This document shows positions 1 through 64,000 of a stretch of 64,000 nt of DNA, one piece after another. Positions within the stretch are counted from its first letter, which is position 1, and the number at the start of each line of letters is the position of its first letter. Origin of the DNA: Gemmatimonadota bacterium (lineage in GTDB: Bacteria; Gemmatimonadota; Gemmatimonadetes; Longimicrobiales; Gaopeijiaceae); NCBI GenBank assembly GCA_039589315.1, contig JBDHHQ010000027.1, forward strand, positions 43,067 to 107,066, in the 5' to 3' direction. The notes under the pieces were generated by a model. That model saw only the letters and a list, made by a program, of their open reading frames with translations, did no database searches and was not told the DNA's origin. A program made the translations under genes and the position numbers.

Positions 1-41
1 CAGAACCGCGCCTGGCAGATGCGAGTCTTCTTAGGCGTCGG

Positions 42-1295
42 ATGACGATGTCGATGGAGCCATTCGTGGGGCTGTGTCCGGCGGAGCGGTCCCGACCGAC
101 TGGCGAGGCGACTCGCGTCGTAGGGTCTCTGATCCTCGCGTTCGCCCTGTCAGGGTCGGAGGCGCGAGCTCAGGACACGGAGCGGCGACCGGACGAAGCG
201 GCTCGGCAGGAGCCGACCGTGGAAGACGTACTCGGCGGAATCGACGTGTATGGTCGCTTCCTGGCACACCTGGCCGCCTACAACGAACAGGCGGAGATGC
301 AAGGCAACGGGTCGCGGTTGGGTGCCAGCGTGTCGATCGGTGACGATATCCACTTCATCGCGGGCATCGAGCTTGGAGTCAGCTTGATTCAGGCGACCCA
401 GTTCAACGCGGGTGCCGCGACGAGCGGAAGCGCCTTCAGCCTCAGGGAGGAATCCGAAGAGACCTTCGGGACCCGGCTGGGTTTCCTGGGCACAGACTTC
501 GGCAGTGCTGGAACGTTGACGCTGGGCAAGCAGCGAGCGGTCCACTACGACATCGCACGGTACACGACCGACCAGTTCAACGTCTTCGGCGGTCAAGGCA
601 GCCAAACGTATACCGCCGGAACCGACGGCGGGACTTTGGGCACGGGTCGCGTCGATTCCGCCCTGCAGTACCGGGTTCAGCTCGACCGCATTCGACTCGG
701 AGGACAGCTGCAGTTTCGTACCGCTTCAGGTGACAACTTCCTGGATGGCTTTGGTCTCGCCGCTACGGTTGACGTCACGGAGGGTCTTTCACTCGGCGGC
801 GCCTACACACGAGCGATCATCGAGGAAGCGCTCATCGAAGAGTCTCCCGGGCTGGACGGGGATGCCGAGTTCGGCATCCTGGGCGCCCGGTACGACTCGG
901 ATTCGTTCGAAGCCGGCGTCGTGGTTTCGACGCAATCGAACGGCGACGTGGCCCGCCTTCCTGATGACGACGAGGACCCCGAAAGTTTTCTGCCGGTCTT
1001 CTTCGGAGCCAGTGGCTTCGAGGTCTTCGGGAAGGTGAAGCCCGGACAGTTCGCACTGCTCGGCGGCTTCGTCTACAACGAGCCAAGAGACCCGCTGGAC
1101 CCGGTGCTGTCCCAGGACTTCGTTACGCGATACGCCATCCTGGGCGGTGAGTACTGGTTCCGCCCCAACACGGCCGTCTACGCCGAATGGCGTCTCGATG
1201 ACAGCGTGAACGTCGATGACACCGAAGGCTTCGACGTCCTCACCGTGGGGTTTCTTTACGGCTTCAGCTTTCGCGGCACAACGAAGGTCTACTGA
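42..1295 (+). CDS. Gram-negative porin (OmpC/OmpU-like beta-barrel)
   Basis: 417-aa ORF; signal-like segment; 'VYGRF..NGSRLG', 'RLGFLG..GTLTLGKQ' and terminal 'VGFLYGF' beta-strand. Exact start uncertain. Confidence 0.8.
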   Translation: MTMSMEPFVGLCPAERSRPTGEATRVVGSLILAFALSGSEARAQDTERRPDEAARQEPTVEDVLGGIDVYGRFLAHLAAYNEQAEMQGNGSRLGASVSIGDDIHFIAGIELGVSLIQATQFNAGAATSGSAFSLREESEETFGTRLGFLGTDFGSAGTLTLGKQRAVHYDIARYTTDQFNVFGGQGSQTYTAGTDGGTLGTGRVDSALQYRVQLDRIRLGGQLQFRTASGDNFLDGFGLAATVDVTEGLSLGGAYTRAIIEEALIEESPGLDGDAEFGILGARYDSDSFEAGVVVSTQSNGDVARLPDDDEDPESFLPVFFGASGFEVFGKVKPGQFALLGGFVYNEPRDPLDPVLSQDFVTRYAILGGEYWFRPNTAVYAEWRLDDSVNVDDTEGFDVLTVGFLYGFSFRGTTKVY

Positions 1296-1343
1296 CACTA
1301 GGCAGCGTCCGCCTTTGCGGGAGATCTGCCTGGAGAGTTGCTC

Positions 1344-3197
1344 ATGAACAGCGTCCACGACTCGGCCAGGATCCGGACGATCACCGACTGGCCCAAGATC
1401 GCCCATCTGTTGCCGATCTTCTGGCCCCTCCTGACGCTGGGCACGGGGATCGATGCTCAGCAGGTCCCCGGCGCCGCCGGCCGCCCGAACGTCGTCATCA
1501 TCCTCGCCGACGACATGGGGTTCGCCGACTTGGGTTCCTTCGGCAGCGAGATCCCTACTCCGAACCTCGACGCCTTGGCGGAAGAGGGCATGCGGTTCAC
1601 GCAGTTCTACACACACGGGAGCTGCTCTCCAACGAGATCCATGTTGCTATCGGGTGTCGACAATCACCTGAACGGGTTGGGGAACATGGACGAGTGGACC
1701 GCGCCGAACCAAATGGGACAGCCGGGCTACGAGGGATATCTCAACCGTGGGGTGGTAACCTTGCCGGAGCTTCTCGCGGAAGCCGGATACCACACCTACA
1801 TGACCGGCAAGTGGCACATGGGGAAGGCGCCGCACCTGATTCCGGCCGCTCGTGGCTTCGAACGGGATTTCAGCCTGCTCGACGGTGCGGGAAGCTACTG
1901 GGACATGACCAACTTCACGGCTTTCACGCCCCGCTCCGTCTTCACCGAGGACGGACGCTATTTGACCCAGCTGCCCGACGACTACTTCGCGACGCGGACC
2001 TACACGGACAAGATGATCGACTTCATCGAGTCTAATCGTGGGGACGGCAAGCCCTTCTTCGCATATCTGGCTCATCAGGCCCCGCACGATCCCTACCACC
2101 TGCCTGCGTCGTGGCGAGAGCGTCACGTGGGTGAGTACGACAGGGGGTGGGACGCAACGCGTGACGCCCGCCTCGAGCGCCAGGTGGAGCTCGGCATTAT
2201 GCCTTCGGGCACCGAGCTCGCCGAGCGCATGTGGTTCGTTCCAGACCCGATCGCGCTCGCCCCCGCTGCGCGGGCGCTCCTGGGCATGAAGATGGAGCTT
2301 TACGCGGGCATGATGGAGAATCTGGATCATCACGTGGGCCGGCTGGTGGACTTCCTGAAGGGAATCGGGCAGTACGAGAACACCGTCTTTCTGGTGTTCG
2401 GCGACAACGGTGCCGAGGGTGCCGACCTATTCGAGATGATCGCCGGCACACCAGGTACGCTCAACTATCTCTTCGCGGCGGCGAACTGGTCCCAGACCCA
2501 TCCTAACGCCTGGGGCGATCCGGGTTCCTACGTCGGCTACGGACCCATGTGGGCCCAGGTCTCGATGACCCCGTTTAGCCAATACAAGGGATGGCTCGCG
2601 GAGGGCGGCATCCGAAACGCGCTGATCGTCAGCGGACCGGTCGTCGGACGACCGCCAGGAAGCATCAACGACGCCGTCATGCACGTCGCCGACATCATGC
2701 CCACCCTCCTGGACGTCGCGGGCACGAGCTACCCGGACTCGCGAGACGGGACCGAGCTGCCTGCTCTCATGGGTCACTCGTGGGTCGGCCTGCTGTCGGG
2801 TGCCGAGGAAGCCATACGGAGCGACGAGGACTATGTGGGATGGGAGCTCTTCGGGAATCGTGCCCTGCGGCAGGGCGACTGGAAGATCCGTTGGCAGTAC
2901 AGGTCGTACGGCACGGAGGATTGGGAGCTCTTCAACCTCAGGAACGACCCCGCGGAGCGCCACGACCTCTCCGAGGAACAGCCGGACAAGGTCCAGGCCA
3001 TGTTGGCCCTTTGGGACGAGTACGTCCTGGCGAACAACGTCGTTCTGCCAACCCGGTCGGTCTACGAGGGGCTGGAGGACCAACTGCCCGAGCGGTTCCC
3101 AGTCGAAGCGGGCTTTCCGCCGCTCCTCTACAAGAGGCAGTTTGTGCCCCCTCCGGAGATGACCGGTCCGCCACGGTCGGGCGGAGAGGGTCGATGA
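1344..3197 (+). CDS. Arylsulfatase (formylglycine-dependent, AtsA-like)
   Basis: 'PNVVIILADDMG', CSPTR..LLSG signature, 'GKWHMG', 'APHDP', 'GDNG'; GGAGAG upstream of ATG 1344. Confidence 0.93.
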   Translation: MNSVHDSARIRTITDWPKIAHLLPIFWPLLTLGTGIDAQQVPGAAGRPNVVIILADDMGFADLGSFGSEIPTPNLDALAEEGMRFTQFYTHGSCSPTRSMLLSGVDNHLNGLGNMDEWTAPNQMGQPGYEGYLNRGVVTLPELLAEAGYHTYMTGKWHMGKAPHLIPAARGFERDFSLLDGAGSYWDMTNFTAFTPRSVFTEDGRYLTQLPDDYFATRTYTDKMIDFIESNRGDGKPFFAYLAHQAPHDPYHLPASWRERHVGEYDRGWDATRDARLERQVELGIMPSGTELAERMWFVPDPIALAPAARALLGMKMELYAGMMENLDHHVGRLVDFLKGIGQYENTVFLVFGDNGAEGADLFEMIAGTPGTLNYLFAAANWSQTHPNAWGDPGSYVGYGPMWAQVSMTPFSQYKGWLAEGGIRNALIVSGPVVGRPPGSINDAVMHVADIMPTLLDVAGTSYPDSRDGTELPALMGHSWVGLLSGAEEAIRSDEDYVGWELFGNRALRQGDWKIRWQYRSYGTEDWELFNLRNDPAERHDLSEEQPDKVQAMLALWDEYVLANNVVLPTRSVYEGLEDQLPERFPVEAGFPPLLYKRQFVPPPEMTGPPRSGGEGR

Positions 3198-4195
3198 GTG
3201 CGGACGTCCGGCTCATGGGAGTTTCGTCTCGCCGGTGGCTGTCTGTTTCACTCGCGGCGCTCTTCGTGACTCTGCTGGCCTCGTCCGTTTCTGCCCAACT
3301 GCCGGCGCGCTTCTACTGGAAGACCCTCGTAGGCACCAACGCAGTCCCGGTCTTGGGCATGTCGCTGAGCGGTAACGCGAGTCCGCTTGATCCGGCGCAC
3401 ACCGTGTTACCGGACGCCTCCGTCAGCGCGACGATGGTGGTTGCCGGATATGGCAAAGTGCTCCCCGTGGTCGGGCGCTCGGGTCTCCTTGCCGTGCTGG
3501 TTCCGATGGGGAGAGTGTCCGGCGACGTGACCCTCGGCGCGCTGGAATCCAACCAGGACGCCAGCGGCTTCGGGGATCCACTCGTGGAGCTCGCTGTGAA
3601 CGTGATCGGCCCCAAGCCGATCCGAAACATCCCCGACTTGCTGCGATACGAACCCGGGTTCTCCCTGGATCTGATCGCCGATGTCGCGATACCACTCGGC
3701 GAGTACGACAACGAACAGCCTCTCAACATTGGTCAGAACCGTTGGTATGGTCGGGTCGGGGCACCCATCGTCTGGCAGCTGGGTGCATGGGTGCCCGGCC
3801 GTCGCACCACTCTGGAGTTCCTCCCCTCACTCTGGCTGTTCGGGAGCAACGACGACTTCGTCGGTCGCGAGCTCGAGACCGATCCCATGTTCCAGGTCGA
3901 GGGCCATGTGACGCGAGATCTCACGAGTGGCCTGTGGGCCGCCTTCGACGCGACCTGGATCACCGGTGGGAAGTCCACGATCGACGGGGTCGAGGGCGAG
4001 GAGCTCAACAACATCGGGGTCGGGTTCACGCTCGGGTACCAAATCAACGAACACCTGCAGCTCACGACGGGCTATCTGGCGACGGTGAACGCCAGTGCCT
4101 CTGACGATCTCCGGTTGGACAACTTTCGGCTCTCGCTCGTATATGGCTGGCACTCGCTGATCGAGGGGATTGAGCGACTCGGAGAAGGGCAGTGA
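3194..4195 (+). CDS. Outer-membrane transporter (phenol MetA-degradation/CoxB-like family)
   Basis: ATGA overlap with sulfatase stop; signal peptide; 'SGFGDP', 'PLGEYD..LNIGQNRW'. Confidence 0.8.
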   Translation: MSADVRLMGVSSRRWLSVSLAALFVTLLASSVSAQLPARFYWKTLVGTNAVPVLGMSLSGNASPLDPAHTVLPDASVSATMVVAGYGKVLPVVGRSGLLAVLVPMGRVSGDVTLGALESNQDASGFGDPLVELAVNVIGPKPIRNIPDLLRYEPGFSLDLIADVAIPLGEYDNEQPLNIGQNRWYGRVGAPIVWQLGAWVPGRRTTLEFLPSLWLFGSNDDFVGRELETDPMFQVEGHVTRDLTSGLWAAFDATWITGGKSTIDGVEGEELNNIGVGFTLGYQINEHLQLTTGYLATVNASASDDLRLDNFRLSLVYGWHSLIEGIERLGEGQ

Positions 4196-4455
4196 TCGCC
4201 CGGGGAGAGGAGACGCTAATCGGTGCCGTAGCGCGGCAGGAGGGTCAAACGATCCTCTCCGGCGCCGAAGCGGGAAGAGGTTGGAGCATGGTCATCTCAG
4301 ACGATCACATGGCTTTGTCCCTGACCATGACGGAGGACGGAACGGGGTTCGTTGTTTTTGGAGCCTGCATTCCGACCGACCAAACGTCGCCGTCGGGGCT
4401 GTCATCCCGAAAGGGTTCATGGCCTGAAGGCGATAGCACGACTCTTGACCTATGA
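4192..4455 (+). CDS. Short hypothetical; probably the C-terminal part of a small secreted protein of sulfatase clusters
   Basis: GTGA overlap; 'GRGWSMVI..FVVFGAC' looks conserved; no signal peptide or N-terminal half. Confidence 0.4.
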   Translation: MIARGEETLIGAVARQEGQTILSGAEAGRGWSMVISDDHMALSLTMTEDGTGFVVFGACIPTDQTSPSGLSSRKGSWPEGDSTTLDL

Positions 4456-4473
4456 CGGGGGGCGTGCTATCCA
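4445..4473 (+). promoter_or_regulatory. Putative higBA promoter/operator
   Basis: TTGACC at 4445, 17-nt spacer, TATCCA; imperfect inverted repeat TATGACG-N5-CGTGCTA in the spacer, just upstream of ATG 4479. Confidence 0.45.
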
Positions 4474-4478
4474 TTTCC

Positions 4479-4763
4479 ATGGAGATCAAGGGCCGTGGGA
4501 CCCGGGACATCTATGAAGGCGCCGACACGAAGACGGCACGCAAGACGCTGCCTCGGGAGCTATGGAGCAACGCTCGTCGCAAGCTGGACCGGTTGTACCA
4601 CGCTAAGAGCCTGAACGATCTCCGGTGGCCCGGCGGGAAGCTGGAGGCCTTGAAAGGAGAACGGAAGGGGCAGCATTCGATCAGGATCAACGACCAATAC
4701 CGGATCTGTTTCGTGTGGACGCGTGAAGGAGCGAAGGAGGTCGAAATGACGGACTACCACTAA
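4479..4763 (+). CDS. higB: HigB/RelE-family toxin
   Basis: 'ARRKLDRL..LNDLRWPG.KLEALKGERKGQHSIRINDQYRICFVW..VEMTDYH'; lies upstream of the antitoxin. Confidence 0.92.
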   Translation: MEIKGRGTRDIYEGADTKTARKTLPRELWSNARRKLDRLYHAKSLNDLRWPGGKLEALKGERKGQHSIRINDQYRICFVWTREGAKEVEMTDYH

Positions 4764-4822
4764 TCGAACGGGACATGGAGGAACACACCTAGGGACCCCA
4801 ACCTAGGACAAGGGAGCAAGCG

Positions 4823-5143
4823 ATGAAGACGACCGAAGCCGGTCTACCCCAGCACCGTCCACCCACTCATCCGGGTGAGATGCTACTCGAGGAGTTCTTG
4901 AAGCCAGCAGGAATCAGCCAGTCCGAGCTCGCGCGAGAGATCGGAGTGTCGTTCCAGCGGGTAAACGCGCTATGCAACCAGCGTCGCGAGATGACGCCCG
5001 ACACGGCGCTTCGTTTGGCGAAGGTGTTCGGCACGTCGCCGGAGTTCTGGATGGGCCTACAGGCGAGCTGGGACCTATGGCACGCGATGCGCGCACCGGA
5101 AGCGAAGGACCATGAACGAATTAGGCAGCTACGGCCAGCCTGA
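4823..5143 (+). CDS. higA: HigA antitoxin (XRE HTH)
   Basis: 'PTHPGEMLLEEFLKP..SQSELA..TPDTALRLAKVFGTSPEFWMGLQ'. Confidence 0.93.
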   Translation: MKTTEAGLPQHRPPTHPGEMLLEEFLKPAGISQSELAREIGVSFQRVNALCNQRREMTPDTALRLAKVFGTSPEFWMGLQASWDLWHAMRAPEAKDHERIRQLRPA

Positions 5144-5188
5144 ACGGGAGCGTTCAATGGCTACGCAGGTTCATCATGTCGTTTGCTG

Positions 5189-5288
5189 TTGCCAACGTTT
5201 TGCCAACGCTCCGTGAGAACAGACGCAACCAGACGCAATAAGCCTGAGGGAACTTGAAACCGGCGGGCGCAAGCCCACGTGGGTTCGA
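5189..5288 (+). repeat. att-like site A: arm repeats + 3' part of tRNA-Ser(TGA)
   Basis: TTGCCAACG x2, CAGACGCAA x2, CCTGAGGGAA, then CTTGAAA-CCGGC-GGGCGCAAGCCC-AC-GTGGGTTCGA. Confidence 0.7.
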
Positions 5289-5519
5289 GCCGAGCGGCCG
5301 GGTAGGTATCGGATGCGGGAATGGGCGCCGGATCCCGAACCCCCGGAGCCGTGCATTGGGGCGAATGGGGGAAGGGCAGATTGGCCGGGGACGCTGCTCA
5401 GTCGTGCAGGGACTGCTCGGACACGGGGCCCCGCGGGAAGTGTGGTCCCGGGATCGGGTCGATCTCCGAGTGAATGGACCTGGCCCTGGCCTCGCGCTCG
5501 GACGTGCCGAGCAGGCGCG

Positions 5520-7874
5520 TCAGTTGATGCGCTGACGAAGCTCGATCGCTTTACTGCGCGCCGCCTCGACGCCCGGCTGGAACTCCGGATCGGCGTCCTT
5601 CCACAGCTCGGCAAAACGCTCGTACCAGCCGGCGGAGCCCTCGAGATTCCCGAGCTGCTCGTTGATCTCGGCGAGTCGGAGGAGGGCCGGCGGAAACCGG
5701 TAGCCGTCGCCCCGCAGCCGATCAATCTCGGTGCGGGTCACGTATTCCTCGTACTCCCGGGCGGCGGACTCGAGGTCACCCTGTGCCTCGTACAGCTGGC
5801 CGAGGGCGTATCGCACCCGCATCCGGCACAGGCCCGAACAGTCCAGCTTGAGAGGCCGAAGCTCGTCGATTCCCCTTTCGGTGTCTCCCCCCGTGGCAGC
5901 CAGCAAGGCAGCGACCTCCCTGGGGTCCTCCTGCTCGAGGCCGCCCCAGTATTGCTCCGGGACCTCTTCCAGAAACTCCGCGTAGAGGGAGTCCGCCATG
6001 TCCGGCAGCCCGAGGTCCAAGAGGGCACGGGCCATGAACAGGTAGGAGCGGTCGAGTGGGTCCATCTCGTGGAGGGGGAACTCCTCCATGGCCTGCGCGA
6101 GGTGGGCGTGGGCACGCGCCGTGTCCTGGTAATACGTGGCGATCGAAATGGCCCTTATGGCTTCGCCGTTCAGGGCCCAGCGATCCAGACCCACGGCTTC
6201 GCTGGAGCGAACGAACTCGCGTCCGAAGACGTCCGCATCGGTGAGTCGTCCGTTGATCATGCCGATGATCCAATGCCCCGCGTTGCCGTAGAAGCGGGCC
6301 AACGGATTGCGGGGGAATTCCTCGACGAGGACCTCGAACAGGGAGTCCGCAGCTTCGTACGCGCCGGCAGCGAATGCCACCCAGCCCGGATACATCCAGG
6401 CCGAGTACGACTCCGGAAAGACCCCCTTCCACTCGGCCAACGTGGCCTCGACCTCCTCTCGCTTCTCCAGCAGGAAGAGCGTACCAGCCAGATTGCTGTA
6501 GTTGGTGCTGCTCGCGTCCGTCTCGATCGCCAGCCGGTACGCCCGCTCGGCATCGGCGTACTTGCCCGAACGGTTGTAGACGTTGCCCAGATTGTTGAGC
6601 GCCACGTGGTTGGTGGGATCGAGCTCCAATACGTTCTCGTAGCCGCGCGAGGCCGCGTCCAGATCTCCCACCACGAGATGGAAGTACGTGGCGTCCGCTA
6701 CGAAGCGCTCTACAGGCGGTAGGCGGTCACGCAGCTCGTACGCGCGTGTGTAGGCCTCGACCTGCTCGCTACGGCTTCCAAAGGTGTTGCCGAGCTGGAC
6801 GCCCAGCTTCCGATGGGCCATGGCAAAATCCGGGTCGACGCGCGTCGCCTCCCGGTACAGGTCCACCGCACGGATGGCGTCCCCGCGTCGCTCCACGTCG
6901 TATGCCTGTGTGTACAGGCGCAGCGCCTCGAGTGACGAGGTCGTGACCTGGCTCAGCGGCGGGTCGGCGGCGATCGACCCGAGGGGCTCTCCAGCCTTGT
7001 CACGGATGGCGCGCCCAAGCCGGTCGATGGCCTCCACAAGGCGGGTCGTGTCGGGCACGGTCTCGCGGAACGACGCCAGCACTTGGCCCGTCGACGCGTC
7101 GACCAGTCGAGCAGTCATGACGGACCGTCCGCCCAGCGGAGCCACGTCCCCGGTGAGCACAGCCTTCAATCCCTCCCGGACCGCCAGCTCGGTGGCGAGC
7201 TCTTCGTCGAGACCACCCGAAGGGTCTCGCTCCATGCGCTCGAGCGCGCTTCTCAGTGGTGTCGGCTGCATCAACCGGATCATGGGTGACCGGTCCAGGC
7301 TCAACCGCAGCGCCTCGGTGACGAGCTCGGAGGGCACACTCGGCTGGCTGCTCGCGAAGTCGGCGAGGACGACGAGCTCGCCCTCCTCGAACACACCCTG
7401 TGCGACGAGCGTCCCCGGATCCCCGATTCCCAGGGCGCGCATGCTCAGGTAACTGGTCCCGATCACCCCAAGGAGAGCGAAGGCGAGCACGCCGCCCAGC
7501 ATGGCGCGGTTCCACGTGAGGAGCCGTGCGAGTCGCTCGTAGGAAGGGTGGCCTTCGAAGCTCGCGAACGCCCTCGGGGAGGACTCTATCGCGGGCGCTG
7601 TTTCCTCCTCGGGGACTTCGGGTTCGCCATCGTCGAGCGGTTCGGCTGCGGCAGCCCCCGGCCCCTCCTGAACGAACGCCGTGGCAACTACCAGCGGGAG
7701 GCCGAGCAGCAGCACGAGCATGGCTCCGGTGAACGTCCAATCGGGCAGCAGACCGCGCTCGATGAACGTGTCGATGACCTCGAGGACCGCCCAGCCGGCG
7801 CCGAGGAAGATCAACGTGACCTGCCAGATCGAGCGTCGGTGGAACTCTTGGATGATGGCTCGAATCTGATTCAT
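5520..7874 (-). CDS. Membrane-anchored TPR protein with TolB-N-like domain
   Basis: 784 aa; 'EFHRRSIWQV' + 3 TM segments; 'VTTSSLEALRLY'; TPRs; C-terminal 'LWKDADPEFQ'. Confidence 0.8.
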   Translation of the reverse strand: MNQIRAIIQEFHRRSIWQVTLIFLGAGWAVLEVIDTFIERGLLPDWTFTGAMLVLLLGLPLVVATAFVQEGPGAAAAEPLDDGEPEVPEEETAPAIESSPRAFASFEGHPSYERLARLLTWNRAMLGGVLAFALLGVIGTSYLSMRALGIGDPGTLVAQGVFEEGELVVLADFASSQPSVPSELVTEALRLSLDRSPMIRLMQPTPLRSALERMERDPSGGLDEELATELAVREGLKAVLTGDVAPLGGRSVMTARLVDASTGQVLASFRETVPDTTRLVEAIDRLGRAIRDKAGEPLGSIAADPPLSQVTTSSLEALRLYTQAYDVERRGDAIRAVDLYREATRVDPDFAMAHRKLGVQLGNTFGSRSEQVEAYTRAYELRDRLPPVERFVADATYFHLVVGDLDAASRGYENVLELDPTNHVALNNLGNVYNRSGKYADAERAYRLAIETDASSTNYSNLAGTLFLLEKREEVEATLAEWKGVFPESYSAWMYPGWVAFAAGAYEAADSLFEVLVEEFPRNPLARFYGNAGHWIIGMINGRLTDADVFGREFVRSSEAVGLDRWALNGEAIRAISIATYYQDTARAHAHLAQAMEEFPLHEMDPLDRSYLFMARALLDLGLPDMADSLYAEFLEEVPEQYWGGLEQEDPREVAALLAATGGDTERGIDELRPLKLDCSGLCRMRVRYALGQLYEAQGDLESAAREYEEYVTRTEIDRLRGDGYRFPPALLRLAEINEQLGNLEGSAGWYERFAELWKDADPEFQPGVEAARSKAIELRQRIN

Positions 7875-8224
7875 GCAGCGCGGAACGCGTGGGGGAGAAA
7901 GCTATCCGGGCATGGGCGCCGTGGGGATGACGGGTCACCTTGAATGTCCGACCCCGACCGCGCCGCGTCAACGGATTCGTCACGGAGGCACGACGATTTC
8001 GTCGCGTAACGGGCCACCGGTGCGGGACGGAGCTTCCCTCTTCGGGTCCGCTCGAACTGAGGCGGCTCGACCACCAGCTTTCCGCGACACTTCAGGTGGC
8101 GGAGCAGGCCGTTCGCCTGCGCGGTCGGGTCGACCGCCGAGGGAATGTTGCGAGGGGGCGGTCTCCCTCCCGAGTTTGACTCCCGTATCGGAGTTCCCCG
8201 CGCCCTCCCGATCAGGAGCCAGCG

Positions 8225-8668
8225 ATGACCGAAGCCACCGCAGCACCCGTACCCAGGCCCAGACACCTGCTGGTGATCGGAATCCTCGCCGTGCTCTGGG
8301 ACAGCATGGGGGCCTTCGACTACGTCATGACCCAGACGCGGAACGAGGCGTACATGAGCAACTTCACCCCTGAGCAGCTCGAGTTCTTCTACAACTTCCC
8401 GAGCTGGCTGGTGTTCTTCTGGGCCATCGCCGTCTGGGGTGGTCTGGCCGGTGCAGTGCTGCTGCTCATGAGAAAGCGGCTGGCCGTGCCAGTTCTGCTC
8501 ACGTCGTTCGTGTGCATGGTCGTGACGGCCATCCACAACTTCTTCATCGCCAACGGGCTGGAGATCATGGGCACGGGAGGCGCGATCTTCTCGGCAGCCA
8601 TCTTCCTGATCGCACTGGGGTTGTGGTTGTATGCCCGGGCCATGGCGGAGAAGGGGGTGCTGGTCTAG
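8225..8668 (+). CDS. Hypothetical 4-TM membrane protein
   Basis: 147 aa, AGGAG RBS, hydrophobic helices, 'GAFDY..WAIAVWGG'. Confidence 0.75.
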   Translation: MTEATAAPVPRPRHLLVIGILAVLWDSMGAFDYVMTQTRNEAYMSNFTPEQLEFFYNFPSWLVFFWAIAVWGGLAGAVLLLMRKRLAVPVLLTSFVCMVVTAIHNFFIANGLEIMGTGGAIFSAAIFLIALGLWLYARAMAEKGVLV

Positions 8669-8718
8669 CCGACAGCAGGATGCCGCCTGGGTCGCCTGAC
8701 AACAGCGCCAACCTGCGG

Positions 8719-10101
8719 CTACCGCTCCACGATCGCCACTCCGTAGGGATCGTTGCCGACGCCGGTGACGGTGGCGACCACGCTGCGTGACCGAAGGTCG
8801 ATCACGTACAGGTAGCCGATCTCCTGCGAGAGGGGCCTGGCAGAGGGTCCGCCGCTGATCACCGCGTACCTCCCGTCGGGCGTGACCGCCGAGCCCTTCG
8901 GGCGCGCGGTCCGTCCATCCGCCCGGACGAGCGGAATGCGCGCGAGCTCCGCGTCGGGCTCACCGGCGAGCGCCGCCTCGAGGTCTACGATCGAGACGTT
9001 GTTCGCGCGCACGTTCGGAACGATCACGTGCCGTCCGTCGGGCGTGACGGTGGCGATCAGCGGATGGGTCTGCTCGGCCGGATCGTCGGTGCCGACGAGG
9101 ACGCGGGCGACCTCGGCGGCATCGGCACCGGCGGCCGCCCGGTCGACATCGATGACCGAGAGCGTGTTTCCGGCCGACCCGTCCCGCTGGCTTCCCCCGT
9201 TGCTCACGATGATGTGGCGCCCGTCGGGCGTGGCCGTGATTCCCCACGGGCCGAGCTGGGTCGGGACGCGAGCGATCTCCGCGCTGGGATCGCCTCGCAG
9301 CGCACGGGCGACGTCGATGACCGATACGTCATTCGTTCCGCCGTTGGCGGAGAAGAGATAGGGGTTACCGCTCCCGTCACGACCCAGCGCCAGCCCGTTC
9401 GGGTCCGGGAAGCAGCCCCAGCCGGGATCCGGGGAGAGTACCGACAGATCCCGGGGTGGCCCGTACGGCGGGACGTACGGTACAGGGTAGTCGGGACAGT
9501 CGAAGCCGGGGGAGCCGAGGGCCAGCTCCACGGTGGCGCGCAGGCTGCCGGTCCGTCGGTCGACGAAGGTGATGCGATTGCCGCCGTCTTCGGTCAGGTG
9601 GTTCTCGGCGTTGGCGATGGCGAGCAGCTCGGGCAGGAGCACGATGCCGAGGGCTCCGAAGCCCCCTGAATCCAAATGGCGCCGAAGCGCGTTGGCGGTC
9701 CGGTCATTCCGCGGATCGAGCAGGTCGCCCATGTCGAGGACCGCGATCGCGCCGCGGCCGCCGTGCTGACCGAACTCCGCGTTGTCGATGGCGCCATGGT
9801 GATTCACCACGTAGACCGTGCGGCCGTCCTCGCTCACGACCAGGTTGGCCGGGTCGCCCAGCAGCTGCCCGTCCATCCGGTCCAGCGCCACCTTGCTGCG
9901 GCCGACGATCGCGTTCGGCGTGTGGTCGTTGGCCGGATCGAGCGCGGCCTCGAACGAGATGGCGTACAGGTAGGGGAGTCGCCGCCCCGCCACGAGGACG
10001 TGACGACTCTGGCCCACCGCCTCCTGTGCCGAGAAGGCCGCCGAGAGCACGGCCGCCGCGGCGAGCGTCAGACGTCCGAGCCACGACTGCGGGGAAGCCA
10101 T
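8719..10101 (-). CDS. Secreted YncE/YVTN beta-propeller protein
   Basis: Signal peptide; repeated 'TPDGR..V.N..VSVID'; AAGGAG RBS. Confidence 0.8.
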   Translation of the reverse strand: MASPQSWLGRLTLAAAAVLSAAFSAQEAVGQSRHVLVAGRRLPYLYAISFEAALDPANDHTPNAIVGRSKVALDRMDGQLLGDPANLVVSEDGRTVYVVNHHGAIDNAEFGQHGGRGAIAVLDMGDLLDPRNDRTANALRRHLDSGGFGALGIVLLPELLAIANAENHLTEDGGNRITFVDRRTGSLRATVELALGSPGFDCPDYPVPYVPPYGPPRDLSVLSPDPGWGCFPDPNGLALGRDGSGNPYLFSANGGTNDVSVIDVARALRGDPSAEIARVPTQLGPWGITATPDGRHIIVSNGGSQRDGSAGNTLSVIDVDRAAAGADAAEVARVLVGTDDPAEQTHPLIATVTPDGRHVIVPNVRANNVSIVDLEAALAGEPDAELARIPLVRADGRTARPKGSAVTPDGRYAVISGGPSARPLSQEIGYLYVIDLRSRSVVATVTGVGNDPYGVAIVER

Positions 10102-10180
10102 CGGATCACTCCTTCGAGGGGATGGGCGCTAGGGCAAGTCAGAGCGGACTCAGGTGGTGTAGCCGATCCGGTGCCCGGAA

Positions 10181-10247
10181 GCCAGATACAACCAAACGCA
10201 ACCAAACGCAGAAGACCTGTGGAAACTCCAAGACCGGCGTCCGAAAG
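10181..10247 (+). repeat. att-like site B (decayed tRNA part)
   Basis: GCCAGATACA-ACCAAACGCA x2-GAAGACCTGTGGAAA-CTCCAAG-ACCGGCGTCCGAAAG; aligns with site C. Confidence 0.65.
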
Positions 10248-10298
10248 CCGACGGTACCCACCCCGCGTTGCTCGGCCCGTTGACCAACGACGCAGTCC

Positions 10299-12872
10299 TC
10301 AAATCCACGCAGCCGGAAACACCTCATTGTAGCGCTGGATCGCGTCGGCGGTGCCGCAGATGTAGACGCTGTCGTCCGAGGTGAGCCGGAAGGAAGCGGG
10401 GAAGGACATGATCACGTCGCCGTCCCGCTCGACCGCTACGACCGTGCAGCCCGTGCGCTCCCGGATCCGCTCGGACAGCGGGTGCTTGCCGACCAGGCGG
10501 CCCGCTTCCACCCGGGTCAGCTTGATGCGGGGCTGTAGCGAGACGGTCTCGTCCAAGACGTGGTGGGCGAGGAGCTGGCCCGCGACCTGGCTCACCGACA
10601 CGGCGAAGTCTGCGCCCGCACGTTGGATCTGGGCGACGTTGTCCGGCACCGCGGCGCCGGCAATGATCGGCAGGTCGGGTGAATGCTGGCGCAGGACCGT
10701 CGCCGCCACGACGGTCGCGCCGACCGTCTCCAGTGCCAAGATCGCGACGCGCGCCTCGGCAAGGGGAATCTGAGCGAGCACCTCCGGATCGGACAGGTCG
10801 CCGACTACATCGACGTTCGGCCCCTCTTGTGCGTCCACCACGCACAGGTGCTCGTCCACGGCCGACAGGATCTCCACGAGCTTCTGACCTAGCTCACCCG
10901 TCCCGATCACGACGATCACGCCCTCGTCCCTGATCGGTCGGGCCATCTCGTTGAGACGCTCGATGCTCTCCGGCGTGCCGGCCGCGACGAGGATCGTGCC
11001 CGCTGCGATGGTCTCGCCGGGCCCCGGGGGCAGGTGGAGCTGACCCTCGCGCCACCGCCCGACGACGTTGGCACCGGTGCGCGTGCGCAGCTCGACCTCG
11101 GCGAGGGACCTGTCGGCCAGGGGGCTTCCGTCGTGTACACGCAGCTCCGCCACTTCGAGCTGACGACTGAGTGGCCGGAAGCCCGTGACCCGGGGACTGA
11201 TCCTCGCGCTGGCGCGGGAGCTCAAGACCGCCGCCAGGACGTGGTACGGTGCGAACGTCACGTTCGCGCCCGCCGAGCGCAGTGGGGAGCGGAGGCGGGG
11301 GTCCGTGATCATCGCGACGATCGGCCCCTCGAAGCCGGCCTCACGTGCCCCCAGCGTCACCAGGACGTTGCTGTCGTCGTTGCCGTTGAGGACCAGAGCA
11401 CGGGCGTGGGCAAGCGGAGCCAGGTCGACTTCCTGCTCGGAGAGCCGCGCGTGGACGACGTGATGTCCGCGCTCATATAGGCGACGCGCGACCGCCTCGT
11501 CCTCCTCGATCAGCAGGTACCGCATGCCCCGGCGCTCCAGCTCTTCCAGGAGCGAATCGACCGCCGGCCCGTGGCCATACAGAACGACCGCGTCGCTGAC
11601 CTTCGGCAGCGTGAAGGGACCTCGCGCCTCTTGTAGCCCGCTGGGCAGGCCGTCCTCGCCGAACTTGTTGGGGAGGAGAACTCCCACGCGCGCGCCGGCT
11701 TCCAGAGGCGTCGCTCGACCCTCGAGCAGTATCGCGCAGCCCTTCAGGCCAAGTGGCGTGAACAGGTTGAGGAGGAAGGCCGTGAAGATGAGGACGGAGA
11801 AGACGGCGGGCTCGATCGAGCCCTGGGCGAGCGCCAAAGAAGCGAGGATGAACGCCAGCTCGGCGCGTCCACACATGCCCACGCCCACGGTCAGAGCCTC
11901 GAACCCGGGCAGCCCCATGCGAAGCGCCATGCTCCCCGCGCTCACGATCTGACCCACGATCACGGCCGTGGTCAGGATCAAGAGGAAGGCGACGCCGGAC
12001 CCGCTGATGTCGAACGTGATCGAGAAGCCGAGCGAGATGAAGAAGATGGGCCCCAGGAACGAGTACGCGATTCCGTACGAGCGATCCGCAACCACCCTCA
12101 CGAGATTCGGGTGCGCCACCTTCTCTTCGAAGAACAGGCCGGCCATGTAGGCGCCCAGGATCACGTGCAGCCCGATCGCCTCGGCGAAGAGGCCCGCCGC
12201 CAAGGCGACCAGAAGCACGAAGGTGAATCCCTTTCCACCCTCTGAGCGGAAGGGCAGGGTCAGGCTCGGATACACATAGCGGCCGAGCACGAACGCGAGG
12301 CCGAAGAACATCGTCACCTTGAGCAGGGTGACCACGATGTTGAGCGGCTCGAAGGAGCCGCCCGAGAGCACGCCCACGATCAGCCCGAAGAAGACCAGCG
12401 TCAGCAGGTCGTCGATCACGCAGGACGCCACGACCACTCTGGCCACGCGCGTGTCGGCCAGCCCGAGATCTTTGAGCGTCTTGAGGGTGATCACCACGGC
12501 CGTTGCCGTCATGGTCAGGCCCACGAACGTTGCGCCGACCGGGTCGAGGCCGAACGCGGTGGCGACACCGAAGCTGACGCTGAACGGCACGATCGCACCA
12601 ACCACCGCCACGCCGAGCGAGCGCTTCAGCGCGTCGAAGAACTCTCCGGGCTGCGTCTCCACGCCGGCGTGGAACATCAGGAAGAAGATCCCGATCTCGG
12701 CCAGGAGCGTCACCGCCTCGGAGGGCTCGATCCAACCGAGCACGGCCGGGCCCACCAACACGCCGACGATGAGCTCGCCCATGATCGTGGGTAGCCCGAG
12801 CGGCCGGAGAGTGACCGCGACGATCCAGATGCCGGCCAGGAGGATCAGCAGGTCGACGGCGATTTCGTGCAT
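10299..12872 (-). CDS. CPA2 cation:proton antiporter fused to tandem TrkA/RCK N and C domains
   Basis: ~380-aa TM domain ('GELIVG', 'VIDDL', 'GRAELAF'); then 'LYGHGP', 'VIGTGELG' RCK_N and two RCK_C domains. Confidence 0.87.
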   Translation of the reverse strand: MHEIAVDLLILLAGIWIVAVTLRPLGLPTIMGELIVGVLVGPAVLGWIEPSEAVTLLAEIGIFFLMFHAGVETQPGEFFDALKRSLGVAVVGAIVPFSVSFGVATAFGLDPVGATFVGLTMTATAVVITLKTLKDLGLADTRVARVVVASCVIDDLLTLVFFGLIVGVLSGGSFEPLNIVVTLLKVTMFFGLAFVLGRYVYPSLTLPFRSEGGKGFTFVLLVALAAGLFAEAIGLHVILGAYMAGLFFEEKVAHPNLVRVVADRSYGIAYSFLGPIFFISLGFSITFDISGSGVAFLLILTTAVIVGQIVSAGSMALRMGLPGFEALTVGVGMCGRAELAFILASLALAQGSIEPAVFSVLIFTAFLLNLFTPLGLKGCAILLEGRATPLEAGARVGVLLPNKFGEDGLPSGLQEARGPFTLPKVSDAVVLYGHGPAVDSLLEELERRGMRYLLIEEDEAVARRLYERGHHVVHARLSEQEVDLAPLAHARALVLNGNDDSNVLVTLGAREAGFEGPIVAMITDPRLRSPLRSAGANVTFAPYHVLAAVLSSRASARISPRVTGFRPLSRQLEVAELRVHDGSPLADRSLAEVELRTRTGANVVGRWREGQLHLPPGPGETIAAGTILVAAGTPESIERLNEMARPIRDEGVIVVIGTGELGQKLVEILSAVDEHLCVVDAQEGPNVDVVGDLSDPEVLAQIPLAEARVAILALETVGATVVAATVLRQHSPDLPIIAGAAVPDNVAQIQRAGADFAVSVSQVAGQLLAHHVLDETVSLQPRIKLTRVEAGRLVGKHPLSERIRERTGCTVVAVERDGDVIMSFPASFRLTSDDSVYICGTADAIQRYNEVFPAAWI

Positions 12873-12956
12873 GGGCACAACCTAGCTTGGGCCAGGCCGG
12901 AGATCGATCGGCGGCCGCCGACTTTCGGGCGCCTGCGAGCGTGAGAGGGTCCGGGC

Positions 12957-14990
12957 CTACACGTCCATCGTCTTCGAGTAGTCCGCCCCTACGACGCCCT
13001 TCCTGCACGCGGCGCCCGCCAGGAACTCGGCGGCCATCCTGGCCTGGACACCGAGGGCTTCGTCCAGTGGCACACCGCCGGCTGCGTGCACGCAGTCCAT
13101 GATGGCCGCACGGGCGACCTCCATGGCCGGGCTGTCCGCTTCGGGCAGGTCGGCGACGTCACTGGGGATATCCGAGAGCGGGCCTTCCTCGAGGGGGCGG
13201 CGCGCGAGCCTCTGCCCTCCGTTCGAGGCAACGCTCCACGCCATCTGGATCGCCTCCTGCAGGGGCGCTGCGTCATCGATGAGCCAACCCACCGCCTGGG
13301 TGGCCCTGACCGGCGAGCCGGTGAGGAGCAGTCTCAGCACCTTCGGCCAATCGTCCTGCGCGGCCTTGCGGAGCGCCCAATGGCACCCCTCCATCCCGGG
13401 AACCACGGGCAGCGTGACCTCGGGGAAGCCGAAGCGGGTGTCGTCTGCCGCCACGACGTAATGGCAGTGGAGGAGCAGCTCCAGCATGCCCCCGAGGCAG
13501 CGTTTCCCGTTCACCAACGCCACCGACACCCGGAAGTCGTCGTTCAAGCGGCGGGCGGTGCGTGACCACCCGTTCGTGATGGCCAGACCGGCCTCGACGT
13601 CCTCCAGCGCCTCGATGCCCTCGGCTTTCAGCCAGTCCAAGGCGCGGTTGAGCTCGGCGTCCACGTCCCAGTTGTAGCTCTCACGGCCGAGCGTCAAGAC
13701 GCTCACATCACCGTCGTGCTCCGCGTTGACGTAAAGCTGCATCCAATCCACGCTGTCCATGGTCCCCATGGCATCAGGGGTCCAGGCGGCCTCCGCCGCG
13801 GCCGGATGGAGCGCGTGGTAGGCCTCGACGGTGGCTACGACCCCGTCCGGACCCCTCTCGCGCATCATGGCCAGGATGCCTCGCCGGAACTGCGCGCACA
13901 GCTCGCCGATCGCGTTCATGTGCGCCAGGTGCCCACGTTCCTGGTCGAGCATGAGGCTCGTCATCTGGAAGAGGGGGCCGAGGATCCACGCCTCGAACTC
14001 TTCCCACTCGTCCTCACTGAGCCTCCAATCGACCAGCGGACGGAAGTGGTTCGGCGGATACCAGTCCTGTCCAGTGTCCTTCCGCTCTACCAGGTCCGGC
14101 GTCGGCGTGAACAGCTCGCCGTGCATTCCGGCGAGGTGGTGTAGGCAGGACCAGGTCAGGAAGTCGGCTCCCTTGGCGCCGATGGCGTCGTGGGCCCGGA
14201 AGGGGTTCGGTCCCACCAGCTTCCGTATGAGCTTGTCGATCTTCCAGTAGGGCATGTTGCTGGCTCGGTGATACCGGAGGCCTGCCAGCGTCACGCCGCA
14301 GAACAGCACGTCGAGGATGAACGACCAGTTGTCGCTGACGGGGAGGGGAATGAGCCCCAGCGACCACAGGAGCTTGGTGATGTCGGACGGCTCCTCCTCC
14401 ACGATCTCCCAGATCTTGTTGATCTCGTGGGGGAACGCGGGGTGCGCGATCCCGACGCCCAACTCCGAGCTGGGGAAGCCCGACGTCACCGACCGGATCT
14501 CGATGTCGGGGAAGCGCGCCCGGAAGATCTCGTAGTGGGCCTTCTTGACTTCCAGGATCTCCGGAATCGCCTCCAGAAGGAAGCGCGGACGGAGGGCATC
14601 CAGCTCCGACGGAAGCGTCCGGCCGTCATACGTCAAGCGCACGATGTTGGCCATGATCCGGTCCGCGCCGTCCTTGCCGAAGGCGCGAACGAGTCCGGAA
14701 TACTGGCGGCCGATGCCGTCCGGCGCTCCGGGGAAGTCCAGCGCCACGATGGGGACGCCGTACTCCGCCAGCCGGGACCCGAGCTGCATGGTCTTGCCCG
14801 CGCCTACGATGCCGTTGGCCCCGGAGATGACCAGGCAGCCCCTGGAGCCCTCGGGCCCGAAGACGCGATCTACGAGGGTGCCGGCATCGACCGGAAACGC
14901 CCCGTTCTTGAAGATGTCCAGGACGCTGCCCAGGCCCATCGTGTCGAGGGTGGGGCGCCTCAGGGACTTCACTGCCGTCGCGATTGCCAT
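12957..14990 (-). CDS. 3-hydroxyacyl-CoA dehydrogenase-like / enoyl-CoA hydratase fusion (possible internal deletion near 13610)
   Basis: Rossmann 'ISGANGIVG', 'LEAIPEILEVKK', 'HPAFPH'; C-terminal crotonase 'NG..LGGMLEL..FGFPEV'. Confidence 0.75.
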   Translation of the reverse strand: MAIATAVKSLRRPTLDTMGLGSVLDIFKNGAFPVDAGTLVDRVFGPEGSRGCLVISGANGIVGAGKTMQLGSRLAEYGVPIVALDFPGAPDGIGRQYSGLVRAFGKDGADRIMANIVRLTYDGRTLPSELDALRPRFLLEAIPEILEVKKAHYEIFRARFPDIEIRSVTSGFPSSELGVGIAHPAFPHEINKIWEIVEEEPSDITKLLWSLGLIPLPVSDNWSFILDVLFCGVTLAGLRYHRASNMPYWKIDKLIRKLVGPNPFRAHDAIGAKGADFLTWSCLHHLAGMHGELFTPTPDLVERKDTGQDWYPPNHFRPLVDWRLSEDEWEEFEAWILGPLFQMTSLMLDQERGHLAHMNAIGELCAQFRRGILAMMRERGPDGVVATVEAYHALHPAAAEAAWTPDAMGTMDSVDWMQLYVNAEHDGDVSVLTLGRESYNWDVDAELNRALDWLKAEGIEALEDVEAGLAITNGWSRTARRLNDDFRVSVALVNGKRCLGGMLELLLHCHYVVAADDTRFGFPEVTLPVVPGMEGCHWALRKAAQDDWPKVLRLLLTGSPVRATQAVGWLIDDAAPLQEAIQMAWSVASNGGQRLARRPLEEGPLSDIPSDVADLPEADSPAMEVARAAIMDCVHAAGGVPLDEALGVQARMAAEFLAGAACRKGVVGADYSKTMDV

Positions 14991-15004
14991 GTATCAGAGA
15001 CTCT

Positions 15005-16204
15005 CTACGTGACCTGGAACAGGGCTGCGATACCGATGTCACCGGCGGCACACCCGAAGATGAGCACATAGCCGCCGCCCAGATCGACGGCTTCTTCCAG
15101 GGCCTCGATGAGGCTCCGGGTGAGGGTCGGGCCCTGCGGGTGACCCCACACCAGCGAGCAGCCGGTGTTGTTCATCTTCCGCCAGTCATATCCGGTCTGC
15201 TTGGCGAACACGACGTCGTTCACGGCGAAGGGATTGTGGTTCTTCACCACCGCGACGTCGTCCAAAGACATGCCCAGACGGCTCATCAGCTTTTTCACGG
15301 CGAGGCCGGGCGCCTCGGGCATGAAGCTCGGCTCCGCGCGTGTCTCGGCTTTGCCCACGAAGCGGATGTCGATCTCGGGCCGGGGGCTGAGCTCCCTCGC
15401 CTTCTCGGCGGTGGTCACCAGCAGCGTCGCCATGCCGTCCGAGGCATGGGTCTGGGTACCGCTGGTGACGCAGGTGTCGAGCTCGCGTTGGGCGGCGAGG
15501 GACGCTCGGCTGATCTGCCGCACGCCCTTGTCTTCGTCGATGCGGCCCAGAGGCCGGCCCTGCACGTTGAGGATGTCCAGCGGGACCACCACTCGGTCCA
15601 GGAATCCCGAGTCCTTGGCCTCGAAGTACTGCTGGTACCGGAGGTAAGCCACGTCGTCGGTCTCCGTGCGATCGGCCCCGAACTTCCGGGCGGTCATGCC
15701 AGCCGCGGTGATCATCGCCCTACCGGTGGCCGGGTCGAAGCCGAAGTTGTCCCACACGTCGGCGATGGCCTGGGTGCGCTCGTGGGCACGGCGCTCCGGA
15801 AAGACGCCCACCGGCGAGTCGCTGGTCCGATCGAAAGTGAGCACCCCCACCACGTCGTTGGCGCCGGAGTGGACCTCCGCACCGGCCACCAGCGTGGCCT
15901 GGAGTCCCGTAGCGCACGCCTGCTCGACGTGGAATCCCGGGATCCGGTGCCCCATGCAGCTCGCCACGAGCGGCGCCGTCCAGAACTTCCAGTGCCACGG
16001 GATCGTGGAGCCCAGGACGAGGTACTCCAACTCGCTCAGGGGGACCGACCGAAGGCCCATGATTCGGGCCATGGACTCACCGGCGAACTGACCGATGTTC
16101 ACTTCGGCCAGCACCGAAGTCTGCCAGGCTGGGAAGTAGCTGGTTCCCCACGTCCCGTACGGGATGCGGGCATCGGGGAAGAGGCTACGGTCGCGCGTGT
16201 TCAT
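15005..16204 (-). CDS. Thiolase (acetyl-CoA C-acyltransferase), HNPF-type
   Basis: 'QACATG', 'SDG', 'HNPF', 'GHPQG', 'CAAGD' motifs; GGAG-less start chosen at MNTRDR. Confidence 0.88.
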   Translation of the reverse strand: MNTRDRSLFPDARIPYGTWGTSYFPAWQTSVLAEVNIGQFAGESMARIMGLRSVPLSELEYLVLGSTIPWHWKFWTAPLVASCMGHRIPGFHVEQACATGLQATLVAGAEVHSGANDVVGVLTFDRTSDSPVGVFPERRAHERTQAIADVWDNFGFDPATGRAMITAAGMTARKFGADRTETDDVAYLRYQQYFEAKDSGFLDRVVVPLDILNVQGRPLGRIDEDKGVRQISRASLAAQRELDTCVTSGTQTHASDGMATLLVTTAEKARELSPRPEIDIRFVGKAETRAEPSFMPEAPGLAVKKLMSRLGMSLDDVAVVKNHNPFAVNDVVFAKQTGYDWRKMNNTGCSLVWGHPQGPTLTRSLIEALEEAVDLGGGYVLIFGCAAGDIGIAALFQVT

Positions 16205-16490
16205 ACGTGGAGAGGCTCTCTCGCTCGTGGAACCCGGGGGCGGGAAACGCGCCGCGACGGGAGGATGAATGAAAGCTATCTCAGGCGTAGCGGCCAGCAA
16301 GACCCGTGGGCGTCCACCGAGTACGCGCAGGGGCGGCTGGAGCCCGGCGTCTGGGAGCTCGTCCATGCGGCCCCCTGTCTTCGAACCTTGAGGCAGCCCT
16401 GCTGGCTCAGACGTCGGGTCCGATTACTGGTCGCGCACACAGAATCGTGAGAGGTTGGGCCGATTCGAGCATCGCGGCAGAATGAAGAAC

Positions 16491-16576
16491 CGCAGAACCG
16501 CGACCAGACGCAGAAGACCTGAGGGAACTTGAAAGCCGGCGTCCGAAAGGTCACGTGGGTTCGAATCCCACCCCCT
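16491..16576 (+). repeat. att-like site C: arm + best-preserved 3' half of tRNA-Ser(TGA) (16528-16576)
   Basis: ACCAGACGCAGAAGACCTGAGGGAA-CTTGAAA-GCCGGC-GTCCGAAAGGTC-AC-GTGGG TTCGAAT CCCAC-CCCCT; full T-arm, no D-arm or 5' acceptor strand. Confidence 0.78.
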
Positions 16577-16962
16577 AGGCATGCCATTCAAGACAACGAT
16601 TCCCGGGGGATGGCCGGGTGATCGTGGACATGGTCCTCGGTACCCTTGCCAACGGATCTCCCGCCGCTCAGCCATATCCTAGCTTTGGTACGTCATCACC
16701 TCGCAGCTCCTCCGCTCCGGGGGTCGTCAACCGTGGGGGGGTAGGGCCGACATCGTAGCAATGCGGACCTCGTGATCCCGTTGGGTCCTTCGGACGAGGA
16801 ATGATCCGTGGATCTTCGGACCCGGCGTCGGGTAGTGTCTCTTCCAGGTTGACAATGCCTCAAGAGAACCTGGACCGTCCCCCACCGACTACGTCGTGTC
16901 CTTCCGAGCGACGTTCCGGTGCCCGCCGGGGTCGGACACATCCACTGAAACGCCCGGATCAC

Positions 16963-17319
16963 GTGAGCCCGATCTCCACAGGCAAGCCCCGACCCGACGA
17001 GACGACCTGGGACGTGGACGAGGTGTCCGTCCTGGCCCGGGCGTTGACCGATCCCACCCGGTTGCGAGTCCTGGGTATGCTGGCGGGAGGCGAGCGATGC
17101 GTGCGTCAGCTCACCGAGGCGCTGTCCGTCGCGCAATCCCGTCTCTCGTATCACCTGCAGATCCTGAAGGACCTCGGAGTCATCGCGGACCAGCCGGAAG
17201 GGCGCTGCGTCTACTACGCCCTGGTCCCGGAAGCTCTTTCCCCGCTCAGCGACATGATCGGACGCGTCGCGCACCGATGGGACAACGTCGGGCAGAATCG
17301 GCCGCCTGGAAGGTGCTGA
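16963..17319 (+). CDS. ArsR/SmtB family transcriptional regulator
   Basis: 'ALTDPTRLRVL..ERCVRQL..QSRLSYHLQILKDLG..EGRCVYY'; start (GTG 16963) inferred. Confidence 0.87.
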   Translation: MSPISTGKPRPDETTWDVDEVSVLARALTDPTRLRVLGMLAGGERCVRQLTEALSVAQSRLSYHLQILKDLGVIADQPEGRCVYYALVPEALSPLSDMIGRVAHRWDNVGQNRPPGRC

Positions 17320-17584
17320 GTCCGCGCATGGGGCTACACCCTTCACCTATCTCACGCCCCGTACCCGACCCGCTCCACTGAGCCACCCACTCGGCTGATC
17401 CGCCGAACCGATCCCGGCAATGTCTCGCGTCAGCCTGCCAGGGCCACACCCCGAGATGGGGGACACCGTGCCATTGTCGGTGGGCCCGACGCCCGATCCC
17501 CCGATCCCTTGTTCCTTAGGGTCGATCCCTACACGCCAACGCGGAGACTCCCCGACAGACGTCCCGCGGCACTCCCGACGGCCG

Positions 17585-17606
17585 CCTATCAAGACAACTT
17601 GATAGG
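17585..17606. promoter_or_regulatory. ArsR-type operator palindrome
   Basis: Perfect CCTATCAAG-ACAA-CTTGATAGG containing ATCAA-N6-TTGAT, about 55 nt upstream of the operon. Confidence 0.75.
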
Positions 17607-17660
17607 TTAGGCATAACCGTTTCCTGACATTCACCCGCTCGGAGTCAGGGGGACGAGGAC

Positions 17661-18614
17661 ATGGCCACAAGGGATGGCCCCGCACCTGCACCCGTGGTGC
17701 CTCAGCAGGCCAATAACCCGCAGGAAGAGGCTCTTCGATCTGATCGGAGGGCCTTTCTCACGAAGGCGCTCGCCGCCGCCGGCGGATCGGTGGCGCTCAC
17801 GGCGGGGCTCACGTCCGCGACCGGCGCCATTCCTCGCTCGCAGGCTGCCACCGTGCTGGAGCGCGTAGGCGCCCGTCCGGACGGCAACATTCTGGAACGC
17901 ATGCTGGACGACCTGGACCGGGCCCTGGCGAAGCCCATCCACGAGCGCCAGTGGGTCATGGTCATCGACCTCCAGAAGTGCATCGGGTGCAAAGCGTGCA
18001 CGGTTTCTTGCGTCGCCGAGAACAACCTGCCGCCAGGCGTGGTTTACCGACCGGTCCTGGAGGAAGAGATCGGGGAGTTCCCCAACGTGCGGATGCGCTT
18101 CACTCCACGGCCCTGCATGCAGTGCGAAACCCCGCCCTGCGTCCCGGTTTGCCCCGTGTCGGCAACGTACATCCGTCCAGACGGCATCGTGGCCATCGAC
18201 TACGACGCCTGCATCGGCTGCCGGTATTGTGTGGCCGCCTGCCCCTACAACGCCCGCACCGCCGACTTCGGGGAGTTCTACGGCGACGGCCTCGCCGAGG
18301 AGGTTCCGGCACTGGCCGGCGCCATCGCGATGGCGTATGAAACGCGGCCCAACTTCGAGTACGGTCGCGAGTGGGCGCGCGAGCCGGGCCGTCACCGTTC
18401 TCCGATGGGCAACGCCCGAAAGTGCCAGTTCTGTGCCCACCGACTGGACAACGGGCTGCTCCCGGCGTGCGTCACCACTTGCCTCGGGGGCGCCACCTAC
18501 TTCGGTGATTATTCCGACAGCAGGAGCCTGGTGCATGAGCTCGTGGGCTCCTCCCGGATGATCCGCCTCCGGGAAGAGCTCGGCACCGAGCCCCGTGTCT
18601 TCTACCTCGTGTAG
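17661..18614 (+). CDS. 4Fe-4S electron-transfer subunit (TtrB/NrfC/DmsB-like), Tat signal
   Basis: 'DRRAFL'; [41 protein letters not shown]. Confidence 0.92.
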
Positions 18615-18625
18615 CGGAGGAAACC

Positions 18626-19870
18626 GTGAACGCCAAGCGAGTTCATCCCGTGGTCATCGGGGCGATCGTCCTACTGTTCATGTGGGGGCTCTGGGGCGTG
18701 GTACTCCGATTCACCCAGGGCCACGATTTGGCGAACTACGGCAGCTACGTCCCCTGGGGGCTGTGGGTCTCCGGATACATCTACTTCGTGGGCTTGTCGG
18801 CGGGGGCCTTCCTCCTGTCGTCCCTGGTCTACCTGTTCAGGATCGAGAAGCTCAGGCCCATCGCACGGACGGCGCTGCTGGTATCGCTGATTACGCTGGT
18901 CGTTTCGCTCGTGTGCATCTGGTTCGACCTGGGCCAGATGTGGCGCTCGTGGGAGATCCTCATCCGGCCGAACTTCACGTCTCTGATGGCGTGGATGGTC
19001 TGGCTGTACATCGGGTACGCTCTCGTGCTCCTCGTGGAGCTCTGGCTGGAGTTGCGTACCGACCTCGCGATGCTCGCCAGGGAAGGCGGCAAGCGCGCAC
19101 GGCTCTACAGGGTCCTCAGTCTCGGACGGCAGGTACCCGACGACCCGCAGGCCGTGGAACGGGACCGGGAAGTCAGCGAGCGCTGGCTCCGTATCCTGTC
19201 CGGGTTCGGCATCCCCGTGGCGCTGATGTTCCACGGCGGCGTCGGCGCGCTCTTCGCAGGTCTGATGGCCCGCCCGTACTGGCACACATCCCTCTACCCG
19301 ATCTTCTTCCTCACGGGGGCCCTCGTCTCCGGTGGCGCGTTGCTGTTGGCGGTGGTGGCGTTTACCGGGCTCGGTGACGGCGAACGGGGGAAGGCGATGA
19401 TGTCCCTGCTGGCCAAGGCCACGCTGGGTCTCCTGCTCTTCGACCTTCTCCTGGAGTGGGCGGAGATCTCCATTCCGGCCTGGTACCGGGTGGGCGAAGG
19501 ATACGAAATCCTCAAGGTCGTGCTCTTCGGAGATTACTGGTACGTGTTCTGGATCTTCCATCTGCTGCTGGGGGCGCTCATCCCCATCGCCCTCCTGACC
19601 GCAAAGCCGGCGTCCAGATGGATGGCCGGGACCGCCGGCGCATTGATCGCCGCCACGTTCATGGCGGTCCGGCTGAACGTGGTGATTCCCGGGCAGATCA
19701 TGCCTTCGCTCCAGGGCATCGAGGCGGCGTACGTGGATCCACGCCTCCTCTTCTCCTACGCGCCCTCGATGTTCGAGTGGTCCGTGATCGCGTTCGTCAT
19801 CGCCCTCGCAGCAACGCTCTTCCTGGTGGCGCGCAGGGTGCTTCCGCTCGTCGAACAGCCAACGCGCTGA
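18626..19870 (+). CDS. NrfD/PsrC-family membrane anchor
   Basis: 'VPWGLWVSGYIYFVGLSAG', 'DLGQ..R', 'TSLMAW'; many TM helices. Confidence 0.92.
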   Translation: MNAKRVHPVVIGAIVLLFMWGLWGVVLRFTQGHDLANYGSYVPWGLWVSGYIYFVGLSAGAFLLSSLVYLFRIEKLRPIARTALLVSLITLVVSLVCIWFDLGQMWRSWEILIRPNFTSLMAWMVWLYIGYALVLLVELWLELRTDLAMLAREGGKRARLYRVLSLGRQVPDDPQAVERDREVSERWLRILSGFGIPVALMFHGGVGALFAGLMARPYWHTSLYPIFFLTGALVSGGALLLAVVAFTGLGDGERGKAMMSLLAKATLGLLLFDLLLEWAEISIPAWYRVGEGYEILKVVLFGDYWYVFWIFHLLLGALIPIALLTAKPASRWMAGTAGALIAATFMAVRLNVVIPGQIMPSLQGIEAAYVDPRLLFSYAPSMFEWSVIAFVIALAATLFLVARRVLPLVEQPTR

Positions 19871-19883
19871 ACCGGAGCCGACC

Positions 19884-22800
19884 ATGAAGACCAAGTCCGA
19901 AGGGTCAATAGAGACGCTCGCTGGAGGGAACGGCGACGGTCGGACGATCGACCGGAGGCGGTTCATCCAGACTTCCGCTTTGGTGGGGGGGTCCGGTGTG
20001 CTCGCGGGTTGCGGCTCCCTCGTGCGCCACGACGTCGAGCCGATCGGCGACTACGTCCTGGCGCAGCCAGAGAACGTGCTGTACTCGACTTGTCTCCAGT
20101 GCCACGTGGCGTGCCAGATCAAGGCGAAGATCTGGGACGGCACGCTGGCCAAGCTCACTGGCAACCCGTACAGCCCTCAAAACTACCTGCCGCACCTGGA
20201 CTACGCGACGGACCTGGGAAGAGCGGCCCGAACCGACGGGAAGCTCTGCGCCAAGGGGCAGTCCGGGGTCCAAACCTACAGCGACCCATACCGCATCCGA
20301 CGGGTGCTCAAACGGGCGGGCCCCAGGGGCTCCGGTCAGTGGACTGCCATCGACTTCGATCAGTTCATCGACGAGGTCGTGGAGGGAGGACAGCTCTTCT
20401 CGTCCATAGGGGACACGCGGACCTACCCCGGCTTCGATGAGGTGTACGCTCTTCGGGACCGTGATCTGGCGAACCGCTTGGCGGCGGACGCGTCGGCCTT
20501 CTCGGCGGGCGACATGAACCTAGAGGAGTTCCGCTCGGCGCACCGCGAACACCTCGACCTCCTCATCGACCCCGAGCACCCGGACCTCGGGCCGAAGAAC
20601 AACGGCTTCGTGTTCGACGCCGGCCGCATCGAGCACGGTCGCAAGGAGCTCATGGCGTGGTTCACGAAGGACTCACTGGGGTCGGTGAACTACTTCGAGC
20701 ACACGACGATCTGCGAGCAGTCCCACCACATCGCCTACAACGAGATGACGGGCGGCGACAACAACCACATGAAGCCCGATCTCATGAACGCCGAGTTCGT
20801 GATCTTCTGGGGCACCGGTGCCTTCACGGCGAACTTCGGGCTCACTCCGATGGCCGAGAAGGTGACCAGCGGCAAGGTGGGTCGCGGCATGAAGACGGCC
20901 GTGGTCGACCCACGTCTCTCCAACGACGCGGCCAAGGCGGACTGGTGGCTGCCGGTGGAGCCGGGCGCCGACGGTGCGCTGGCCCAAGCGATGATCCGCT
21001 GGATCCTCGAGAACGAGCGCTACGACGCCCGGTACCTGGCCAACGCCAACCGTGCGGCCGCCGCTGAGGACGGCGAGTCCTCATGGACGAACGGCACGCA
21101 TCTGGTGAAGGTCGAGAACGGGAGGGCCGCCTCGCTGCTGCGGGCTTCCGAGGCGGGGATCCCGGGCGGCGACCTCCCGGTCGTCGTGGTGAGTGGCGGA
21201 CGGCTCGTCGCGGTGGACCCCGACGACACGGTCCGCCCCGTCGAAGGCGACCTTTTCGTCGACCGTACGGTGAGGGGCATCCGGGTCAAGAGCGCGCTAC
21301 AGCTCCTACGGGACGAGGCCTTCTCCCGCTCGTATCAGGAATACGAGGAGATCACGGGCGTCGATTCGGGCAAGATGGCCGAAGTGGCGCGGGAGCTCAC
21401 CAGCCACGGGAAAAGGGCGGGCGTGGAGTTGTACAGAGGGCCCGTGCAGCACACCGACGGCTACTACGCCGGAGCATCCATCATCGCTCTGAACGTCCTC
21501 ATCGGAAACGCGGACTGGAAGGGTGGACTGGCCAAGGGCGGCGGCCACTGGCACGAGTTCGGGGGCCAGCCGGGCACGGCATACGAAATCGGATCCCTGC
21601 ATCCGGCGAAGTTCAGCGCCTGGGGGCCGCTCATCACGAGGGAGAAGTCGCGTTACGAGTCGACCAGCCTCTTCCGGGAGAACGGGTATCCTGCGGCCCG
21701 GCCCTGGTATCCGCTCACCAGCAATGTTTATCAGGAGGTCGTACCCTCGTTCGCCCAGGGCTATCCCTACCCGGGCAGGATCCTCTTCCTGCATAAGGGG
21801 ACGCCGGTCCTGGCAACCCCGGCGGGGGACAAGATCATCGACATGCTCCGCGACCCGGAGCGCGTCCCGCTCTTCATCGCGTGCGACATCATCGTGGCCG
21901 AGACCTCGATGTACGCCGACTACATCCTCCCGGACCTCACGTTCCTGGAGCGCTGGGGCACGCCGCACGTGAGTCCCGACATCGTCTGCAAGATCAGCAA
22001 GGTCCGGCAGCCAGTGGCAGTGCCGCTCACCGAAGAGGTGGAGGTCGACGGGGAGTTGATGCCCATATCCATGGAGGCGTTCCTCATCGCCATCGGCAAG
22101 CGCTTGGACCTTCCGGGGTTCGGGGTGCACGGGCTCGGACCCGACTTCGGCTTCGACCGGCCCGAGGACTGGTTCCTGAAGCTGATGACCAACCTCGCTA
22201 TCGGCGACCGGCTGAACGAGGAGGTGCCCGACGCCTCGGAAGAGGAGATGCGGATCTTCCGGGAGTCCCACCGCCACCTGCCCCCGTCGGTGTTCGACGA
22301 GGCCAAGTGGGCGGCGGCGGTACGCCCCGAGGAGTGGCCCAAGCTCGTGTACCTGCTCAACCGTGGGGGCCGCTTCGCCGCGTTGGAGTCGGGCTACAGC
22401 GGCGAGCGCATGGCCCGCAGGTTCGGGAAGATGTGGCTCCTCTTCTCGGAGAAAGTGGCGAACACCCGGAACAGCATGAGCGGCGAGCCGTTCCACGGGA
22501 TCCCCGTCTACCGGGGCCAGGTGGATGCTGCCGGTGCACCTCTCGATGCGGATGGGTCCCATCCGCTCACGTTGATAACGTATAAGGAGCCCTTCGGCGG
22601 CCACTCACGGACCATCTCCAACTACTGGTCCAACGTGGCCCTGCGGAACGAGAACCGGATCCTGATCAACCGGCGTGACGCCCTGTCCCTGGGACTCGAG
22701 GACGGACAGACGGTGCGCCTGGTCTCCGCGGCAAACCCCGCCGGCACGGTGGTCCTGGGCGACGGTCGCACCATCGACGTCGTGGGCAAGCTGGAGGTCA

Positions 22801-22970
22801 AGGAGGGCATCCGACCAGGTGTCGTAGCGGTGTCCTGGCACTACGGACACTGGGCGTACGGATCCAACGACATCGAGGTGGACGGAACCGTGGTCCACGG
22901 CGACAAGCGCCGCGCCAAGGGGCTCTGCGGCGGTTTGAACAGCCCCACACCAGGGGAGACATACAGATGA
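19884..22970 (+). CDS. Molybdopterin oxidoreductase catalytic subunit, TtrA/SrdA-like; C-terminus apparently truncated
   Basis: Tat 'DRRRFI' + 'LAGC'; CLQCHVAC..LCAKG; 'HTTICEQSHH'; 'ADYILPD..LERWG'; 'GIRPGVVAVSWHYGH'. Confidence 0.88.
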   Translation: MKTKSEGSIETLAGGNGDGRTIDRRRFIQTSALVGGSGVLAGCGSLVRHDVEPIGDYVLAQPENVLYSTCLQCHVACQIKAKIWDGTLAKLTGNPYSPQNYLPHLDYATDLGRAARTDGKLCAKGQSGVQTYSDPYRIRRVLKRAGPRGSGQWTAIDFDQFIDEVVEGGQLFSSIGDTRTYPGFDEVYALRDRDLANRLAADASAFSAGDMNLEEFRSAHREHLDLLIDPEHPDLGPKNNGFVFDAGRIEHGRKELMAWFTKDSLGSVNYFEHTTICEQSHHIAYNEMTGGDNNHMKPDLMNAEFVIFWGTGAFTANFGLTPMAEKVTSGKVGRGMKTAVVDPRLSNDAAKADWWLPVEPGADGALAQAMIRWILENERYDARYLANANRAAAAEDGESSWTNGTHLVKVENGRAASLLRASEAGIPGGDLPVVVVSGGRLVAVDPDDTVRPVEGDLFVDRTVRGIRVKSALQLLRDEAFSRSYQEYEEITGVDSGKMAEVARELTSHGKRAGVELYRGPVQHTDGYYAGASIIALNVLIGNADWKGGLAKGGGHWHEFGGQPGTAYEIGSLHPAKFSAWGPLITREKSRYESTSLFRENGYPAARPWYPLTSNVYQEVVPSFAQGYPYPGRILFLHKGTPVLATPAGDKIIDMLRDPERVPLFIACDIIVAETSMYADYILPDLTFLERWGTPHVSPDIVCKISKVRQPVAVPLTEEVEVDGELMPISMEAFLIAIGKRLDLPGFGVHGLGPDFGFDRPEDWFLKLMTNLAIGDRLNEEVPDASEEEMRIFRESHRHLPPSVFDEAKWAAAVRPEEWPKLVYLLNRGGRFAALESGYSGERMARRFGKMWLLFSEKVANTRNSMSGEPFHGIPVYRGQVDAAGAPLDADGSHPLTLITYKEPFGGHSRTISNYWSNVALRNENRILINRRDALSLGLEDGQTVRLVSAANPAGTVVLGDGRTIDVVGKLEVKEGIRPGVVAVSWHYGHWAYGSNDIEVDGTVVHGDKRRAKGLCGGLNSPTPGETYR

Positions 22971-24010
22971 AGCGCGCGCGAGTTGGTCGGGTTCTGGCAT
23001 TGGCCGGGACTTTGGTCCTGCCGTGCGGAGTAGCCGCACAGGACGTGCCTGAGTGGGTGACCCGGACGAGGTTGTCCGGCCTGGCGTTTGGGGACTACTA
23101 CTGGATCGCGTCCTCCGACAACGAGGAGCTGAGCGGCCAGCACGGATGGTGGTTCCGGAGGATCTACGTGACGATGGATACGGAGCTGGGGGGCGACTTC
23201 GACTTCCGCTTCCGGCTCGAGGCCAGGTCCCCCGGGGACTTCGAGTCCTCGGTCGCGCTGATACCCTTCGTCAAGGACGCCTGGGTTCGATGGAGGCTCA
23301 AGCGGCAGCAGTTCTATCTCGGGATCGTATCCGATCCCACCTGGGAGCTCGTGGAGGGCACCTGGGGTTACCGCGACGTGGAAAAGACACCCCTCGACCT
23401 CCAGCGAATGGGCAGCTCCCGTGACTTCGGCGTCTCGGGCAAGGGGCCCATCTCCCGGAACGGCGTCGTTCAATACCACGCCATGCTGGGCAACGGATCA
23501 TCCACGCGGGGCGAGCTGAACGAGGGGAAGAAGGCCTACCTGGCCCTCAACCTCTTCCCGGGCGACTTCATCATTCAGGCGTATGCCGACTTCGAGCAGC
23601 GTGACGAGAACGCGGATCGATCGACTCTCCAGGGGTTCGCCGCGTGGCGGACGGACGCCGGCCGCGTGGGCGTCCAGTTCGCCCACCAGGAGCGGGACGA
23701 GGGAGAAGGCGTGACCATGGACCTGGACGTCCTCTCGGTGTGGGGCGTGTGGAACGCCAGCGAAAAGCTCTCGCTTCTCGCCCGGTACGACAAGATGTTC
23801 GATCCAAACCCCGAGGCGGAGAAGATCCCGTACGTTCCCTTCTCTTCCCTCGGAAAGTCGAACCTTGTACTGGTCGGGCTCGACTGGACGCTGGTGGACC
23901 GCTTTCACCTGATCCCCAACATCCAGGCGGTCTTCTACGACGCCGCGGGAGACACCGAGGCGCCCGCCTCCGAGGTGATCCCGCGGATCACGTTCTCGGT
24001 CACGTTCTGA
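22967..24010 (+). CDS. Outer-membrane porin-like beta-barrel (OprO/P-like)
   Basis: Signal peptide; 'FRRIYVT', 'FVKDAW', 'SSRDFG', 'ARYD'; terminal Phe. Confidence 0.72.
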   Translation: MKRARVGRVLALAGTLVLPCGVAAQDVPEWVTRTRLSGLAFGDYYWIASSDNEELSGQHGWWFRRIYVTMDTELGGDFDFRFRLEARSPGDFESSVALIPFVKDAWVRWRLKRQQFYLGIVSDPTWELVEGTWGYRDVEKTPLDLQRMGSSRDFGVSGKGPISRNGVVQYHAMLGNGSSTRGELNEGKKAYLALNLFPGDFIIQAYADFEQRDENADRSTLQGFAAWRTDAGRVGVQFAHQERDEGEGVTMDLDVLSVWGVWNASEKLSLLARYDKMFDPNPEAEKIPYVPFSSLGKSNLVLVGLDWTLVDRFHLIPNIQAVFYDAAGDTEAPASEVIPRITFSVTF

Positions 24011-24027
24011 ACGGCAGAGGAGGACCC

Positions 24028-24348
24028 ATGGCTTCACCGCCCACGCCCCCGGCACGCTTCGTCGAGTTCGCGACCCGTTTTCCCGAGCTGGCGCAGGCCT
24101 GGGAGCTATCCGCCAAGGCCGGAAGGGACGGGCCGCTCGACGAGCGAACGGCACGCCTGGTCAAGCTGGCCGTCGCCATCGGTGCCATGAGGGAGGGAGC
24201 CGTTCACGCCAGCGTGCGGAAGGCGCTGGCCATGGGGATCGAGGCCGAGGCTCTTGAGCAGGTCGTGGCGCTCGGCGCCGGCACGCTCGGGATGCCGGCC
24301 ACCGTCGCCGCGTGGGGCTGGGTCCGGGAGCTACTGCCGGAAGAATGA
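24028..24348 (+). CDS. Carboxymuconolactone decarboxylase (CMD) family protein
   Basis: GAGGAGG RBS; 'GPLDERTARLVKLAVAIG..GAVHASVRKAL..TLGMP'. Confidence 0.85.
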   Translation: MASPPTPPARFVEFATRFPELAQAWELSAKAGRDGPLDERTARLVKLAVAIGAMREGAVHASVRKALAMGIEAEALEQVVALGAGTLGMPATVAAWGWVRELLPEE

Positions 24349-24524
24349 GCCGGCTCCCCAGGGAGCCAAGAGGTGGACCGTGGACGACGACGCGCATCAC
24401 CTGGGACCCAAGTCCGTCGGATCTCTCGGCGGGACACTCCTCCTCTGACTCGGAGCTTCGGGCAGGACCTTGGTCAGCTGGGCCATGGCGGGAGGGCTCC
24501 TTACGACCATGCTCTTCTTGAGGG

Positions 24525-24726
24525 ATAGGCATCATGGGGGCATGGCGTCCACTGCTGGCTCCGCTCAGCAGGGAGAGAGCCCGAAGACCGAGAGGCGTTC
24601 TCCTTGGGAGTAGGGCGCTTTCATTAGCGCGCGCGAGAGTCCTACAGCCCGAGGAGGAGAACGCCCATGGACACGTGTATTGGATTGAACGCGCACGCGG
24701 CAAGCTGCACGCTGGGGATCATCGGC
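24525..24726 (+). mobile_element. IS110-family relic: structured non-coding end + first ~20 codons of the transposase
   Basis: ATG 24667 MDTCIGLNAHAASCTLGIIG resembles the IS110 DEDD N-terminus (IGLDxH) with D->N; nested hairpins upstream. Confidence 0.65.
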
Positions 24727-24756
24727 CGTGATCGAGCGCCGCGTCATCCCGTCGTC

Positions 24757-24883
24757 TGCCAACGCCCGCGGCGATCAGACGCAACCAGACGCAACCCCTC
24801 GACCCAGCCAAGCCCCGAGAGCCCCCGTCCCCGCAGCCAGATGCAACCACACGCAACCAGACGCAGAGAACCTGACGGAACTC
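24757..24883 (+). repeat. att-like site D (longest arm; tRNA part lost or different)
   Basis: TGCCAACGC..CAGACGCAACCAGACGCAAC..CCCCCGTCCCCGCAGCCAGATGCAACCACACGCAACCAGACGCAGAGAACCTGACGGAACT. Confidence 0.7.
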
Positions 24884-24967
24884 TTACGCAGCCACCCGGG
24901 ACGCCAACCACGATGATGACGAACTCGGTCAGGGCTCGACTGAGGCGGCCAGCACGGGATTGATCGC

Positions 24968-25415
24968 TCAGGGGTCAGGCGTGGTGTTTGAGGTGAGCTG
25001 GTCGAGCCAGCTGAACAGGAGTCGCACTTCGTGGCCGATGTTCGGGTTGTTCCGCACCATCACGAAACGTCCGTCGGGCAGTACGTCCCAGTTGTGATCG
25101 TTGCTGAAGTCGTGCGGCTCGGTGAACAAAACCGTTGGGACGCCTACAACCTCGAATCCAGGCGAGGTCGCGACCTCGACCGCCATGATCGAGTTGCCGT
25201 CTCGGTGGTAGATCTCCGTTCCGTCGGGCGACCACCGGGGCTCAGTCCCGCCGCCGTTCGAAACCTGTGCCGCAGTCGTAGCACCGGTGTAGGCCCGGAC
25301 GTAGACGTCGGCGATGCCGGTGACGCTGGAGCTGTGCGCGATCCAAGCACCGTCCGGTGACGTATCGGGATACCCTTCGAACGCGGGTGTCGCCAGCAGA
25401 TCTGTGGAAGTGTCT
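24968..25415 (-). pseudogene. C-terminal fragment of a TolB/PD40 beta-propeller protein
   Basis: 'SPDGAWIA..DVYVR..QVSNGGGTEPRWSPDG..WDVLPDGRFVMV'; no plausible start. Confidence 0.7.
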
Positions 25416-25703
25416 TGGGGGAGCGCACTGCCGACGTTTCAGCTGTAACGCCCGCGCCTACCGAAGCGGGCGCCGAACTACGGCCCGACGAACGGTCGAA
25501 CGACCGACTACTTCCCCGGTGACTTGTTCTCGGACGGAGTCCTCTAGAACCGGACGTTGGACCTGAGGGCCACGATCCGTCTCCCCCTTGCGCCCTCCAC
25601 GGCCCTTCACCGACGCCCGCGATGGACGGCCGTCGTGTGGCCGGGAATCGACGCGGACCGGGTGCCCCGTGCGCGCCCATGGACCCCGCCCTATTCTCGC
25701 CCC

Positions 25704-27272
25704 ATGGGCGAGACGCGCGTGAACCTGTTGCATCTACTCGAGGACCTCCGGGACGCGTACCCGGGCTCGCTGGAGGAGACGATCGTTGTGGAGATGGTGG
25801 CGAACGCGCTCGACTCGGGCGCCCGCCGCATCGGGCTGTCGACGGATCCCGTGGCCGGTGCTCTGACGGTCACCGACGACGGCCGGGGCATGAGCCGCCC
25901 CGTCATGTCCCGGTATCACGATCTCGCTTCCACGACGAAACGGCGCGGCCGGAGCATCGGGTTCGCCGGGGTGGGGATCAAGCTGGCCCTCCTGATCTCC
26001 GAGGACGTGATCACCGAGAGCCGCACCGGGCGCAGCCATCGTGCCACCTCGTGGCGGCTGTCCTCGAAGAACCGGGCCCCGTGGCGCTGGATCGAGCCGC
26101 AGGGAATGCTGGACCGGGGCGGGGTAGAGCGGGCCGGGGGGGAGCGGGACCCGGCCCGAACCACGGGAACCGCGGTGCGACTCTACCTGACCAATGCGCT
26201 GTCGTCGCTCCTGGACGCGGGCTTCCTGGAGGGCCTCGTGGTGGACCATTTCCGCCCGCTGTTCGATCCGCAGTTCGATCCGATCCTGGCCCCGGTCTAT
26301 CCCGACGGTGTCCAGTTCGCGGTGAACGGCCGAGAGATCCCGAGGACGGCCCCCGAGCCCGGAAGAACGCCCCTCCGGATTCGAGTCGGGAGACAGCGGA
26401 AGGCGTCCGGTATGGGGTACATGGTCGACACCGGCGACACGGCCAACCCGGAGTCCGGGATCGCGGTGAGCACGCTCGGCAAGGTCATCAAGCGGGGCTG
26501 GGACTGGCTGGGGCTCGCCCCGGCCGAGGCCGCGTCCGTCTCGGGCCTCGTCGAGGTCCCGGCCCTCGCCGAGGCGCTCACGCTGAACAAGGCCGACTTC
26601 ATCCGGACCGGGCAGAAGGGCGCTACGTTTCTCGCCTATCGGAAGGCGATCCAGGAACCGGTGGCGAAGCTGTTGATGGAACTGGGAGACGCTCCCCGGC
26701 CGTCCACGTCGCGCCGGCCGAGGACGCGCACCCTCGAGCGCGACCTCAGGTCCGTGCTCTCGGCCCTCTCGGGAGACTTCCCGCTGATCGCCACGCTGGT
26801 CGAGCACCGCGCCGGCGGACAGAGCCGCCTCGCTCTGGGAGATCCCGGGTCACCCGGCACCGGCCTCGTGCCGGCGCTCGGCACGGGCGCTGGCCCGGCC
26901 GCGCCACCGCCCGCCGAGGAGGGTCCGACCGGACCGGCAGGCGGAGGGGCGCCTCCCCAGGGTGGCGACACGGGTCCCGGACGGAGCACGCGTGTTCCGG
27001 TCCCCGGCGGCAGGAAGCGGAAGAGGCCCTCGACCCTCGGTCTCTCGATACGGTTCGACAGCCGGCCCGACGATCCCTCCATGGGCCGGCTCGTCGAGTC
27101 GACGGTGTGGGTCAACGAAGCGCACCCCGCATACCGGCGTGCGCTGGCGTCGCGGTCGGAGGGATACCACCTCGCCGCGACGGTTGCGCTCACCCTCGCC
27201 CCCCTGGCCGTCGAGCCAGCTCGGGTCCAGGAGTTCGTGACGGCGTTCCTGGGCCGGTGGGGCGAGGTGTAG
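25704..27272 (+). CDS. GHKL (Hsp90/MORC-like) ATPase
   Basis: Bergerat motifs 'EMVANALD', 'DDGRGM', 'GFAGVG', 'TGT'; Pro/Gly linker; 'VWVNEAHPAY'. Confidence 0.82.
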   Translation: MGETRVNLLHLLEDLRDAYPGSLEETIVVEMVANALDSGARRIGLSTDPVAGALTVTDDGRGMSRPVMSRYHDLASTTKRRGRSIGFAGVGIKLALLISEDVITESRTGRSHRATSWRLSSKNRAPWRWIEPQGMLDRGGVERAGGERDPARTTGTAVRLYLTNALSSLLDAGFLEGLVVDHFRPLFDPQFDPILAPVYPDGVQFAVNGREIPRTAPEPGRTPLRIRVGRQRKASGMGYMVDTGDTANPESGIAVSTLGKVIKRGWDWLGLAPAEAASVSGLVEVPALAEALTLNKADFIRTGQKGATFLAYRKAIQEPVAKLLMELGDAPRPSTSRRPRTRTLERDLRSVLSALSGDFPLIATLVEHRAGGQSRLALGDPGSPGTGLVPALGTGAGPAAPPPAEEGPTGPAGGGAPPQGGDTGPGRSTRVPVPGGRKRKRPSTLGLSIRFDSRPDDPSMGRLVESTVWVNEAHPAYRRALASRSEGYHLAATVALTLAPLAVEPARVQEFVTAFLGRWGEV

Positions 27273-27415
27273 AACGACTCTGAGAGGATGAGGTGATATC
27301 CCGTCGGATCAGCCAGCCCTCACTTTTGTCGCGGTCACCGCGGCCCATGTGAGTCTGACGTCAGAGGACGGCGAAGCGGCCACCATCCGTGTCGCGGAGC
27401 AGTCCGGCATCAGCT

Positions 27416-27483
27416 GTCAGGCGGAGGACGGCCTCTTGTCGGGCAGGCGCAGCTCGAAACGAGACAGGTTGATCTCGTGCCCC
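27416..27483 (-). pseudogene. Tiny remnant resembling DUF5916/CBM9-hydrolase proteins
   Basis: 'EINLSRFELRLPDKRP' resembles the conserved 'NLSRFE.F.PEKRPFF'. Confidence 0.4.
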
Positions 27484-30153
27484 TCAGTCCTCCCGGAGCG
27501 CCTCGGTCGGGCTGACACGTGCCGCCCGCAACGCAGGTAGCGAGCACGCGGCGACCGCCACCGCAAGGAGCACGGCCGTGACGGCTCCGAACACGGTCAC
27601 ATCCCAGGGCGCGACCCCGTAGAGCACCGCGCCCAAGAGCCGGGCGGCCGCCAGGGCGCCGATGAGCCCGACCGCCGCCCCGGCGACGGACACGGTCAGC
27701 CCGTGGCGAATCACACTCCGCATCACCTCACCCACGCTCGCCCCGAGCGCCTTCTTGATTCCGATCTCCCGAGTCTGGCGCCGGACGGCGTGGGCGAGCA
27801 CGCCGTAGATACCCAGCGCCGAAAGAGCCAACGCCAGACCGGCGTACAGCGCCACGATCACGGCCGAGAGTCGACTGCGCGCTTCCTCATCCCGCATGCG
27901 CTGGTCCATGCTGGCGACATCGTAGACGGGTAGATCGGCGTCGGTGTTCCTCACGATCGCGCGCAGCTGCGCGGCGAGGCTCGACGCATCCACGTCCGCT
28001 CGCATGCGAAGGCCGATGGTGAGTGCGCGTTCCGCCAACTGACTGTAGGGCCGGTACACGTCGAGCTGAGGGCCGAACGGATCGAAGAGGCGAGTCCTGT
28101 GCCGTGCGTCGGACACCACCCCCACGACCTCGAACGGCTGCAGAATGCCGTCCTCGTACGCTTCGTACCGGCGCCCGATCGGATCCTCTCCCGGCCACAC
28201 CCATTCAGCGAGAGACTCGCTGACGATCGCCACCTGCCTGGAGCCCTCGTCGTCGGCTGAAGCGAAGTCACGCCCCCGTATCAGCTCCATGCCCAGGCGT
28301 TGGAAGGTGCCCGGATACACGTGATGCCGGGACGCCTCGACCCGCTCCTCCGGGAACGCTTCGTACCGGGCCTCGTCGGTGAGGAGCTCGACCCAGTTGC
28401 CATGCCCCAGTCGGTTGGGGCTCCATAGGAACGCCTCCTCCACGTCCGGCAGGCTCTCGGCCCCCGCCACCAGTGCCTCGGCCACCGCTCGCCGGGGTGA
28501 TTCCTCGTCGTACCGCTCGCCGCGGAGATTGAGGTGAACCGTAACGAGGTCCGCCGTGTCGAAGCCGTACCCGGTGTCCTGAAGGGTTCGAAAGCTCTGT
28601 ACCAGGAGTCCGGCGCCCACCAGCAGGACGAACGCCAGGGCCATCTCACTCATGATCAGGAGCGACCGCATTCGGATTCCCGATCGTCCCTCGGAGTGTC
28701 TTCCGCCGCCGCGCAGTCGATCGGATGGAGTGCCGCCCAGCACGCCCACCGCAGAGGCCAGCCCTAGCGCCGTACCCAACGCGACAGTGACCACGCCTGT
28801 CAGAAGGAGAGCAGGCCCGTCCAGGCGCAGCTGGGTGAAGCCGGGGAGCTCCAGCAGCTCGAGGTTGGTCAGCAGGCCCACCCCCCACCCTGCGATCACC
28901 GTGCCAACCACGCCCCCGATGGCGCCCAGTACGAGGCCCTCCGTAAGGAGTTGGCGGACGAGCCGACCCGGTCGGGCGCCCAGGGCGCGCCGCATTGCGA
29001 TCTCGCGCGTGCGGCCCGTGGCCCGGATCAACATGAGGTTCACGACGTTCACCGTGACCAGGAGAAGGACCAGCCCCGCTCCGACGAGAAGGACCGCCGT
29101 GGGCGCGCGGTGGTTCTGGAAGAACGCTTCGCCGAGCGGACGGAGATTGTAGGTGTAGCCCTGATTCGCCTCGGCGTATTCGGTTGCCAGTGACGTCGAG
29201 AGAGCCCGAAAGTCGGCTCGGGCCTCCGCGAGATCGACGCCGGGTCGGAGCTTCACGATGGCCGTGAACATACGGAACCCGCGGTCCTCTGCGGGCTCGT
29301 ATCCCAGCAGGTCTGGGACCGACCACAGCGGTAGGAAGATGTCGGTGTCGTCCAGTGCCCGGCTGCGAAGGTCGACCTTGCCCGGTCTCATGACGCCGAT
29401 GACCTCGAAGGGCTGTCCGTTCAGTTGGACAGCGTGGCCCACCACATCCGGATTCGATCCGAAGAGCCGCACCCAGGCGCCGTGGGACAGGATCGCCACG
29501 GGACGCGCCGCGCCGCGCCGGTTGTCGTCCCTCATGAACGTCCGCCCCCGGGCAACCTCCATGCCCAGCAGCCGGAAATAGCCATGATCCACGAAGTTGG
29601 CCGGAACCCGCTCCGGAGCCTCGCTCCCGGAGAGGTTCACATCCTGCCAATCCAGGAATAGCGCCATTTCGTCGAGGACCCGGTTCCGCGCCTCCACCTC
29701 CTGCATGTTCAGTAACGAGACGCCGAAGCCGTTCGTAGCGCTTCCCGAAAAGTCGTTGTCCACCAACACCAGACGCTCCGCCTCGGGGTAGGGGAGCGGA
29801 TCCAGGAAGATGGCCGCCGCCAGGGTCAGGATGAGCGCGTTCACCCCCACGCCCAGGGCCAGCGCGCCGGCGGCCACGACGGTGAAGGACGGGTCTCGCC
29901 GAAGCTGACGGAGGCTCACCCGTACATCACTGCCGAAGCCGTTCCAATCCGTAGCGCCCGTAACCGCGTACCGGCCGACGATGGCCATCGCTTGCACCCA
30001 GTACCATGCGGTCGATCGGAAGACACCGGTTCCCCGGGTCCGTCGCACGATGAGCTCCTCCCGGAGATCTCCGAGGATGGCTTCGCGCGATTCGGAGGGC
30101 AGGACGTGGGTCAGCAGGATTTCCGCCAGGCGTGGCGGACGCGGGGGCTTCAC
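27484..30153 (-). CDS. Duplicated orphan ABC permease (ADOP; MacB_PCD/FtsX x2)
   Basis: 889 aa; 'GDLREE', 'LALGVGVN', 'REIAMRRALGA', 'REIGIKKALGA', 'PALRAARVSP'. Confidence 0.9.
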   Translation of the reverse strand: MKPPRPPRLAEILLTHVLPSESREAILGDLREELIVRRTRGTGVFRSTAWYWVQAMAIVGRYAVTGATDWNGFGSDVRVSLRQLRRDPSFTVVAAGALALGVGVNALILTLAAAIFLDPLPYPEAERLVLVDNDFSGSATNGFGVSLLNMQEVEARNRVLDEMALFLDWQDVNLSGSEAPERVPANFVDHGYFRLLGMEVARGRTFMRDDNRRGAARPVAILSHGAWVRLFGSNPDVVGHAVQLNGQPFEVIGVMRPGKVDLRSRALDDTDIFLPLWSVPDLLGYEPAEDRGFRMFTAIVKLRPGVDLAEARADFRALSTSLATEYAEANQGYTYNLRPLGEAFFQNHRAPTAVLLVGAGLVLLLVTVNVVNLMLIRATGRTREIAMRRALGARPGRLVRQLLTEGLVLGAIGGVVGTVIAGWGVGLLTNLELLELPGFTQLRLDGPALLLTGVVTVALGTALGLASAVGVLGGTPSDRLRGGGRHSEGRSGIRMRSLLIMSEMALAFVLLVGAGLLVQSFRTLQDTGYGFDTADLVTVHLNLRGERYDEESPRRAVAEALVAGAESLPDVEEAFLWSPNRLGHGNWVELLTDEARYEAFPEERVEASRHHVYPGTFQRLGMELIRGRDFASADDEGSRQVAIVSESLAEWVWPGEDPIGRRYEAYEDGILQPFEVVGVVSDARHRTRLFDPFGPQLDVYRPYSQLAERALTIGLRMRADVDASSLAAQLRAIVRNTDADLPVYDVASMDQRMRDEEARSRLSAVIVALYAGLALALSALGIYGVLAHAVRRQTREIGIKKALGASVGEVMRSVIRHGLTVSVAGAAVGLIGALAAARLLGAVLYGVAPWDVTVFGAVTAVLLAVAVAACSLPALRAARVSPTEALRED

Positions 30154-30482
30154 GACTCCTCCAGGAGCGCTTCGATGCCGCGCTCCATCTGACGGAGCAT
30201 CGCGCGGGAGTGCCTGATGGCGTCGAGTCCGGCGGCTTCGACGCGGTAGAAGCGCTTGGCCTTTCCACCGCGCTCGGGCGTGGGCCCGGCCAGGTGAGAG
30301 GCGAGAAGTCCCTTGCGTACCAGGCGATCCAGTGTCACGTAGACTGCTCCTCGCGCCACGGACCGCCCGGTCTGCCTCTCGATCTCCTCACGGATGCGTA
30401 CGCCGTAGGCGTCCTTCCCGATGCGCACTACGGCCAGCATCACCAGTAGCTCGAATTCTCCCAGGAACCCCTTTCGTCCCAT
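30150..30482 (-). CDS. PadR family regulator
   Basis: 'LGEFELLVMLAV..YGV.I..GAVYVTLDRL..KRFY'; 4-nt overlap with the permease start. Confidence 0.92.
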   Translation of the reverse strand: MGRKGFLGEFELLVMLAVVRIGKDAYGVRIREEIERQTGRSVARGAVYVTLDRLVRKGLLASHLAGPTPERGGKAKRFYRVEAAGLDAIRHSRAMLRQMERGIEALLEES

Positions 30483-30572
30483 CGTCCCGACCTTTGCTTT
30501 TCGGCGGTCCGATCGCCGTCACGCATCGCCGATCTCAGCGCCCATTCCACCGACGAGGGCTGCTTTCACACA

Positions 30573-30595
30573 TAATGCCTATAATGTTGGCATTA
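30573..30595. promoter_or_regulatory. Inverted repeat enclosing a TATAAT between divergent padR genes
   Basis: TAATGCC-TATAATGTT-GGCATTA. Confidence 0.5.
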
Positions 30596-30679
30596 GGGCC
30601 TGCGCTGTCAACTGACCGCCGGCCGTTGGAGTCGGCGGATCTCCGCGCGCAGGGGGGAACCAGCCAGAGGAGAGACGTC

Positions 30680-30870
30680 GCGGGATCCGTCTCCAGGGGA
30701 GCGCTCTATACCCCGTTGGAGCGTCTGGAGGAGAAGGTGGGCTGGAATCCGAGCTCGGCGAGCCCACCGCGGTGCGGGGTGGAAGACCCAAGCGGTTCTG
30801 GAAGGTGACTCCTAAGGGCCTCGCTCAGCTTCGGCACGGCCTGGAAGCGATGGAGAGCATGTCACACCGT
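30680..30870 (+). pseudogene. Frameshifted, 5'-truncated PadR
   Basis: 'VSRGALYTPLERLEEK' then, in another frame, 'RGGRPKRFWKVTPKGL'. Confidence 0.7.
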
Positions 30871-30965
30871 TTCCGGTCGGTGGCCCGTCAGGGCGTCGCC
30901 GAGAGAGTGAAGACCGCCAACGCGTGGTCCACTCATCTGCCGATGCTCTTCGCGCTACCGCAGTA

Positions 30966-31619
30966 TCAGTCTCCGTCCGAGCACGCGCGGCGGAGCCGGG
31001 CGCGAAGCCGCTGGAACCGTTTCCGGAGGGTAGCCGGAGCTAGTCCGAGCGATTCGGCGAGCTCGTTGGTGGAGTAGCCCACACCATACCGCAGTGTGAG
31101 CAGCTCGGCATCGGCTTCGCTGACTGCGTCGAGGGCCTGTGCCAAGAACAGGCGATCCATCAGCTGCGCCTCGACGTCCTCGCCGCTCTCCTCCGTCTCG
31201 GGCGCGTGGGGCGGGGGTAGGGCGGGCCACTTGTTCCTGTCCCGGGTGACACGTTTGCCGAGACGCCACCGCAGCCGCTGGCTCACGTACCCCAGGAAGT
31301 CGACACCGTAGGACGGATCGTACTCCTCCAACGCCTTCCTGAAGACGATGTAGCTCTCGGCCAGGAGATCCTCGGGTAGGCACCCCCCGGGTTCGCACCG
31401 CGAGTCTCGGCAGAACGCCCTGAGCACCTTACTCACCAACGGCAAGTGGCGGAGATAGATCGCAGACGCACAGGCCGCGCGATCGCCCTGACCCCGACAA
31501 GCCTGGAACTGCTCGACCGCTTCGTTGCCCAGCCCGACCGACGCGAAGGGACCCTCGAGCGAGGCCAGCCGCCCGGCGGAGAGCGGACAGGGGAACGCCC
31601 GGGGACCGTTCATCGACAT
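30966..31619 (-). CDS. Sigma-70 family factor (regions 2 and 4 only), Cys-rich
   Basis: 'EDLLAESYIVFRKALEEYDPSYGVDF..YV' region 2; 'LLTLRYGVGYSTNELAESLG..TLRKRFQR' region 4. Confidence 0.75.
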   Translation of the reverse strand: MSMNGPRAFPCPLSAGRLASLEGPFASVGLGNEAVEQFQACRGQGDRAACASAIYLRHLPLVSKVLRAFCRDSRCEPGGCLPEDLLAESYIVFRKALEEYDPSYGVDFLGYVSQRLRWRLGKRVTRDRNKWPALPPPHAPETEESGEDVEAQLMDRLFLAQALDAVSEADAELLTLRYGVGYSTNELAESLGLAPATLRKRFQRLRARLRRACSDGD

Positions 31620-31798
31620 GTCGTTCCAACCGGCGGCGCGGCTGCCGCTACGGGTGCGACCCGCGTCAATCGACGTGGGCTGCCGGGAGCGTTTGTGGCG
31701 AAGGTCACATTCTAGGACGGTGCCGGGGATATTGCCAATAGAGGCTATAGTGGGCCCGACCCTGGCCGGGACCCGTGCTAACCGAACAAAGGCTGGCG

Positions 31799-32620
31799 AT
31801 GAGCTCACGACGACGGACCTTCGAAGCGGCGGCCCTCGCGCTCTTCTTCCTCGGCGTGGCGATCCTGACAGTCTTCGGCTTCGCGATGCGCGACTGGATG
31901 CCACCCGCGGCGTCGCGGCACGCGGCGGGCATGGACGGGATGATCGAGTACCTGCTCTACACCACCGGAGCCATCTTCGTGATCGGGCATCTGGTCCTCA
32001 TAGCCTTCATCTGGCGGTTCGGACGAGGACGGCGTGCGGACAACCCCGAAACGAAGCCCAGGACCGAGCGGCTCTGGTCGATCGCACCAGTCGTCATCAT
32101 GGCCCTCGTCTCCGAGGTCGGCGTGTTGGTCATCGGGCTCCCCGTCTGGGACGAGATCTACGGTGACTTTCCTGAGGACGCGCTCGTCGTGGACGTGGCG
32201 GCACGACAGTTCGAATGGATCATCCGCTACGCGGGAAGTGACGGTGAGTTCGGCCGCACGGATCCCGAGCAGATCGACGGTGCGTCGAACCCGACGGGCC
32301 TCGACGCCGGCGACCCGCGGGCTGCGGACGACGTGGTCGTCCGGAACGTGCTGCGGCTCCCCGTGAACCGACCGATCTACCTGCGCCTGAGGTCGCACGA
32401 CGTCCTGCACAGCTTCTCGGTGGCCGCCTTCCGCGTGAAGCAGGACATCGTGCCCGGCATCGTGGGCAGCACCCAGTTCGTGCCGACCCGAGTGGGCACC
32501 TTCGAGATCGGCTGCGCCGAGCTGTGTGGCCTGGCGCACTATCGCATGCGGGGCCGCGTGATCGTCATGTCCGAGGATGAATACGACCAGTGGCAGCTCG
32601 ACCAGGGAGGAGCCGAATGA
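31799..32620 (+). CDS. coxB: Cytochrome c oxidase subunit II (CuA)
   Basis: TM helices; 'QFEW', 'DVLHSF', 'CAELCGLAHYRM'. Confidence 0.95.
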   Translation: MSSRRRTFEAAALALFFLGVAILTVFGFAMRDWMPPAASRHAAGMDGMIEYLLYTTGAIFVIGHLVLIAFIWRFGRGRRADNPETKPRTERLWSIAPVVIMALVSEVGVLVIGLPVWDEIYGDFPEDALVVDVAARQFEWIIRYAGSDGEFGRTDPEQIDGASNPTGLDAGDPRAADDVVVRNVLRLPVNRPIYLRLRSHDVLHSFSVAAFRVKQDIVPGIVGSTQFVPTRVGTFEIGCAELCGLAHYRMRGRVIVMSEDEYDQWQLDQGGAE

Positions 32621-34416
32621 CCGGTCACGCACCCCTCCCGTTCTGGCGGCGCTACATCTTCTCCACGGACCACAAGATCATCGGGTTGCAGTACATCCTG
32701 ACCGCGGCCTTCATGGCCATCGTGGCCGTGGGGCTGTCGGTTCTGATCCGCCTGCAGATGGCCTGGCCACAGACGCTCTGGCCGGCCCTGGAGCGCATTC
32801 TGCCGCGGGCGTACGAAGGCGGGGTGCTCCTGCCCGAGTTCTACATCAGCATGGTCACGATGCACGGGACCATCATGGTGTTCTTCGTGATCTCCCTCGC
32901 TCTCGTGAGCGGCATCGGCAACTTCATCATCCCCCTGCACGTCGGGGCGCGGGACATGGCGTACCCGTTCCTCAACATGCTGTCGTACTGGACCATCGTA
33001 CCGGCCTGTCTGATCATGCTCGCCTCCTTCTTCGTAGAGGGGGGCGCCGCCGCCGGGGGTTGGACCTCGTATCCGCCACTGTCCGCGCTGCCAGGGGCTT
33101 TACCGGGATCGGGCCTGGGGCAGACGCTCTGGCTCCTGGGGATGGCCCTCTTCATCGCCTCCTTCACGATGGGAAGCCTCAACTTCCTCACGACCATCCT
33201 GAACCTGAGAACCCGGGGCATGTCGCTCATGCGGATGCCGCTCACCACCTGGACGATGTTCGTCTCGTCGGTGCTCGGTATTCTGGCCTTCCCGCCGCTC
33301 ACCGCGGCCGCGATCATGCTGCTCTTCGACCGACACGGAGGCACGAGCTTCTTCCTCCCAGGCGGTCTGGTCGTGGGAGGTCAGGTGCTCCCGTTCGACG
33401 GTGGAACTCCACTCCTGTTCCAGCATCTGTTCTGGTTCCTGGGCCACCCCGAGGTCTACGTGCTGGTCCTCCCGGCCCTCGGCATCGCCTTCGATGTGGT
33501 GGCCACCTTTGGACGCCGGCCGGTGTTCGGTTACCGGACCACGGTGTGGTCGCTACTCGTCGTCGCGGTCCTGAGCATGATCGTGTGGGGGCACCACATG
33601 TTCACGAGCGGTATGAACCCGTACGTCGGCGAGTATTTCTCGATAGTGACCGTGGCGATCACCCTGCCTTTCGCGGTTATCGGTCTGAACCTGATCGCCA
33701 GCCTGTGGCGTGCCGAGCTGCGCCTGACCACGGCCATGCTCTTCGCGATCGGCATCATCTCGGCCGTGGGCACCGGTGGCCTGGGAGGGCTGTACCTCGG
33801 AACGGCAGCCTCGGACATCTACTTCCACGACTCGGTGTTCGTCGTTGGGCACTTCCACTTCATGATCGGCGTGGTGACGTCGTTCGGGATCTTCGCCGCG
33901 CTCTATTTCTGGTTCCCCAAGATGTTCGGGCGGCACATGAGTGAGACCCTGGGCAAGGTGCACTTCTGGCTCACCATCGGGCCCGTCTTCGCCGCCTTCA
34001 TAGCAATGCACTACCTCGGCTTGGGGGGTGCGTTGCGCCGGGTGTACGATCCCACCGTGTACGAGTACATCCGGCCCCTGCAGCAGATGAACGTCTGGAT
34101 CACCTACGCCCTGATCGTCGCCGTCGTGGCGCAGCTCGTCTTCTTCGTGAATCTCGTCTACGGGATGCTGTGGGGCCGACGTGCCGAAGAGAATCCGTGG
34201 CAGGGTGCCACGCTGGAGTGGACCACGCCCTCACCGGCCCCACACCTGAACTGGGCCGAGCCCCCGACCGTGTTCCGGGGCCCGTACCAGTATCGCGTGA
34301 ATGGCACGGCCGAAGGGTATACGCCGCAGCACGTTCCCGACCGAATGGACCAATCGGCCGCTGAGGCGCTCCGGGGCCCGCCGGCGGAACCGACGCTCGC
34401 AGGAGGTCCGGAATGA
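32617..34416 (+). CDS. coxA: Heme-copper oxidase subunit I, A1-type, K-channel residues substituted
   Basis: 'MHGT', 'GARDMAYP', 'GHPEVY', 'WGHHM', 'HFH', 'RR'; PFAVI in place of PT/SxxK. Confidence 0.95.
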   Translation: MTGHAPLPFWRRYIFSTDHKIIGLQYILTAAFMAIVAVGLSVLIRLQMAWPQTLWPALERILPRAYEGGVLLPEFYISMVTMHGTIMVFFVISLALVSGIGNFIIPLHVGARDMAYPFLNMLSYWTIVPACLIMLASFFVEGGAAAGGWTSYPPLSALPGALPGSGLGQTLWLLGMALFIASFTMGSLNFLTTILNLRTRGMSLMRMPLTTWTMFVSSVLGILAFPPLTAAAIMLLFDRHGGTSFFLPGGLVVGGQVLPFDGGTPLLFQHLFWFLGHPEVYVLVLPALGIAFDVVATFGRRPVFGYRTTVWSLLVVAVLSMIVWGHHMFTSGMNPYVGEYFSIVTVAITLPFAVIGLNLIASLWRAELRLTTAMLFAIGIISAVGTGGLGGLYLGTAASDIYFHDSVFVVGHFHFMIGVVTSFGIFAALYFWFPKMFGRHMSETLGKVHFWLTIGPVFAAFIAMHYLGLGGALRRVYDPTVYEYIRPLQQMNVWITYALIVAVVAQLVFFVNLVYGMLWGRRAEENPWQGATLEWTTPSPAPHLNWAEPPTVFRGPYQYRVNGTAEGYTPQHVPDRMDQSAAEALRGPPAEPTLAGGPE

Positions 34417-35027
34417 GCCGCCTGACGTTGGCGGGGACGATCCCCCTCGACGTCCCGCAGGGCGCAGGACGCGGCGCCCCACCCCCGCCGTCTGGCCGCG
34501 GCCTCTATCCCATGTTCCTCATGGCCGTGCTGGCCACGGTCACCATGCTCTTCGCGGCGTTCACCGCGGCCCTCCTGATCCGGCGCTCCGGATCGGACTG
34601 GATCGCCATCGAGCTGCCGGCCATCGCATGGGTGAACGGCGGTGTGATCGTCGTCTCCTCGGCCCTTCTGGAGCTGGCCAGGAGGGCGCTCCGCTCAGGT
34701 GCTGCATCCGTCGCCCCGCTATGGCTGGGGCTCGCGGCCGCCCTCGGACTGCTGTTCCTCGCCGGACAGATAGTGGCCTGGCGCGCGTTGATGGCCGAGG
34801 GCGTCTTTCTCCCTTCCAGTCCTCACGCTGCCTTCTTCTACATGCTGTCGGCGGTCCACGGCGCCCACGTCCTCGGGGGCCTCGGTGCGCTGGGGTGGAC
34901 ACTCCGGAGCGCGCTGAGAGGAGCATACACCGCAACCATGCACCGGGGGTTGAGCCATGCGGCGGTCTACTGGCACTTCGTGGGAGCGCTCTGGATCTAC
35001 CTTCTCATCCTCATGCGGATCGCCTAG
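34413..35027 (+). CDS. Cytochrome c oxidase subunit III (first paralog)
   Basis: 'MLFAAF', 'FFYMLSAVHGAHV', 'YWHFV'. Confidence 0.9.
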   Translation: MSRLTLAGTIPLDVPQGAGRGAPPPPSGRGLYPMFLMAVLATVTMLFAAFTAALLIRRSGSDWIAIELPAIAWVNGGVIVVSSALLELARRALRSGAASVAPLWLGLAAALGLLFLAGQIVAWRALMAEGVFLPSSPHAAFFYMLSAVHGAHVLGGLGALGWTLRSALRGAYTATMHRGLSHAAVYWHFVGALWIYLLILMRIA

Positions 35028-35030
35028 GAG

Positions 35031-35648
35031 ATGCCAATGAGCGAGACAGGCACGATGCCGGCGCCTGTATACTGGGCGGGAGGCGACAGTCCGTTCGCGA
35101 TGTCGTGGCAGAAGCTGATGATGTGGGTCTTTCTCGTGACGGACGCATTGCTGTTCGCGGGCTTCCTCGCGGCCTACGCCTTCATCCGGCTCGCCAGTGG
35201 GTCGTGGCCCGAGCAGGGCGAGGTCTTCAACATGACGCTGATCGGCGTCATGACGTTCACGCTCATCACGTCCAGCGCGACCATGGCCTCCGCCGTCGGC
35301 GCGGCGCACCGAAAAGACCTGAAGACGGCTACGCGGTTCGTTCTACTCACGGCTCTGGGCGGCGCGATCTTCCTGGGGATGCAGGCCACGGAGTGGACGC
35401 AGCTGATCCACGAAGGAGCGCGCCTGTCCGGGAATCCGTGGGGGGCGACGGCCTTCTCGTCGTTCTTCTTCATGATCACGGGCTTCCACGGAACGCACGT
35501 GCTCATCGGCGTGATCATCCTCCTCATCACGGCGGCGCGATCGCGATCCGGCACGGCGACGGCCGACGGCGTCGAGTTGGCAGGCCTGTACTGGCACTTC
35601 GTGGACCTCGTCTGGGTGTTCATCTTCACGACCTTCTACCTGATCTGA
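35031..35648 (+). CDS. Cytochrome c oxidase subunit III (second paralog)
   Basis: 'KLMMWVFL.TD', 'FFMITGFHGTHV', 'GLYWHFVDLVW'. Confidence 0.92.
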   Translation: MPMSETGTMPAPVYWAGGDSPFAMSWQKLMMWVFLVTDALLFAGFLAAYAFIRLASGSWPEQGEVFNMTLIGVMTFTLITSSATMASAVGAAHRKDLKTATRFVLLTALGGAIFLGMQATEWTQLIHEGARLSGNPWGATAFSSFFFMITGFHGTHVLIGVIILLITAARSRSGTATADGVELAGLYWHFVDLVWVFIFTTFYLI

Positions 35649-35658
35649 CGGAGCCAAC

Positions 35659-35961
35659 ATGGAAGGCACCATTTCGTACAGGACCTACTGGCTGATCTGG
35701 GTCGTGCTGCTCGTGCTTACGCTCGTCATGATCGGGATCGAGGCCATGGCCCTGCCCACGGGAATCGCCATCCTCCTGCTATCTGGGGCCATGATGACGA
35801 AGGCTGCCCTGATCGGCGGGTGGTTCATGCACCTCAAGTACGAGACCCGCTTCATCGTAGCCTGTCTCGTGCTGGGGACGTTCCTCACGGCGGCCTTCCT
35901 CGTCTTCCTGCTCGTGCCGGACGGGATCGCCGCCAATCGCATGGCGGAGTATCCACAGTGA
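35659..35961 (+). CDS. Cytochrome c oxidase subunit IV family
   Basis: 3 TM helices; 'KA.LI..WFMHLKYE'. Confidence 0.88.
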   Translation: MEGTISYRTYWLIWVVLLVLTLVMIGIEAMALPTGIAILLLSGAMMTKAALIGGWFMHLKYETRFIVACLVLGTFLTAAFLVFLLVPDGIAANRMAEYPQ

Positions 35962-35984
35962 CCGGAGCAGAAGGCACGCCGGAC

Positions 35985-36110
35985 ATGTTCGTGAACATGC
36001 TCCTGGCCACGGGAGTGCTCATCGGGGCCGTGGCGGCGCTCGTCATAGCCGGATTGGTCGTCTATCACAAGACCGCCCAGGACAGATGGGAGTCGCGCGA
36101 CGCACCTTGA
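35985..36110 (+). CDS. Small single-TM protein in the oxidase operon
   Basis: MFVNMLLATGVLIGAVAALVIAGLVVYHK..; alternative GTG at 35958 overlaps the subunit IV stop. Confidence 0.45.
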   Translation: MFVNMLLATGVLIGAVAALVIAGLVVYHKTAQDRWESRDAP

Positions 36111-36171
36111 CCGCAAATCGGTCTCAGGAAGCGATCGCCGCGATTGAGGTCCCCGGCGGCAGGGGGAACCC

Positions 36172-37137
36172 ATGAAGCACGCAGCATCCGATCGGGTTCT
36201 ACACGGAGCCGCGGGTGGGGCTCTGGCCGGGATCGTCGTGATCGTCTGGTTCTTCGCCATGGACGTCGTGGCCGGCACACCGTTCGATACGCCTGCCCGC
36301 CTCTCCAGTGCGGTGCTGCGAGAAGGGTTCAGTAGGCCCTGGCCCCGGCTGATCGCGCTTTTCACCGTGCTGCACTTCGGGGTCTTCGTATCGCTCGGCG
36401 TGGCCACCACGTGGTCTCTCGACGCCGTGCAGTTGAAGCCCAACGTCATCGTGGGTGCCGTGTTCGGCGTCTTCGTGCTCAACGCGGTGCACTACGTGGG
36501 GCTTCTGGTGACGGGCACGAACCTGCTCACGGTGGTGCCTGTGCTGCAGGTCACAGTGGCGAACCTCCTCGGTGGCGTCCTGATGATGTTCTACCTGCAG
36601 AGGACCCTCGGGGACTCCCCGGAACCGGACCGGAGCGCCGTCGAGCGCCACCCCTTGCTCGTGCACGGGCTGGTGACCGGCGCCATAGGTGCGGTCGCCG
36701 TCGCCATGTGGTTTCTCGCCGTGGACCTCTTCGCGGGCTCACCGCTGCGGACGCCTGCAGTGCTCGGGTCGGCGCTACTCCTCGGCTCCGAAAGCGCCGC
36801 CGATGTCCAGCTCAATCCAAGCGTCATCGCGGCGTACTCGGTGCTTCACCTCGGCGTCTTTGCAGCCGTCGGCATCGCATTCAGCTGGCTAGGGGGCAGG
36901 GTCGAAAGCACGCCCGCGTTTGGGGCTCGCGCCGCAGGGGTACTCGTGCTCCTGGAGGTACTCTTTCTCGGGACTGCGGGCATGGCCAGTGACTGGGTCC
37001 TGCAGGAGCTCGGCTGGCTGACCGTTCTCGTGGCCAACGTCCTGGCGGTCGGGGCGATGGGGGCATGGATCTGGCGGACTCGACCTGGTGGCTGGGGCTC
37101 GGCTCGGTTTGACGGGCCTCCCGGATCTGGACGATGA
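36172..37137 (+). CDS. Membrane protein with two homologous 4-TM repeats, each with a conserved His
   Basis: 'WFFAMDVVAGTPFDTPA..TVLHFGVF' and 'WFLAVDLFAGSPLRTPA..SVLHLGVF'. Confidence 0.8.
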   Translation: MKHAASDRVLHGAAGGALAGIVVIVWFFAMDVVAGTPFDTPARLSSAVLREGFSRPWPRLIALFTVLHFGVFVSLGVATTWSLDAVQLKPNVIVGAVFGVFVLNAVHYVGLLVTGTNLLTVVPVLQVTVANLLGGVLMMFYLQRTLGDSPEPDRSAVERHPLLVHGLVTGAIGAVAVAMWFLAVDLFAGSPLRTPAVLGSALLLGSESAADVQLNPSVIAAYSVLHLGVFAAVGIAFSWLGGRVESTPAFGARAAGVLVLLEVLFLGTAGMASDWVLQELGWLTVLVANVLAVGAMGAWIWRTRPGGWGSARFDGPPGSGR

Positions 37138-37162
37138 GCGAGGGAGACCGTCCGGCGTCTGA

Positions 37163-37285
37163 TCACGGCCTCGGCCCTTCCGAGGCTGATGCGACCCGCT
37201 CCACTTCCGTCATGACGGGGAGCGTGTTCTCGCCCCAGATCTTGCGAATCGTCTCCTCGTCGAAGCCGCGCTGCAGCACCGTCGT
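37163..37285 (-). pseudogene. C-terminal remnant of a membrane (renal-type) dipeptidase
   Basis: 'LQRGFDEETIRKIWGENTLPVMTEVERVA'. Confidence 0.6.
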
Positions 37286-37367
37286 CTCGCAATCTCGCGC
37301 CATGGTGTGGCTTGGGGAGGTCCTGGGAGCGACGCCCCGAAGGAGGTCACCTCGTGACCCGCAGTTC

Positions 37368-38987
37368 ATGCGAACACGGGCTCTGATCGCCGGAATGGTA
37401 CTGTCGACGGGCACCCTTGCCGCCCAGGAACTGCGGCCCGGATTCGTGGATCCTGAACCCGTTCTTCGGGCGGCGGCCGAGGCGATCGGGACCGACCGGC
37501 TCAGGTGCGTTACCATTTCGGGGAGCGGGTACACCGGAATGGTCGGCCAGCAGCGCCTGAACGGCTACGAGGTGGATTGGCCACGTGGCGAGCCTCTGGC
37601 CAATTACACCCGCACCATGGACTGGGAAGCCGAGACCATGGTCGAGGAGTTCGACCGCGAGCCGGGGCGCAACCCAGCGTCGTGGAAGTACGGCCTCGGG
37701 TGGAGGGGAGGCACGCCGCTCCAGGCGAGCTCCCGCCAGCGCTTCGTGGTCAAAGGGCTCCACGGGTGGCACGTGGACGGGCCGGGCGGCGAAGCAGTGG
37801 CCGCTCGACCGGAGGACGTGGAGCGTTGGCAGCTGGACCTGTGGCTCAATCCGCACGGATTCTTGAAGGCTGCGATGAAGCCGGGCGCGAATCCTCGGGG
37901 CGTTTGGCGTTGGGAGCTTGGGGAGATGGGACGGGACGGTGCGACCACCGAGCCCGATAAGGTGACCGTCGTATCGATCACCGTGCTCGACAAGTACCGC
38001 GTGGACGCGACGATCAACTCCGAGCATCTGCTCCAGAGGATCCACACATGGGTACCGGACCCCGTGCTCGGCGACATGAACTACGAGCACGAGTTCACCA
38101 ATGCGAGCTATGTGGACGTGGGAGACGGCGTGCGCTTTCCGACGGGGTGGCATCATCATGAGGGCTGGGACGACAACTTCCAGGCCCAGAGCATCAACGC
38201 CGGCCACAACGCCTTCGGTGGAACCTTCGCGGATGTCCAGCCGAACCGGTGCGACAACCCGGCGACGGTCCCCAATCACGTGCGCCGGGCCAGCTTCCCC
38301 ATCCGTGTGACGACAGAAGAGTTGGCCCCCGGCGTGTGGCTGCTTGGCGGAGCCTCGCACAACAGTGTGGCGGTCGAGTTCGCAGACTACGTCGCGGTCG
38401 TCGAGGCCCCGCTCGACGAGGCGCGCAACCTCGCGGTCATCGATGAGGTCGCGAGGCTCGTGCCGGACAAGCCGATTCGATTCCTGGTGAACACGCACCA
38501 GCATCACGACCACATCGGCGGGCTCCGGACGTACATGCACATCGGCGCCACGATCGTAACACACTGGAAGAACTACGACTTCTACGTCCGCGACGTGTTG
38601 AATTTCGCTCCGAGGACGCTCTCGCCCGACATGGTGTCCCTGTGGCCGCCCACAGAGCTGGCCGAGGGATACCAGTACGAGACGGTCCGGGAGAACCACT
38701 GGCTCAACGACGGATCTCGGACGATGCACATCTCGTACGTGCAGCCCCTCGCTCACGTCGAGGGAATGCTCGTGGCGTATCTGCCCGGCGAGAGGCTCTT
38801 GATCGAGGCTGACCTGTTCGATTGGATGGGACCGCGTAATACGTGGCCGGTCACCGCCACTGCGGCTGGCGAGAGCCTGTACAGGCACGTGCGACGGCTG
38901 GAGCTGGACGTCGAAACGATCGTGCCGATCCATGGGCAACCTGTCCCCTGGGCGGAGTTCGTCCGCTTGGTCGGATCAGGGGGCTAG
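37368..38987 (+). CDS. Secreted MBL-fold metallohydrolase
   Basis: Signal peptide; 'VNTHQHHDHIGG', 'AHVEGML', 'EADL', 'VPIHG'. Confidence 0.87.
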   Translation: MRTRALIAGMVLSTGTLAAQELRPGFVDPEPVLRAAAEAIGTDRLRCVTISGSGYTGMVGQQRLNGYEVDWPRGEPLANYTRTMDWEAETMVEEFDREPGRNPASWKYGLGWRGGTPLQASSRQRFVVKGLHGWHVDGPGGEAVAARPEDVERWQLDLWLNPHGFLKAAMKPGANPRGVWRWELGEMGRDGATTEPDKVTVVSITVLDKYRVDATINSEHLLQRIHTWVPDPVLGDMNYEHEFTNASYVDVGDGVRFPTGWHHHEGWDDNFQAQSINAGHNAFGGTFADVQPNRCDNPATVPNHVRRASFPIRVTTEELAPGVWLLGGASHNSVAVEFADYVAVVEAPLDEARNLAVIDEVARLVPDKPIRFLVNTHQHHDHIGGLRTYMHIGATIVTHWKNYDFYVRDVLNFAPRTLSPDMVSLWPPTELAEGYQYETVRENHWLNDGSRTMHISYVQPLAHVEGMLVAYLPGERLLIEADLFDWMGPRNTWPVTATAAGESLYRHVRRLELDVETIVPIHGQPVPWAEFVRLVGSGG

Positions 38988-39127
38988 ATGCCAACAGGGT
39001 AGAGGCTGGCGGCTGTGCGCAGCAGCTCAGCGTTCTCTCCACCCAGCTCCCTTTGCCAACACTCCGGGATCTGCCTCCGACGCGTGGACAAAGTGAACCA
39101 GTGGGTGATTCCGGGAGGAGAAATCAG

Positions 39128-39460
39128 GTGCGAGGCACCGTGATCGCGTTGGCCGGCCTCCTGTGGGCACCGCATCAGTCGCCCACGTTGAGCATCACGA
39201 TCGTGGGAAACGCCGGAGTGCTTCTTTCGGACGGTGCTACATCGCTGCGCGTAGATCTTCCCTACGAGTCGGGTGCCTTTGGCTACCAGACGTATGATCC
39301 CTCCGACCTGAATCCCCCGGGGTATCAGGTGCGCCCGTGGGATCCGCTGTCGCTGGTCGTCGCCACAGGGGGACTGGTGTCCGTCGCGTTGGTCGCGTGC
39401 TGGATGCCTGCACGTCGGGCGATCGCTGTGGACCCGGCCGCGACGCTTCGGAGCGACTGA
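39128..39460 (+). pseudogene. In-frame chimera: MBL-fold N-terminus + ADOP permease C-terminus
   Basis: GGAGGAG RBS; 'ITIVGNAGVLLSDG..VDLPY' joined to 'YQVRPWDP..ACWMPARRAIAVDPAATLRSD'. Confidence 0.6.
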
Positions 39461-39591
39461 GCCACGAAGCGGTGGTGGGTGACACCGCACCGGAGCAGGG
39501 CGAGGAGCCCCAGGCCCGTTACCGGCAGATCACGCCAGGGTACGTCCGGAGCCCGTGCTCGCCGCGTCCCCGCGAGCGACTCAGCGCCACC

Positions 39592-39663
39592 CCTCTCGAG
39601 CTCTTCGGGGGTTTGGCCCTTGCCCTCGCCGTAATCGGGATCTATGGCGTGACGTCGTATTCG
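39592..39663 (+). pseudogene. ADOP permease fragment
   Basis: 'LFGGLALALAVIGIYGVTSYS'. Confidence 0.55.
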
Positions 39664-39952
39664 GGTCCCTCCTCGCTTCCTGGCCCTGGGCCGTGCCACG
39701 GGGCTCCCCGGAGATGGGCGTCACTGGTCACGTCGAGTAGCAGAATGGGGTGGGGCACCCCTCGGCGAGCAAGGAGGGCCAAGATGCGAGCCTCGACACG
39801 AGATCACGATGCCTGACCAGGCGCAGATCTTCTTCGCTCTGTACCCGGTCCGGACATGGCCACCTTGGTCAGCCCGACGCCGTTGAGGGTGATCGAGACC
39901 GCACGATGGACCGAACCCAGTCATTCGGGGCCGATGAAGCTCGACGACTCGC

Positions 39953-40489
39953 TCACAGGTTGTTCGTCTCGTATCCCCTTGCGTATCGCTCTACGTCTTG
40001 AAACAGCCTCTTGAGAATGCGCTTCCCTCTGCCCCAGGCGAACTTCTGGCCTTTGAACGTGACCGAGGCTTCGATGCGGTAGTCCGATTGTCGTCCGCTG
40101 ACATGAGCCGACAACTCACCATTCCAAGCCAAGGCCGACGAGGGAACCGTGGCGACGATGAGGCAATCCTCGGCCTTGATTCGCTCGTCCAACTGAGTGA
40201 TCGAGATCCCCTGCTCCGCAATGCCACACAGTAATCCAAGAAGCACATAGCCATACCGGTGCGAGAGGGCCACGGCATCGCGCGTCTGCGACTGGAGACC
40301 CAGATCTTCGCCGAGCTTCGGTCCCACGGCCGCGGCCAGCCGGGTCGTCAACGGTGTGAACTCGAGAAACTCTTCGGCGCTTTCGGGGAGCTTGGCCTTG
40401 GCGAGGGCGTCGGTAACCATCTCGATGCCAAGGGGATGTCGGAGGAGATCGTGAATCGAATCGATTCCCGACACCTTTGGAGCACTCAT
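39953..40489 (-). CDS. Hypothetical protein
   Basis: 178-aa ORF with GAGG RBS; AT-richer codon use; no recognised motif. Confidence 0.6.
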   Translation of the reverse strand: MSAPKVSGIDSIHDLLRHPLGIEMVTDALAKAKLPESAEEFLEFTPLTTRLAAAVGPKLGEDLGLQSQTRDAVALSHRYGYVLLGLLCGIAEQGISITQLDERIKAEDCLIVATVPSSALAWNGELSAHVSGRQSDYRIEASVTFKGQKFAWGRGKRILKRLFQDVERYARGYETNNL

Positions 40490-40825
40490 GAGGACACCTC
40501 GTTGGCAGGACGAGCGTTGCTGAAGAAGCCTCACCCCCCAACGCCGGCGGGCTCCTTATCGCGCGTCAGGACCCGGGGCCTTCCTCGCCGAAGGGCTGGT
40601 CCGCTTCTGGTCCTGTAGCACATAGTAGACCCGGCGAACGTAGCACGAAATGTCGGCCGGATTAGCGAAGGAAACGCCATGCTCGAGCCAAATCGGCGGC
40701 GGCGGCCACGGTGTCGACTTCGCCGTGGGGTACTACGGGATGGGAGCCAACCCGAGGGCGCCCCGTCCGGTCAGGTCAAGCTCGGGTTCACCTGGCTGTT
40801 TCCGCGGTGAGCGGTCACTCGACGA

Positions 40826-40851
40826 CCCCCGTCCCCGCAGCCAGATACAAC
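40826..40851 (+). repeat. att-like site E (partial arm)
   Basis: CCCCCGTCCCCGCAGCCAGATACAAC; one mismatch to site D (24822-24847); abuts the permease stop codon. Confidence 0.6.
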
Positions 40852-40853
40852 AC

Positions 40854-43516
40854 CTACTGCACCCGAAGCGCCTCCACGGGGTCCGCACGTGCAGCACGCA
40901 CCGCCGGTACATAGGTCGCCAGCGCCGCGACCGCAGCCAACACCAGGGCACCCACGCCGAAGCTGAGTCCGTCGACCGCCGACACCTGGTACAGCGCTCT
41001 CTCCAACACCGGTGCCGCCAGTGCCGCGAGGCCGGCGCCGATTGCCAGACCGAGCACGATCGTAGCTAACATCTCCCGCATGACCATGCGGATCACCTGA
41101 TCGCGTGCGGCGCCCAGCGCGATGCGGATGCCCATCTCGGAAGATCGCCGGGCGACCGCAAACGAAACCACCGCGTAAATCCCTTGTTCAGCAGGAGCGA
41201 CTGGGACAATCGGGACTCGAGCGTCGCCAGAGCCCGAAGCGGCAGGTCCGGGCTCACGGCCCTGAGCTCGGCGCGGAGACTGGGCAGCAGCGCACCGGGG
41301 TCTCCGTCGGTTCTGACCAACACGTAGCCCGAGCTGGGGCTCTGGCTCGCCGCGTAGAACAGCATGGGCGTCGGGGGCTCGTCCAACCTCGACACCTTCT
41401 GGTCCTCCACGACGCCAACCACCTGCGCCCACTCGTCCGGGCGAGCCTGTGGTCGAATTCTGCGGCCGATCGGGCTTCCCGGCGCCCAGAATCTTCGTGC
41501 TGCCGTCTCGTTGACGACCACGACCGGTGTGGTGCCCTGCGCGTCCTCGGGGCCGAAAACCCGCCCTTCGGTAATCTGTAGCCCGACCGTTCGGAAATAG
41601 TCCTCACCGACGATCGCGAACGGCAGCTCGACCGATCCGGTGCCGGACGGCGGATCGTAGTCCTCCACGACCGTAGTGGTGCTCCCACCGGGTTGCACCG
41701 GTAGCCGGCTCGTGAACGCTGCGGAGCGTACGCCCGGAAGCGCGGCGGCGCGGTCCAACATTTCCTGGACCCGCACGGCGCGCTCCTCGGCCGAGACTCC
41801 GCCTTGTCCGAAGCTCGTCTGCACGAAGGCCAGTCGCTCCACGTCCACGCCGGGATCGACGCGCTGCACGTTGGCCAGACTGCGCGTGAGGAGGGCGGCG
41901 CCGACCAGAAGCACGAGCGACACGGCCACCTGCGTCGCAACCAGAACGTTCCGGGTCATGACGGACCGCTTGCCGGCGCTGGAGCCACGCCCCTCCTCGC
42001 GCAGAACGCCGGCCAGGTCGGATCGAGCCGAGCGAAGCGCTGGGGCGAGGCCGAACAGGATCCCCGTGAGCATGACAAGGCCGAGCGTGAACAGGAGGAC
42101 GCGCCCGTCCATCGACAGGTCCAGGTCTCCGGCGCCCCCCACGGCCGCGGCCAATGGACCGGCCACCAAAGGCGTGAGGCCCAGGATCCACCGCCCGAGT
42201 AGCAAACCGACGATCCCGCCCAGGAAAGCCAGCGTGCTCGACTCGGCCAGGACCAATCGGGCCACGCGTCCGCGACTCGCCCCCAGCGCCCGACGAATCG
42301 CGACCTCGTGTCCACGCGACAGTCCCCGCACAATCAGCAGGTTGGCCAGATTCGTGCACGCGAGCACCAACACCAGCCCTACGATGCCGAGCAGTACGGC
42401 GGCTGCGGGAACCAGCCTGCTGTCGAGCTCGGGGTGCAGTCGCACGTCGTCGGGTCCGAACACGGTGATCCCGCGGCCCTCGTTGATCTCGGGGAAGTCT
42501 TCCGCGAGCCGTGCCGCAAGCGCATCCATTGCGGACTGTGCCTGCGCGACCGAAACACCAGGGGCCAGGCGGGCCCGGACCCCGTACCAGTGATCCTGCC
42601 TGCGCTCGAGGTTGGCAATGCGGAAGGCCCCGCCGACTCCCACCGAAGAGATCGAAAGCCAGAAGTCCGTCACGAAGGCGCCCCCGGCTCCATTGAAGCC
42701 CTCCGGACCGACGCCAATGACGGTCACGGGCTGTCCGTTCATGCGGATGGTCCGGCCGACGACCGCCGGATCCGATCCGAACTTCGTACGCCAGGCGTGA
42801 TGGCTGACCACAGCGTAGTTGCCCGAACCCACCTCGTCGTATCCGGGCTCGAACCACCGACCCCGGCTCGGGTTGACGCCGAATACGGGGAAGTAGCTCG
42901 CGTTGACGAACTCGATCAGCGCCCTCCGGGGGCCGTCAACGGCCTCCCACGTCACGGTGGCGTAGCTCGCTGCGGCGACGCCGGAGAACACGTCCGTGTA
43001 GGTGGCCATGTCCAAGGCCGCCGGGTAGGACGTCGAAGTCGGCTCGCCGTCGTCAGAATCCTGGTAGACATGTACGACCCGCGACGGATCCTCGTAGGGC
43101 GGCGGTCTGAGCAGCACGGCGTCGACCACCGTGAAGACGGCAGCGTTCGCACCGATGCCGAGGGCTACGATGAGCGTGGCTGAAAGCGTGAAGAACGGCG
43201 TCCGCATCAGCCGTCGAATGGCGTCCCTCAGGTCGTGTCGTATCGTGCTTATCGTCCCTTCCCCCGCACGTCGCCTTCTGGGTGCATCGGCGAACACCAG
43301 GTCGGCCGTGCTCCACCGTTCTCTCCATCCTCCTGCGACCAGGTCACTCGAAGCCCGGACCCATGCCACCGCACCGCCCAGGGCGCCGCCCTCGACGCGG
43401 CCCCTCTTCACACGCCAGCGATAGAGCTCGACCACTTCGCGGCCATACCGCTGCCGAAACGAGGCCGGATAGAGGAGCAGAAGCAGCCGCAACAGCGGGC
43501 CAGGCCTATGGCTCAT
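40854..43516 (-). pseudogene. ADOP ABC permease with deletion/frameshift near 41183
   Basis: Main ORF leaves homology at 'SQSLLLNK'; C-terminus 'GIYAVVSF..EMGIRIALGA..DPVEALRVQ' is in another frame; one TM helix missing. Confidence 0.8.
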
Positions 43517-43863
43517 ACGGACTCGGGTAGAATGTCCAGCTCACGCGCGGTACGGACGAGCCGAGCCAAACGGCGCGCTTCGGCCGTCACCAGAGCACGG
43601 CCGGACTCCGTGATGGAGTAGTACCTGCGTCTGGGATCCGCTCCGGCATCGGGGGCTGCGACCTCGCGAATGAGACCGCGCTCGCTCATGTCCTTGAGCG
43701 ATCGGTACAGCGTTCCGGGACCCAGCCCCACCGTGCCGTCGGTCGCCCGATCGACGTCGCGTGCGATGCCGAGACCGTGGCTGTCGGCTCGACATAGGGC
43801 GAGGAGGATGTGTAGGACCGCTGGGCGCAGCGGAAGCCGCGCGACGTGCTCGGATGTAGGCAT
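43513..43863 (-). CDS. PadR family regulator
   Basis: 'LHILLAL..HGLGI..GPGTLYRSL..RRRYYSIT..G'; overlaps the permease start. Confidence 0.92.
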   Translation of the reverse strand: MPTSEHVARLPLRPAVLHILLALCRADSHGLGIARDVDRATDGTVGLGPGTLYRSLKDMSERGLIREVAAPDAGADPRRRYYSITESGRALVTAEARRLARLVRTARELDILPESV

Positions 43864-43881
43864 GGCAGATCCTCGTCGAAG

Positions 43882-43911
43882 TATCCATCACGAATATATC
43901 CATCATGGATA
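43882..43911. promoter_or_regulatory. Tandem PadR-type operators
   Basis: TATCCATCACGAATA followed by perfect palindrome TATCCAT-C-ATGGATA, about 20 nt upstream of the padR ATG. Confidence 0.65.
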
Positions 43912-44486
43912 GTTTCGCAAAGATCACCATTCCTGGCCGGGATGTGGTGGGGTAGCTCATGTCGATTCTCCGTTCGAGGTTCCCTCATCGGAACGGAGCT
44001 GCCACCGCCTCCGGGGCCCGAGACATCAGGCCCCCGGAAGGAGAGCCTGGAAACATGATGGTCTCCGCCAGCGACTGGGGACGGAGAGCTTGGCGACGAG
44101 CCTGCGGGGTAGGCTCCTTGAAGAGCTTGCGGGCGATGCTCGAGGCCGGTGAAGGGGTGAGAGCCTGATCATAGCGTGCCTCCCTGGTTCGGCGAGACCT
44201 CGGTCAGTCGTTCTCTCGTCCCGGGCCTCGCTTCGAGGTAAACCTCCCTCCGGAGTGGTCCGAACGCGCGATGCTCCAGGGCCGTAGGACACGGCGTCCC
44301 GGGCTGCCCCGCGGCGTAACACAAACCCCCCGCTCAGCGGCACCGGCCCGGACACTTCTATTTCAACTAAGGCGGACATTTCTACTGCAACGCTACACGG
44401 ACATAGTTGGCGAGATTGCTGCGCTTCCGTCCCCGGCCTATACTCGCATCGGGCCTTCTCGGCTTCTCGAACAGGCACCTACCCGC

Positions 44487-45584
44487 ATGTTCAACAACAT
44501 CCTCTGGTTGCTTGCTGGATTCTCCCTGGCATCTGCACCGGTGCCTTCTCCCGCTGATCCCGCATTCTCCTCGATACCGGACGCCGTGACCTGCGCCTCC
44601 CTCGGCTTCGACCCGGTGGTGACGCGGCCCAGCTCGCCTGCAGGCACGCTACGTGTCCTGGAGCGCTTGCACGACTTCGGCACGACCCACTACTGGGGCA
44701 TGATCCCGGACCCGGGGGGCAGCTACATGAGGGCCGAGGACGTGGTGGTCTCCTACGTCCAACGGACGCTGTCGCCTCCAAGGGGCACGGTGAGCCTCGA
44801 GGCGGTGCCCATCCGCCGACTCAACGTGGTGGATCTCACGCTGCCTGAGGGGCACGACGCGGTGCTGTGGGCAGGGAGCGTGGTGCGCAGCGAGGTTCGG
44901 GCCAGCGCCTACCTGGACGGGGAGCTGCGAACGACGTGGGGCGCCGGGATCCCGGTCGAAGGCGAGTGCGAGAGTACACGGACGTTTCCGGTCTTCGTGA
45001 CGACGCTCCGCCGGGAAGACGTCCGGGATGTCTCCTTCGAGTACGAGCTCACGGAGAACGACGAAGACTGCGAGGAGGAAGAGACGGCGATAGCTGCGTG
45101 TCAGGGCTCCCCGGCGCTGAACCGCTGCCTGGTGGGGACATGGCAGATGCTGGAGCCGTCCATCCAGGGCATGCTGGGCTCGGATGCCCCGGTCACCGGA
45201 GAGATCTACACCAGGTTCTTCGAGAACGGGGCCTTCATCCACCGCTTCGACAACCTGGAACAACACAGCATAAGCCTCGATCGCTTCGGCAAGATGAAGA
45301 TGGAGATGAGGACCCGCTACACCGGTGACGTGCGGGGCTGCGCCACGAGCATCGACGCACCGCGGCTGGACGGCGCCGCCCCGCTACGCACCGAACCGAC
45401 GTCCGACCGGGTCGTCCGCTCCACGTACATCCGACACGCCGACCGCGCCGGAAACGAGACTGTGGAGCAGGGACTCCAGGCCTGGTACTGGCCCAACAAG
45501 CCCGCCTACTTCATGTGCGACGGCGAGAGCATGCGAATGGGGAGCCGATTGGAGAGCCGGGAATACCGACGGGTGTCGCGATAG
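44487..45584 (+). CDS. Hypothetical secreted protein (gene X)
   Basis: Signal peptide; GC3-biased ORF; 'CLVGTW' lipocalin-like strand; several Cys. Confidence 0.7.
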   Translation: MFNNILWLLAGFSLASAPVPSPADPAFSSIPDAVTCASLGFDPVVTRPSSPAGTLRVLERLHDFGTTHYWGMIPDPGGSYMRAEDVVVSYVQRTLSPPRGTVSLEAVPIRRLNVVDLTLPEGHDAVLWAGSVVRSEVRASAYLDGELRTTWGAGIPVEGECESTRTFPVFVTTLRREDVRDVSFEYELTENDEDCEEEETAIAACQGSPALNRCLVGTWQMLEPSIQGMLGSDAPVTGEIYTRFFENGAFIHRFDNLEQHSISLDRFGKMKMEMRTRYTGDVRGCATSIDAPRLDGAAPLRTEPTSDRVVRSTYIRHADRAGNETVEQGLQAWYWPNKPAYFMCDGESMRMGSRLESREYRRVSR

Positions 45585-45608
45585 ATGGCTAGCGGCTGGA
45601 GCTCGAGA

Positions 45609-48209
45609 ATGAACGCGACGCCATGGCTGTCCAGCAGCAACCTCCTCCTCCTCCTCCTCCTCCTCCTCGCCCTTCCGCTCTCGGCGCAGGAGCTGGCCTA
45701 CCCGGGTCCGTTTCTCGGCGGCTACCCGGCGGTAGAGCAGATCAGAGGGTCGGGGGAGATGTACATGGAGGGCTATTACCCACCTCCCGTCACGGCCTCA
45801 CCGACCTATCCGGCCTGGTCGCCGGACGGAGCCTCGATCGCTTTCGCGTACCAGGGCCGTATCTGGTCGGTCGATGCAGAGGGCGGCGTCGCCAGACAGC
45901 TCACGACTGGAGACGGCTACCATTCCCAACCCAGTTGGTCGCCGGACGGCCGCCATCTCGCGTACGCAGCAGACGTGGATCTGAACTTCGACATCTATGT
46001 CGTCGAGCTCGAGAGCGGCGACACGCGAAGGCTGACGGACAACCCGCATCTGGACCTGCGCCCGCGGTTCTCTCCCGACGGCCAGCGTATCCTGTTCACG
46101 ACGTCCCGCGACGGGACCTTCGATCTCTGGTCGTACGACTTTGGCCCGGGAGTGGCCGAACCGGTCATCGCAGACCCCAGTGCCCACGACATGGATGGCG
46201 ATTGGATCGGTGAATCAGGCGACATCGTGTTCGTCTCGAAGCGTGGCGAGGCGGCCCTGGGATCTGGCTCGCTTTGGCGCTGGAAGGCCGCCACCGACCG
46301 GGCCGAGCTCCTTATTCGAATCGAGACCAACTACCAGGCAGCTCCTGCGGTCGCACCCCACGGCGGTGCGGTCGCGTACGTCACCGACGGTTCCGGCAAC
46401 AACGACCTCTACCTGGTCCCCACGTCACGGGCCACCGCAGCTCAGGATCGCTCGTCTCCGGGGATTCAGCAGGTCCGGATCACCCATACGCGAACCGACG
46501 AGTACTTCCCGGCCTGGTCTCCGGACGGTGAGCGTCTTGTCTACGCGCGCAACGGAGGCACTCCGCGTCAGGAACGAACCGCCGACCACGGGATGGGCTT
46601 CGGGCTCTACGTGGTGGGGCGGGGCGGAGGCGAGCCGGAACAGGTTCGCATCGGTGCCTACGCCTGGGCCGAGCCCACGGGCTACGTGCGCGTCCACGTG
46701 AGCGAGGCCGGAGGGGGGGCGCCGTCCTCCGGAGCGGGCCCGCTGCCCTCTCGCGTCTATCTCCGCGGCTCTGACGGTCGAAGCTACTTCCCCGACGGCA
46801 GCTTCCCGCGCGTAGTCAGCGTGACGGAGGACTACTACTTCCACACCGACGGGAGCTTCTGGGTGGAGCTCCCGGTTGGACCCGCCGAGCTCGAGGTGTG
46901 GCGTGGCTTCGAGTACGAGCCCGAGATGCGGACGGTCGAGGTTCGGGCAGGCGAATGGACGTCGGTCAACGTGGAGCTCGAGCGCTGGACACATATGGCG
47001 GAGGCCGGCTGGTATTCAGGCGACAACCATATCCACCCGAATTACGGCGGGCACTACTTCATCACGCCGTTGGACCTGACGAACAAGGCGCAAGCCGAAG
47101 ACCTGAACGTCGCAAACGGCATGATCGCGAACTACTGGGCCAACAGCCGCGTCGAAGACCTGGAGCACTTCCTCGGTCACCCGCACCCCCAGGGAGGTCC
47201 ACGGACGATCGTTTACTACAACGAGGAGTACCGGCCGAACTTTTTCGCCCACATGTCGTTGCTCAACCTCGTCGAGCTGATCACTCCGTTCTACATCGGC
47301 TACGAGGGTACGGCGCACCGCGAGCTGTATCCCGACAACGCCGCCGTCCTCAGGCGCGTCCACGAACAGGGTGGGATCGGAGGCTACGTCCATCCCTTCG
47401 GCCTCAGCCACCGAGGTCCGGACCCCGCCCGGCCCAGCGGTGCCCGCGAATTGCCGGTGGACGCGATTCTCGGCCTAGCGGACTTCGTCGACGTCGCTTG
47501 CATCTGGAGCGACGAGCTCGGGACCGCGGCCGTTTGGTATCGTCTCCTGAACACGGGATCGAGGATTCCGGCCACCGCCGGAACGGATGCCATGACCGAC
47601 ATCTGGCGTCATCCCGCCGTGGGGACGACGCGGTCGTACGTGTACACGGGGCAGGAGGATCTGGACTATGACGAATGGGCGGACGCCATGGCGGCAGGCC
47701 GCGCGTTCGTCACCAGCGGACCCATTCTGACCCTCGATGTGGAAGGGCGGGGGATGGGCGAGGAGCTCGCCGTCTCCGGAGGCGACGAAGTGACCGTCTC
47801 CGTCAGCGCCCGGTCGCTGTTCCCGATGCAGCGACTCGAGATCATTCAGGACGGCCTAATCACTCACACGGTCGATGCTGGTGGCGACGGAAAGACGATC
47901 GAGGCGGAGATCGAAGCGCGCTTCGATTCAAGTGGCTGGGTCGCTGCCCGAGTGCTGGGCCCCCCGCAGCACGGGGCCATGGACAGCTACCTGTTCGCCC
48001 ACACGAATCCAGTGTTCGTGATCGCCGAGGGTGAGCCGATTCGCTCGACCAAGGATGCCGCCTTCTTCGTGAATTGGATCGAGCAGACGATCGAACAGCT
48101 TCGGAGCATGGACCGGTGGGATGACTCGGCGCACAGGGAAGCCGTGTTTGCGACGTTCGAGGAGGGGTTACGACTGTACCGGGACCAGGCCCAGGCGCCC
48201 GGACGCTGA
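45609..48209 (+). CDS. TolB/PD40 propeller + CehA/McbA-family (PHP-like) metallohydrolase
   Basis: 'PAWSPDG' repeats; 'GWYSGDNHIH', 'EEYR', 'HP', 'AGTD', 'FVTSGP', 'AHTNPV'. Confidence 0.85.
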   Translation: MNATPWLSSSNLLLLLLLLLALPLSAQELAYPGPFLGGYPAVEQIRGSGEMYMEGYYPPPVTASPTYPAWSPDGASIAFAYQGRIWSVDAEGGVARQLTTGDGYHSQPSWSPDGRHLAYAADVDLNFDIYVVELESGDTRRLTDNPHLDLRPRFSPDGQRILFTTSRDGTFDLWSYDFGPGVAEPVIADPSAHDMDGDWIGESGDIVFVSKRGEAALGSGSLWRWKAATDRAELLIRIETNYQAAPAVAPHGGAVAYVTDGSGNNDLYLVPTSRATAAQDRSSPGIQQVRITHTRTDEYFPAWSPDGERLVYARNGGTPRQERTADHGMGFGLYVVGRGGGEPEQVRIGAYAWAEPTGYVRVHVSEAGGGAPSSGAGPLPSRVYLRGSDGRSYFPDGSFPRVVSVTEDYYFHTDGSFWVELPVGPAELEVWRGFEYEPEMRTVEVRAGEWTSVNVELERWTHMAEAGWYSGDNHIHPNYGGHYFITPLDLTNKAQAEDLNVANGMIANYWANSRVEDLEHFLGHPHPQGGPRTIVYYNEEYRPNFFAHMSLLNLVELITPFYIGYEGTAHRELYPDNAAVLRRVHEQGGIGGYVHPFGLSHRGPDPARPSGARELPVDAILGLADFVDVACIWSDELGTAAVWYRLLNTGSRIPATAGTDAMTDIWRHPAVGTTRSYVYTGQEDLDYDEWADAMAAGRAFVTSGPILTLDVEGRGMGEELAVSGGDEVTVSVSARSLFPMQRLEIIQDGLITHTVDAGGDGKTIEAEIEARFDSSGWVAARVLGPPQHGAMDSYLFAHTNPVFVIAEGEPIRSTKDAAFFVNWIEQTIEQLRSMDRWDDSAHREAVFATFEEGLRLYRDQAQAPGR
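45642..45668 (+). repeat. (CTC)9 simple sequence repeat encoding poly-Leu in a signal peptide
   Basis: Nine perfect CTC units. Confidence 0.9.
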
Positions 48210-48268
48210 GCGTTCGACCGCTGCTCGCCTCCCGGCATTTGAAAGAGGCCATCATTTGCCGCTCGGTG

Positions 48269-48334
48269 TCAGCCGATCGGACAGTAGAACGCGGTCCCGG
48301 TACCACCCGCCCGCGAGGCCCTCGACAGATGCCA
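48269..48334 (-). pseudogene. Diverged copy of the 3' end of the GHMP kinase gene (62368-62432)
   Basis: TCAGCCGATCGGACA.TAGA.CGCGGT.CCG...CCACCCGC..CGAGGC..TCGAC.GATGCCA shared. Confidence 0.7.
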
Positions 48335-48513
48335 GATGACCCGGAGGAAACGGACAACTAACCGAGCATCTGAGGCCTGGCTGAACACGCGGTCTCATAA
48401 GCTATGGCCGCCGTCGCAACGTGCCGTTGGGTCGCGCGCTTCGCGCGGGATCGGCAGATTGGTCGCGAGGCAGAGTCGCGGGAGGTTCGCCCGACCCGAG
48501 CATGGGCACCAGA

Positions 48514-49422
48514 ATGAACAATCGCCGAACCCTGCTGCGTGTCGCCGTCGCACTGCTTGCTGTTCTCGGGTGCTGGGCGTTCTGGCTCGAACCCGCGAGT
48601 CTCCGCCTTCAGACCCACTCGGTATCACTCGAGCGGTTGCCCGAATCTTGTGACGGACTCCGAGTGGCGCTCCTGGCCGACCTCCACGTGGGATCTCCGT
48701 TCAATGGACCCACGAGGCTCGAGAAGGTCGTTCAACTGACCCGGGAGGCCGATCCAGACCTCGTTCTTCTCCTCGGGGACTTCGTCATCAGGGGGGTCCT
48801 GGGGGGCCGTTTCGTTCCCCCCGAAACGACAGCGCAGATCCTGTCTCGTCTCGCCGCGCCCCAGGGCGTGTTCGCCGTGTTGGGAAATCACGACTGGTGG
48901 TTCGATGCTCCGCGAGTCCAGGCCTCCCTTCAGTCGCACGGCATTCCTGTCCTCGAGGACCTCGCGGCGCAACTCACCGGGAGTCCGTGCGACATGTGGA
49001 TCGCTGGCATCGGCGACTACTGGGAGGGAGCGCACGACGTTGACCGGGCCCTCGCGGGGGTCGCCGACGGAGCGCCCGTGATCGCCGTTACGCACAACCC
49101 CGACCTCTTCCCGGGCATCCCGGAACGCGTCGTACTCACCGTCGCCGCTCATACTCACGGGGGGCAGGTGCGCCTTCCTCTGCTCGGGCGGCCCATCGTT
49201 CCATCAGAGTTCGGGCAACGGTACGCGGCAGGGCATGTCCGAGAGGGGAAGCGGGACCTCTTCGTGAGCACCGGCATCGGTACGAGCATCCTACCGGTCA
49301 GATTCCTGGTTCCGCCCGTCGTGACCCTACTGGTTCTCGAGTCCAAGCGGGTCCCGCGGACCGCAGGCACGTCGCCGCCCGGTACGACCAGGGGCACCGG
49401 GGTTCAGACGCCTCCCCGGTAG
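48514..49422 (+). CDS. Calcineurin-like metallophosphoesterase (YkuE/YaeI-like)
   Basis: DLH, GDF, GNHD, HNPD, 'HTHGGQ', 'GIG'. Confidence 0.9.
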   Translation: MNNRRTLLRVAVALLAVLGCWAFWLEPASLRLQTHSVSLERLPESCDGLRVALLADLHVGSPFNGPTRLEKVVQLTREADPDLVLLLGDFVIRGVLGGRFVPPETTAQILSRLAAPQGVFAVLGNHDWWFDAPRVQASLQSHGIPVLEDLAAQLTGSPCDMWIAGIGDYWEGAHDVDRALAGVADGAPVIAVTHNPDLFPGIPERVVLTVAAHTHGGQVRLPLLGRPIVPSEFGQRYAAGHVREGKRDLFVSTGIGTSILPVRFLVPPVVTLLVLESKRVPRTAGTSPPGTTRGTGVQTPPR

Positions 49423-49539
49423 CCACCTCTCCCCACCTGTCGCTAGCATATCGGAGGAGGGAGGGATGATGTCGACCAACGTGGGGCCGATCTACCGCGA
49501 GGCCGAGGCCCGCTACCGGGCGGCTGTCACCAGGGAGGA
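49414..49539 (+). repeat. 126-bp direct repeat, copy 1 (leader + first 25 codons of the GTPase, then TAG)
   Basis: Matches 61054-61179 with 2 mismatches; offset 11640 bp. Confidence 0.95.
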
Positions 49540-49541
49540 AT

Positions 49542-49637
49542 AGCGTAACCCGGCACCTGCTGCGCGTGAATCCACGGTTCGACTCGCTACGGGGCCATCC
49601 GCGGCTCGAGCAGCTCGTGGGCGAGGAGTCCCAGTAA
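49542..49637 (+). pseudogene. C-terminal remnant of a TPR/kinase-type protein
   Basis: 'LLRVNPRFDSLRGHPRLEQLV'. Confidence 0.55.
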
Positions 49638-49668
49638 GGCTCGCGCCGGACCCTCCGGACCCACCGCC

Positions 49669-51762
49669 CTACGGGACATACCAGATTGGCGACGACCAAG
49701 CCATTTCTTGGATTACCTTCGGCGCCTCATTCTCACAATCCGCAGGTCGCTCCCCCCTCGGCCTGTTGACGCATTGCGCCCAGCTCCAACGCAGGCTGGG
49801 ATTCTCGACAACTCGCAGGTAGTAATATGCTGACTGCGCAGGCTCGAAGTCAGTATCCACCCATATAGTGCACAGGTGACTATATCCACCCATAGAGACG
49901 CGACCCGTCTCCAGATCAACCTCCACGTTGGGTTCGGGGTCGCCCGCCACATCAACGACCCTGTAGTGCGGCGTGGTACTCTCGTCAATCCATCCCTTCA
50001 CGATCTGCAGTTTCTGTAACCTGCCGGCATCCGGGGCGGGGTCCCTATTAGCAGCCACTATGAATGTGGGACCGATGTCCACACCCCGCTGCCTGTGTAA
50101 ATCGCCACCCATGGGGACGCCCAAATCATAGCCCTGCTCAATCATGTCCCCTCTGGAACACGCGTCCGCTGGATACCCCCAGCCGCCGAAAAATCTCGGC
50201 GCTATTCTGGGACCCGAAGTCCCAAAAGTCTCCCGCCGATACATTGCGTCGAACAAGGCGTCGCGGGAGTTTTCGACGGCCCATGCACCAACGAGGCCTC
50301 CCGGTGATCCACGCAGATTGGATGGCAAAAGAGCGTCTGCGTTCAGCCGCTCCTCCAGCGTAGCTTCATACACACCGTGTCCTTCCCAATCGTCCTCCGA
50401 CACTGCTCCTGGTGTGGCCACGTGGGTGTCGGTGCTCGCAATGACACCGAGCTTGAAGGGGTTGATGCCCAATCGCCTTTCGTCATTCAAGCCCTGAAGC
50501 AAGGCGGTACGCAGGAAGTCAGTTTCGGATATGCAACCACCGGCGAATAGCCCGAACTCACCAGTGGCATCTCCGCAGTCCTCGCTCGTGATTGTCTGCC
50601 CTCGCCTATATGCTCGTCCCGCCTCACCGACCGCCTCTGTCATATCTGCCACCTGGCCCCGCAGTTCATACGTGGCCCCGAAACGACGCACCTGTTCGAT
50701 ATCGCAGAGTTCATCCGGCATTCCATCGACTCCCGCAAAGCCGTTGAGGCATTCAGACGATCCCTTGTGCTGAAACACCTCCATTAGGCGATCGGATTCG
50801 TGCGCCAGTCGTGCCAGTTCCAACTCACCAATGATGTGCTTCGGTTGTGCCATGCGACCGACTGGCCGCAAAAGTCGGCCGTTAGACAGGTTGGAATTGT
50901 GTGGAATTGTGATGAAGTCGCAACCGTCAATGTTCTCACTGCACTGTGCCTGCAAGGCCAACCACAAGTCAGGAGCTGTCGGCGCCTCCACATAGGAAAT
51001 GGGCACCGCCGGCACTCTATCGTTCCTGAAGATGATGTTCCTATGGAGATTAGCGCCAAGAGGAAGGCCAGTGTATTCGTAGGCAATGAAGGTCGTGAAG
51101 TCACAGGAGGAAGTCAGGTCATAAGCGTCTTCGGCCGCTTGAATCACGCGGGTCCATACGCCTGTGGTCGCCGACTGGCAGTCACTTGAGCCACAAACTG
51201 CCTCGACCCGACGAGGGGTGGGACTGAAGTTCATACCGAACAGGGACGCCAGCGCGTCCGAGCTGTTGGCGAAATAGGTGTGGCAAAAATCAGCATCGCC
51301 AGTATCCTGACCGCATAAACGCATCTCACCGAACCACTCTACGTGATCGGTTACGGCGACAAAGTCCAACGGGCGGTCGATCTTGTGAAAAGTCCTGGGG
51401 CGCCCGCTGGCATCGAATGGTGGCATCGCTATCGGCTGTCCCTTTGCGAAACGATACGCATCGCTTGGTTCAGCCCTCGTGCCTGCCGAGAAGGAGTCGA
51501 GCGAGAGACTCGTGTGCACATGTAGGTCCCCGTAGTAGACATTCCTCAACGGGTTCTGGTTAACGCATGGTCGTCGGTCTTCAGAGTATGAAACGAGACT
51601 CTCGACGCTTTGCTCTACGGCTTGGTATCTTCCCGTGACGGCCGGTGGTTGTGATTCTTCTCCTGCAGTCTGCCCATCAACGGTGAGTGCCATCGCTTCG
51701 TCCTCATTGCACGCCGACAGAACCAAGGTGGACAGCAGAAGAGCCACGCGACATACGAGCAT
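49669..51762 (-). CDS. DUF3604 family lipoprotein (PHP-like)
   Basis: 'LSAC' lipobox; 'YYGDLHVHTS', 'VTDH', 'NLHRN', 'IPHNSN', 'STDTH', 'AWSSPIWY'; AT-richer. Confidence 0.88.
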   Translation of the reverse strand: MLVCRVALLLSTLVLSACNEDEAMALTVDGQTAGEESQPPAVTGRYQAVEQSVESLVSYSEDRRPCVNQNPLRNVYYGDLHVHTSLSLDSFSAGTRAEPSDAYRFAKGQPIAMPPFDASGRPRTFHKIDRPLDFVAVTDHVEWFGEMRLCGQDTGDADFCHTYFANSSDALASLFGMNFSPTPRRVEAVCGSSDCQSATTGVWTRVIQAAEDAYDLTSSCDFTTFIAYEYTGLPLGANLHRNIIFRNDRVPAVPISYVEAPTAPDLWLALQAQCSENIDGCDFITIPHNSNLSNGRLLRPVGRMAQPKHIIGELELARLAHESDRLMEVFQHKGSSECLNGFAGVDGMPDELCDIEQVRRFGATYELRGQVADMTEAVGEAGRAYRRGQTITSEDCGDATGEFGLFAGGCISETDFLRTALLQGLNDERRLGINPFKLGVIASTDTHVATPGAVSEDDWEGHGVYEATLEERLNADALLPSNLRGSPGGLVGAWAVENSRDALFDAMYRRETFGTSGPRIAPRFFGGWGYPADACSRGDMIEQGYDLGVPMGGDLHRQRGVDIGPTFIVAANRDPAPDAGRLQKLQIVKGWIDESTTPHYRVVDVAGDPEPNVEVDLETGRVSMGGYSHLCTIWVDTDFEPAQSAYYYLRVVENPSLRWSWAQCVNRPRGERPADCENEAPKVIQEMAWSSPIWYVP

Positions 51763-51950
51763 GCTAACGCCTCCCCTTCTCACGGGCTGCTGAAATCTCG
51801 GTGGGTATTGCGGAGCCGTGGCACCGTCGAGCTTGGTCCGCGCGAGCGACGCTCCGCTCACCGAGCCCCCCGCGTGTGATCGAGTGGCGGAGAGGGGCGC
51901 GGCCGATGTTGAAGGGGTGGGGGCGAGGGCGTCCCCCAGGCTGAGTCCGC

Positions 51951-53261
51951 TCATGTAGCGGAGCCTCCACGATTGTCCAGGCGTGGCGCCCGTCGTCGAG
52001 CCCGCTGCAGGGCCAGATACAGGAGAAAGGATGTCGCAAGGGAGTCGAAGGCTGGTATGGCTGTGAGAGTGAACCACCGATTGGCGGTGCCGTATCCGAC
52101 CGCGAATCCAGCCAGCCAGGCCAGGATCGCCGACATCGACACCGGAGGTCGCTCGGGTAGGTCCTCGAGGTTGTAGGACTGTCTTTGCACCAGAAAGAAG
52201 TCCGCCACGAAGATGCCTCCGATCGGAGGCAAGGCAATTCCCAGCGTCAGCAAGAACGGCACGAAGTGGTCCATGATGCCCGTCAAGGCCAAGATCGTTC
52301 CCATCGTGCCGGCGCCGAGAACCAGCTTCCATTCCGCGGCGCGCCGAAAGATGGTGACGAGGACCAGCGCGTTTGAATACAGATTACTCGAATTCGTGGT
52401 CCAGGTGGCAAAAACCAGAAATCCCGTGGCCAGAATCCCCATGCTCAGAGTGAGGACGATCCTCATGAAGTCTCCTTCGCCTGTGGCCAAGGTGGGAATG
52501 GCGGACGCCAACAGAACTGCGGGGAATCCGACCCCAAAGCTCAATACGGAGGCCCCTACGGCATGGCGAGGCGAGTGAACGTAGCGGCAGAAATCTGGCA
52601 TGACCGTCGCTCCGACCATGAAGGCTCCTACCACTGCGGAGATCCCCAGGCCGAGGGACATGTCGTTTCCTGAAGTGGCCAACAAGTCGGAAACGGACGC
52701 GTCCGACACGGAGGAGAGGATCGTGAAGATCAGGAACACGAACAGGGCGGGGGTTGCCACCAGGGAGAGCTTATCCAGTGCCTTGAACCCGAATATCGTC
52801 GTGCTGATCATCAAGAAACTGCCAAGCAGCATGTAGGCTGAGGTGCCCCAATCGGTCCACCCGAGTTCCAGCACGGTGCTCTGGACGGCCTCTCCAAAAA
52901 GAAACACGTTGATGCCGAACCATCCGAAAAGCGAAATGGCCATGACGGAATTGACCACCTTCGCTCCCGCCGTTCCGAAGCAAAACTGGATGATGATCGG
53001 CGTCGAGAGGCGCGTCTTGGCCCCTACCGATCCCGTCAAGCCGCCCACGACCGCCAGCAAGAGACCACCGACGACGAATGCCAGAGCGGCGCGGCTCAAT
53101 CCAAGACTCTGACCGATCTCGGAACCGGTCAGAAACGCCGGCAGCGTAATGGCCACCCCGATCTGAATGAGAGCGACCCGAAAGCCGTTGACGGTCTTGT
53201 CTTCGGGAACCCTGGTTCGAGCATAATCCTCGACCAGCTCTTCAAAGCTTTGTTTGCTCAA
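51951..53261 (-). CDS. NCS1 cytosine/purine permease family transporter
   Basis: About 12 TM helices; 'GWFG', 'PDFCRY', 'WTTN..NLYS'. Confidence 0.9.
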   Translation of the reverse strand: MSKQSFEELVEDYARTRVPEDKTVNGFRVALIQIGVAITLPAFLTGSEIGQSLGLSRAALAFVVGGLLLAVVGGLTGSVGAKTRLSTPIIIQFCFGTAGAKVVNSVMAISLFGWFGINVFLFGEAVQSTVLELGWTDWGTSAYMLLGSFLMISTTIFGFKALDKLSLVATPALFVFLIFTILSSVSDASVSDLLATSGNDMSLGLGISAVVGAFMVGATVMPDFCRYVHSPRHAVGASVLSFGVGFPAVLLASAIPTLATGEGDFMRIVLTLSMGILATGFLVFATWTTNSSNLYSNALVLVTIFRRAAEWKLVLGAGTMGTILALTGIMDHFVPFLLTLGIALPPIGGIFVADFFLVQRQSYNLEDLPERPPVSMSAILAWLAGFAVGYGTANRWFTLTAIPAFDSLATSFLLYLALQRARRRAPRLDNRGGSAT

Positions 53262-53886
53262 GCGGGGCGTCTTCCTTGCAGTTGTGGTGGCCAGGTCAGC
53301 GGGGCGATCGTCCTCCGGACGTCGAATCTACCAGGCCACATCCCCCTGAGACCACAAGTGTTGAGACATAGCATGATTCTGCGGCGAGGATCGTACTCAC
53401 CCCTGTGTCTCCGGTCAGGTGCGAGCGAAGAAGCCAGGGCATCATTCGATTGCGGGCTGACTCGAAGAAGCTGGACCGGGAGGTGGTCGGCTCCAGCTCG
53501 CTGGCCGACCCGACGCTCGAGCGCTCGGCCCTGAGCGGCAGGTCTCGCGCTTCGCCTCGAGGAGCTCCTCGGTTCGCTCATCATCCTTGCTCGGCACGAC
53601 CGCCTCGTGCCAGTTCCGAAGCGTGGCATGAGAGCCGGGGTCGCTCTTCGGTCCCCCGCGACTGCGCGCCCCTTCGACCATGCCGCCGTAGCACGCTTGC
53701 ATGGACCGACCGCGTCCATCCACCTTGCCTGAGGCCGGTACCGCAATCAACCCGCTGGGAGCGTCCTGGCGCCTGTCTCCGGCTCTGCCCGCGGCTCGAT
53801 CTGTGGCGGGCCCTCCGGCCAAGGCTCGTCAGCCCGGAGTCGAACCGCCGCCGCCCAAGTAGTCTGATCATTACCAAGAGCGCGTC

Positions 53887-55680
53887 ATGACGACTTCGGA
53901 CCGAACGCACATCGACCCGATCACAGCTCAGGTCATCCAGAGTGGGCTGGTGGCGGCCGCGGAGGAGATGCGCATCGCCCTCGTGAAGACGGCCTATAAC
54001 CCCATCATTTACGAGGTGCAGGACTTCTGCGTGGCCCTTCTGAGCCACAAGGGGGAGATGCTGGCGCAGGGATCGTCATTGCCGCTCTTCCTTCCGTGCC
54101 TCTCCGTGACGATCCAAAACGGTGTGAAGAAGTTCGGCCCCGACGGATTCTCGCCAGGCGACTTGCTCATCGCCAACGATCCGTACAGCACCGGCACGCA
54201 CATCTCCGATACCTCCATCTACACGCCCATCTTCTTCGACGGCGAGCTGCAGGCTTTCTCTGCGAATACTGCCCATTGGGCCGACGTCGGCGGGAAATCA
54301 CCGGGTGGGTGGTGCCCTGATTCCAGCGATCTGTTCCAGGAGGGGATGATCTTTCCCCATCTGAAGCTCTACGACGCGGGGCAGATGAACGAGACCATGA
54401 TGGACTACATCATGGCGAACACGCGCTTTCCCGATCTGGTGAGGGGCGACCTGGGTGCGCAGATCGCGGCATGCCGGACCGGTGTCAACCGATACGTGGC
54501 GCTCTGCCAGAAGTACGGAGCGACGACCGTGCGAGGAGCCATGGAGCTGGTCTTCGACCAGTCCGAGGCGCTCATGAGAAGGCTGATTCGTGACATACCC
54601 GACGGGGAGTGGAGCGCCGAGACCTGCATGGACCACGACGGCATCGTCACGGACGAGCCCCGGAAGCTCAAGGTGACGGTCCGCATAGATGGAGACGACG
54701 TCACGATCGACTTCACCGGCACGGACGAGACGGCCACGGGACCCATCAACATTCCCCTCGCGGGTGCTCGAGCCGCCGCCGAGATCGCGATCAAGTCGGC
54801 CACCGTGCCGCACGAGCCCGCGAACGAGGGGCACAGCCGTCCTCTTGCGGTGGTTTCTCCCGAGCACACCATCACGAACCCCTCGTGGCCCGCCCCCTGC
54901 GACTCGTACGGTTACGCCGCCTTGATTCTTACGGACCTGGTCTCCGAGGCGCTTTCCCACGCCCTACCGGAGCGCTGTCCATCCGGAGAATACATGCTCC
55001 TTGGGACCCGCCTTTTCCGAATCGACCCGCGCCGGGGAAAGCCGTTTATCGTGCTCAGTCCTCAACCTGGGGGCGGTGGCGCTTTACCGTTCGATGATGG
55101 AGCGGATGGACTGATCTTTCACGGCGATGGCGACGCGCCCAACACACCGGCAGAGATAGCCGAGACCCGTTGGCCTCTCCGGGTCGAACGCTACGAGCTG
55201 CATCGCCAGGAATATGGCATCGGCGAGTTTCGTGGCGGTCTGGGAACCATCCGCGACTACCATATCCTGACCGACAATGTCCTGCTCCAGATGAACTCCG
55301 AGCGGACCGTCTGCCGGCCCCGGGGTCTTTTTGGAGGTAGCGAGGGTGGCATCAACCGCGTCCGGGTCAATCCTGGAACTGAGGATGAGGTGATCTACGA
55401 GCAGCGTGTCTCCCGGGTCGGACCCTTTGATCGCGGCACCATCGTGAGCGCTCGGACTGCGGGGGGTGCCGGTTGGGGAGATCCCCTGCAGCGTGACCCG
55501 GAACGGGTCCGCCTGGAAGTCCTCAATGAGATTCTCAGTCCAGAAGAGGCCGAAGGCGCCTACGGCGTCGTTATCGAAAGAGACGGAGCCGAGCTCACCG
55601 TCAATCAGGCCGTAACCGAGAGAATCCGTCGGGAGCGACGCGAGCGACAGTCCCCTCCCGGGGAAGCCGTAGATGGCTGA
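53887..55680 (+). CDS. Hydantoinase B / 5-oxoprolinase family subunit
   Basis: 'IIYEVQDF', 'NDPY..GTHISD', 'HWADVGG', 'G.FRGGLG', 'GGAGWGDP'. Confidence 0.92.
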   Translation: MTTSDRTHIDPITAQVIQSGLVAAAEEMRIALVKTAYNPIIYEVQDFCVALLSHKGEMLAQGSSLPLFLPCLSVTIQNGVKKFGPDGFSPGDLLIANDPYSTGTHISDTSIYTPIFFDGELQAFSANTAHWADVGGKSPGGWCPDSSDLFQEGMIFPHLKLYDAGQMNETMMDYIMANTRFPDLVRGDLGAQIAACRTGVNRYVALCQKYGATTVRGAMELVFDQSEALMRRLIRDIPDGEWSAETCMDHDGIVTDEPRKLKVTVRIDGDDVTIDFTGTDETATGPINIPLAGARAAAEIAIKSATVPHEPANEGHSRPLAVVSPEHTITNPSWPAPCDSYGYAALILTDLVSEALSHALPERCPSGEYMLLGTRLFRIDPRRGKPFIVLSPQPGGGGALPFDDGADGLIFHGDGDAPNTPAEIAETRWPLRVERYELHRQEYGIGEFRGGLGTIRDYHILTDNVLLQMNSERTVCRPRGLFGGSEGGINRVRVNPGTEDEVIYEQRVSRVGPFDRGTIVSARTAGGAGWGDPLQRDPERVRLEVLNEILSPEEAEGAYGVVIERDGAELTVNQAVTERIRRERRERQSPPGEAVDG

Positions 55681-55709
55681 GACACCCGACTCGACAACCC
55701 CGAGGAGCC

Positions 55710-57026
55710 ATGACCACCCCCGAAGTCCTTCAGGTAGAAAAGCACGGATTGGACGCCGTTCCAGTCGAGGAGCGCACCAAGAGCTGGGTGGACCTGTCCG
55801 TTATCCAGGCTGGGACTCATATGTCCTTGCCTGTCTTCCTGTTGGGAGCACTACTGGTTCCCAGCTTCTCTTGGACCGAAATCTTGTTCGTCCTCGTCAC
55901 TGGGAGCCTGATTCTCGTTCTGCTCCTGGGGGTCGTGGGCAGGTTCGGAGTCGATTACGGAATCCCGGCCAGCGTGGCGAGCCGCTTTTCATTCGGTTTT
56001 CCTTACGGTGTCTGGTTGCCATCGCTCAGTCTCGTGCTTTCCCTACTCGGGTGGTTCGCGATCACCACGGAGATCGCCGGTCTGGCCGTAAACCAGATCG
56101 TGGGGGAGCTCGCCGGGTTCGAGGCTGCCACGCTCTCGATCGGTCTCGTGGGATTGTCCAGTGCGTTGCCTGCTGTGTTGGGATTCGAGAACATCAAGTG
56201 GGTGAGTCGGCTCTCGGTTCCCCTCCTGTTGGGCCTGTGCTGCTGGATGCTCCTCGAGGTCCTTTCTGAGAATCCTCTCTCCGGCCTGTTCTCGTATACA
56301 CCCACCGGCGAGACCACCGTGGGTACCGGCGTGGACTGGGTGATCGGCGCGCTGATCGTCGGAGTCTTCGTCACGCCCGACGTGTCGCGATACCTGAGGA
56401 GCCGGAGGGATATCTGGATCGGATACTCGCTGGGTATGTTGCCGCTCGCGTTTCTCGCCTGGATCGGTGCGATCTCCATGCTGACCACGGGCGATTGGAA
56501 CCCCGTCCATGCCGTCCAACAGCTCGGAGGAGGTATCCCTGCTCTAGTCGTGATCCTCTTCGCCACCTGGACGACGATGGACGTTGCACTCTACTCAGCC
56601 GGGCTGGCCCTGACCAACGTATTCACACCCCTCAAGCGCTGGCAGAACACGATCCTCCTCAGCCTGATTGGAACAGCTCTGGCCGTATTCAGAGTGACCG
56701 AATACTTTCGCGGCTTCCTCACCCTACTCTCCAACGTCTTCTCTCCGATGGTGGGAGTCCTGATCTGCGATTACCTACTCGTCCGCAGAGGGAGCCTCGC
56801 AATGGAGGAAGTCTACAGACGTCATGGGACTCTTCGTTATCGTCGCGGCATGAACTGGGTGGCAGTCGGATCAACCGCTGTCGGCATCGTCGTGGCCCGC
56901 TACACGCCGGAAGTCCTTGTCTCCTCTTTGACCGCCATGGGTTCGAGCATGCTGGTCTATTACCTGGGGATGCGGTTCTTCTGTCCAGATCACCTGCGTC
57001 GCGCTAGTGTCACGCCGGTCACGTAG
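55710..57026 (+). CDS. NCS1 cytosine/purine permease family transporter
   Basis: 'GWFA', 'PDVSRY', 'WTT...LYS'; GAGGAG RBS. Confidence 0.9.
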   Translation: MTTPEVLQVEKHGLDAVPVEERTKSWVDLSVIQAGTHMSLPVFLLGALLVPSFSWTEILFVLVTGSLILVLLLGVVGRFGVDYGIPASVASRFSFGFPYGVWLPSLSLVLSLLGWFAITTEIAGLAVNQIVGELAGFEAATLSIGLVGLSSALPAVLGFENIKWVSRLSVPLLLGLCCWMLLEVLSENPLSGLFSYTPTGETTVGTGVDWVIGALIVGVFVTPDVSRYLRSRRDIWIGYSLGMLPLAFLAWIGAISMLTTGDWNPVHAVQQLGGGIPALVVILFATWTTMDVALYSAGLALTNVFTPLKRWQNTILLSLIGTALAVFRVTEYFRGFLTLLSNVFSPMVGVLICDYLLVRRGSLAMEEVYRRHGTLRYRRGMNWVAVGSTAVGIVVARYTPEVLVSSLTAMGSSMLVYYLGMRFFCPDHLRRASVTPVT

Positions 57027-57066
57027 CGCGATGCTAACCTGACGGCCGTTCCAGCAAGGAGGATGA

Positions 57067-59091
57067 ATGGCGACCCGGATCGGAGTCGACGTCGGTGGGA
57101 CATTCACGGACCTCATCTATTACGACGATCAGTCCGGTGAACTGAGCGTCGGGAAGGTCCCAACAACTCCGGCATCGCCCGAGCAGGGCGTGATCGACGC
57201 GGTGAGCTCGACGATCGAGAAGGGTGATCTCAGCCGAGCGGCGTACTTCCTTCACGGCACCACGGTCGGGCTCAACTCGCTGCTCACACGAACCGGGGCG
57301 ACCGTCGGTTTGCTCAGTACCGTGGGCTTCCGGGACATCCTCGAGACGCGAAGAGGGGATCGCGATGAGCCGTACAACCTCTTCTGGCGGCCTCCAGAAC
57401 CGCTCGTGCCACGCCATCTTCGAATCCCCGTCACCGAGCGGCTCCGCGCTGACGGTCAGGTCCACATCGCGCTCGAGCTCGATGACGTCACTGAAGCCGC
57501 GAAGGTCTTCTCGGAGGAGGGCGTCACCGCGGTGGCGATCGCTTTCATGAACTCCTATGCGGAGCCGTCCCACGAGCTTGCCGCTGCCGAGGCGTTGCGC
57601 GCTGCGGGCTTCGACGGCGAGATCTCGCTTTCACACCTGGTCTCGGGCGAGTTCAGGGAGTACGAGCGAACGTCGACTACCGTTATCGACGCCTACGTGC
57701 GAGGCCGGATGGCCAGCTACCTTCAACGCCTGGAGCAGGGACTCACTGGAGTCGGCTTCGCAGGGTCCTTCCTCGTCACGCGCTCCGGAGGCGGCGCGAT
57801 CACGTTCGGTGAGGCCGAGGATCGTCCGTTCGAGACGATCATGTCCGGTCCCGTGGCGGGCGCCCAGGGCGGAGCCGAGCTCGCTGCGCTGCTGGGCTTG
57901 TCCGACGTCGTGACCGCCGACGTCGGCGGAACGAGCTTCGACACGTGCCTGATCCTCGACGGTCGGCTCCCGGTCCTCTACGAGGGCTCGATCGTCGGCT
58001 GGCCGCTCCAGACTTCCTGGGTCGACGTTCGATCGATTGGCGCCGGCGGTGGCTCGGTAGCACATATCGACGTCGGGGGTGCGCTGCGCGTCGGGCCTCG
58101 GAGCGCTGGCGCCGATCCCGGGCCTGCCGCGTACCGGCGAGGCGGCACTGAGCCGACCGTCACAGATGCGGCTGCGCTACTCGGCATGCTCGCCGAGGGG
58201 AAGCTCGCAGGCGGCGTGACGCTCGACATCGACGCGTCTCGGACGGCTATCGAGTCACTGGCCGAGCCGCTGGATCTCCAGCTGGAAGAGGTCGCTCGCG
58301 GCGTGGTTACGATCGTGACCGCAAACATGGCCAACGCGATCCGCGAAATCACCGTCGAGCAGGGGCAGGACCCACGTGACTGCACGCTGATGCCGTTCGG
58401 TGGTGCGGGTCCACTCTTCGGAACACTCCTGGCCCAGGAGCTCGACATGACCGAGGTCGTCATCCCACCGGTCGCCGGCAACTTCTCGGCGTGGGGGCTA
58501 CTCGGCGCGGATCTGGTTCGCACGGCATCGCGCACGCGTATCGTGCGACTGGAAGACGGGGTCATGGACGAAGTGAACGAGTTGGCGAGTAGGCTCTTCG
58601 CTCGGCTCGACGAGCGCGTGGTGGAATCAGAGGTAGGGGAGCGCGAGATCGGACTCGACATGCGCTATGCGGGGCAGGAGCACTATTTGACCGTTGCGGC
58701 CCCAACGACCGAGGGCCGCGTGACCAGCTCGGCTACCATGCTGCGAGAGCTCTTCACGCGTGACTACGACCGCACGTTTGCCCACACCATGGACGGCGCA
58801 ATCGAGATCGTTGCGGTGCGAGCGACGGTGCGGATGAAGTTGCCTCGCCGGCAGTCGGGGAGGGGCGCGGGCGCCGCGCCGGTGGAGCAGCAACGCACGT
58901 TGGATGCGTGGTCCTTCGCACGAGGCGGGCGAACCTCGTTCCGTGTAATCGAGCGGTCGACGATCGGTCCCGACGCCACGGTCGTTGGACCCGCGATCAT
59001 CCTCGAGCCCACGGCGACGACATACCTCGACGAGGGTTGGAGCGCCCGCGTTCGGGAAGCTGGATCGCTCTTTCTCAGCCGGGAGGGATAG
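57067..59091 (+). CDS. Hydantoinase A / 5-oxoprolinase family ATP-binding subunit
   Basis: 'GVDVGGTFTD', 'HGTT', 'SGPVAG', 'DVGGTSFD', 'IGAGGGS', 'FGGAG'. Confidence 0.94.
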   Translation: MATRIGVDVGGTFTDLIYYDDQSGELSVGKVPTTPASPEQGVIDAVSSTIEKGDLSRAAYFLHGTTVGLNSLLTRTGATVGLLSTVGFRDILETRRGDRDEPYNLFWRPPEPLVPRHLRIPVTERLRADGQVHIALELDDVTEAAKVFSEEGVTAVAIAFMNSYAEPSHELAAAEALRAAGFDGEISLSHLVSGEFREYERTSTTVIDAYVRGRMASYLQRLEQGLTGVGFAGSFLVTRSGGGAITFGEAEDRPFETIMSGPVAGAQGGAELAALLGLSDVVTADVGGTSFDTCLILDGRLPVLYEGSIVGWPLQTSWVDVRSIGAGGGSVAHIDVGGALRVGPRSAGADPGPAAYRRGGTEPTVTDAAALLGMLAEGKLAGGVTLDIDASRTAIESLAEPLDLQLEEVARGVVTIVTANMANAIREITVEQGQDPRDCTLMPFGGAGPLFGTLLAQELDMTEVVIPPVAGNFSAWGLLGADLVRTASRTRIVRLEDGVMDEVNELASRLFARLDERVVESEVGEREIGLDMRYAGQEHYLTVAAPTTEGRVTSSATMLRELFTRDYDRTFAHTMDGAIEIVAVRATVRMKLPRRQSGRGAGAAPVEQQRTLDAWSFARGGRTSFRVIERSTIGPDATVVGPAIILEPTATTYLDEGWSARVREAGSLFLSREG

Positions 59092-59093
59092 CT

Positions 59094-60818
59094 ATGCACG
59101 CAGAAGCGGTCGTCTATCGAGCTGGTCAGGGCGCCTCGGGTGGGGCGGCGGATGCGGATCCGATCAGGACAGAGGTGATTCGCCACGGCCTGAACTCCGC
59201 CGCCAACCAGATCAAACGGGCCCTTATCCGCACGTCGTTCACCCCCATCATCTACGAGGTGCTGGACTTCGCGGCGGTCGTCTACGACGACCAGTTCAGG
59301 ATGCTCGCGCAGGCGCCGAGCATCCCCCTTTTCATGGGTACGATGAGCTTCTGCATCGAGTCTGCGGTCGAGGCGGTCGGCGGAGAGAGCCAACTCCACC
59401 CCGGTGACATCATCCTCATGAACGACCCGTACAAGACCGGATCCCATCCACAGGACGCGGCTGTCGTGATGCCGGTGTTCCTCGATGACGGCACGTTGAT
59501 CGGCTATACCGCGATCAAGGCGCACTGGATGGACATCGGCGCGAAGGAGCTGTACTGCACTGACACCATCGATGTCTTTCAGGAGGGCACGATCTTCCCG
59601 GGCGTCAAGCTTTACTCGAAAGGCGAGCTCGTCGACGACATTTGGCGGATAGCCCAGGCTAACTCGCGACTCCCGATCCACGTCCAGGGTGACATCAACG
59701 CCGAGGTGGTCGGCGTCAGGACCGGCGCTGCGGCACTAGTCCGCCTCGTCGAGCGCTACGGCCTCGACGCCTTCCATGAGTCGGTGGAGCGCATGTACGA
59801 CCACGGTGAGGCCGTCGTGCGCAGCTACTTCGAGCAGATCCCAGACGGCACATATGTGGGACGGGGCGAGATGGACTCAGACGGGATCACCGACGATCCC
59901 ATCCCCTTCGAGGTCACCCTCGAGGTCAAGGGCTCGACGTGCCTGCTCGACTTCTCCGGCACACCCGATGCGCGGCCCGGGCCCGTGAACTGCCCACTCG
60001 CCTCAACCGTGTCGGCTGCCCGCGTGGTGATGACGATGCTCGCCGGTGGCGGCGAGGCTCCCAACGAAGGCCATTTCCGTCCGGTCGAAGTCGCGACTCG
60101 TCCGGGATCGATGTTTCACCCGATTTCGCCATCACCATGCTTCCTCTATGGCTGGCCCGCGATGCAGGCAACCGAAGCCGTCCTCAACGCGGTTGCCGAG
60201 GCCGTTCCCGAGCGTGTCACGGCGTGTTCAGGGGGCGACCTCGCCGCCGTTGTCTGGTGGGGCTTCCGTGAGGGATCGGGCGAGTTCTGGGGAGACGGGG
60301 CGCCTCATCCGGTCGGTCAGGGCGCCAGCACGCACGGAGACGGCGGCTCGAGCCTGCTCCATCTCATCGAGGCAGCCACCCGATTCTCACCCATGGAGGT
60401 CTGGGAGGCCAGGAATCCGTGGCTCATGGAGAAGTTCGAGCTCGCTGCCGACTCGGGCGGACCAGGGAAATACCGCGGCGGACTCGGGGCCGACATGCAC
60501 TTTCATTTCCTCGAAGAGGCGTTTTGCACGTCCACGATCGAGCGTACGAAGAACGCGCCCTGGGGGCTCGTAGGTGGCCTGCCAGGCCGACCCAACGCGG
60601 GCTTGCTCCGTCACCCCGACGGCACGTCCGTGCCCGTCGCGAAAGCAACCGGTCTTCGGATACCCAAGGGGGCGACATTCGAGATACGGCTCGGCGGTGG
60701 TGGTGGCTACGGTCCCCCCAGTGAGCGAGACCCGGAGCTCGTTCGCCGGGACTGTCGTGAGGGCTATACGACGCTGGAGCACGCGCGGAAGCACTATCCG
60801 CACGCGTTCGACGACTGA
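59094..60818 (+). CDS. Second hydantoinase B / 5-oxoprolinase family subunit
   Basis: 'IIYEVLDF', 'NDPY..GSHPQD', 'HWMDIG', 'DSGGPGKYRGG', 'GGGGYGPP'. Confidence 0.92.
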   Translation: MHAEAVVYRAGQGASGGAADADPIRTEVIRHGLNSAANQIKRALIRTSFTPIIYEVLDFAAVVYDDQFRMLAQAPSIPLFMGTMSFCIESAVEAVGGESQLHPGDIILMNDPYKTGSHPQDAAVVMPVFLDDGTLIGYTAIKAHWMDIGAKELYCTDTIDVFQEGTIFPGVKLYSKGELVDDIWRIAQANSRLPIHVQGDINAEVVGVRTGAAALVRLVERYGLDAFHESVERMYDHGEAVVRSYFEQIPDGTYVGRGEMDSDGITDDPIPFEVTLEVKGSTCLLDFSGTPDARPGPVNCPLASTVSAARVVMTMLAGGGEAPNEGHFRPVEVATRPGSMFHPISPSPCFLYGWPAMQATEAVLNAVAEAVPERVTACSGGDLAAVVWWGFREGSGEFWGDGAPHPVGQGASTHGDGGSSLLHLIEAATRFSPMEVWEARNPWLMEKFELAADSGGPGKYRGGLGADMHFHFLEEAFCTSTIERTKNAPWGLVGGLPGRPNAGLLRHPDGTSVPVAKATGLRIPKGATFEIRLGGGGGYGPPSERDPELVRRDCREGYTTLEHARKHYPHAFDD

Positions 60819-60829
60819 CGCGCGAGGAG

Positions 60830-60951
60830 CGCTTCGACAACCTGGAACAACACAGCCTGAGCCTCGATCGCTTCGGCAAGATGAAGATGGAGATCAGGAC
60901 GGCGAGAGCATGCGACTAGACAGTCTGGTATACCGACGGGTGTCGCGATAG
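60830..60951 (+). pseudogene. Internally deleted copy of the 3' end of gene X
   Basis: 60830-60900 matches 45243-45313 (3 mismatches); 60898-60951 resembles 45519-45584; joined at GAC. Confidence 0.9.
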
Positions 60952-61053
60952 CGCGACTCCTCGGGCTCGTCGGACAGGAAGCGGGCAGCTTCGCGCCATC
61001 TTCCGAGATCAGCGCGTCCGCGGACGACACCGGGCACCCGCGGCTCAGCGGCG

Positions 61054-61179
61054 CCCCGGTAGCCACCTCACCCCACCTGTCGCTAGCATATCGGAGGAGG
61101 GAGGGGTGATGTCGACCAACGTGGGGCCGATCTACCGCGAGGCCGAGGCCCGCTACCGGGCGGCTGTCACCAGGGAGGA
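61054..61179 (+). repeat. 126-bp direct repeat, copy 2
   Basis: Matches 49414-49539. Confidence 0.95.
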
Positions 61180-62092
61180 GAAGCTGGCCGCCCTGCAGGA
61201 GATGCTCCGGGTCGCGCCCAAGCACAAGGGCACGGAGAAGCTGTGCGCCGATCTCCGCACGCGCATCTCCAAGCTCAAGAAGGAGCCCAAGAAGAAGACG
61301 GGCTCGCGGGAGCCCAGCCACCGGATCCCTCACGAGGGAGCCGGTCAGATCGCCTTGGTGGGCCCTCCGAACTCCGGGAAGTCCACGCTCGTTTCCGAGC
61401 TGACCCACGCGCACCCTGACGTGGCTCCTTACCCGCAGACCACGCACAAGGCCACCCCGGGCATGATGCCGTTCGAGGACGTCGCCTTCCAGTTGGTGGA
61501 TCTGCCTCCGCTCTGCCAAGAGCACGTCGAGCCGTGGGTCTACGACCTGATCCGCGGATGCGACCTGGTATGGCTGGTTCTCTCGGTGGAGCATCCGCTG
61601 GTCGGCTTGGAGCACATCGAGCCGCTCCTGGCCAGCAAGGCGATCGGATTGCTCCCGTGGGGATGCGCCGCGTCGGAGAAGCGGCGATCCGGCTGGACCT
61701 ATAAGAACGCCCTGATGGTGGTGACCGGCATGGACTTGCCTGGCGCCCAGGGCGACCTGGAGGCCTTCGTCGAGTTGGCCGAGTCCTCTTGGACCCGGAT
61801 CGGCGTGTCCGGCATGACTCTCGCCGGCATCGAGGAGCTCGGCCGTACCACCTTCGAAGCCTTGGACATCATGCGGGTCTACAGCAAGGAGCCCGGCAAG
61901 GAGCCGGACCTCGACAAGCCCTTCACGCTACGGCGGGGCTCGACGGTGGGCGATCTTGCGGTGAAGATCCACAAGGAGATAGCCGAAGAGCTGAAGTACG
62001 CTCGCCTCTGGGGGCCAAGCGCGCATGACGGGCAGTCGGTCCGCGGCGGGCACGTCCTCGAGGAGGGAGACGTGGTGGAAATCCACCGCTGA
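61106..62092 (+). CDS. OBG/DRG-like GTPase with TGS domain
   Basis: 'PKHKGTEK', G1 'GPPNSGKS', 'YPQTT', 'DLPP', TGS 'YARLWG..GQ.V..HVLEEGDVVEIH'. Confidence 0.9.
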   Translation: MMSTNVGPIYREAEARYRAAVTREEKLAALQEMLRVAPKHKGTEKLCADLRTRISKLKKEPKKKTGSREPSHRIPHEGAGQIALVGPPNSGKSTLVSELTHAHPDVAPYPQTTHKATPGMMPFEDVAFQLVDLPPLCQEHVEPWVYDLIRGCDLVWLVLSVEHPLVGLEHIEPLLASKAIGLLPWGCAASEKRRSGWTYKNALMVVTGMDLPGAQGDLEAFVELAESSWTRIGVSGMTLAGIEELGRTTFEALDIMRVYSKEPGKEPDLDKPFTLRRGSTVGDLAVKIHKEIAEELKYARLWGPSAHDGQSVRGGHVLEEGDVVEIHR

Positions 62093-62162
62093 TCGGCCGA
62101 GCCATCGGTCCACGCGCGGCGTATGGGGGTGTGACCGGTCGTACGCCGGGGGCGGACGCAGG

Positions 62163-62348
62163 ATCTCGGTCTCGGCGGTGCCGAGGATGATGCGACTCTG
62201 CCGCTCCCGCTCAGCCTGAGCTTGCCGGGACATGGCGTCTTCCAGCCCCTTCGGGATGATGATGTCTCGGATCTCCACGGCTTCCGTGGTGATCCCCCAC
62301 GGGTTGGTCTTCTCGTCGAGTACCGTTTGGATCTCCTCGCCCAGACGG
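62163..62348 (-). pseudogene. Internal fragment of an SPFH/stomatin (slipin) gene
   Basis: 'LDEKTNPWGITTEAVEIRDIIIP..AMSRQAQAERERQSRIILGTAE'. Confidence 0.8.
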
Positions 62349-62367
62349 TGAGGCAGGCGGCTCCGAT

Positions 62368-63387
62368 TCAGCCGATCGGACAATAGAGCGCGGTGCCGAC
62401 GCCACCCGCTCCGAGGCGTTCGACGGATGCCAATGCAGCCTCGCGATCCGGGTAGAGCGCGATGACGGACCCTTCCCCTCCGGCGCCCGAGAACTTGGCC
62501 CCCAGAGCCCCCGCCTTCAGGAGTTGAGCACACGTCTCCTCGAGGACGGGAGCTCGCATCTCGGGTAGCTGGGCGTCCAGCTCTCTCTGGTAGACCTGTT
62601 GAGCGGTGTTCATCGCATGACCCAGCGCCGCCTCGTCCCCCTGCACCAGCGCGGCAGCCCCGACAGCGGCCGCGTCGGCAAACGCCGAAAGCGCCGTGCG
62701 GACCGCTGCCGACTTGGCCTGCGCCCCGGGTCCCGACCGACCGAAGAAGCACCGGTTCAGCGCAGCGAGGATCCCCTTCGTGTCCCTCGCCGTGGGGAGG
62801 GCGATCGCCACCAGGTGGAACGTCGCGCCCGGACGAATCGGACGGACCTCGTGCTGCCCGCCCTGCCACCGAATGAACAGCGGCACGCCCTCCGCGCAGG
62901 CCAACTGGTCCAACAGACCGCAGTCCACTCCCAAGAGGTCGTGCTCTACCTCGAAGGCGAGTTGGGCCAGTCTCCGAGGCTCCAGGGTGTGCCCGGCACG
63001 CCGGGCCACTGCGTCGAGGACGGACAGGGTGAACGCGGCCGATGACGAGAAGCCGCGACCGGGAGGCAGGTCGCTCTCCACGTGAAGCGCGGTGTCCCGG
63101 AGCTCGAGGCCAAGCCCGTCAAGGAGGTGCAGGGCTGCCGGCACGAAGCGAAGCGGCCCGCCCTCGGGGTCGACGGCTCCGGAGAGTGCCCAGCGCCCGC
63201 GCAGCGGTCTGCCGTGCAGAACCGAGTCGAGGGACACCCCCGTGCCCGTCGGCGCCGGACGGGCTTCCACGCGGACTCCGATGGGCAGCGGGACGGCGAG
63301 GCTGGCGCCTCCTGCCCAGTCGCAGTGCTCGCCCAGGAGGCAGGCGCGCCCGGGATGATACGCGACGACAGGTTCACCGATATTCAA
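62368..63387 (-). CDS. GHMP kinase (galactokinase/mevalonate kinase-like)
   Basis: 'PGR..LLGEH.D', 'LPPGRGFSSSAA', 'G.LDQ', 'GAKFSGAGGEG'. Confidence 0.87.
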   Translation of the reverse strand: MNIGEPVVAYHPGRACLLGEHCDWAGGASLAVPLPIGVRVEARPAPTGTGVSLDSVLHGRPLRGRWALSGAVDPEGGPLRFVPAALHLLDGLGLELRDTALHVESDLPPGRGFSSSAAFTLSVLDAVARRAGHTLEPRRLAQLAFEVEHDLLGVDCGLLDQLACAEGVPLFIRWQGGQHEVRPIRPGATFHLVAIALPTARDTKGILAALNRCFFGRSGPGAQAKSAAVRTALSAFADAAAVGAAALVQGDEAALGHAMNTAQQVYQRELDAQLPEMRAPVLEETCAQLLKAGALGAKFSGAGGEGSVIALYPDREAALASVERLGAGGVGTALYCPIG

Positions 63388-63754
63388 TCGCTGCCAGACT
63401 CATATCGACGTATTCATGGTATTCGGCATCAGTCAGTTCGTGCCGTTCACGCCCGCTTGATTGAACGGCAATGTCTATCGCGAATATGTCAGACAAATGT
63501 CCGAGCGGCGCTGCCCGGTCGGTCCAAGCGATATCGTCGTAATTGGCCTCTTGGAACACGAGGGGAACCAAGGATAGTGCGCGACGCTGATTGCGCTCCG
63601 TGGGAAAGCCCGTTCTCTGCAGGACATCGCGTAGGTGAAGCAATGCACGACGACGCGCCATGGCCACGGGACCGCCGGCAGCCCAACGCGATATGTCTCT
63701 GTCGATCAGGGGTCTGTCGATCAGGGGAATCAGATCGTCAACTGAGAGCGGCAT
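63374..63754 (-). CDS. Hypothetical protein
   Basis: 126-aa ORF overlapping the kinase start; AT-richer. Confidence 0.5.
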   Translation of the reverse strand: MPLSVDDLIPLIDRPLIDRDISRWAAGGPVAMARRRALLHLRDVLQRTGFPTERNQRRALSLVPLVFQEANYDDIAWTDRAAPLGHLSDIFAIDIAVQSSGRERHELTDAEYHEYVDMSLAAIEYR

Positions 63755-63757
63755 GTG

Positions 63758-63835
63758 TTACGTCTCGGTCATGGAGTCAGTGAGCCGGAGGAACCGGGGA
63801 TCCTCCAGGAGAGAAGCGAACATCGGATCGAGAGA
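63758..63835 (-). pseudogene. Possible TPR-protein C-terminal remnant
   Basis: 'LDPMFASLLEDPRFLRL..*'. Confidence 0.35.
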
Positions 63836-64000
63836 GCTTCCACTCCTTGATCCGCCAAGAGATGGGTTGGGTCGCCGCCACCGCCGCCTCCGATAGGACA
63901 CAGCGACCGATCTGCTCGTCATCGAGGCCAACAGTGGAGCCCGACTCGCCTCGCGGGCAAGCCGGGCATTGCCTTTCGGACCGGCACGTGAGCACTTTGT

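Follow-up and report, generated by a model that had tools for sequence, protein, structure and literature searches.

Repeated elements in a Gemmatimonadota genome likely mark the old, distal end of an island built by serial integration at tRNA-Ser(TGA)

Introduction

What could have placed five related intergenic elements, all in the same orientation, between the gene blocks of a Gemmatimonadota chromosome stretch? A preliminary description of the window, that is, of the whole stretch of 64,000 nucleotides analysed here, had read them as the scars of serial tandem integration at a tRNA-Ser and had seen in the blocks an integron-like stack of cargo modules mobilised in trans. The analysis reported here indicates, from the sequences compared, that the five elements are decayed copies of the ~190-bp right-end junction of integrase-carrying elements. 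The window is likely to hold the oldest and most distal part of a large island, produced by repeated tRNA-Ser(TGA) integration followed by integrase loss.

Results

The five elements were found again on the + strand at the positions first given, at core-to-core distances, from site A to site E, of about 5.0, 6.3, 8.4 and 16.0 kb. The sequence ACCANACGCA occurs seven times in the window, always on the + strand, versus 0.39 occurrences expected, and none of 100 shuffles reached at least seven. No intact RNA gene was detected within the window by ARAGORN or Rfam. The sites are the following:

5189..5299, + strand: site A; arm pair 5190-5207, one repeat pair, core CTTGAAA 5253-5259, tRNA-Ser 3' half up to the T loop
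10174..10264, + strand: site B; proximal box and repeat pair only, without arm pair
16491..16577, + strand: site C; one repeat, core CTTGAAA 16528-16534, near-complete tRNA-Ser 3' half, without right-arm pair
16593..16661, + strand: left-arm remnant of the C-D unit; IHF-like motif 16593-16603, one TTGCCAACG repeat 16646-16654 (nhmmer E 3e-4)
24757..24882, + strand: site D; right arm minus one arm repeat, cut at the core and fused to non-tRNA DNA
40819..40851, + strand: site E; 33-bp proximal-box remnant (nhmmer E 0.11)

The names arm-type, Xis-type and IHF-type given to the junction motifs follow the anatomy of lambda attP and designate candidate motifs. All five window sites are damaged and none is full-length. 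Site A is 72 bp short of a full arm (arm-to-core distance of 63 instead of 135), and the core of site B is degenerate (CTCCAAG) and followed by a damaged tRNA half. Three copies had been credited with CTTGAAA followed by a tRNA-Ser(TGA) 3' half; A and C do have it, and the exact heptamer is present in these two only (5253 and 16528). The motif spacing of the left-arm remnant behind site C matches that of the complete element of the relative G509 described below.

The composite layout proposed for the sites is a real unit, whole in eight copies that all lie outside the window. It is a right-end junction of ~190 bp made of paired TGCCAAC repeats, 10-bp repeats, the anticodon loop CTTGAAA and the 3' half of tRNA-Ser(TGA), and the genome holds 15 copies of it, eight of them full-length, on five of its 288 contigs. 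The profile scan that had been called for confines the motif to five contigs and ties it to the tRNA and to integrases, and the genome-wide scatter without such a link, named beforehand as the outcome that would speak against integration, was not observed. The intact tRNA-Ser(TGA) lies at C1:164791-164868, with a full junction copy 3 kb behind it (C1:167716-167903), and the displaced tRNA 3' fragment at C1:167852, in the orientation of the intact gene, is the Islander signature (PMC4383910). An intact tRNA with displaced co-oriented 3' fragments downstream is also present in the relatives G022, G406, G499, G509 and G619. Exact junction cores number eight in this genome versus at most three in each of 300 family members. 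Of the 24 sites measured, some of which are duplicates, 19 have their arm 134-136 bp from the core, and two others deviate by exactly 10 bp. A strict 29-base pattern gave no match in the metagenome collection, and no tRNA-Ser element with these arms was found in viral contigs. At one locus encountered during the viral-contig searches, a similar core adjoins a different integrase.

The degree of likeness between the copies bears on whether they arrived or multiplied in place, either by duplication or because the ~190-bp junction spread like a miniature repeat, no series of outside arrivals being involved. Multiplication in place would account for the 89% tandem duplicates at C27:37816-39042 and 39124-40362 on the window contig, for the 340 bp shared at 93% by the sites on C93 and at 6.2 kb of C27, and for the 97% identity, over 126 bp, between site D and the arm nearest the intact tRNA on C1. 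However, most arms are just 76-91% alike, with conserved motifs and free spacers, and their flanks are unrelated: among the eight full copies the motifs are 92-97% identical, the spacers 59-78% and the upstream flanks 35%. The arms are also about equally close to those of G022; compared with copies of another genus, identity is 76-88%. Copies as close to another genus as to each other are what would be expected of separate arrivals, and we regard multiplication in place as quite improbable.

Still less credit, close to none, is given to a mis-assembly or mis-binning of this metagenome-assembled genome that would have inflated or mis-ordered the array. The 288 contigs, a contamination of 5.07%, contig ends located at repeats and a C1 tRNA copy lacking 8 nt that are found in L021 could all hint at such an artefact, but four sites were recovered in a second assembly, which links C184 to C142, positions 45212-64000 of the window were recovered in G527 at 99.3-99.9% (5-41 kb of the window being known from one assembly), and the copies are too divergent for collapsed repeats. 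The L020, L021 and G527 contigs were also considered as an intergenus transfer, which was rejected: their chromosomal flank is 98-100% identical, yet G527's own nqr genes match at 67%.

The integrase that would have made such junctions is found in relatives. In G509 (contig C12), a complete element of 15.7 kb carries the same arms at both ends, in the order tRNA, left arm, tyrosine integrase P0121 (PF00589), HTH regulator, DUF3987/helicase, right arm, core and tRNA 3' half; there is no overlap between the integrase and the left arm. G559 has a G509-type left end, an integrase 78% identical and terminase genes, so that a tyrosine integrase is tied to the TGCCAAC-type att in both. G619 has a deletion derivative, in which the left end directly adjoins a small gene whose counterparts in G509 and G559 (52-57% identity) lie inside the element. 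With P0121 as query, no cognate integrase was found in this genome (best tblastn match 25% over 309 aa) or in eight of the ten relatives tested.

The remark that no integrase was in view holds for the window itself, but the contig carries a broken tyrosine integrase 1.8-2.8 kb upstream of it; the search proposed for that side thus met an integrase, whereas the intact tRNA-Ser(TGA) sits on another contig, C1. The broken gene belongs to a different family from P0121 and was rejected as cognate: that family has TGTTACC-type arms at both ends (G488, G133), and the broken integrase does not align with P0121. A sedentary, integron-like integrase upstream of tRNA-Ser in G406, G500 and G513 was likewise dismissed, a displaced 5' tRNA half lying 5.6-7 kb upstream in G406 and G500. 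Nor do right arms adjoin the end of any conserved integrase, their neighbours being varied genes.

The genes bounded by the sites are distributed as follows:

4452..5143, + strand: HigB-like toxin (4452-4763) and HTH antitoxin (4823-5143), by Pfam; they end ~50 bp before site A
5300..10173, no strand assigned: block A-B; TPR protein, 460-aa unannotated protein
10265..16490, - strand: block B-C; thiolase, enoyl-CoA hydratase-domain protein, Na+/H+ antiporter with TrkA domains
16662..24756, + strand: block C-D; 4Fe-4S protein, NrfD, molybdopterin oxidoreductase, 347-aa unannotated gene
24883..40818, no strand assigned: block D-E; HATPase_c protein, PadR and ABC permease, cytochrome c oxidase operon, metallo-beta-lactamase-fold protein

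The HigBA pair noted beside site A is confirmed by its Pfam matches. It forms the last genes of the unit that starts with the broken integrase, and as a part of that upstream unit it could guard only those excisions that include it. Neither integrase, relaxase nor primase was detected among the Pfam-scanned ORFs of the window or 19 array ORFs from other contigs, a set that covers part of the small ORFs, and base composition does not delimit the blocks. C-D is the sole window block with TGCCAAC repeats at both ends, and its right junction, site D, has no core.

The cargo of two of the four blocks is not fresh, since genes of A-B and B-C are common to the same-genus relative G001 at 86-91%. The stretch 8124-10143 of A-B is 88% identical there and followed by a possible site remnant, and the B-C genes form a single 6.1-kb block (86-91%) in permuted order with different neighbours. 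In the fetched stretches of G001, a single site is recognisable (C234), besides two remnants; the tRNA-Ser junction of G001 is unassembled.

Discussion

The model we favour is that of serial integration followed by decay. An incoming circle would recombine within the 7-bp anticodon loop, restore the tRNA and shift the earlier DNA outward. Deletions would then strip the integrase and usually the left arm, leaving the cargo and the right arm, and further deletions and local rearrangements would erode the distal sites and reorder the genes. The broken gene upstream of the window would derive from a second integrase family, with TGTTACC arms, acting at the same site. The 15 copies are likely the traces of repeated insertions through which gene blocks accumulated behind tRNA-Ser. 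What was first proposed is retained as regards the tRNA-Ser(TGA) target, the anticodon-loop junction, the duplication of the 3' half, the tandem co-oriented sites and the integrase-less blocks, and is abandoned as regards the term integron-like, which was overstated: the sites correspond to the attR-type junctions that integrative elements leave, and the array contigs have no IntI, two IntI-like genes (judged by eye) being located on the site-free contigs C97 and C248.

Several observations sit uneasily with this model. True tandem junctions should have a left arm after each tRNA half, and one is seen at three of the 15 unit starts, the TGCCAAC type at a single one, behind window site C. An integrase remnant is found in one of the 12 bounded units, the other 11 having none, which is below what random decay might leave. 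If sites simply aged as they moved outward, the distal site D should not be nearly identical to the arm closest to the tRNA, as it is. Finally, the window contig, C27, is unjoined to C1 (contigs end at repeats), the copy at C27:6109-6297 has the opposite orientation, and recognisable sites are few in G001.

The both-armed units of relatives give some room to another reading, in which the array would be a maintained gene-shuffling platform: a standing system of both-armed, non-autonomous mini-cassettes with one to few host-type genes, which the integrase of a visiting satellite-like element excises, moves and re-stacks. Both-armed units devoid of integrase do exist (3.3 kb with one kinase gene in G584, 1.3 kb in L145, 5.3 kb in G619, and C-D in the window), such derivatives would arise easily from an integrase that stands clear of the left arm, and the first unit behind the tRNA has no integrase in this genome, G022, G406, G499, G584 and G619. 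The survival of eight full right arms in this genome and the shift of the B-C genes as one block relative to G001 point the same way. Nevertheless, the scarcity of TGCCAAC left arms in this genome (one in 15 unit starts) and of the cognate integrase does not suit a working platform, none of the units turned up in identical form in two species, and the near-identical L020 and L021 copies include chromosomal flank and are apparently the same organism's DNA; cargo next to a right arm also occurs in the autonomous G509 element and hence is not special. We consider this reading rather unlikely. Its broader form is likewise rather unlikely: a lineage-wide cassette system at tRNA-Ser in Longimicrobiales-type Gemmatimonadota, in which both-armed integrase-less units of 1-8 kb would take up host signalling and metabolic genes, and the P0121-family integrase of satellite-like helpers would excise and re-stack them in trans into arrays of at least 15 units, a tRNA-anchored functional analogue of the integron. 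If true, it would be missed by island finders that require an integrase, and trans mobility of both-armed integrase-less units would show how genes of an ordinary host can turn into mobile cassettes with no integron involved.

For the window itself, the trans mobilisation of the blocks today is unlikely, since all five sites are damaged, a left arm remains in one of four blocks only and the cognate integrase family was not found in the assembly. As C-D alone keeps both arms and A-B and B-C have counterparts in G001, an active integron-like stack of fresh cargo is unsupported. Under serial integration and decay, the result for the window is modest, the likely worn end of such an island. It nonetheless defines, for a poorly studied phylum, an att-site family and two integrase families at tRNA-Ser, and G509 offers a ready integrase/att pair for testing.

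How does this array compare with known systems? Integrons also present co-oriented recombination sites between integrase-less gene blocks. Here, unlike in integrons, the sites are tRNA-derived attR junctions, made of direct repeats and a tRNA half (compared with attC hairpins at the level of sequence), and the window blocks are multi-gene, of 5-16 kb, with both gene orientations. The stacking process is already known; it is the length that is unusual here. For its 3919 islands, Islander reports 4 tandems with at least three members, counting integrase-bearing units only (PMC4383910, Table 1), and the present array is not a tandem by its definition of an integrase and a tRNA fragment per member, a broken integrase being present in one of 12 bounded units.

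The tandem ssrA islands of Dehalococcoides, as described in PMC3146451, comprise 16 with an integration module and 15 without, the latter, about half, being interpreted there as cis-mobilisable. As here, many co-oriented fragments of the target gene lie downstream of one RNA gene and bound tandem blocks of niche genes; the difference is that Dehalococcoides uses the tmRNA T loop, a serine recombinase and a 20-bp repeat, whereas the present system uses the tRNA-Ser(TGA) anticodon loop, tyrosine integrases and a structured 135-bp arm, and that 11 of its 12 bounded units have no integrase, versus about half of the Dehalococcoides islands. In CIME accretion of the ICESt1/ICESt3 type, as reviewed in PMC5704250, elements stripped of integration and transfer genes also accumulate in tandem at one att site. 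CIMEs keep attL and attR, whereas most units here retain the right arm only, both being kept in G584, G619 and L145, and the parent elements here, which in G509 and G559 bear genes for a helicase, a repressor or a terminase, have the look of satellites or prophages and not of conjugative elements. The tycheposon islands of Prochlorococcus (10.1101/2020.12.28.424599) and the additive flexible islands of Alteromonas (PMC4898812) are, as described, likewise tRNA-anchored, including at tRNA-Ser(TGA), and built by successive integration, with scattered partial tRNAs, broken integrases and older material in distal position. The present array differs from them in its phylum and in keeping, in eight copies, whole arms and not just tRNA snippets.

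Sites in the window and their copies in the genome

The five related elements that the preliminary description had recognised in the window were correctly located, all on the + strand. Its statement that CTTGAAA leads into a tRNA-Ser(TGA) 3' half in three of them holds exactly for A and C, B having a degenerate core:

5189-5299, +: site A, exact CTTGAAA
10174-10264, +: site B, degenerate CTTGAAA
16491-16577, +: site C, exact CTTGAAA
24757-24882, +: site D, stops at the core
40819-40851, +: site E, a 33-bp remnant

The sequence ACCANACGCA occurs 7 times in the window against 0.39 expected, and at least 7 occurrences were reached in 0 of 100 shuffles. A profile scan of the source genome (6.67 Mb in 288 contigs, 95% complete, the window being C27:43067-107066) detected 15 copies on five contigs: ten on C27 (five within the window), two on C142 and one each on C1, C93 and C184, with a weak sixteenth match on C66. 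The names of homologous proteins and of a near-identical record place the genome in Gemmatimonadota, probably in Longimicrobiales. Eight copies are full-length, all outside the window: a TGCCAAC pair and a 10-bp repeat pair are separated by a variable spacer from a conserved box and a second repeat pair, after which come the CTTGAAA core and the tRNA-Ser 3' half; the labels arm-type, Xis-type and IHF-type for these parts are assumed by us from the anatomy of lambda attP. Identity among the eight is 92-97% in the motifs, 59-78% in the spacers and 35% in the upstream flanks. Of 24 sites measured in this genome and its relatives, some being duplicate records, 19 have an arm-to-core distance of 134-136 bp, and in the others it is 63 (site A), 125, 137, 145 and 146 bp; the fixed spacing and the 10-bp steps would be compatible with a protein-DNA complex and helical phasing.

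No intact tRNA was found in the window. An intact tRNA-Ser(TGA), which the first reading had proposed to look for upstream of the window, is present on another contig, at C1:164791-164868, with a full copy of the site 3.0 kb downstream in the same orientation. This tRNA-Ser(TGA), the only one of the assembly, lacks 8 nt of the variable arm relative to the near-identical gene at L021:1866-1951, through either an assembly slip or strain variation. The conserved genes 5' of the tRNA correspond to C1, and those found 3' of it in G619, G488 and G010 correspond to C34; the island should lie between these genes, the two contigs being unjoined.

Behind several sites, and behind other tRNA-like ends, the place of the T loop is taken by a GC-rich insert of about 90 nt, with 10 matches on 7 contigs (window 5289-5299, start only; C27:37.4k, 39.0k and 40.3k; C42, C68, C142, C159, C176 and C184). 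Each is followed by a copy of a tRNA 3' end, and the insert also stands behind an intact tRNA-Ser(GCT) in G010; in appearance it is a miniature element of its own that targets tRNAs.

Integrases and distribution of the junction

A tyrosine integrase, likewise expected upstream, exists as a broken gene at C27:40241-41251, 1.8 kb 5' of the window (PF00589, E 3e-16). Compared with the family profile, it is short of about 120 positions at the N terminus, a putative IS3 fragment (by eye) adjoins this gap, and the gene is out of frame near its end. Its relatives adjoin tRNA-Ser genes and have a TGTTACC-type pair that overlaps the 3' end of the integrase gene, and TGTTACC is also the type of the right arm in G488 and G133; since the relatives' arms are of this type, the gene probably does not encode the enzyme that acts on TGCCAAC arms. 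A subclade of TGTTACC integrases is located upstream of tRNA-Ser(TGA) in G406:C90, G500:C3 and G513:C119 (L160, L161 and L157), and the displaced tRNA 5' half in G406 and G500 indicates that this tRNA is used from both sides.

Pattern search for a tRNA tail with TGCCAAC behind it gave matches in 5 of 285 family genomes. One of them, G509:C12, carries a complete 15.7-kb element: tRNA-Ser(TGA) and left arm are followed by integrase P0121, which is oriented away from the tRNA, then by an HTH regulator, DUF3987/helicase and the right arm, and last by the core and tRNA half. In G559 the left end is the same, the integrase is 78% identical, and terminase genes are present in addition. At E<=1e-50, 506 of the 8000 candidates scored fall into the P0121 family. 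No member was found in the source assembly, which is fragmented at the island (best tblastn match 25% over 309 aa). Of 10 relatives searched with the same query, 8 gave no match; the positive ones were G559 and G406, the latter with a 48% copy at another tRNA. C97 and C248 of the source genome, both devoid of sites, carry two integron-integrase-like genes (by eye); a C97 homologue comes after the first site in G499.

The junction core pattern was counted 8 times in the source genome, 3 times each in G575 and G527 (the latter, in this count, being the same DNA as the source genome), twice each in G022, G035 and G584 and once in each of 26 more; it was absent from 269 of 300 family genomes. Repeats of this sort are often missed in draft genomes. 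The exact arm pair was found in 31 metagenome loci, 12 of them tRNA-Ser junctions of the TGCCAAC type (several duplicates), and no integrase was seen in the sequence available for these 12. G022, of another genus, is ordered tRNA, 1.9-kb unit, cut arm, 1.3-kb unit and full site. In L117, a contig from a viral collection, three TGCCAAC pairs stand 2 kb apart (2346, 4345, 6349) with near-identical flanks; neither a tRNA-Ser core nor an integrase was detected there.

Units between the sites

Twelve units of 1.3-16 kb have both boundaries, and the only integrase among them is the broken one. The genes of those outside the window include sulfatases, TPR/adenylate-cyclase, BTAD, Kelch, kinase and ECF sigma genes. 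A left arm follows 3 of the 15 sites, twice of the TGTTACC type and once of the TGCCAAC type, at site C, so that, of the window blocks, C-D alone is bounded by cognate repeats on both sides; the core is missing from its right junction. Relatives also contain integrase-less units with both arms (G584, 3.3 kb with one kinase; L145, 1.3 kb; G619, 5.3 kb). The left end of the G619 unit abuts a small gene whose counterparts in G509 and G559 (52-57% identity) lie inside the element, where an arm-like pair precedes them, which suggests that arm-to-arm deletion may be one route to the loss of the integrase.

The single-gene units at C27:37816-39042 and 39124-40362 (1.3-1.6 kb) are adjacent tandem duplicates, 89% identical, site included. 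A second repeat of about 90 bp, which forms the start of three array units, lies 5' of paralogous genes in expanded families, with 12 matches on 8 contigs (C1:165046, C27:2635 and 6053, C93:7250, C62, C154, C170, C214, C257).

Age of the window blocks

The B-C genes form a single 6.1-kb block in the same-genus genome G001, at 86-91% identity; syntenic genes in other places span 83-93%, which includes these values. Their order is permuted, the block is flanked by genes 45 kb farther along in the window, and its edges fall about 40-190 bp from the positions of sites B and C, with no site seen at its ends. Part of A-B is likewise present in G001, at 6 kb behind a site, and a possible remnant comes after it at the B position. 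The D-E oxidase operon has a 74-77% match in another genus, and for the C-D operon no counterpart was found in 5 genomes, 40 candidates being scored in each. Judged from these comparisons, the region is an old zone, plastic at the level of the genus, in which the coincidences of boundaries are real, and not a pile of newly arrived units. The first reading is thus right in part: the feature itself and its tRNA-Ser(TGA) target stand, and an integron-like stack of fresh cargo is not supported, B-C and part of A-B having counterparts in G001.

G001:C96, compared with window 10-64 kb and C55, keeps the orientation of the common blocks and permutes their order. Just 5' of site D, 24667-24756 holds a short ORF start without Pfam match, which to us resembles an IS110 transposase N terminus. 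Past site E, GC content is lower over 49669-60818 (58-63% at 50-57 kb), where two genes for hydantoinase B, one for hydantoinase A and two for nucleobase permeases are located.

Discussion

The explanation that we consider most likely, and hold to be probable, combines serial integration, loss of parts and decay. Elements would integrate one after the other within the anticodon loop, the integrase and the left arms would then be lost, and the distal sites would decay while gene order is reshuffled. Against a simple serial version stand the 97% identity of site D to the most proximal arm, the reversal of one C27 copy and the scarcity of left arms. That the units are instead putative cassettes, maintained and moved in trans, seems rather improbable to us.

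None of the top matches listed from the open-access literature describes this TGCCAAC att family or a Gemmatimonadota tRNA-Ser array. By comparison with published work (PMC3146451, PMC5704250, 10.1101/2020.12.28.424599, PMC4383910 including its Table 1, and PMC4898812), the array belongs to a known kind of system, and its copy number is unusual.

Follow-up and report, generated by a model that had tools for sequence, protein, structure and literature searches.

A clade of A1-type heme-copper oxidases that lacks the K-channel lysine and may carry a rebuilt site in its place

The operon and its subunit I

The window (the whole stretch of DNA analysed, 64,000 nucleotides from a Gemmatimonadota bacterium; GenBank assembly GCA_039589315.1, contig JBDHHQ010000027.1) contains a cytochrome oxidase operon of five genes, all on the + strand, in the order coxII-I-IIIa-IIIb-IV. 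The first, coxII (31775..32620), encodes a CoxM-like CuA subunit II of 281 amino acids if read from the GTG at 31775, the ATG at 31799 being a likely alternative start; the CuA ligands are retained (H212, C247, E249, C251, H255 and M258) and no cytochrome c is fused to the protein. It is followed by coxI (32617..34416), for a CoxN-like A1-type subunit I of 599 amino acids without the K-channel lysine, by coxIIIa (34413..35027; CoxO-like, 204 amino acids) and coxIIIb (35031..35648; CoxP-like, 205 amino acids), and by coxIV (35659..35961; COX4_pro, 100 amino acids). The gene order, with its two subunit III genes, and the CoxN-type position of CoxI in a tree identify the operon as one of the CoxMNOP(Q) type or 'subtype a-III (2 COX3)', CoxMNOP being the name that we take to apply to this arrangement. 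Enzymes of this type from Bradyrhizobium (CoxN), Bacteroidota and Vicinamibacteria have the gene order in common with the operon, along with D/E256 and N322.

The same gene order recurs across the loci of the clade to which CoxI belongs, and the subfamily with a conserved neighbourhood that a preliminary description of this DNA had supposed is real. Subunit II is present at 85 of 90 loci, IIIa at 74, IIIb at 85 and IV at 78, in counts that include duplicates and cut contigs. The heme A synthesis genes ctaA and ctaB lie directly behind the operon in four loci (L098, L102, L118 and L157), and both are also found in genome G000. A promoter and terminator scan gave one promoter-like site, where 0.8 are expected.

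CoxI matches bovine subunit I (1OCC; E 3.4e-90) and aligns without gaps from helix VI to helix X with subunit I of Paracoccus denitrificans (1AR1) and of a plant (7JRO), which bears out the gap-free helices VI and VIII first reported for it. The residue-level comparison covers the latter two structures rather than 1OCC; P. denitrificans (Pd) numbers given here come from that alignment, and bovine numbers, in part those of the preliminary description, are presumed equivalents. The fold is that of the A1 aa3 oxidases of P. denitrificans (1AR1, 1QLE) and Rhodobacter sphaeroides (1M56; K362M mutant, 3OM3), with TM-scores by query of 0.80–0.83 at 35% identity, and the likeness extends to the GHPEVY motif, six histidines, tyrosine, D-channel, Mg site, arginine pair and CuA subunit II. 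The six histidine ligands of heme a, heme a3 and CuB (H83, H277, H326, H327, H412 and H414) are present in 77/77 loci. Y281 and E279 of the GHPEVY motif occur in 120/120 homologues, although a sequence cannot show the covalent His–Tyr link, and H404/D405 and R474/R475 are retained. The D-channel residues D113, N102, N120, N189, Y26 and S123 (Pd D124, N113, N131, N199, Y35 and S134) are again found in 77/77. Pd S189 and S193 are phenylalanines in CoxI, as they are in the sister clade that has the lysine. Overall, the O2-type site (six His, Tyr, E242, D91, N80, N98, N189, W149, V280, D400 and R474) is intact in all 77 distinct loci sequences, and every residue that had earlier been listed as kept was found.

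The K-channel is altered at three positions, exactly as first described. F292 (TTC, 33490..33492) replaces the serine (bovine S255, Pd S291), F352 (TTC, 33670..33672) the threonine (bovine T316, Pd T351) and I355 (ATC, 33679..33681) the lysine (bovine K319, Pd K354). Amongst the 120 best-scoring proteins (query included, 62–100% identity), the lysine position is occupied by Leu in 70, Ile in 41, Val in eight and Phe in one, and never by Lys; the S255 position by Phe in 103, Leu in 16 and Cys in one, and never by Ser; and the T316 position by Phe in 87 and Ser in 33. The preliminary description had named, as a finding that would go against it, close homologues that keep Ser, Thr and Lys, and such homologues are not seen. 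Proteins with the exact combination F/F/I do exist, at 6/77 loci, but F/F/I is not a signature of the clade; F292 and F352 occur together at 39/77. Phe352, in the 87/120 proteins that have it, may cut any inner proton route.

A nearby lysine that might restore the channel had also been considered. No substitute Lys or Arg is both conserved and buried in subunit I helices VI–IX, around which the only conserved one is R307, in an inner loop, and a lysine in subunit II TM2 is found in only 15/80 clade members. CoxI thus lacks the canonical A1 set (Pd K354, T351 and S291). It also lacks the B-family analogue, since F292, F/S352 and I/L355 stand at what we take to be the sites of Y248, S309 and T312 in Thermus thermophilus ba3, and a D-channel is present. 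CoxI is A1 by descent and fold, and not a canonical two-channel member. Lower K-channel polar residues are still there, namely D293, N358 (Pd S357) and, in subunit II, E98 (32066..32068), the equivalent of the K-channel entry glutamate (Pd E78, R. sphaeroides E101), at which 64/80 clade members have Glu and nine Gln.

Descent of the clade and residues gained

The exact CoxI protein was found on seven contigs, which speaks against a sequence error, and the clade spans three phyla, Gemmatimonadota, Acidobacteriota and Planctomycetota; amongst 85 pattern matches there was no cultured member. A search for related loci returned 4/80 clade members, the rest being mostly Lys-bearing CoxN. In a tree, the clade falls within the CoxN-type group, where its sister (SH-aLRT 97) is a Vicinamibacteria-type clade that has the lysine; the clade itself is thus derived from Lys-bearing CoxN-type enzymes. 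These relatives differ from it in that 130/130 keep K319 together with Ala or Gly at position 313 (118 and 12, respectively); a-III as a whole is scored 'K-channel yes' in Table S1 of PMC8239418. The clade is under purifying selection, as strong as that on main oxidases. Its dN/dS is 0.03–0.14, with values of 0.031, 0.043 and 0.045 against 0.035, 0.031 and 0.030 for Lys-bearing paralogues of the same genome pairs, and further pairs give 0.068 versus 0.079 and 0.087 versus 0.090. The earlier preference for selection over decay is upheld by these values, the missing lysine and the kept operon.

The channel had been called 'sealed', which overstates the case: besides the serine at the T316 position in 33/120, the clade has gained polar residues. 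T349 (33661..33663) replaces an alanine (bovine A313, Pd A348, R. sphaeroides A356) a turn higher than the T316 site, and is Thr in 118 and Ser in two of the 120 proteins. T309 (33541..33543) replaces Pd M308, and is Ser or Thr in 118/119 clade proteins, whereas Lys-bearing relatives have Met, Val or Ile in 130/130. E339 (33631..33633), at the outer end of helix VIII, is likewise present in 118/119 clade proteins, which were selected by similarity. The R. sphaeroides A356 has been treated as part of the K-channel wall (PMC9687966).

The fourth gain lies in subunit II, whose TM2 is five residues longer than in the A1 aa3 enzymes; the clade differs from these also in its split subunit III. At the five-residue insertion relative to R. 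sphaeroides sits a new mid-membrane glutamate, E114 (32114..32116), found in 76/80 clade members. Counted by operon, a mid-TM2 acid occurs in 75/76 of the clade (the one miss being a frameshifted gene) versus 0/43 Lys-bearing operons. In a model of subunits I and II, T349 and E114 are both interface residues, with E114 facing subunit I, and E339 is also at the subunit II interface; a direct E114–T349 contact is absent from the contact pairs listed for the model. The model scores 0.90, against 0.00 for the best control (the mark set for this score is reached by 116/157 solved pairs and 2/215 mismatched pairs), its separate runs share 93% or more of their contacts and the partner pLDDT is at least 84. 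The two subunits are a textbook pair, and a pass shows likeness to solved structures.

Other oxidases without the lysine

It has long been asked what makes a second channel, with its lysine, necessary in A-family oxidases. In PMC10341450, the dependence of K-channel proton delivery on K362 is described as a consensus. The preliminary description held the lysine to be required for O2 turnover throughout the A family, a view that, so worded, the natural exceptions do not support. Those catalogued include A2 enzymes (the Acidithiobacillus rus-operon, Thioclava and CyoCAB) and A1 enzymes (Elusimicrobia, Ca. Calescamantes, Methylacidiphilum and Halobacteriovorax, with 'KC', 'modified' and 'hybrid' classes; PMC8239418 Table 3, bioRxiv 10.1101/2020.03.01.968255), to which the aa3 of Ferrigenium straubiae can be added (bioRxiv 10.64898/2026.01.22.701106). 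Furthermore, in four single-contig genomes of the window's own family the sole heme-copper oxidase is a Lys-less enzyme of another type, and no bd oxidase was matched in them; that type carries an extra glutamate in helix VIII, and so gives no proof for the present clade.

Lys-less A-family oxidases are therefore already known, but this clade is absent from the PMC8239418 table: no row of Table 3 is an a-III enzyme without the lysine, and neither A348 nor the mid-TM2 acid is amongst its columns. Catalogued enzymes and clade share a hydrophobic residue in place of the lysine and a retained D-channel and tyrosine; they differ in origin and in E78 of subunit II, usually lost in the former and mostly kept in the latter. 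The literature covered, which included few subscription journals, describes neither the clade nor the covariation at position 313.

The pairing of Ser/Thr at the T349 position (bovine 313) with a buried subunit II acid recurs in unrelated Lys-less lineages. Of 120 Lys-less sequences retrieved with a pattern in which position 313 was free, 119 have Ser or Thr there, and a mid-TM2 acid is present in four other Lys-less groups (20/20, 13/13, 7/7 and 9/11), though absent from an actinobacterial/Chloroflexota group (0/15). A single origin of all Lys-less enzymes is rejected (p-AU 5e-59 for one clade with the trait columns removed, under LG+G4 without mixture, on a quick tree with long branches). 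Only five independent pairs lie on starred branches, with a sign-test p of 0.06–0.125. Nor is Ser/Thr313 exclusive to loss of the lysine, since at least 120 Lys-bearing loci, including bo3-type, cyanobacterial and other oxidases, have Ser313 (none has Thr amongst the matches listed); Ser313 is thus at most a precondition. Another idea, that heme b3 is used with Ser/Thr313 replacing the farnesyl hydroxyl, was set aside because ctaB and ctaA were above the cut-off in 57/60 and 59/60 genomes, respectively, and both are present in all single-contig genomes that have only a Lys-less oxidase.

Repeated natural loss of the lysine in strongly conserved enzymes, nearly always where 313 is Ser or Thr and in most cases alongside a newly gained buried acid, points to two candidate suppressors for Lys mutants of P. 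denitrificans or R. sphaeroides. Annotation is affected too, as these genes are taken for ordinary aa3 or given a cbb3-type label although their H+/O2 yield may differ, and the lineages concerned are common in marine, groundwater and soil settings.

Proton supply and substrate

The explanation that we favour, with a probability of roughly 0.55, is that the enzyme is an accessory, heme-A-containing, CuA-fed A1-like O2 reductase with a rebuilt K site, perhaps used at low oxygen. Electrons would pass from CuA to heme a and on to heme a3/CuB, where the His–Tyr cofactor would split O2. The D-channel, with all of its residues retained, would carry pumped and oxidative-phase protons as usual. What the lysine does during the reductive phase, namely to compensate charge and to supply the Tyr/heme a3 side with protons, may have passed to T349 and the buried E114 of subunit II, which would pack on helix VIII, with possible help from E339/S342 on the outer side or from T309/D293/N358/E98 on the inner side.

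Alternatively, the D-channel might take all protons and the K side be closed, with T349, E114 and T309 filling space, stabilizing the fold or tuning the heme a3/Tyr potential. We regard this as the strongest competitor, if a clearly less probable one. The D-channel residues are invariant in the 77 loci, the bulky F292 and F352 are often found jointly, G356, G385 and G390 resemble volume compensation, and the same proposal has been made for Acidithiobacillus-type enzymes (bioRxiv 10.1101/2020.03.01.968255); K362M, moreover, still permits one-electron reduction of the site (PMC10341450). However, packing is hard to credit for a near-invariant buried carboxylate that occurs in several Lys-less groups and in none of the 43 Lys-bearing operons, and the D-channel has gained nothing relative to the Lys-bearing sister clade, F183/T184 being common to both.

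A more speculative possibility, which we hold to be rather improbable, is that the K side is inverted. Reductive-phase protons would then enter from the periplasm along the seam of helix VIII and subunit II TM2 (E339, S342, subunit II E114, T349, then the heme a3 farnesyl hydroxyl or Tyr281), with F292, F352 and I355 sealing the cytoplasmic half. If so, charge separation per O2 would be partly sacrificed for turnover at low driving force, and the combination of Ser/Thr313 and a buried acid, having evolved several times, would be a general means of freeing A-family oxidases of the lysine.

A change of substrate seems unlikely. The enzyme would then be a peroxidase for H2O2, or reduce NO or another N-oxide, and need less reductive-phase proton supply or bypass it. 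Laboratory mutants of the lysine retain turnover supported by H2O2. In 42/50 carrier genomes the clade enzyme is accompanied by a Lys-bearing A-family oxidase, so that O2 respiration rarely depends on it and it could have another function. A three-cysteine Rrf2 regulator lies near 17/90 loci, and CBS, USP, hemerythrin and NarG-like genes at 4–8. Against this, the Tyr and CuB site is fully retained, subunits III and IV and the whole D-channel fit a pumping turnover, and there is no peroxide-related cluster amongst the 40 commonest neighbours. The use of NO or an N-oxide, raised at the outset, is disfavoured: an NO-forming nitrite reductase was matched in only 6/51 carriers (NirK-like in 1/51, NirS-like in 5/51) compared with NirK-like in 15/29 non-carrier genomes of the phylum, a comparison confounded by kinship and habitat and made with incomplete MAGs, and an eNOR-like gene, putatively for NO, is already present in the same genome. 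The eNOR, bNOR, sNOR, nNOR and putative N2O reductase families resemble the clade in their heme-copper scaffold, CuA subunit and altered proton channel but have B- or C-family ancestors and Q, N or E for the active-site tyrosine (PMC11214002 and its dataset S1). CoxI keeps Y281, as well as the D-channel, and shows neither the tyrosine loss nor the FeB glutamate ligand of NO reductases (cNOR, qNOR, eNOR, bNOR, sNOR and nNOR).

Still less probable is an O2 scavenger or redox sink with slow turnover and poor coupling, in which a crippled reductive phase is tolerated at low flux and the new residues give stability. Its accessory status would suit this, as would the Lys-less aa3 of F. straubiae, in another lineage, which is the least expressed of the heme-copper enzymes of that organism (bioRxiv 10.64898/2026.01.22.701106), but dN/dS is as low as in main oxidases and three genomes (G307, G338 and G345, completeness not given) have neither a Lys-bearing A-family nor a bd oxidase detected. 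Private decay or a sequencing error can be dismissed: a frameshift in another oxidase gene of the same genome (C43) shows that assembly errors occur there, but nothing of the kind touches coxI, and the lysine is missing from all 120 best-scoring proteins, in three phyla, with intact operons and dN/dS held low.

A Lys-less subunit I and its relatives

The gene coxI (32617–34416, + strand; 599 residues by ORF translation) is the second of a tightly packed operon, coxII-I-IIIa-IIIb-IV (31775–35961), delineated from ORFs and profile matches. Its product scores 418 bits against COX1 (Pfam) and 533 bits against CtaD TIGR02891, below the model cut-off of 671, and the structures closest to its AlphaFold model (pLDDT 86.7) are A-family oxidases, with a TM-score of about 0.8. 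The alignment with P. denitrificans (Pd) 1AR1 is gap-free over helices VI–X and pairs F292 with S291, F352 with T351 and I355 with K354. Re-read from the sequence, these three K-channel codons agree with the preliminary description, in which the channel was called apparently sealed, and the residues it listed as kept are all present: the six His, Y281, E279, D113, N102, N120, H404/D405 and R474/R475. N189 is also retained. The protein is A1 aa3-like but lacks the K channel of canonical members; judged by its residues, it would work like an A1 aa3 oxidase outside canonical two-channel membership.

The suggestion that selection was at work also held. The 120 best-scoring proteins, chosen by similarity only and including the query, have Lys at position 355 and Ser at 292 in no case, with Phe (87/120) or Ser (33/120) at 352; with the operon kept and dN/dS low, the Lys-less state is a feature of a clade and no private lesion. 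The dN/dS of coxI is 0.03–0.14 across 16 clade pairs (490 core codons; Nei-Gojobori, some dS values being close to saturation), as for Lys-bearing paralogues in the same genome pairs. In a set of 90 loci that contains duplicates and cut contigs, the partners II, IIIa, IIIb and IV were found 85, 74, 85 and 78 times. A degenerate helix VIII pattern, pre-setting E339, T345, S/T349, N358 and a hydrophobic residue at 355, gave 85 loci in species-representative genomes, chiefly of Acidobacteriota, Planctomycetota and Gemmatimonadota, none of the 85 being from a cultured strain by title; counts at the sites fixed by the pattern were drawn from 120 or 119 similarity-selected proteins, leaving these 85 out. 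Carriers in the window's phylum make up 8 of 301 sampled genomes (at least 69% identity; one of the eight partial), four unpublished genomes being counted in the denominator only.

Loss of the Lys as such is a known phenomenon. Lys-less family A oxidases are already in print (bioRxiv 10.1101/2020.03.01.968255, sections 7–8; PMC8239418, supplementary Table 3), both as A2 enzymes (iron oxidisers, Thioclava, CyoCAB) and as A1 enzymes (Elusimicrobia, Methylacidiphilum, Halobacteriovorax). PMC8239418 gives 'K-channel yes' for the a-III subtype and 'generally yes' for a Gemmatimonadetes subclade; its supplementary Table 3 has no row for a Lys-less a-III enzyme and no column for A348. The accessible part of a 2026 preprint calls the function of a Lys-less aa3 of Ferrigenium straubiae unclear (bioRxiv 10.64898/2026.01.22.701106), and in that of PMC11214002 no mention of Lys-less A-family variants of this sort was found. 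The clade itself appears undescribed; no account of it, or of the pattern at 313 (bovine numbering; T349 here), was found in the literature covered, which took in main texts but neither preprint supplements nor the appendix in PNAS nor the BBA review of 2020.

The site next to the lost Lys

FastTree, run on 236 sequences of subunit I, puts the 77 rows of the clade in a single group (SH 100), the sister of which is three Lys-bearing CoxN-type rows (97); both are nested within further Lys-bearing CoxN-type groups, so that the Lys, given a root on the canonical A1 rows, would have been lost from a Lys-bearing ancestor. IQ-TREE with 86 rows, from an alignment stripped of helix VIII and of the last part of helix VI, gave the same topology (clade 99, link to sister 97), the canonical A1 outgroup not falling cleanly on one side of a branch. 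On these trees, computed under LG models without mixture and including long branches, the Lys-less trait changes at least seven times. A single clade of all 51 Lys-less rows was rejected (573 log-likelihood units worse, p-AU 5e-59).

The clade departs from 130 Lys-bearing relatives in having T349, T/S309, E339, G356, G385, G390, M416 and I417. T349 corresponds to Pd A348 (A118/G12 in the relatives) and T/S309 to Pd M308 (M/V/I); in K-channel simulations, as far as the accessible part of PMC9687966 goes, R. sphaeroides (Rs) A356 and the P315-M316 region serve as walls or width markers (Rs = Pd + 8, our own conversion). The lower channel retains D293, N358 and, mostly, E98 of subunit II. The second helix of that subunit (TM2), which exceeds its R. 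sphaeroides counterpart by five residues and is modelled as an unbroken helix (95–129, pLDDT 91), has Glu E114 in 76/80 clade sequences; a mid-TM2 acid occurs in 75/76 clade operons versus 0/43 Lys-bearing ones. If residues are counted from E98/N358 along the two antiparallel helices, E114 would lie near residues 342–349. The model of subunits I and II scores 0.90 (best control 0.00; the mark is reached by 116/157 solved and 2/215 mismatched pairs), with contact agreement of at least 93% and partner pLDDT of at least 84, although, as a textbook pair, it passes by likeness. Its interface residues include T349, E339, S342 and E114, and a direct E114-T349 pair is absent among the 25 pairs listed.

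A second pattern, which required only that the Lys site be hydrophobic and left 313 unconstrained, gave at least 120 loci, 3 of those listed being in this clade; the matches listed are from Acidobacteriota, Actinomycetota, Chloroflexota, Verrucomicrobiota, Myxococcota, Pseudomonadota, Fidelibacterota, Halobacteria and others. In the 120 Lys-less matches listed, 313 is Ser (112), Thr (7) or Ala (1). Four other Lys-less groups have the mid-TM2 acid (20/20, 13/13, 7/7, 9/11); an actinobacterial/Chloroflexota group has it in 0/15 and a helix VIII Glu instead. Ser313 accompanies Lys loss without implying it, because a control scan gave at least 120 loci that have both the Lys and Ser313 (bo3-type, cyanobacterial, some aa3); Thr313 with Lys was not met among the 120 control matches listed. 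The independent pairs on starred branches number only five; 313 follows in 4–5 of them and opposes in none (p 0.06–0.125). The recurrent Ser/Thr313 and buried acid offer a direct suppressor experiment.

We therefore give somewhat better than even odds (roughly 0.55) to the clade enzyme being an O2 reductase whose K-site has been rebuilt around T349 and E114 of subunit II. That it reduces O2 with the D-channel as its only proton route is a doubtful, if serious, proposition, which sits poorly with the recurring TM2 acid.

Other Lys-less groups, and some divergent subunits, were also noted. A third, from Gemmatimonadota and Acidobacteriaceae (L177-L188, L191-L193, L196, L197, L199, L369, L384), is nested within Lys-bearing acidobacterial CoxN, retains S255, has Thr313 and the subunit II Glu as well, and is without the Mg-site Asp (G/A at 405). 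Betaproteobacterial Lys-less aa3 enzymes (Methylophilaceae and others; L327, L343, L353, L362, L368, L410, L436), sister to ordinary gammaproteobacterial CtaD, have Pro255, an Asp in subunit II TM2 and ctaA/ctaB within the cluster, and are a more accessible test case. The marine Planctomycetota carriers G307, G338 and G305 have divergent heme-copper-like subunits (L308, L310, L311) that retain the His pair, with no His seen at the helix VI ligand site.

Substrate and companion oxidases

A switch of substrate, also raised in the preliminary description, is improbable. The Lys mutant K362M keeps H2O2-supported turnover, which speaks for it; against it, no enrichment of NO-forming nitrite reductases was found among 51 carriers, NirK-like genes occurring in 1/51 versus 15/29 non-carriers (7 of these above cut-off) and NirS-like genes in 5/51. 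Neighbouring genes (Rrf2 at 17 loci, CBS 8, NarG-like 7, USP 6, hemerythrin 4; none constant) hint at oxygen or redox regulation.

The window's own genome has four heme-copper loci, coxI among them. A second Lys-less CoxN-type oxidase (L001, C21:35330-37039) has Glu318 and Ser313, and its subunit II has an Asp in TM2. The sole Lys-bearing A-family gene, of CoxN type (L003, L005; C43:99737-101528), has a frameshift near residue 150 in the assembled sequence and is positioned behind multiheme/ACIII-like and bd-like genes. A CuA subunit and a subunit I with Gln replacing Tyr, the basis of the label, form an eNOR-like pair (L004, C6:114061-116399) behind an Rrf2 gene. A NosZ-like match (C45:28272-30146) reaches 378 bits, below cut-off, and the profile search of this genome gave no NirK/NirS match.

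Paralogues were surveyed in 50 carrier genomes, covering 50 of the roughly 87 loci; the listing gives 150 of the 168 matches, and 99 matches outside the clade were retrieved. The clade enzyme is usually accessory, because in 42/50 carriers a Lys-bearing A-family gene is present as well (split or partial in three) among the matches listed; one is ambiguous and seven are without such a gene among those matches, a bd oxidase being present in one of five checked. A slow scavenger would suit an accessory place, and is nonetheless very improbable. Four genomes of the window's family, each a single contig (G064, G071, G080, G205; 97–99% complete), have ctaA and ctaB and no bd oxidase match, and their only PF00115 match is the C21-type Lys-less enzyme, which differs in its additional Glu at 318; this suggests that Lys-less A-family enzymes may act as terminal oxidase, aerobic growth being assumed. 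Decay is scarcely credible for so widely shared and constrained a gene.

Genes around the operon

Divergent from the operon lies a Sigma-70/ECF-like factor (30966–31904, − strand; profile match), which is no constant partner, because other carriers have an Rrf2 gene at its place. Downstream, an ORF (36172–37137, +) encodes a membrane protein of 321 aa that contains an internal repeat and helices bearing His, and is without a match in Pfam or NCBIfam; it adjoins the same operon in L007, L101 and L115, and its Atlas look-alikes are clusters without a name. A metallo-beta-lactamase-fold protein (37134–38987, +) gave weak matches, far below true beta-lactamase model cut-offs. A Tat-type molybdopterin oxidoreductase (19884–22970, +), nearest TtrA at 467 bits (below cut-off), is followed by a porin-like 347-aa gene. 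In the ORF list, a regulator (30150–30482, 43093–43516) paired with a permease recurs around the operon (27484–30153, 41093–43516); we take the two to be PadR-like and MacB/FtsX-type, respectively.
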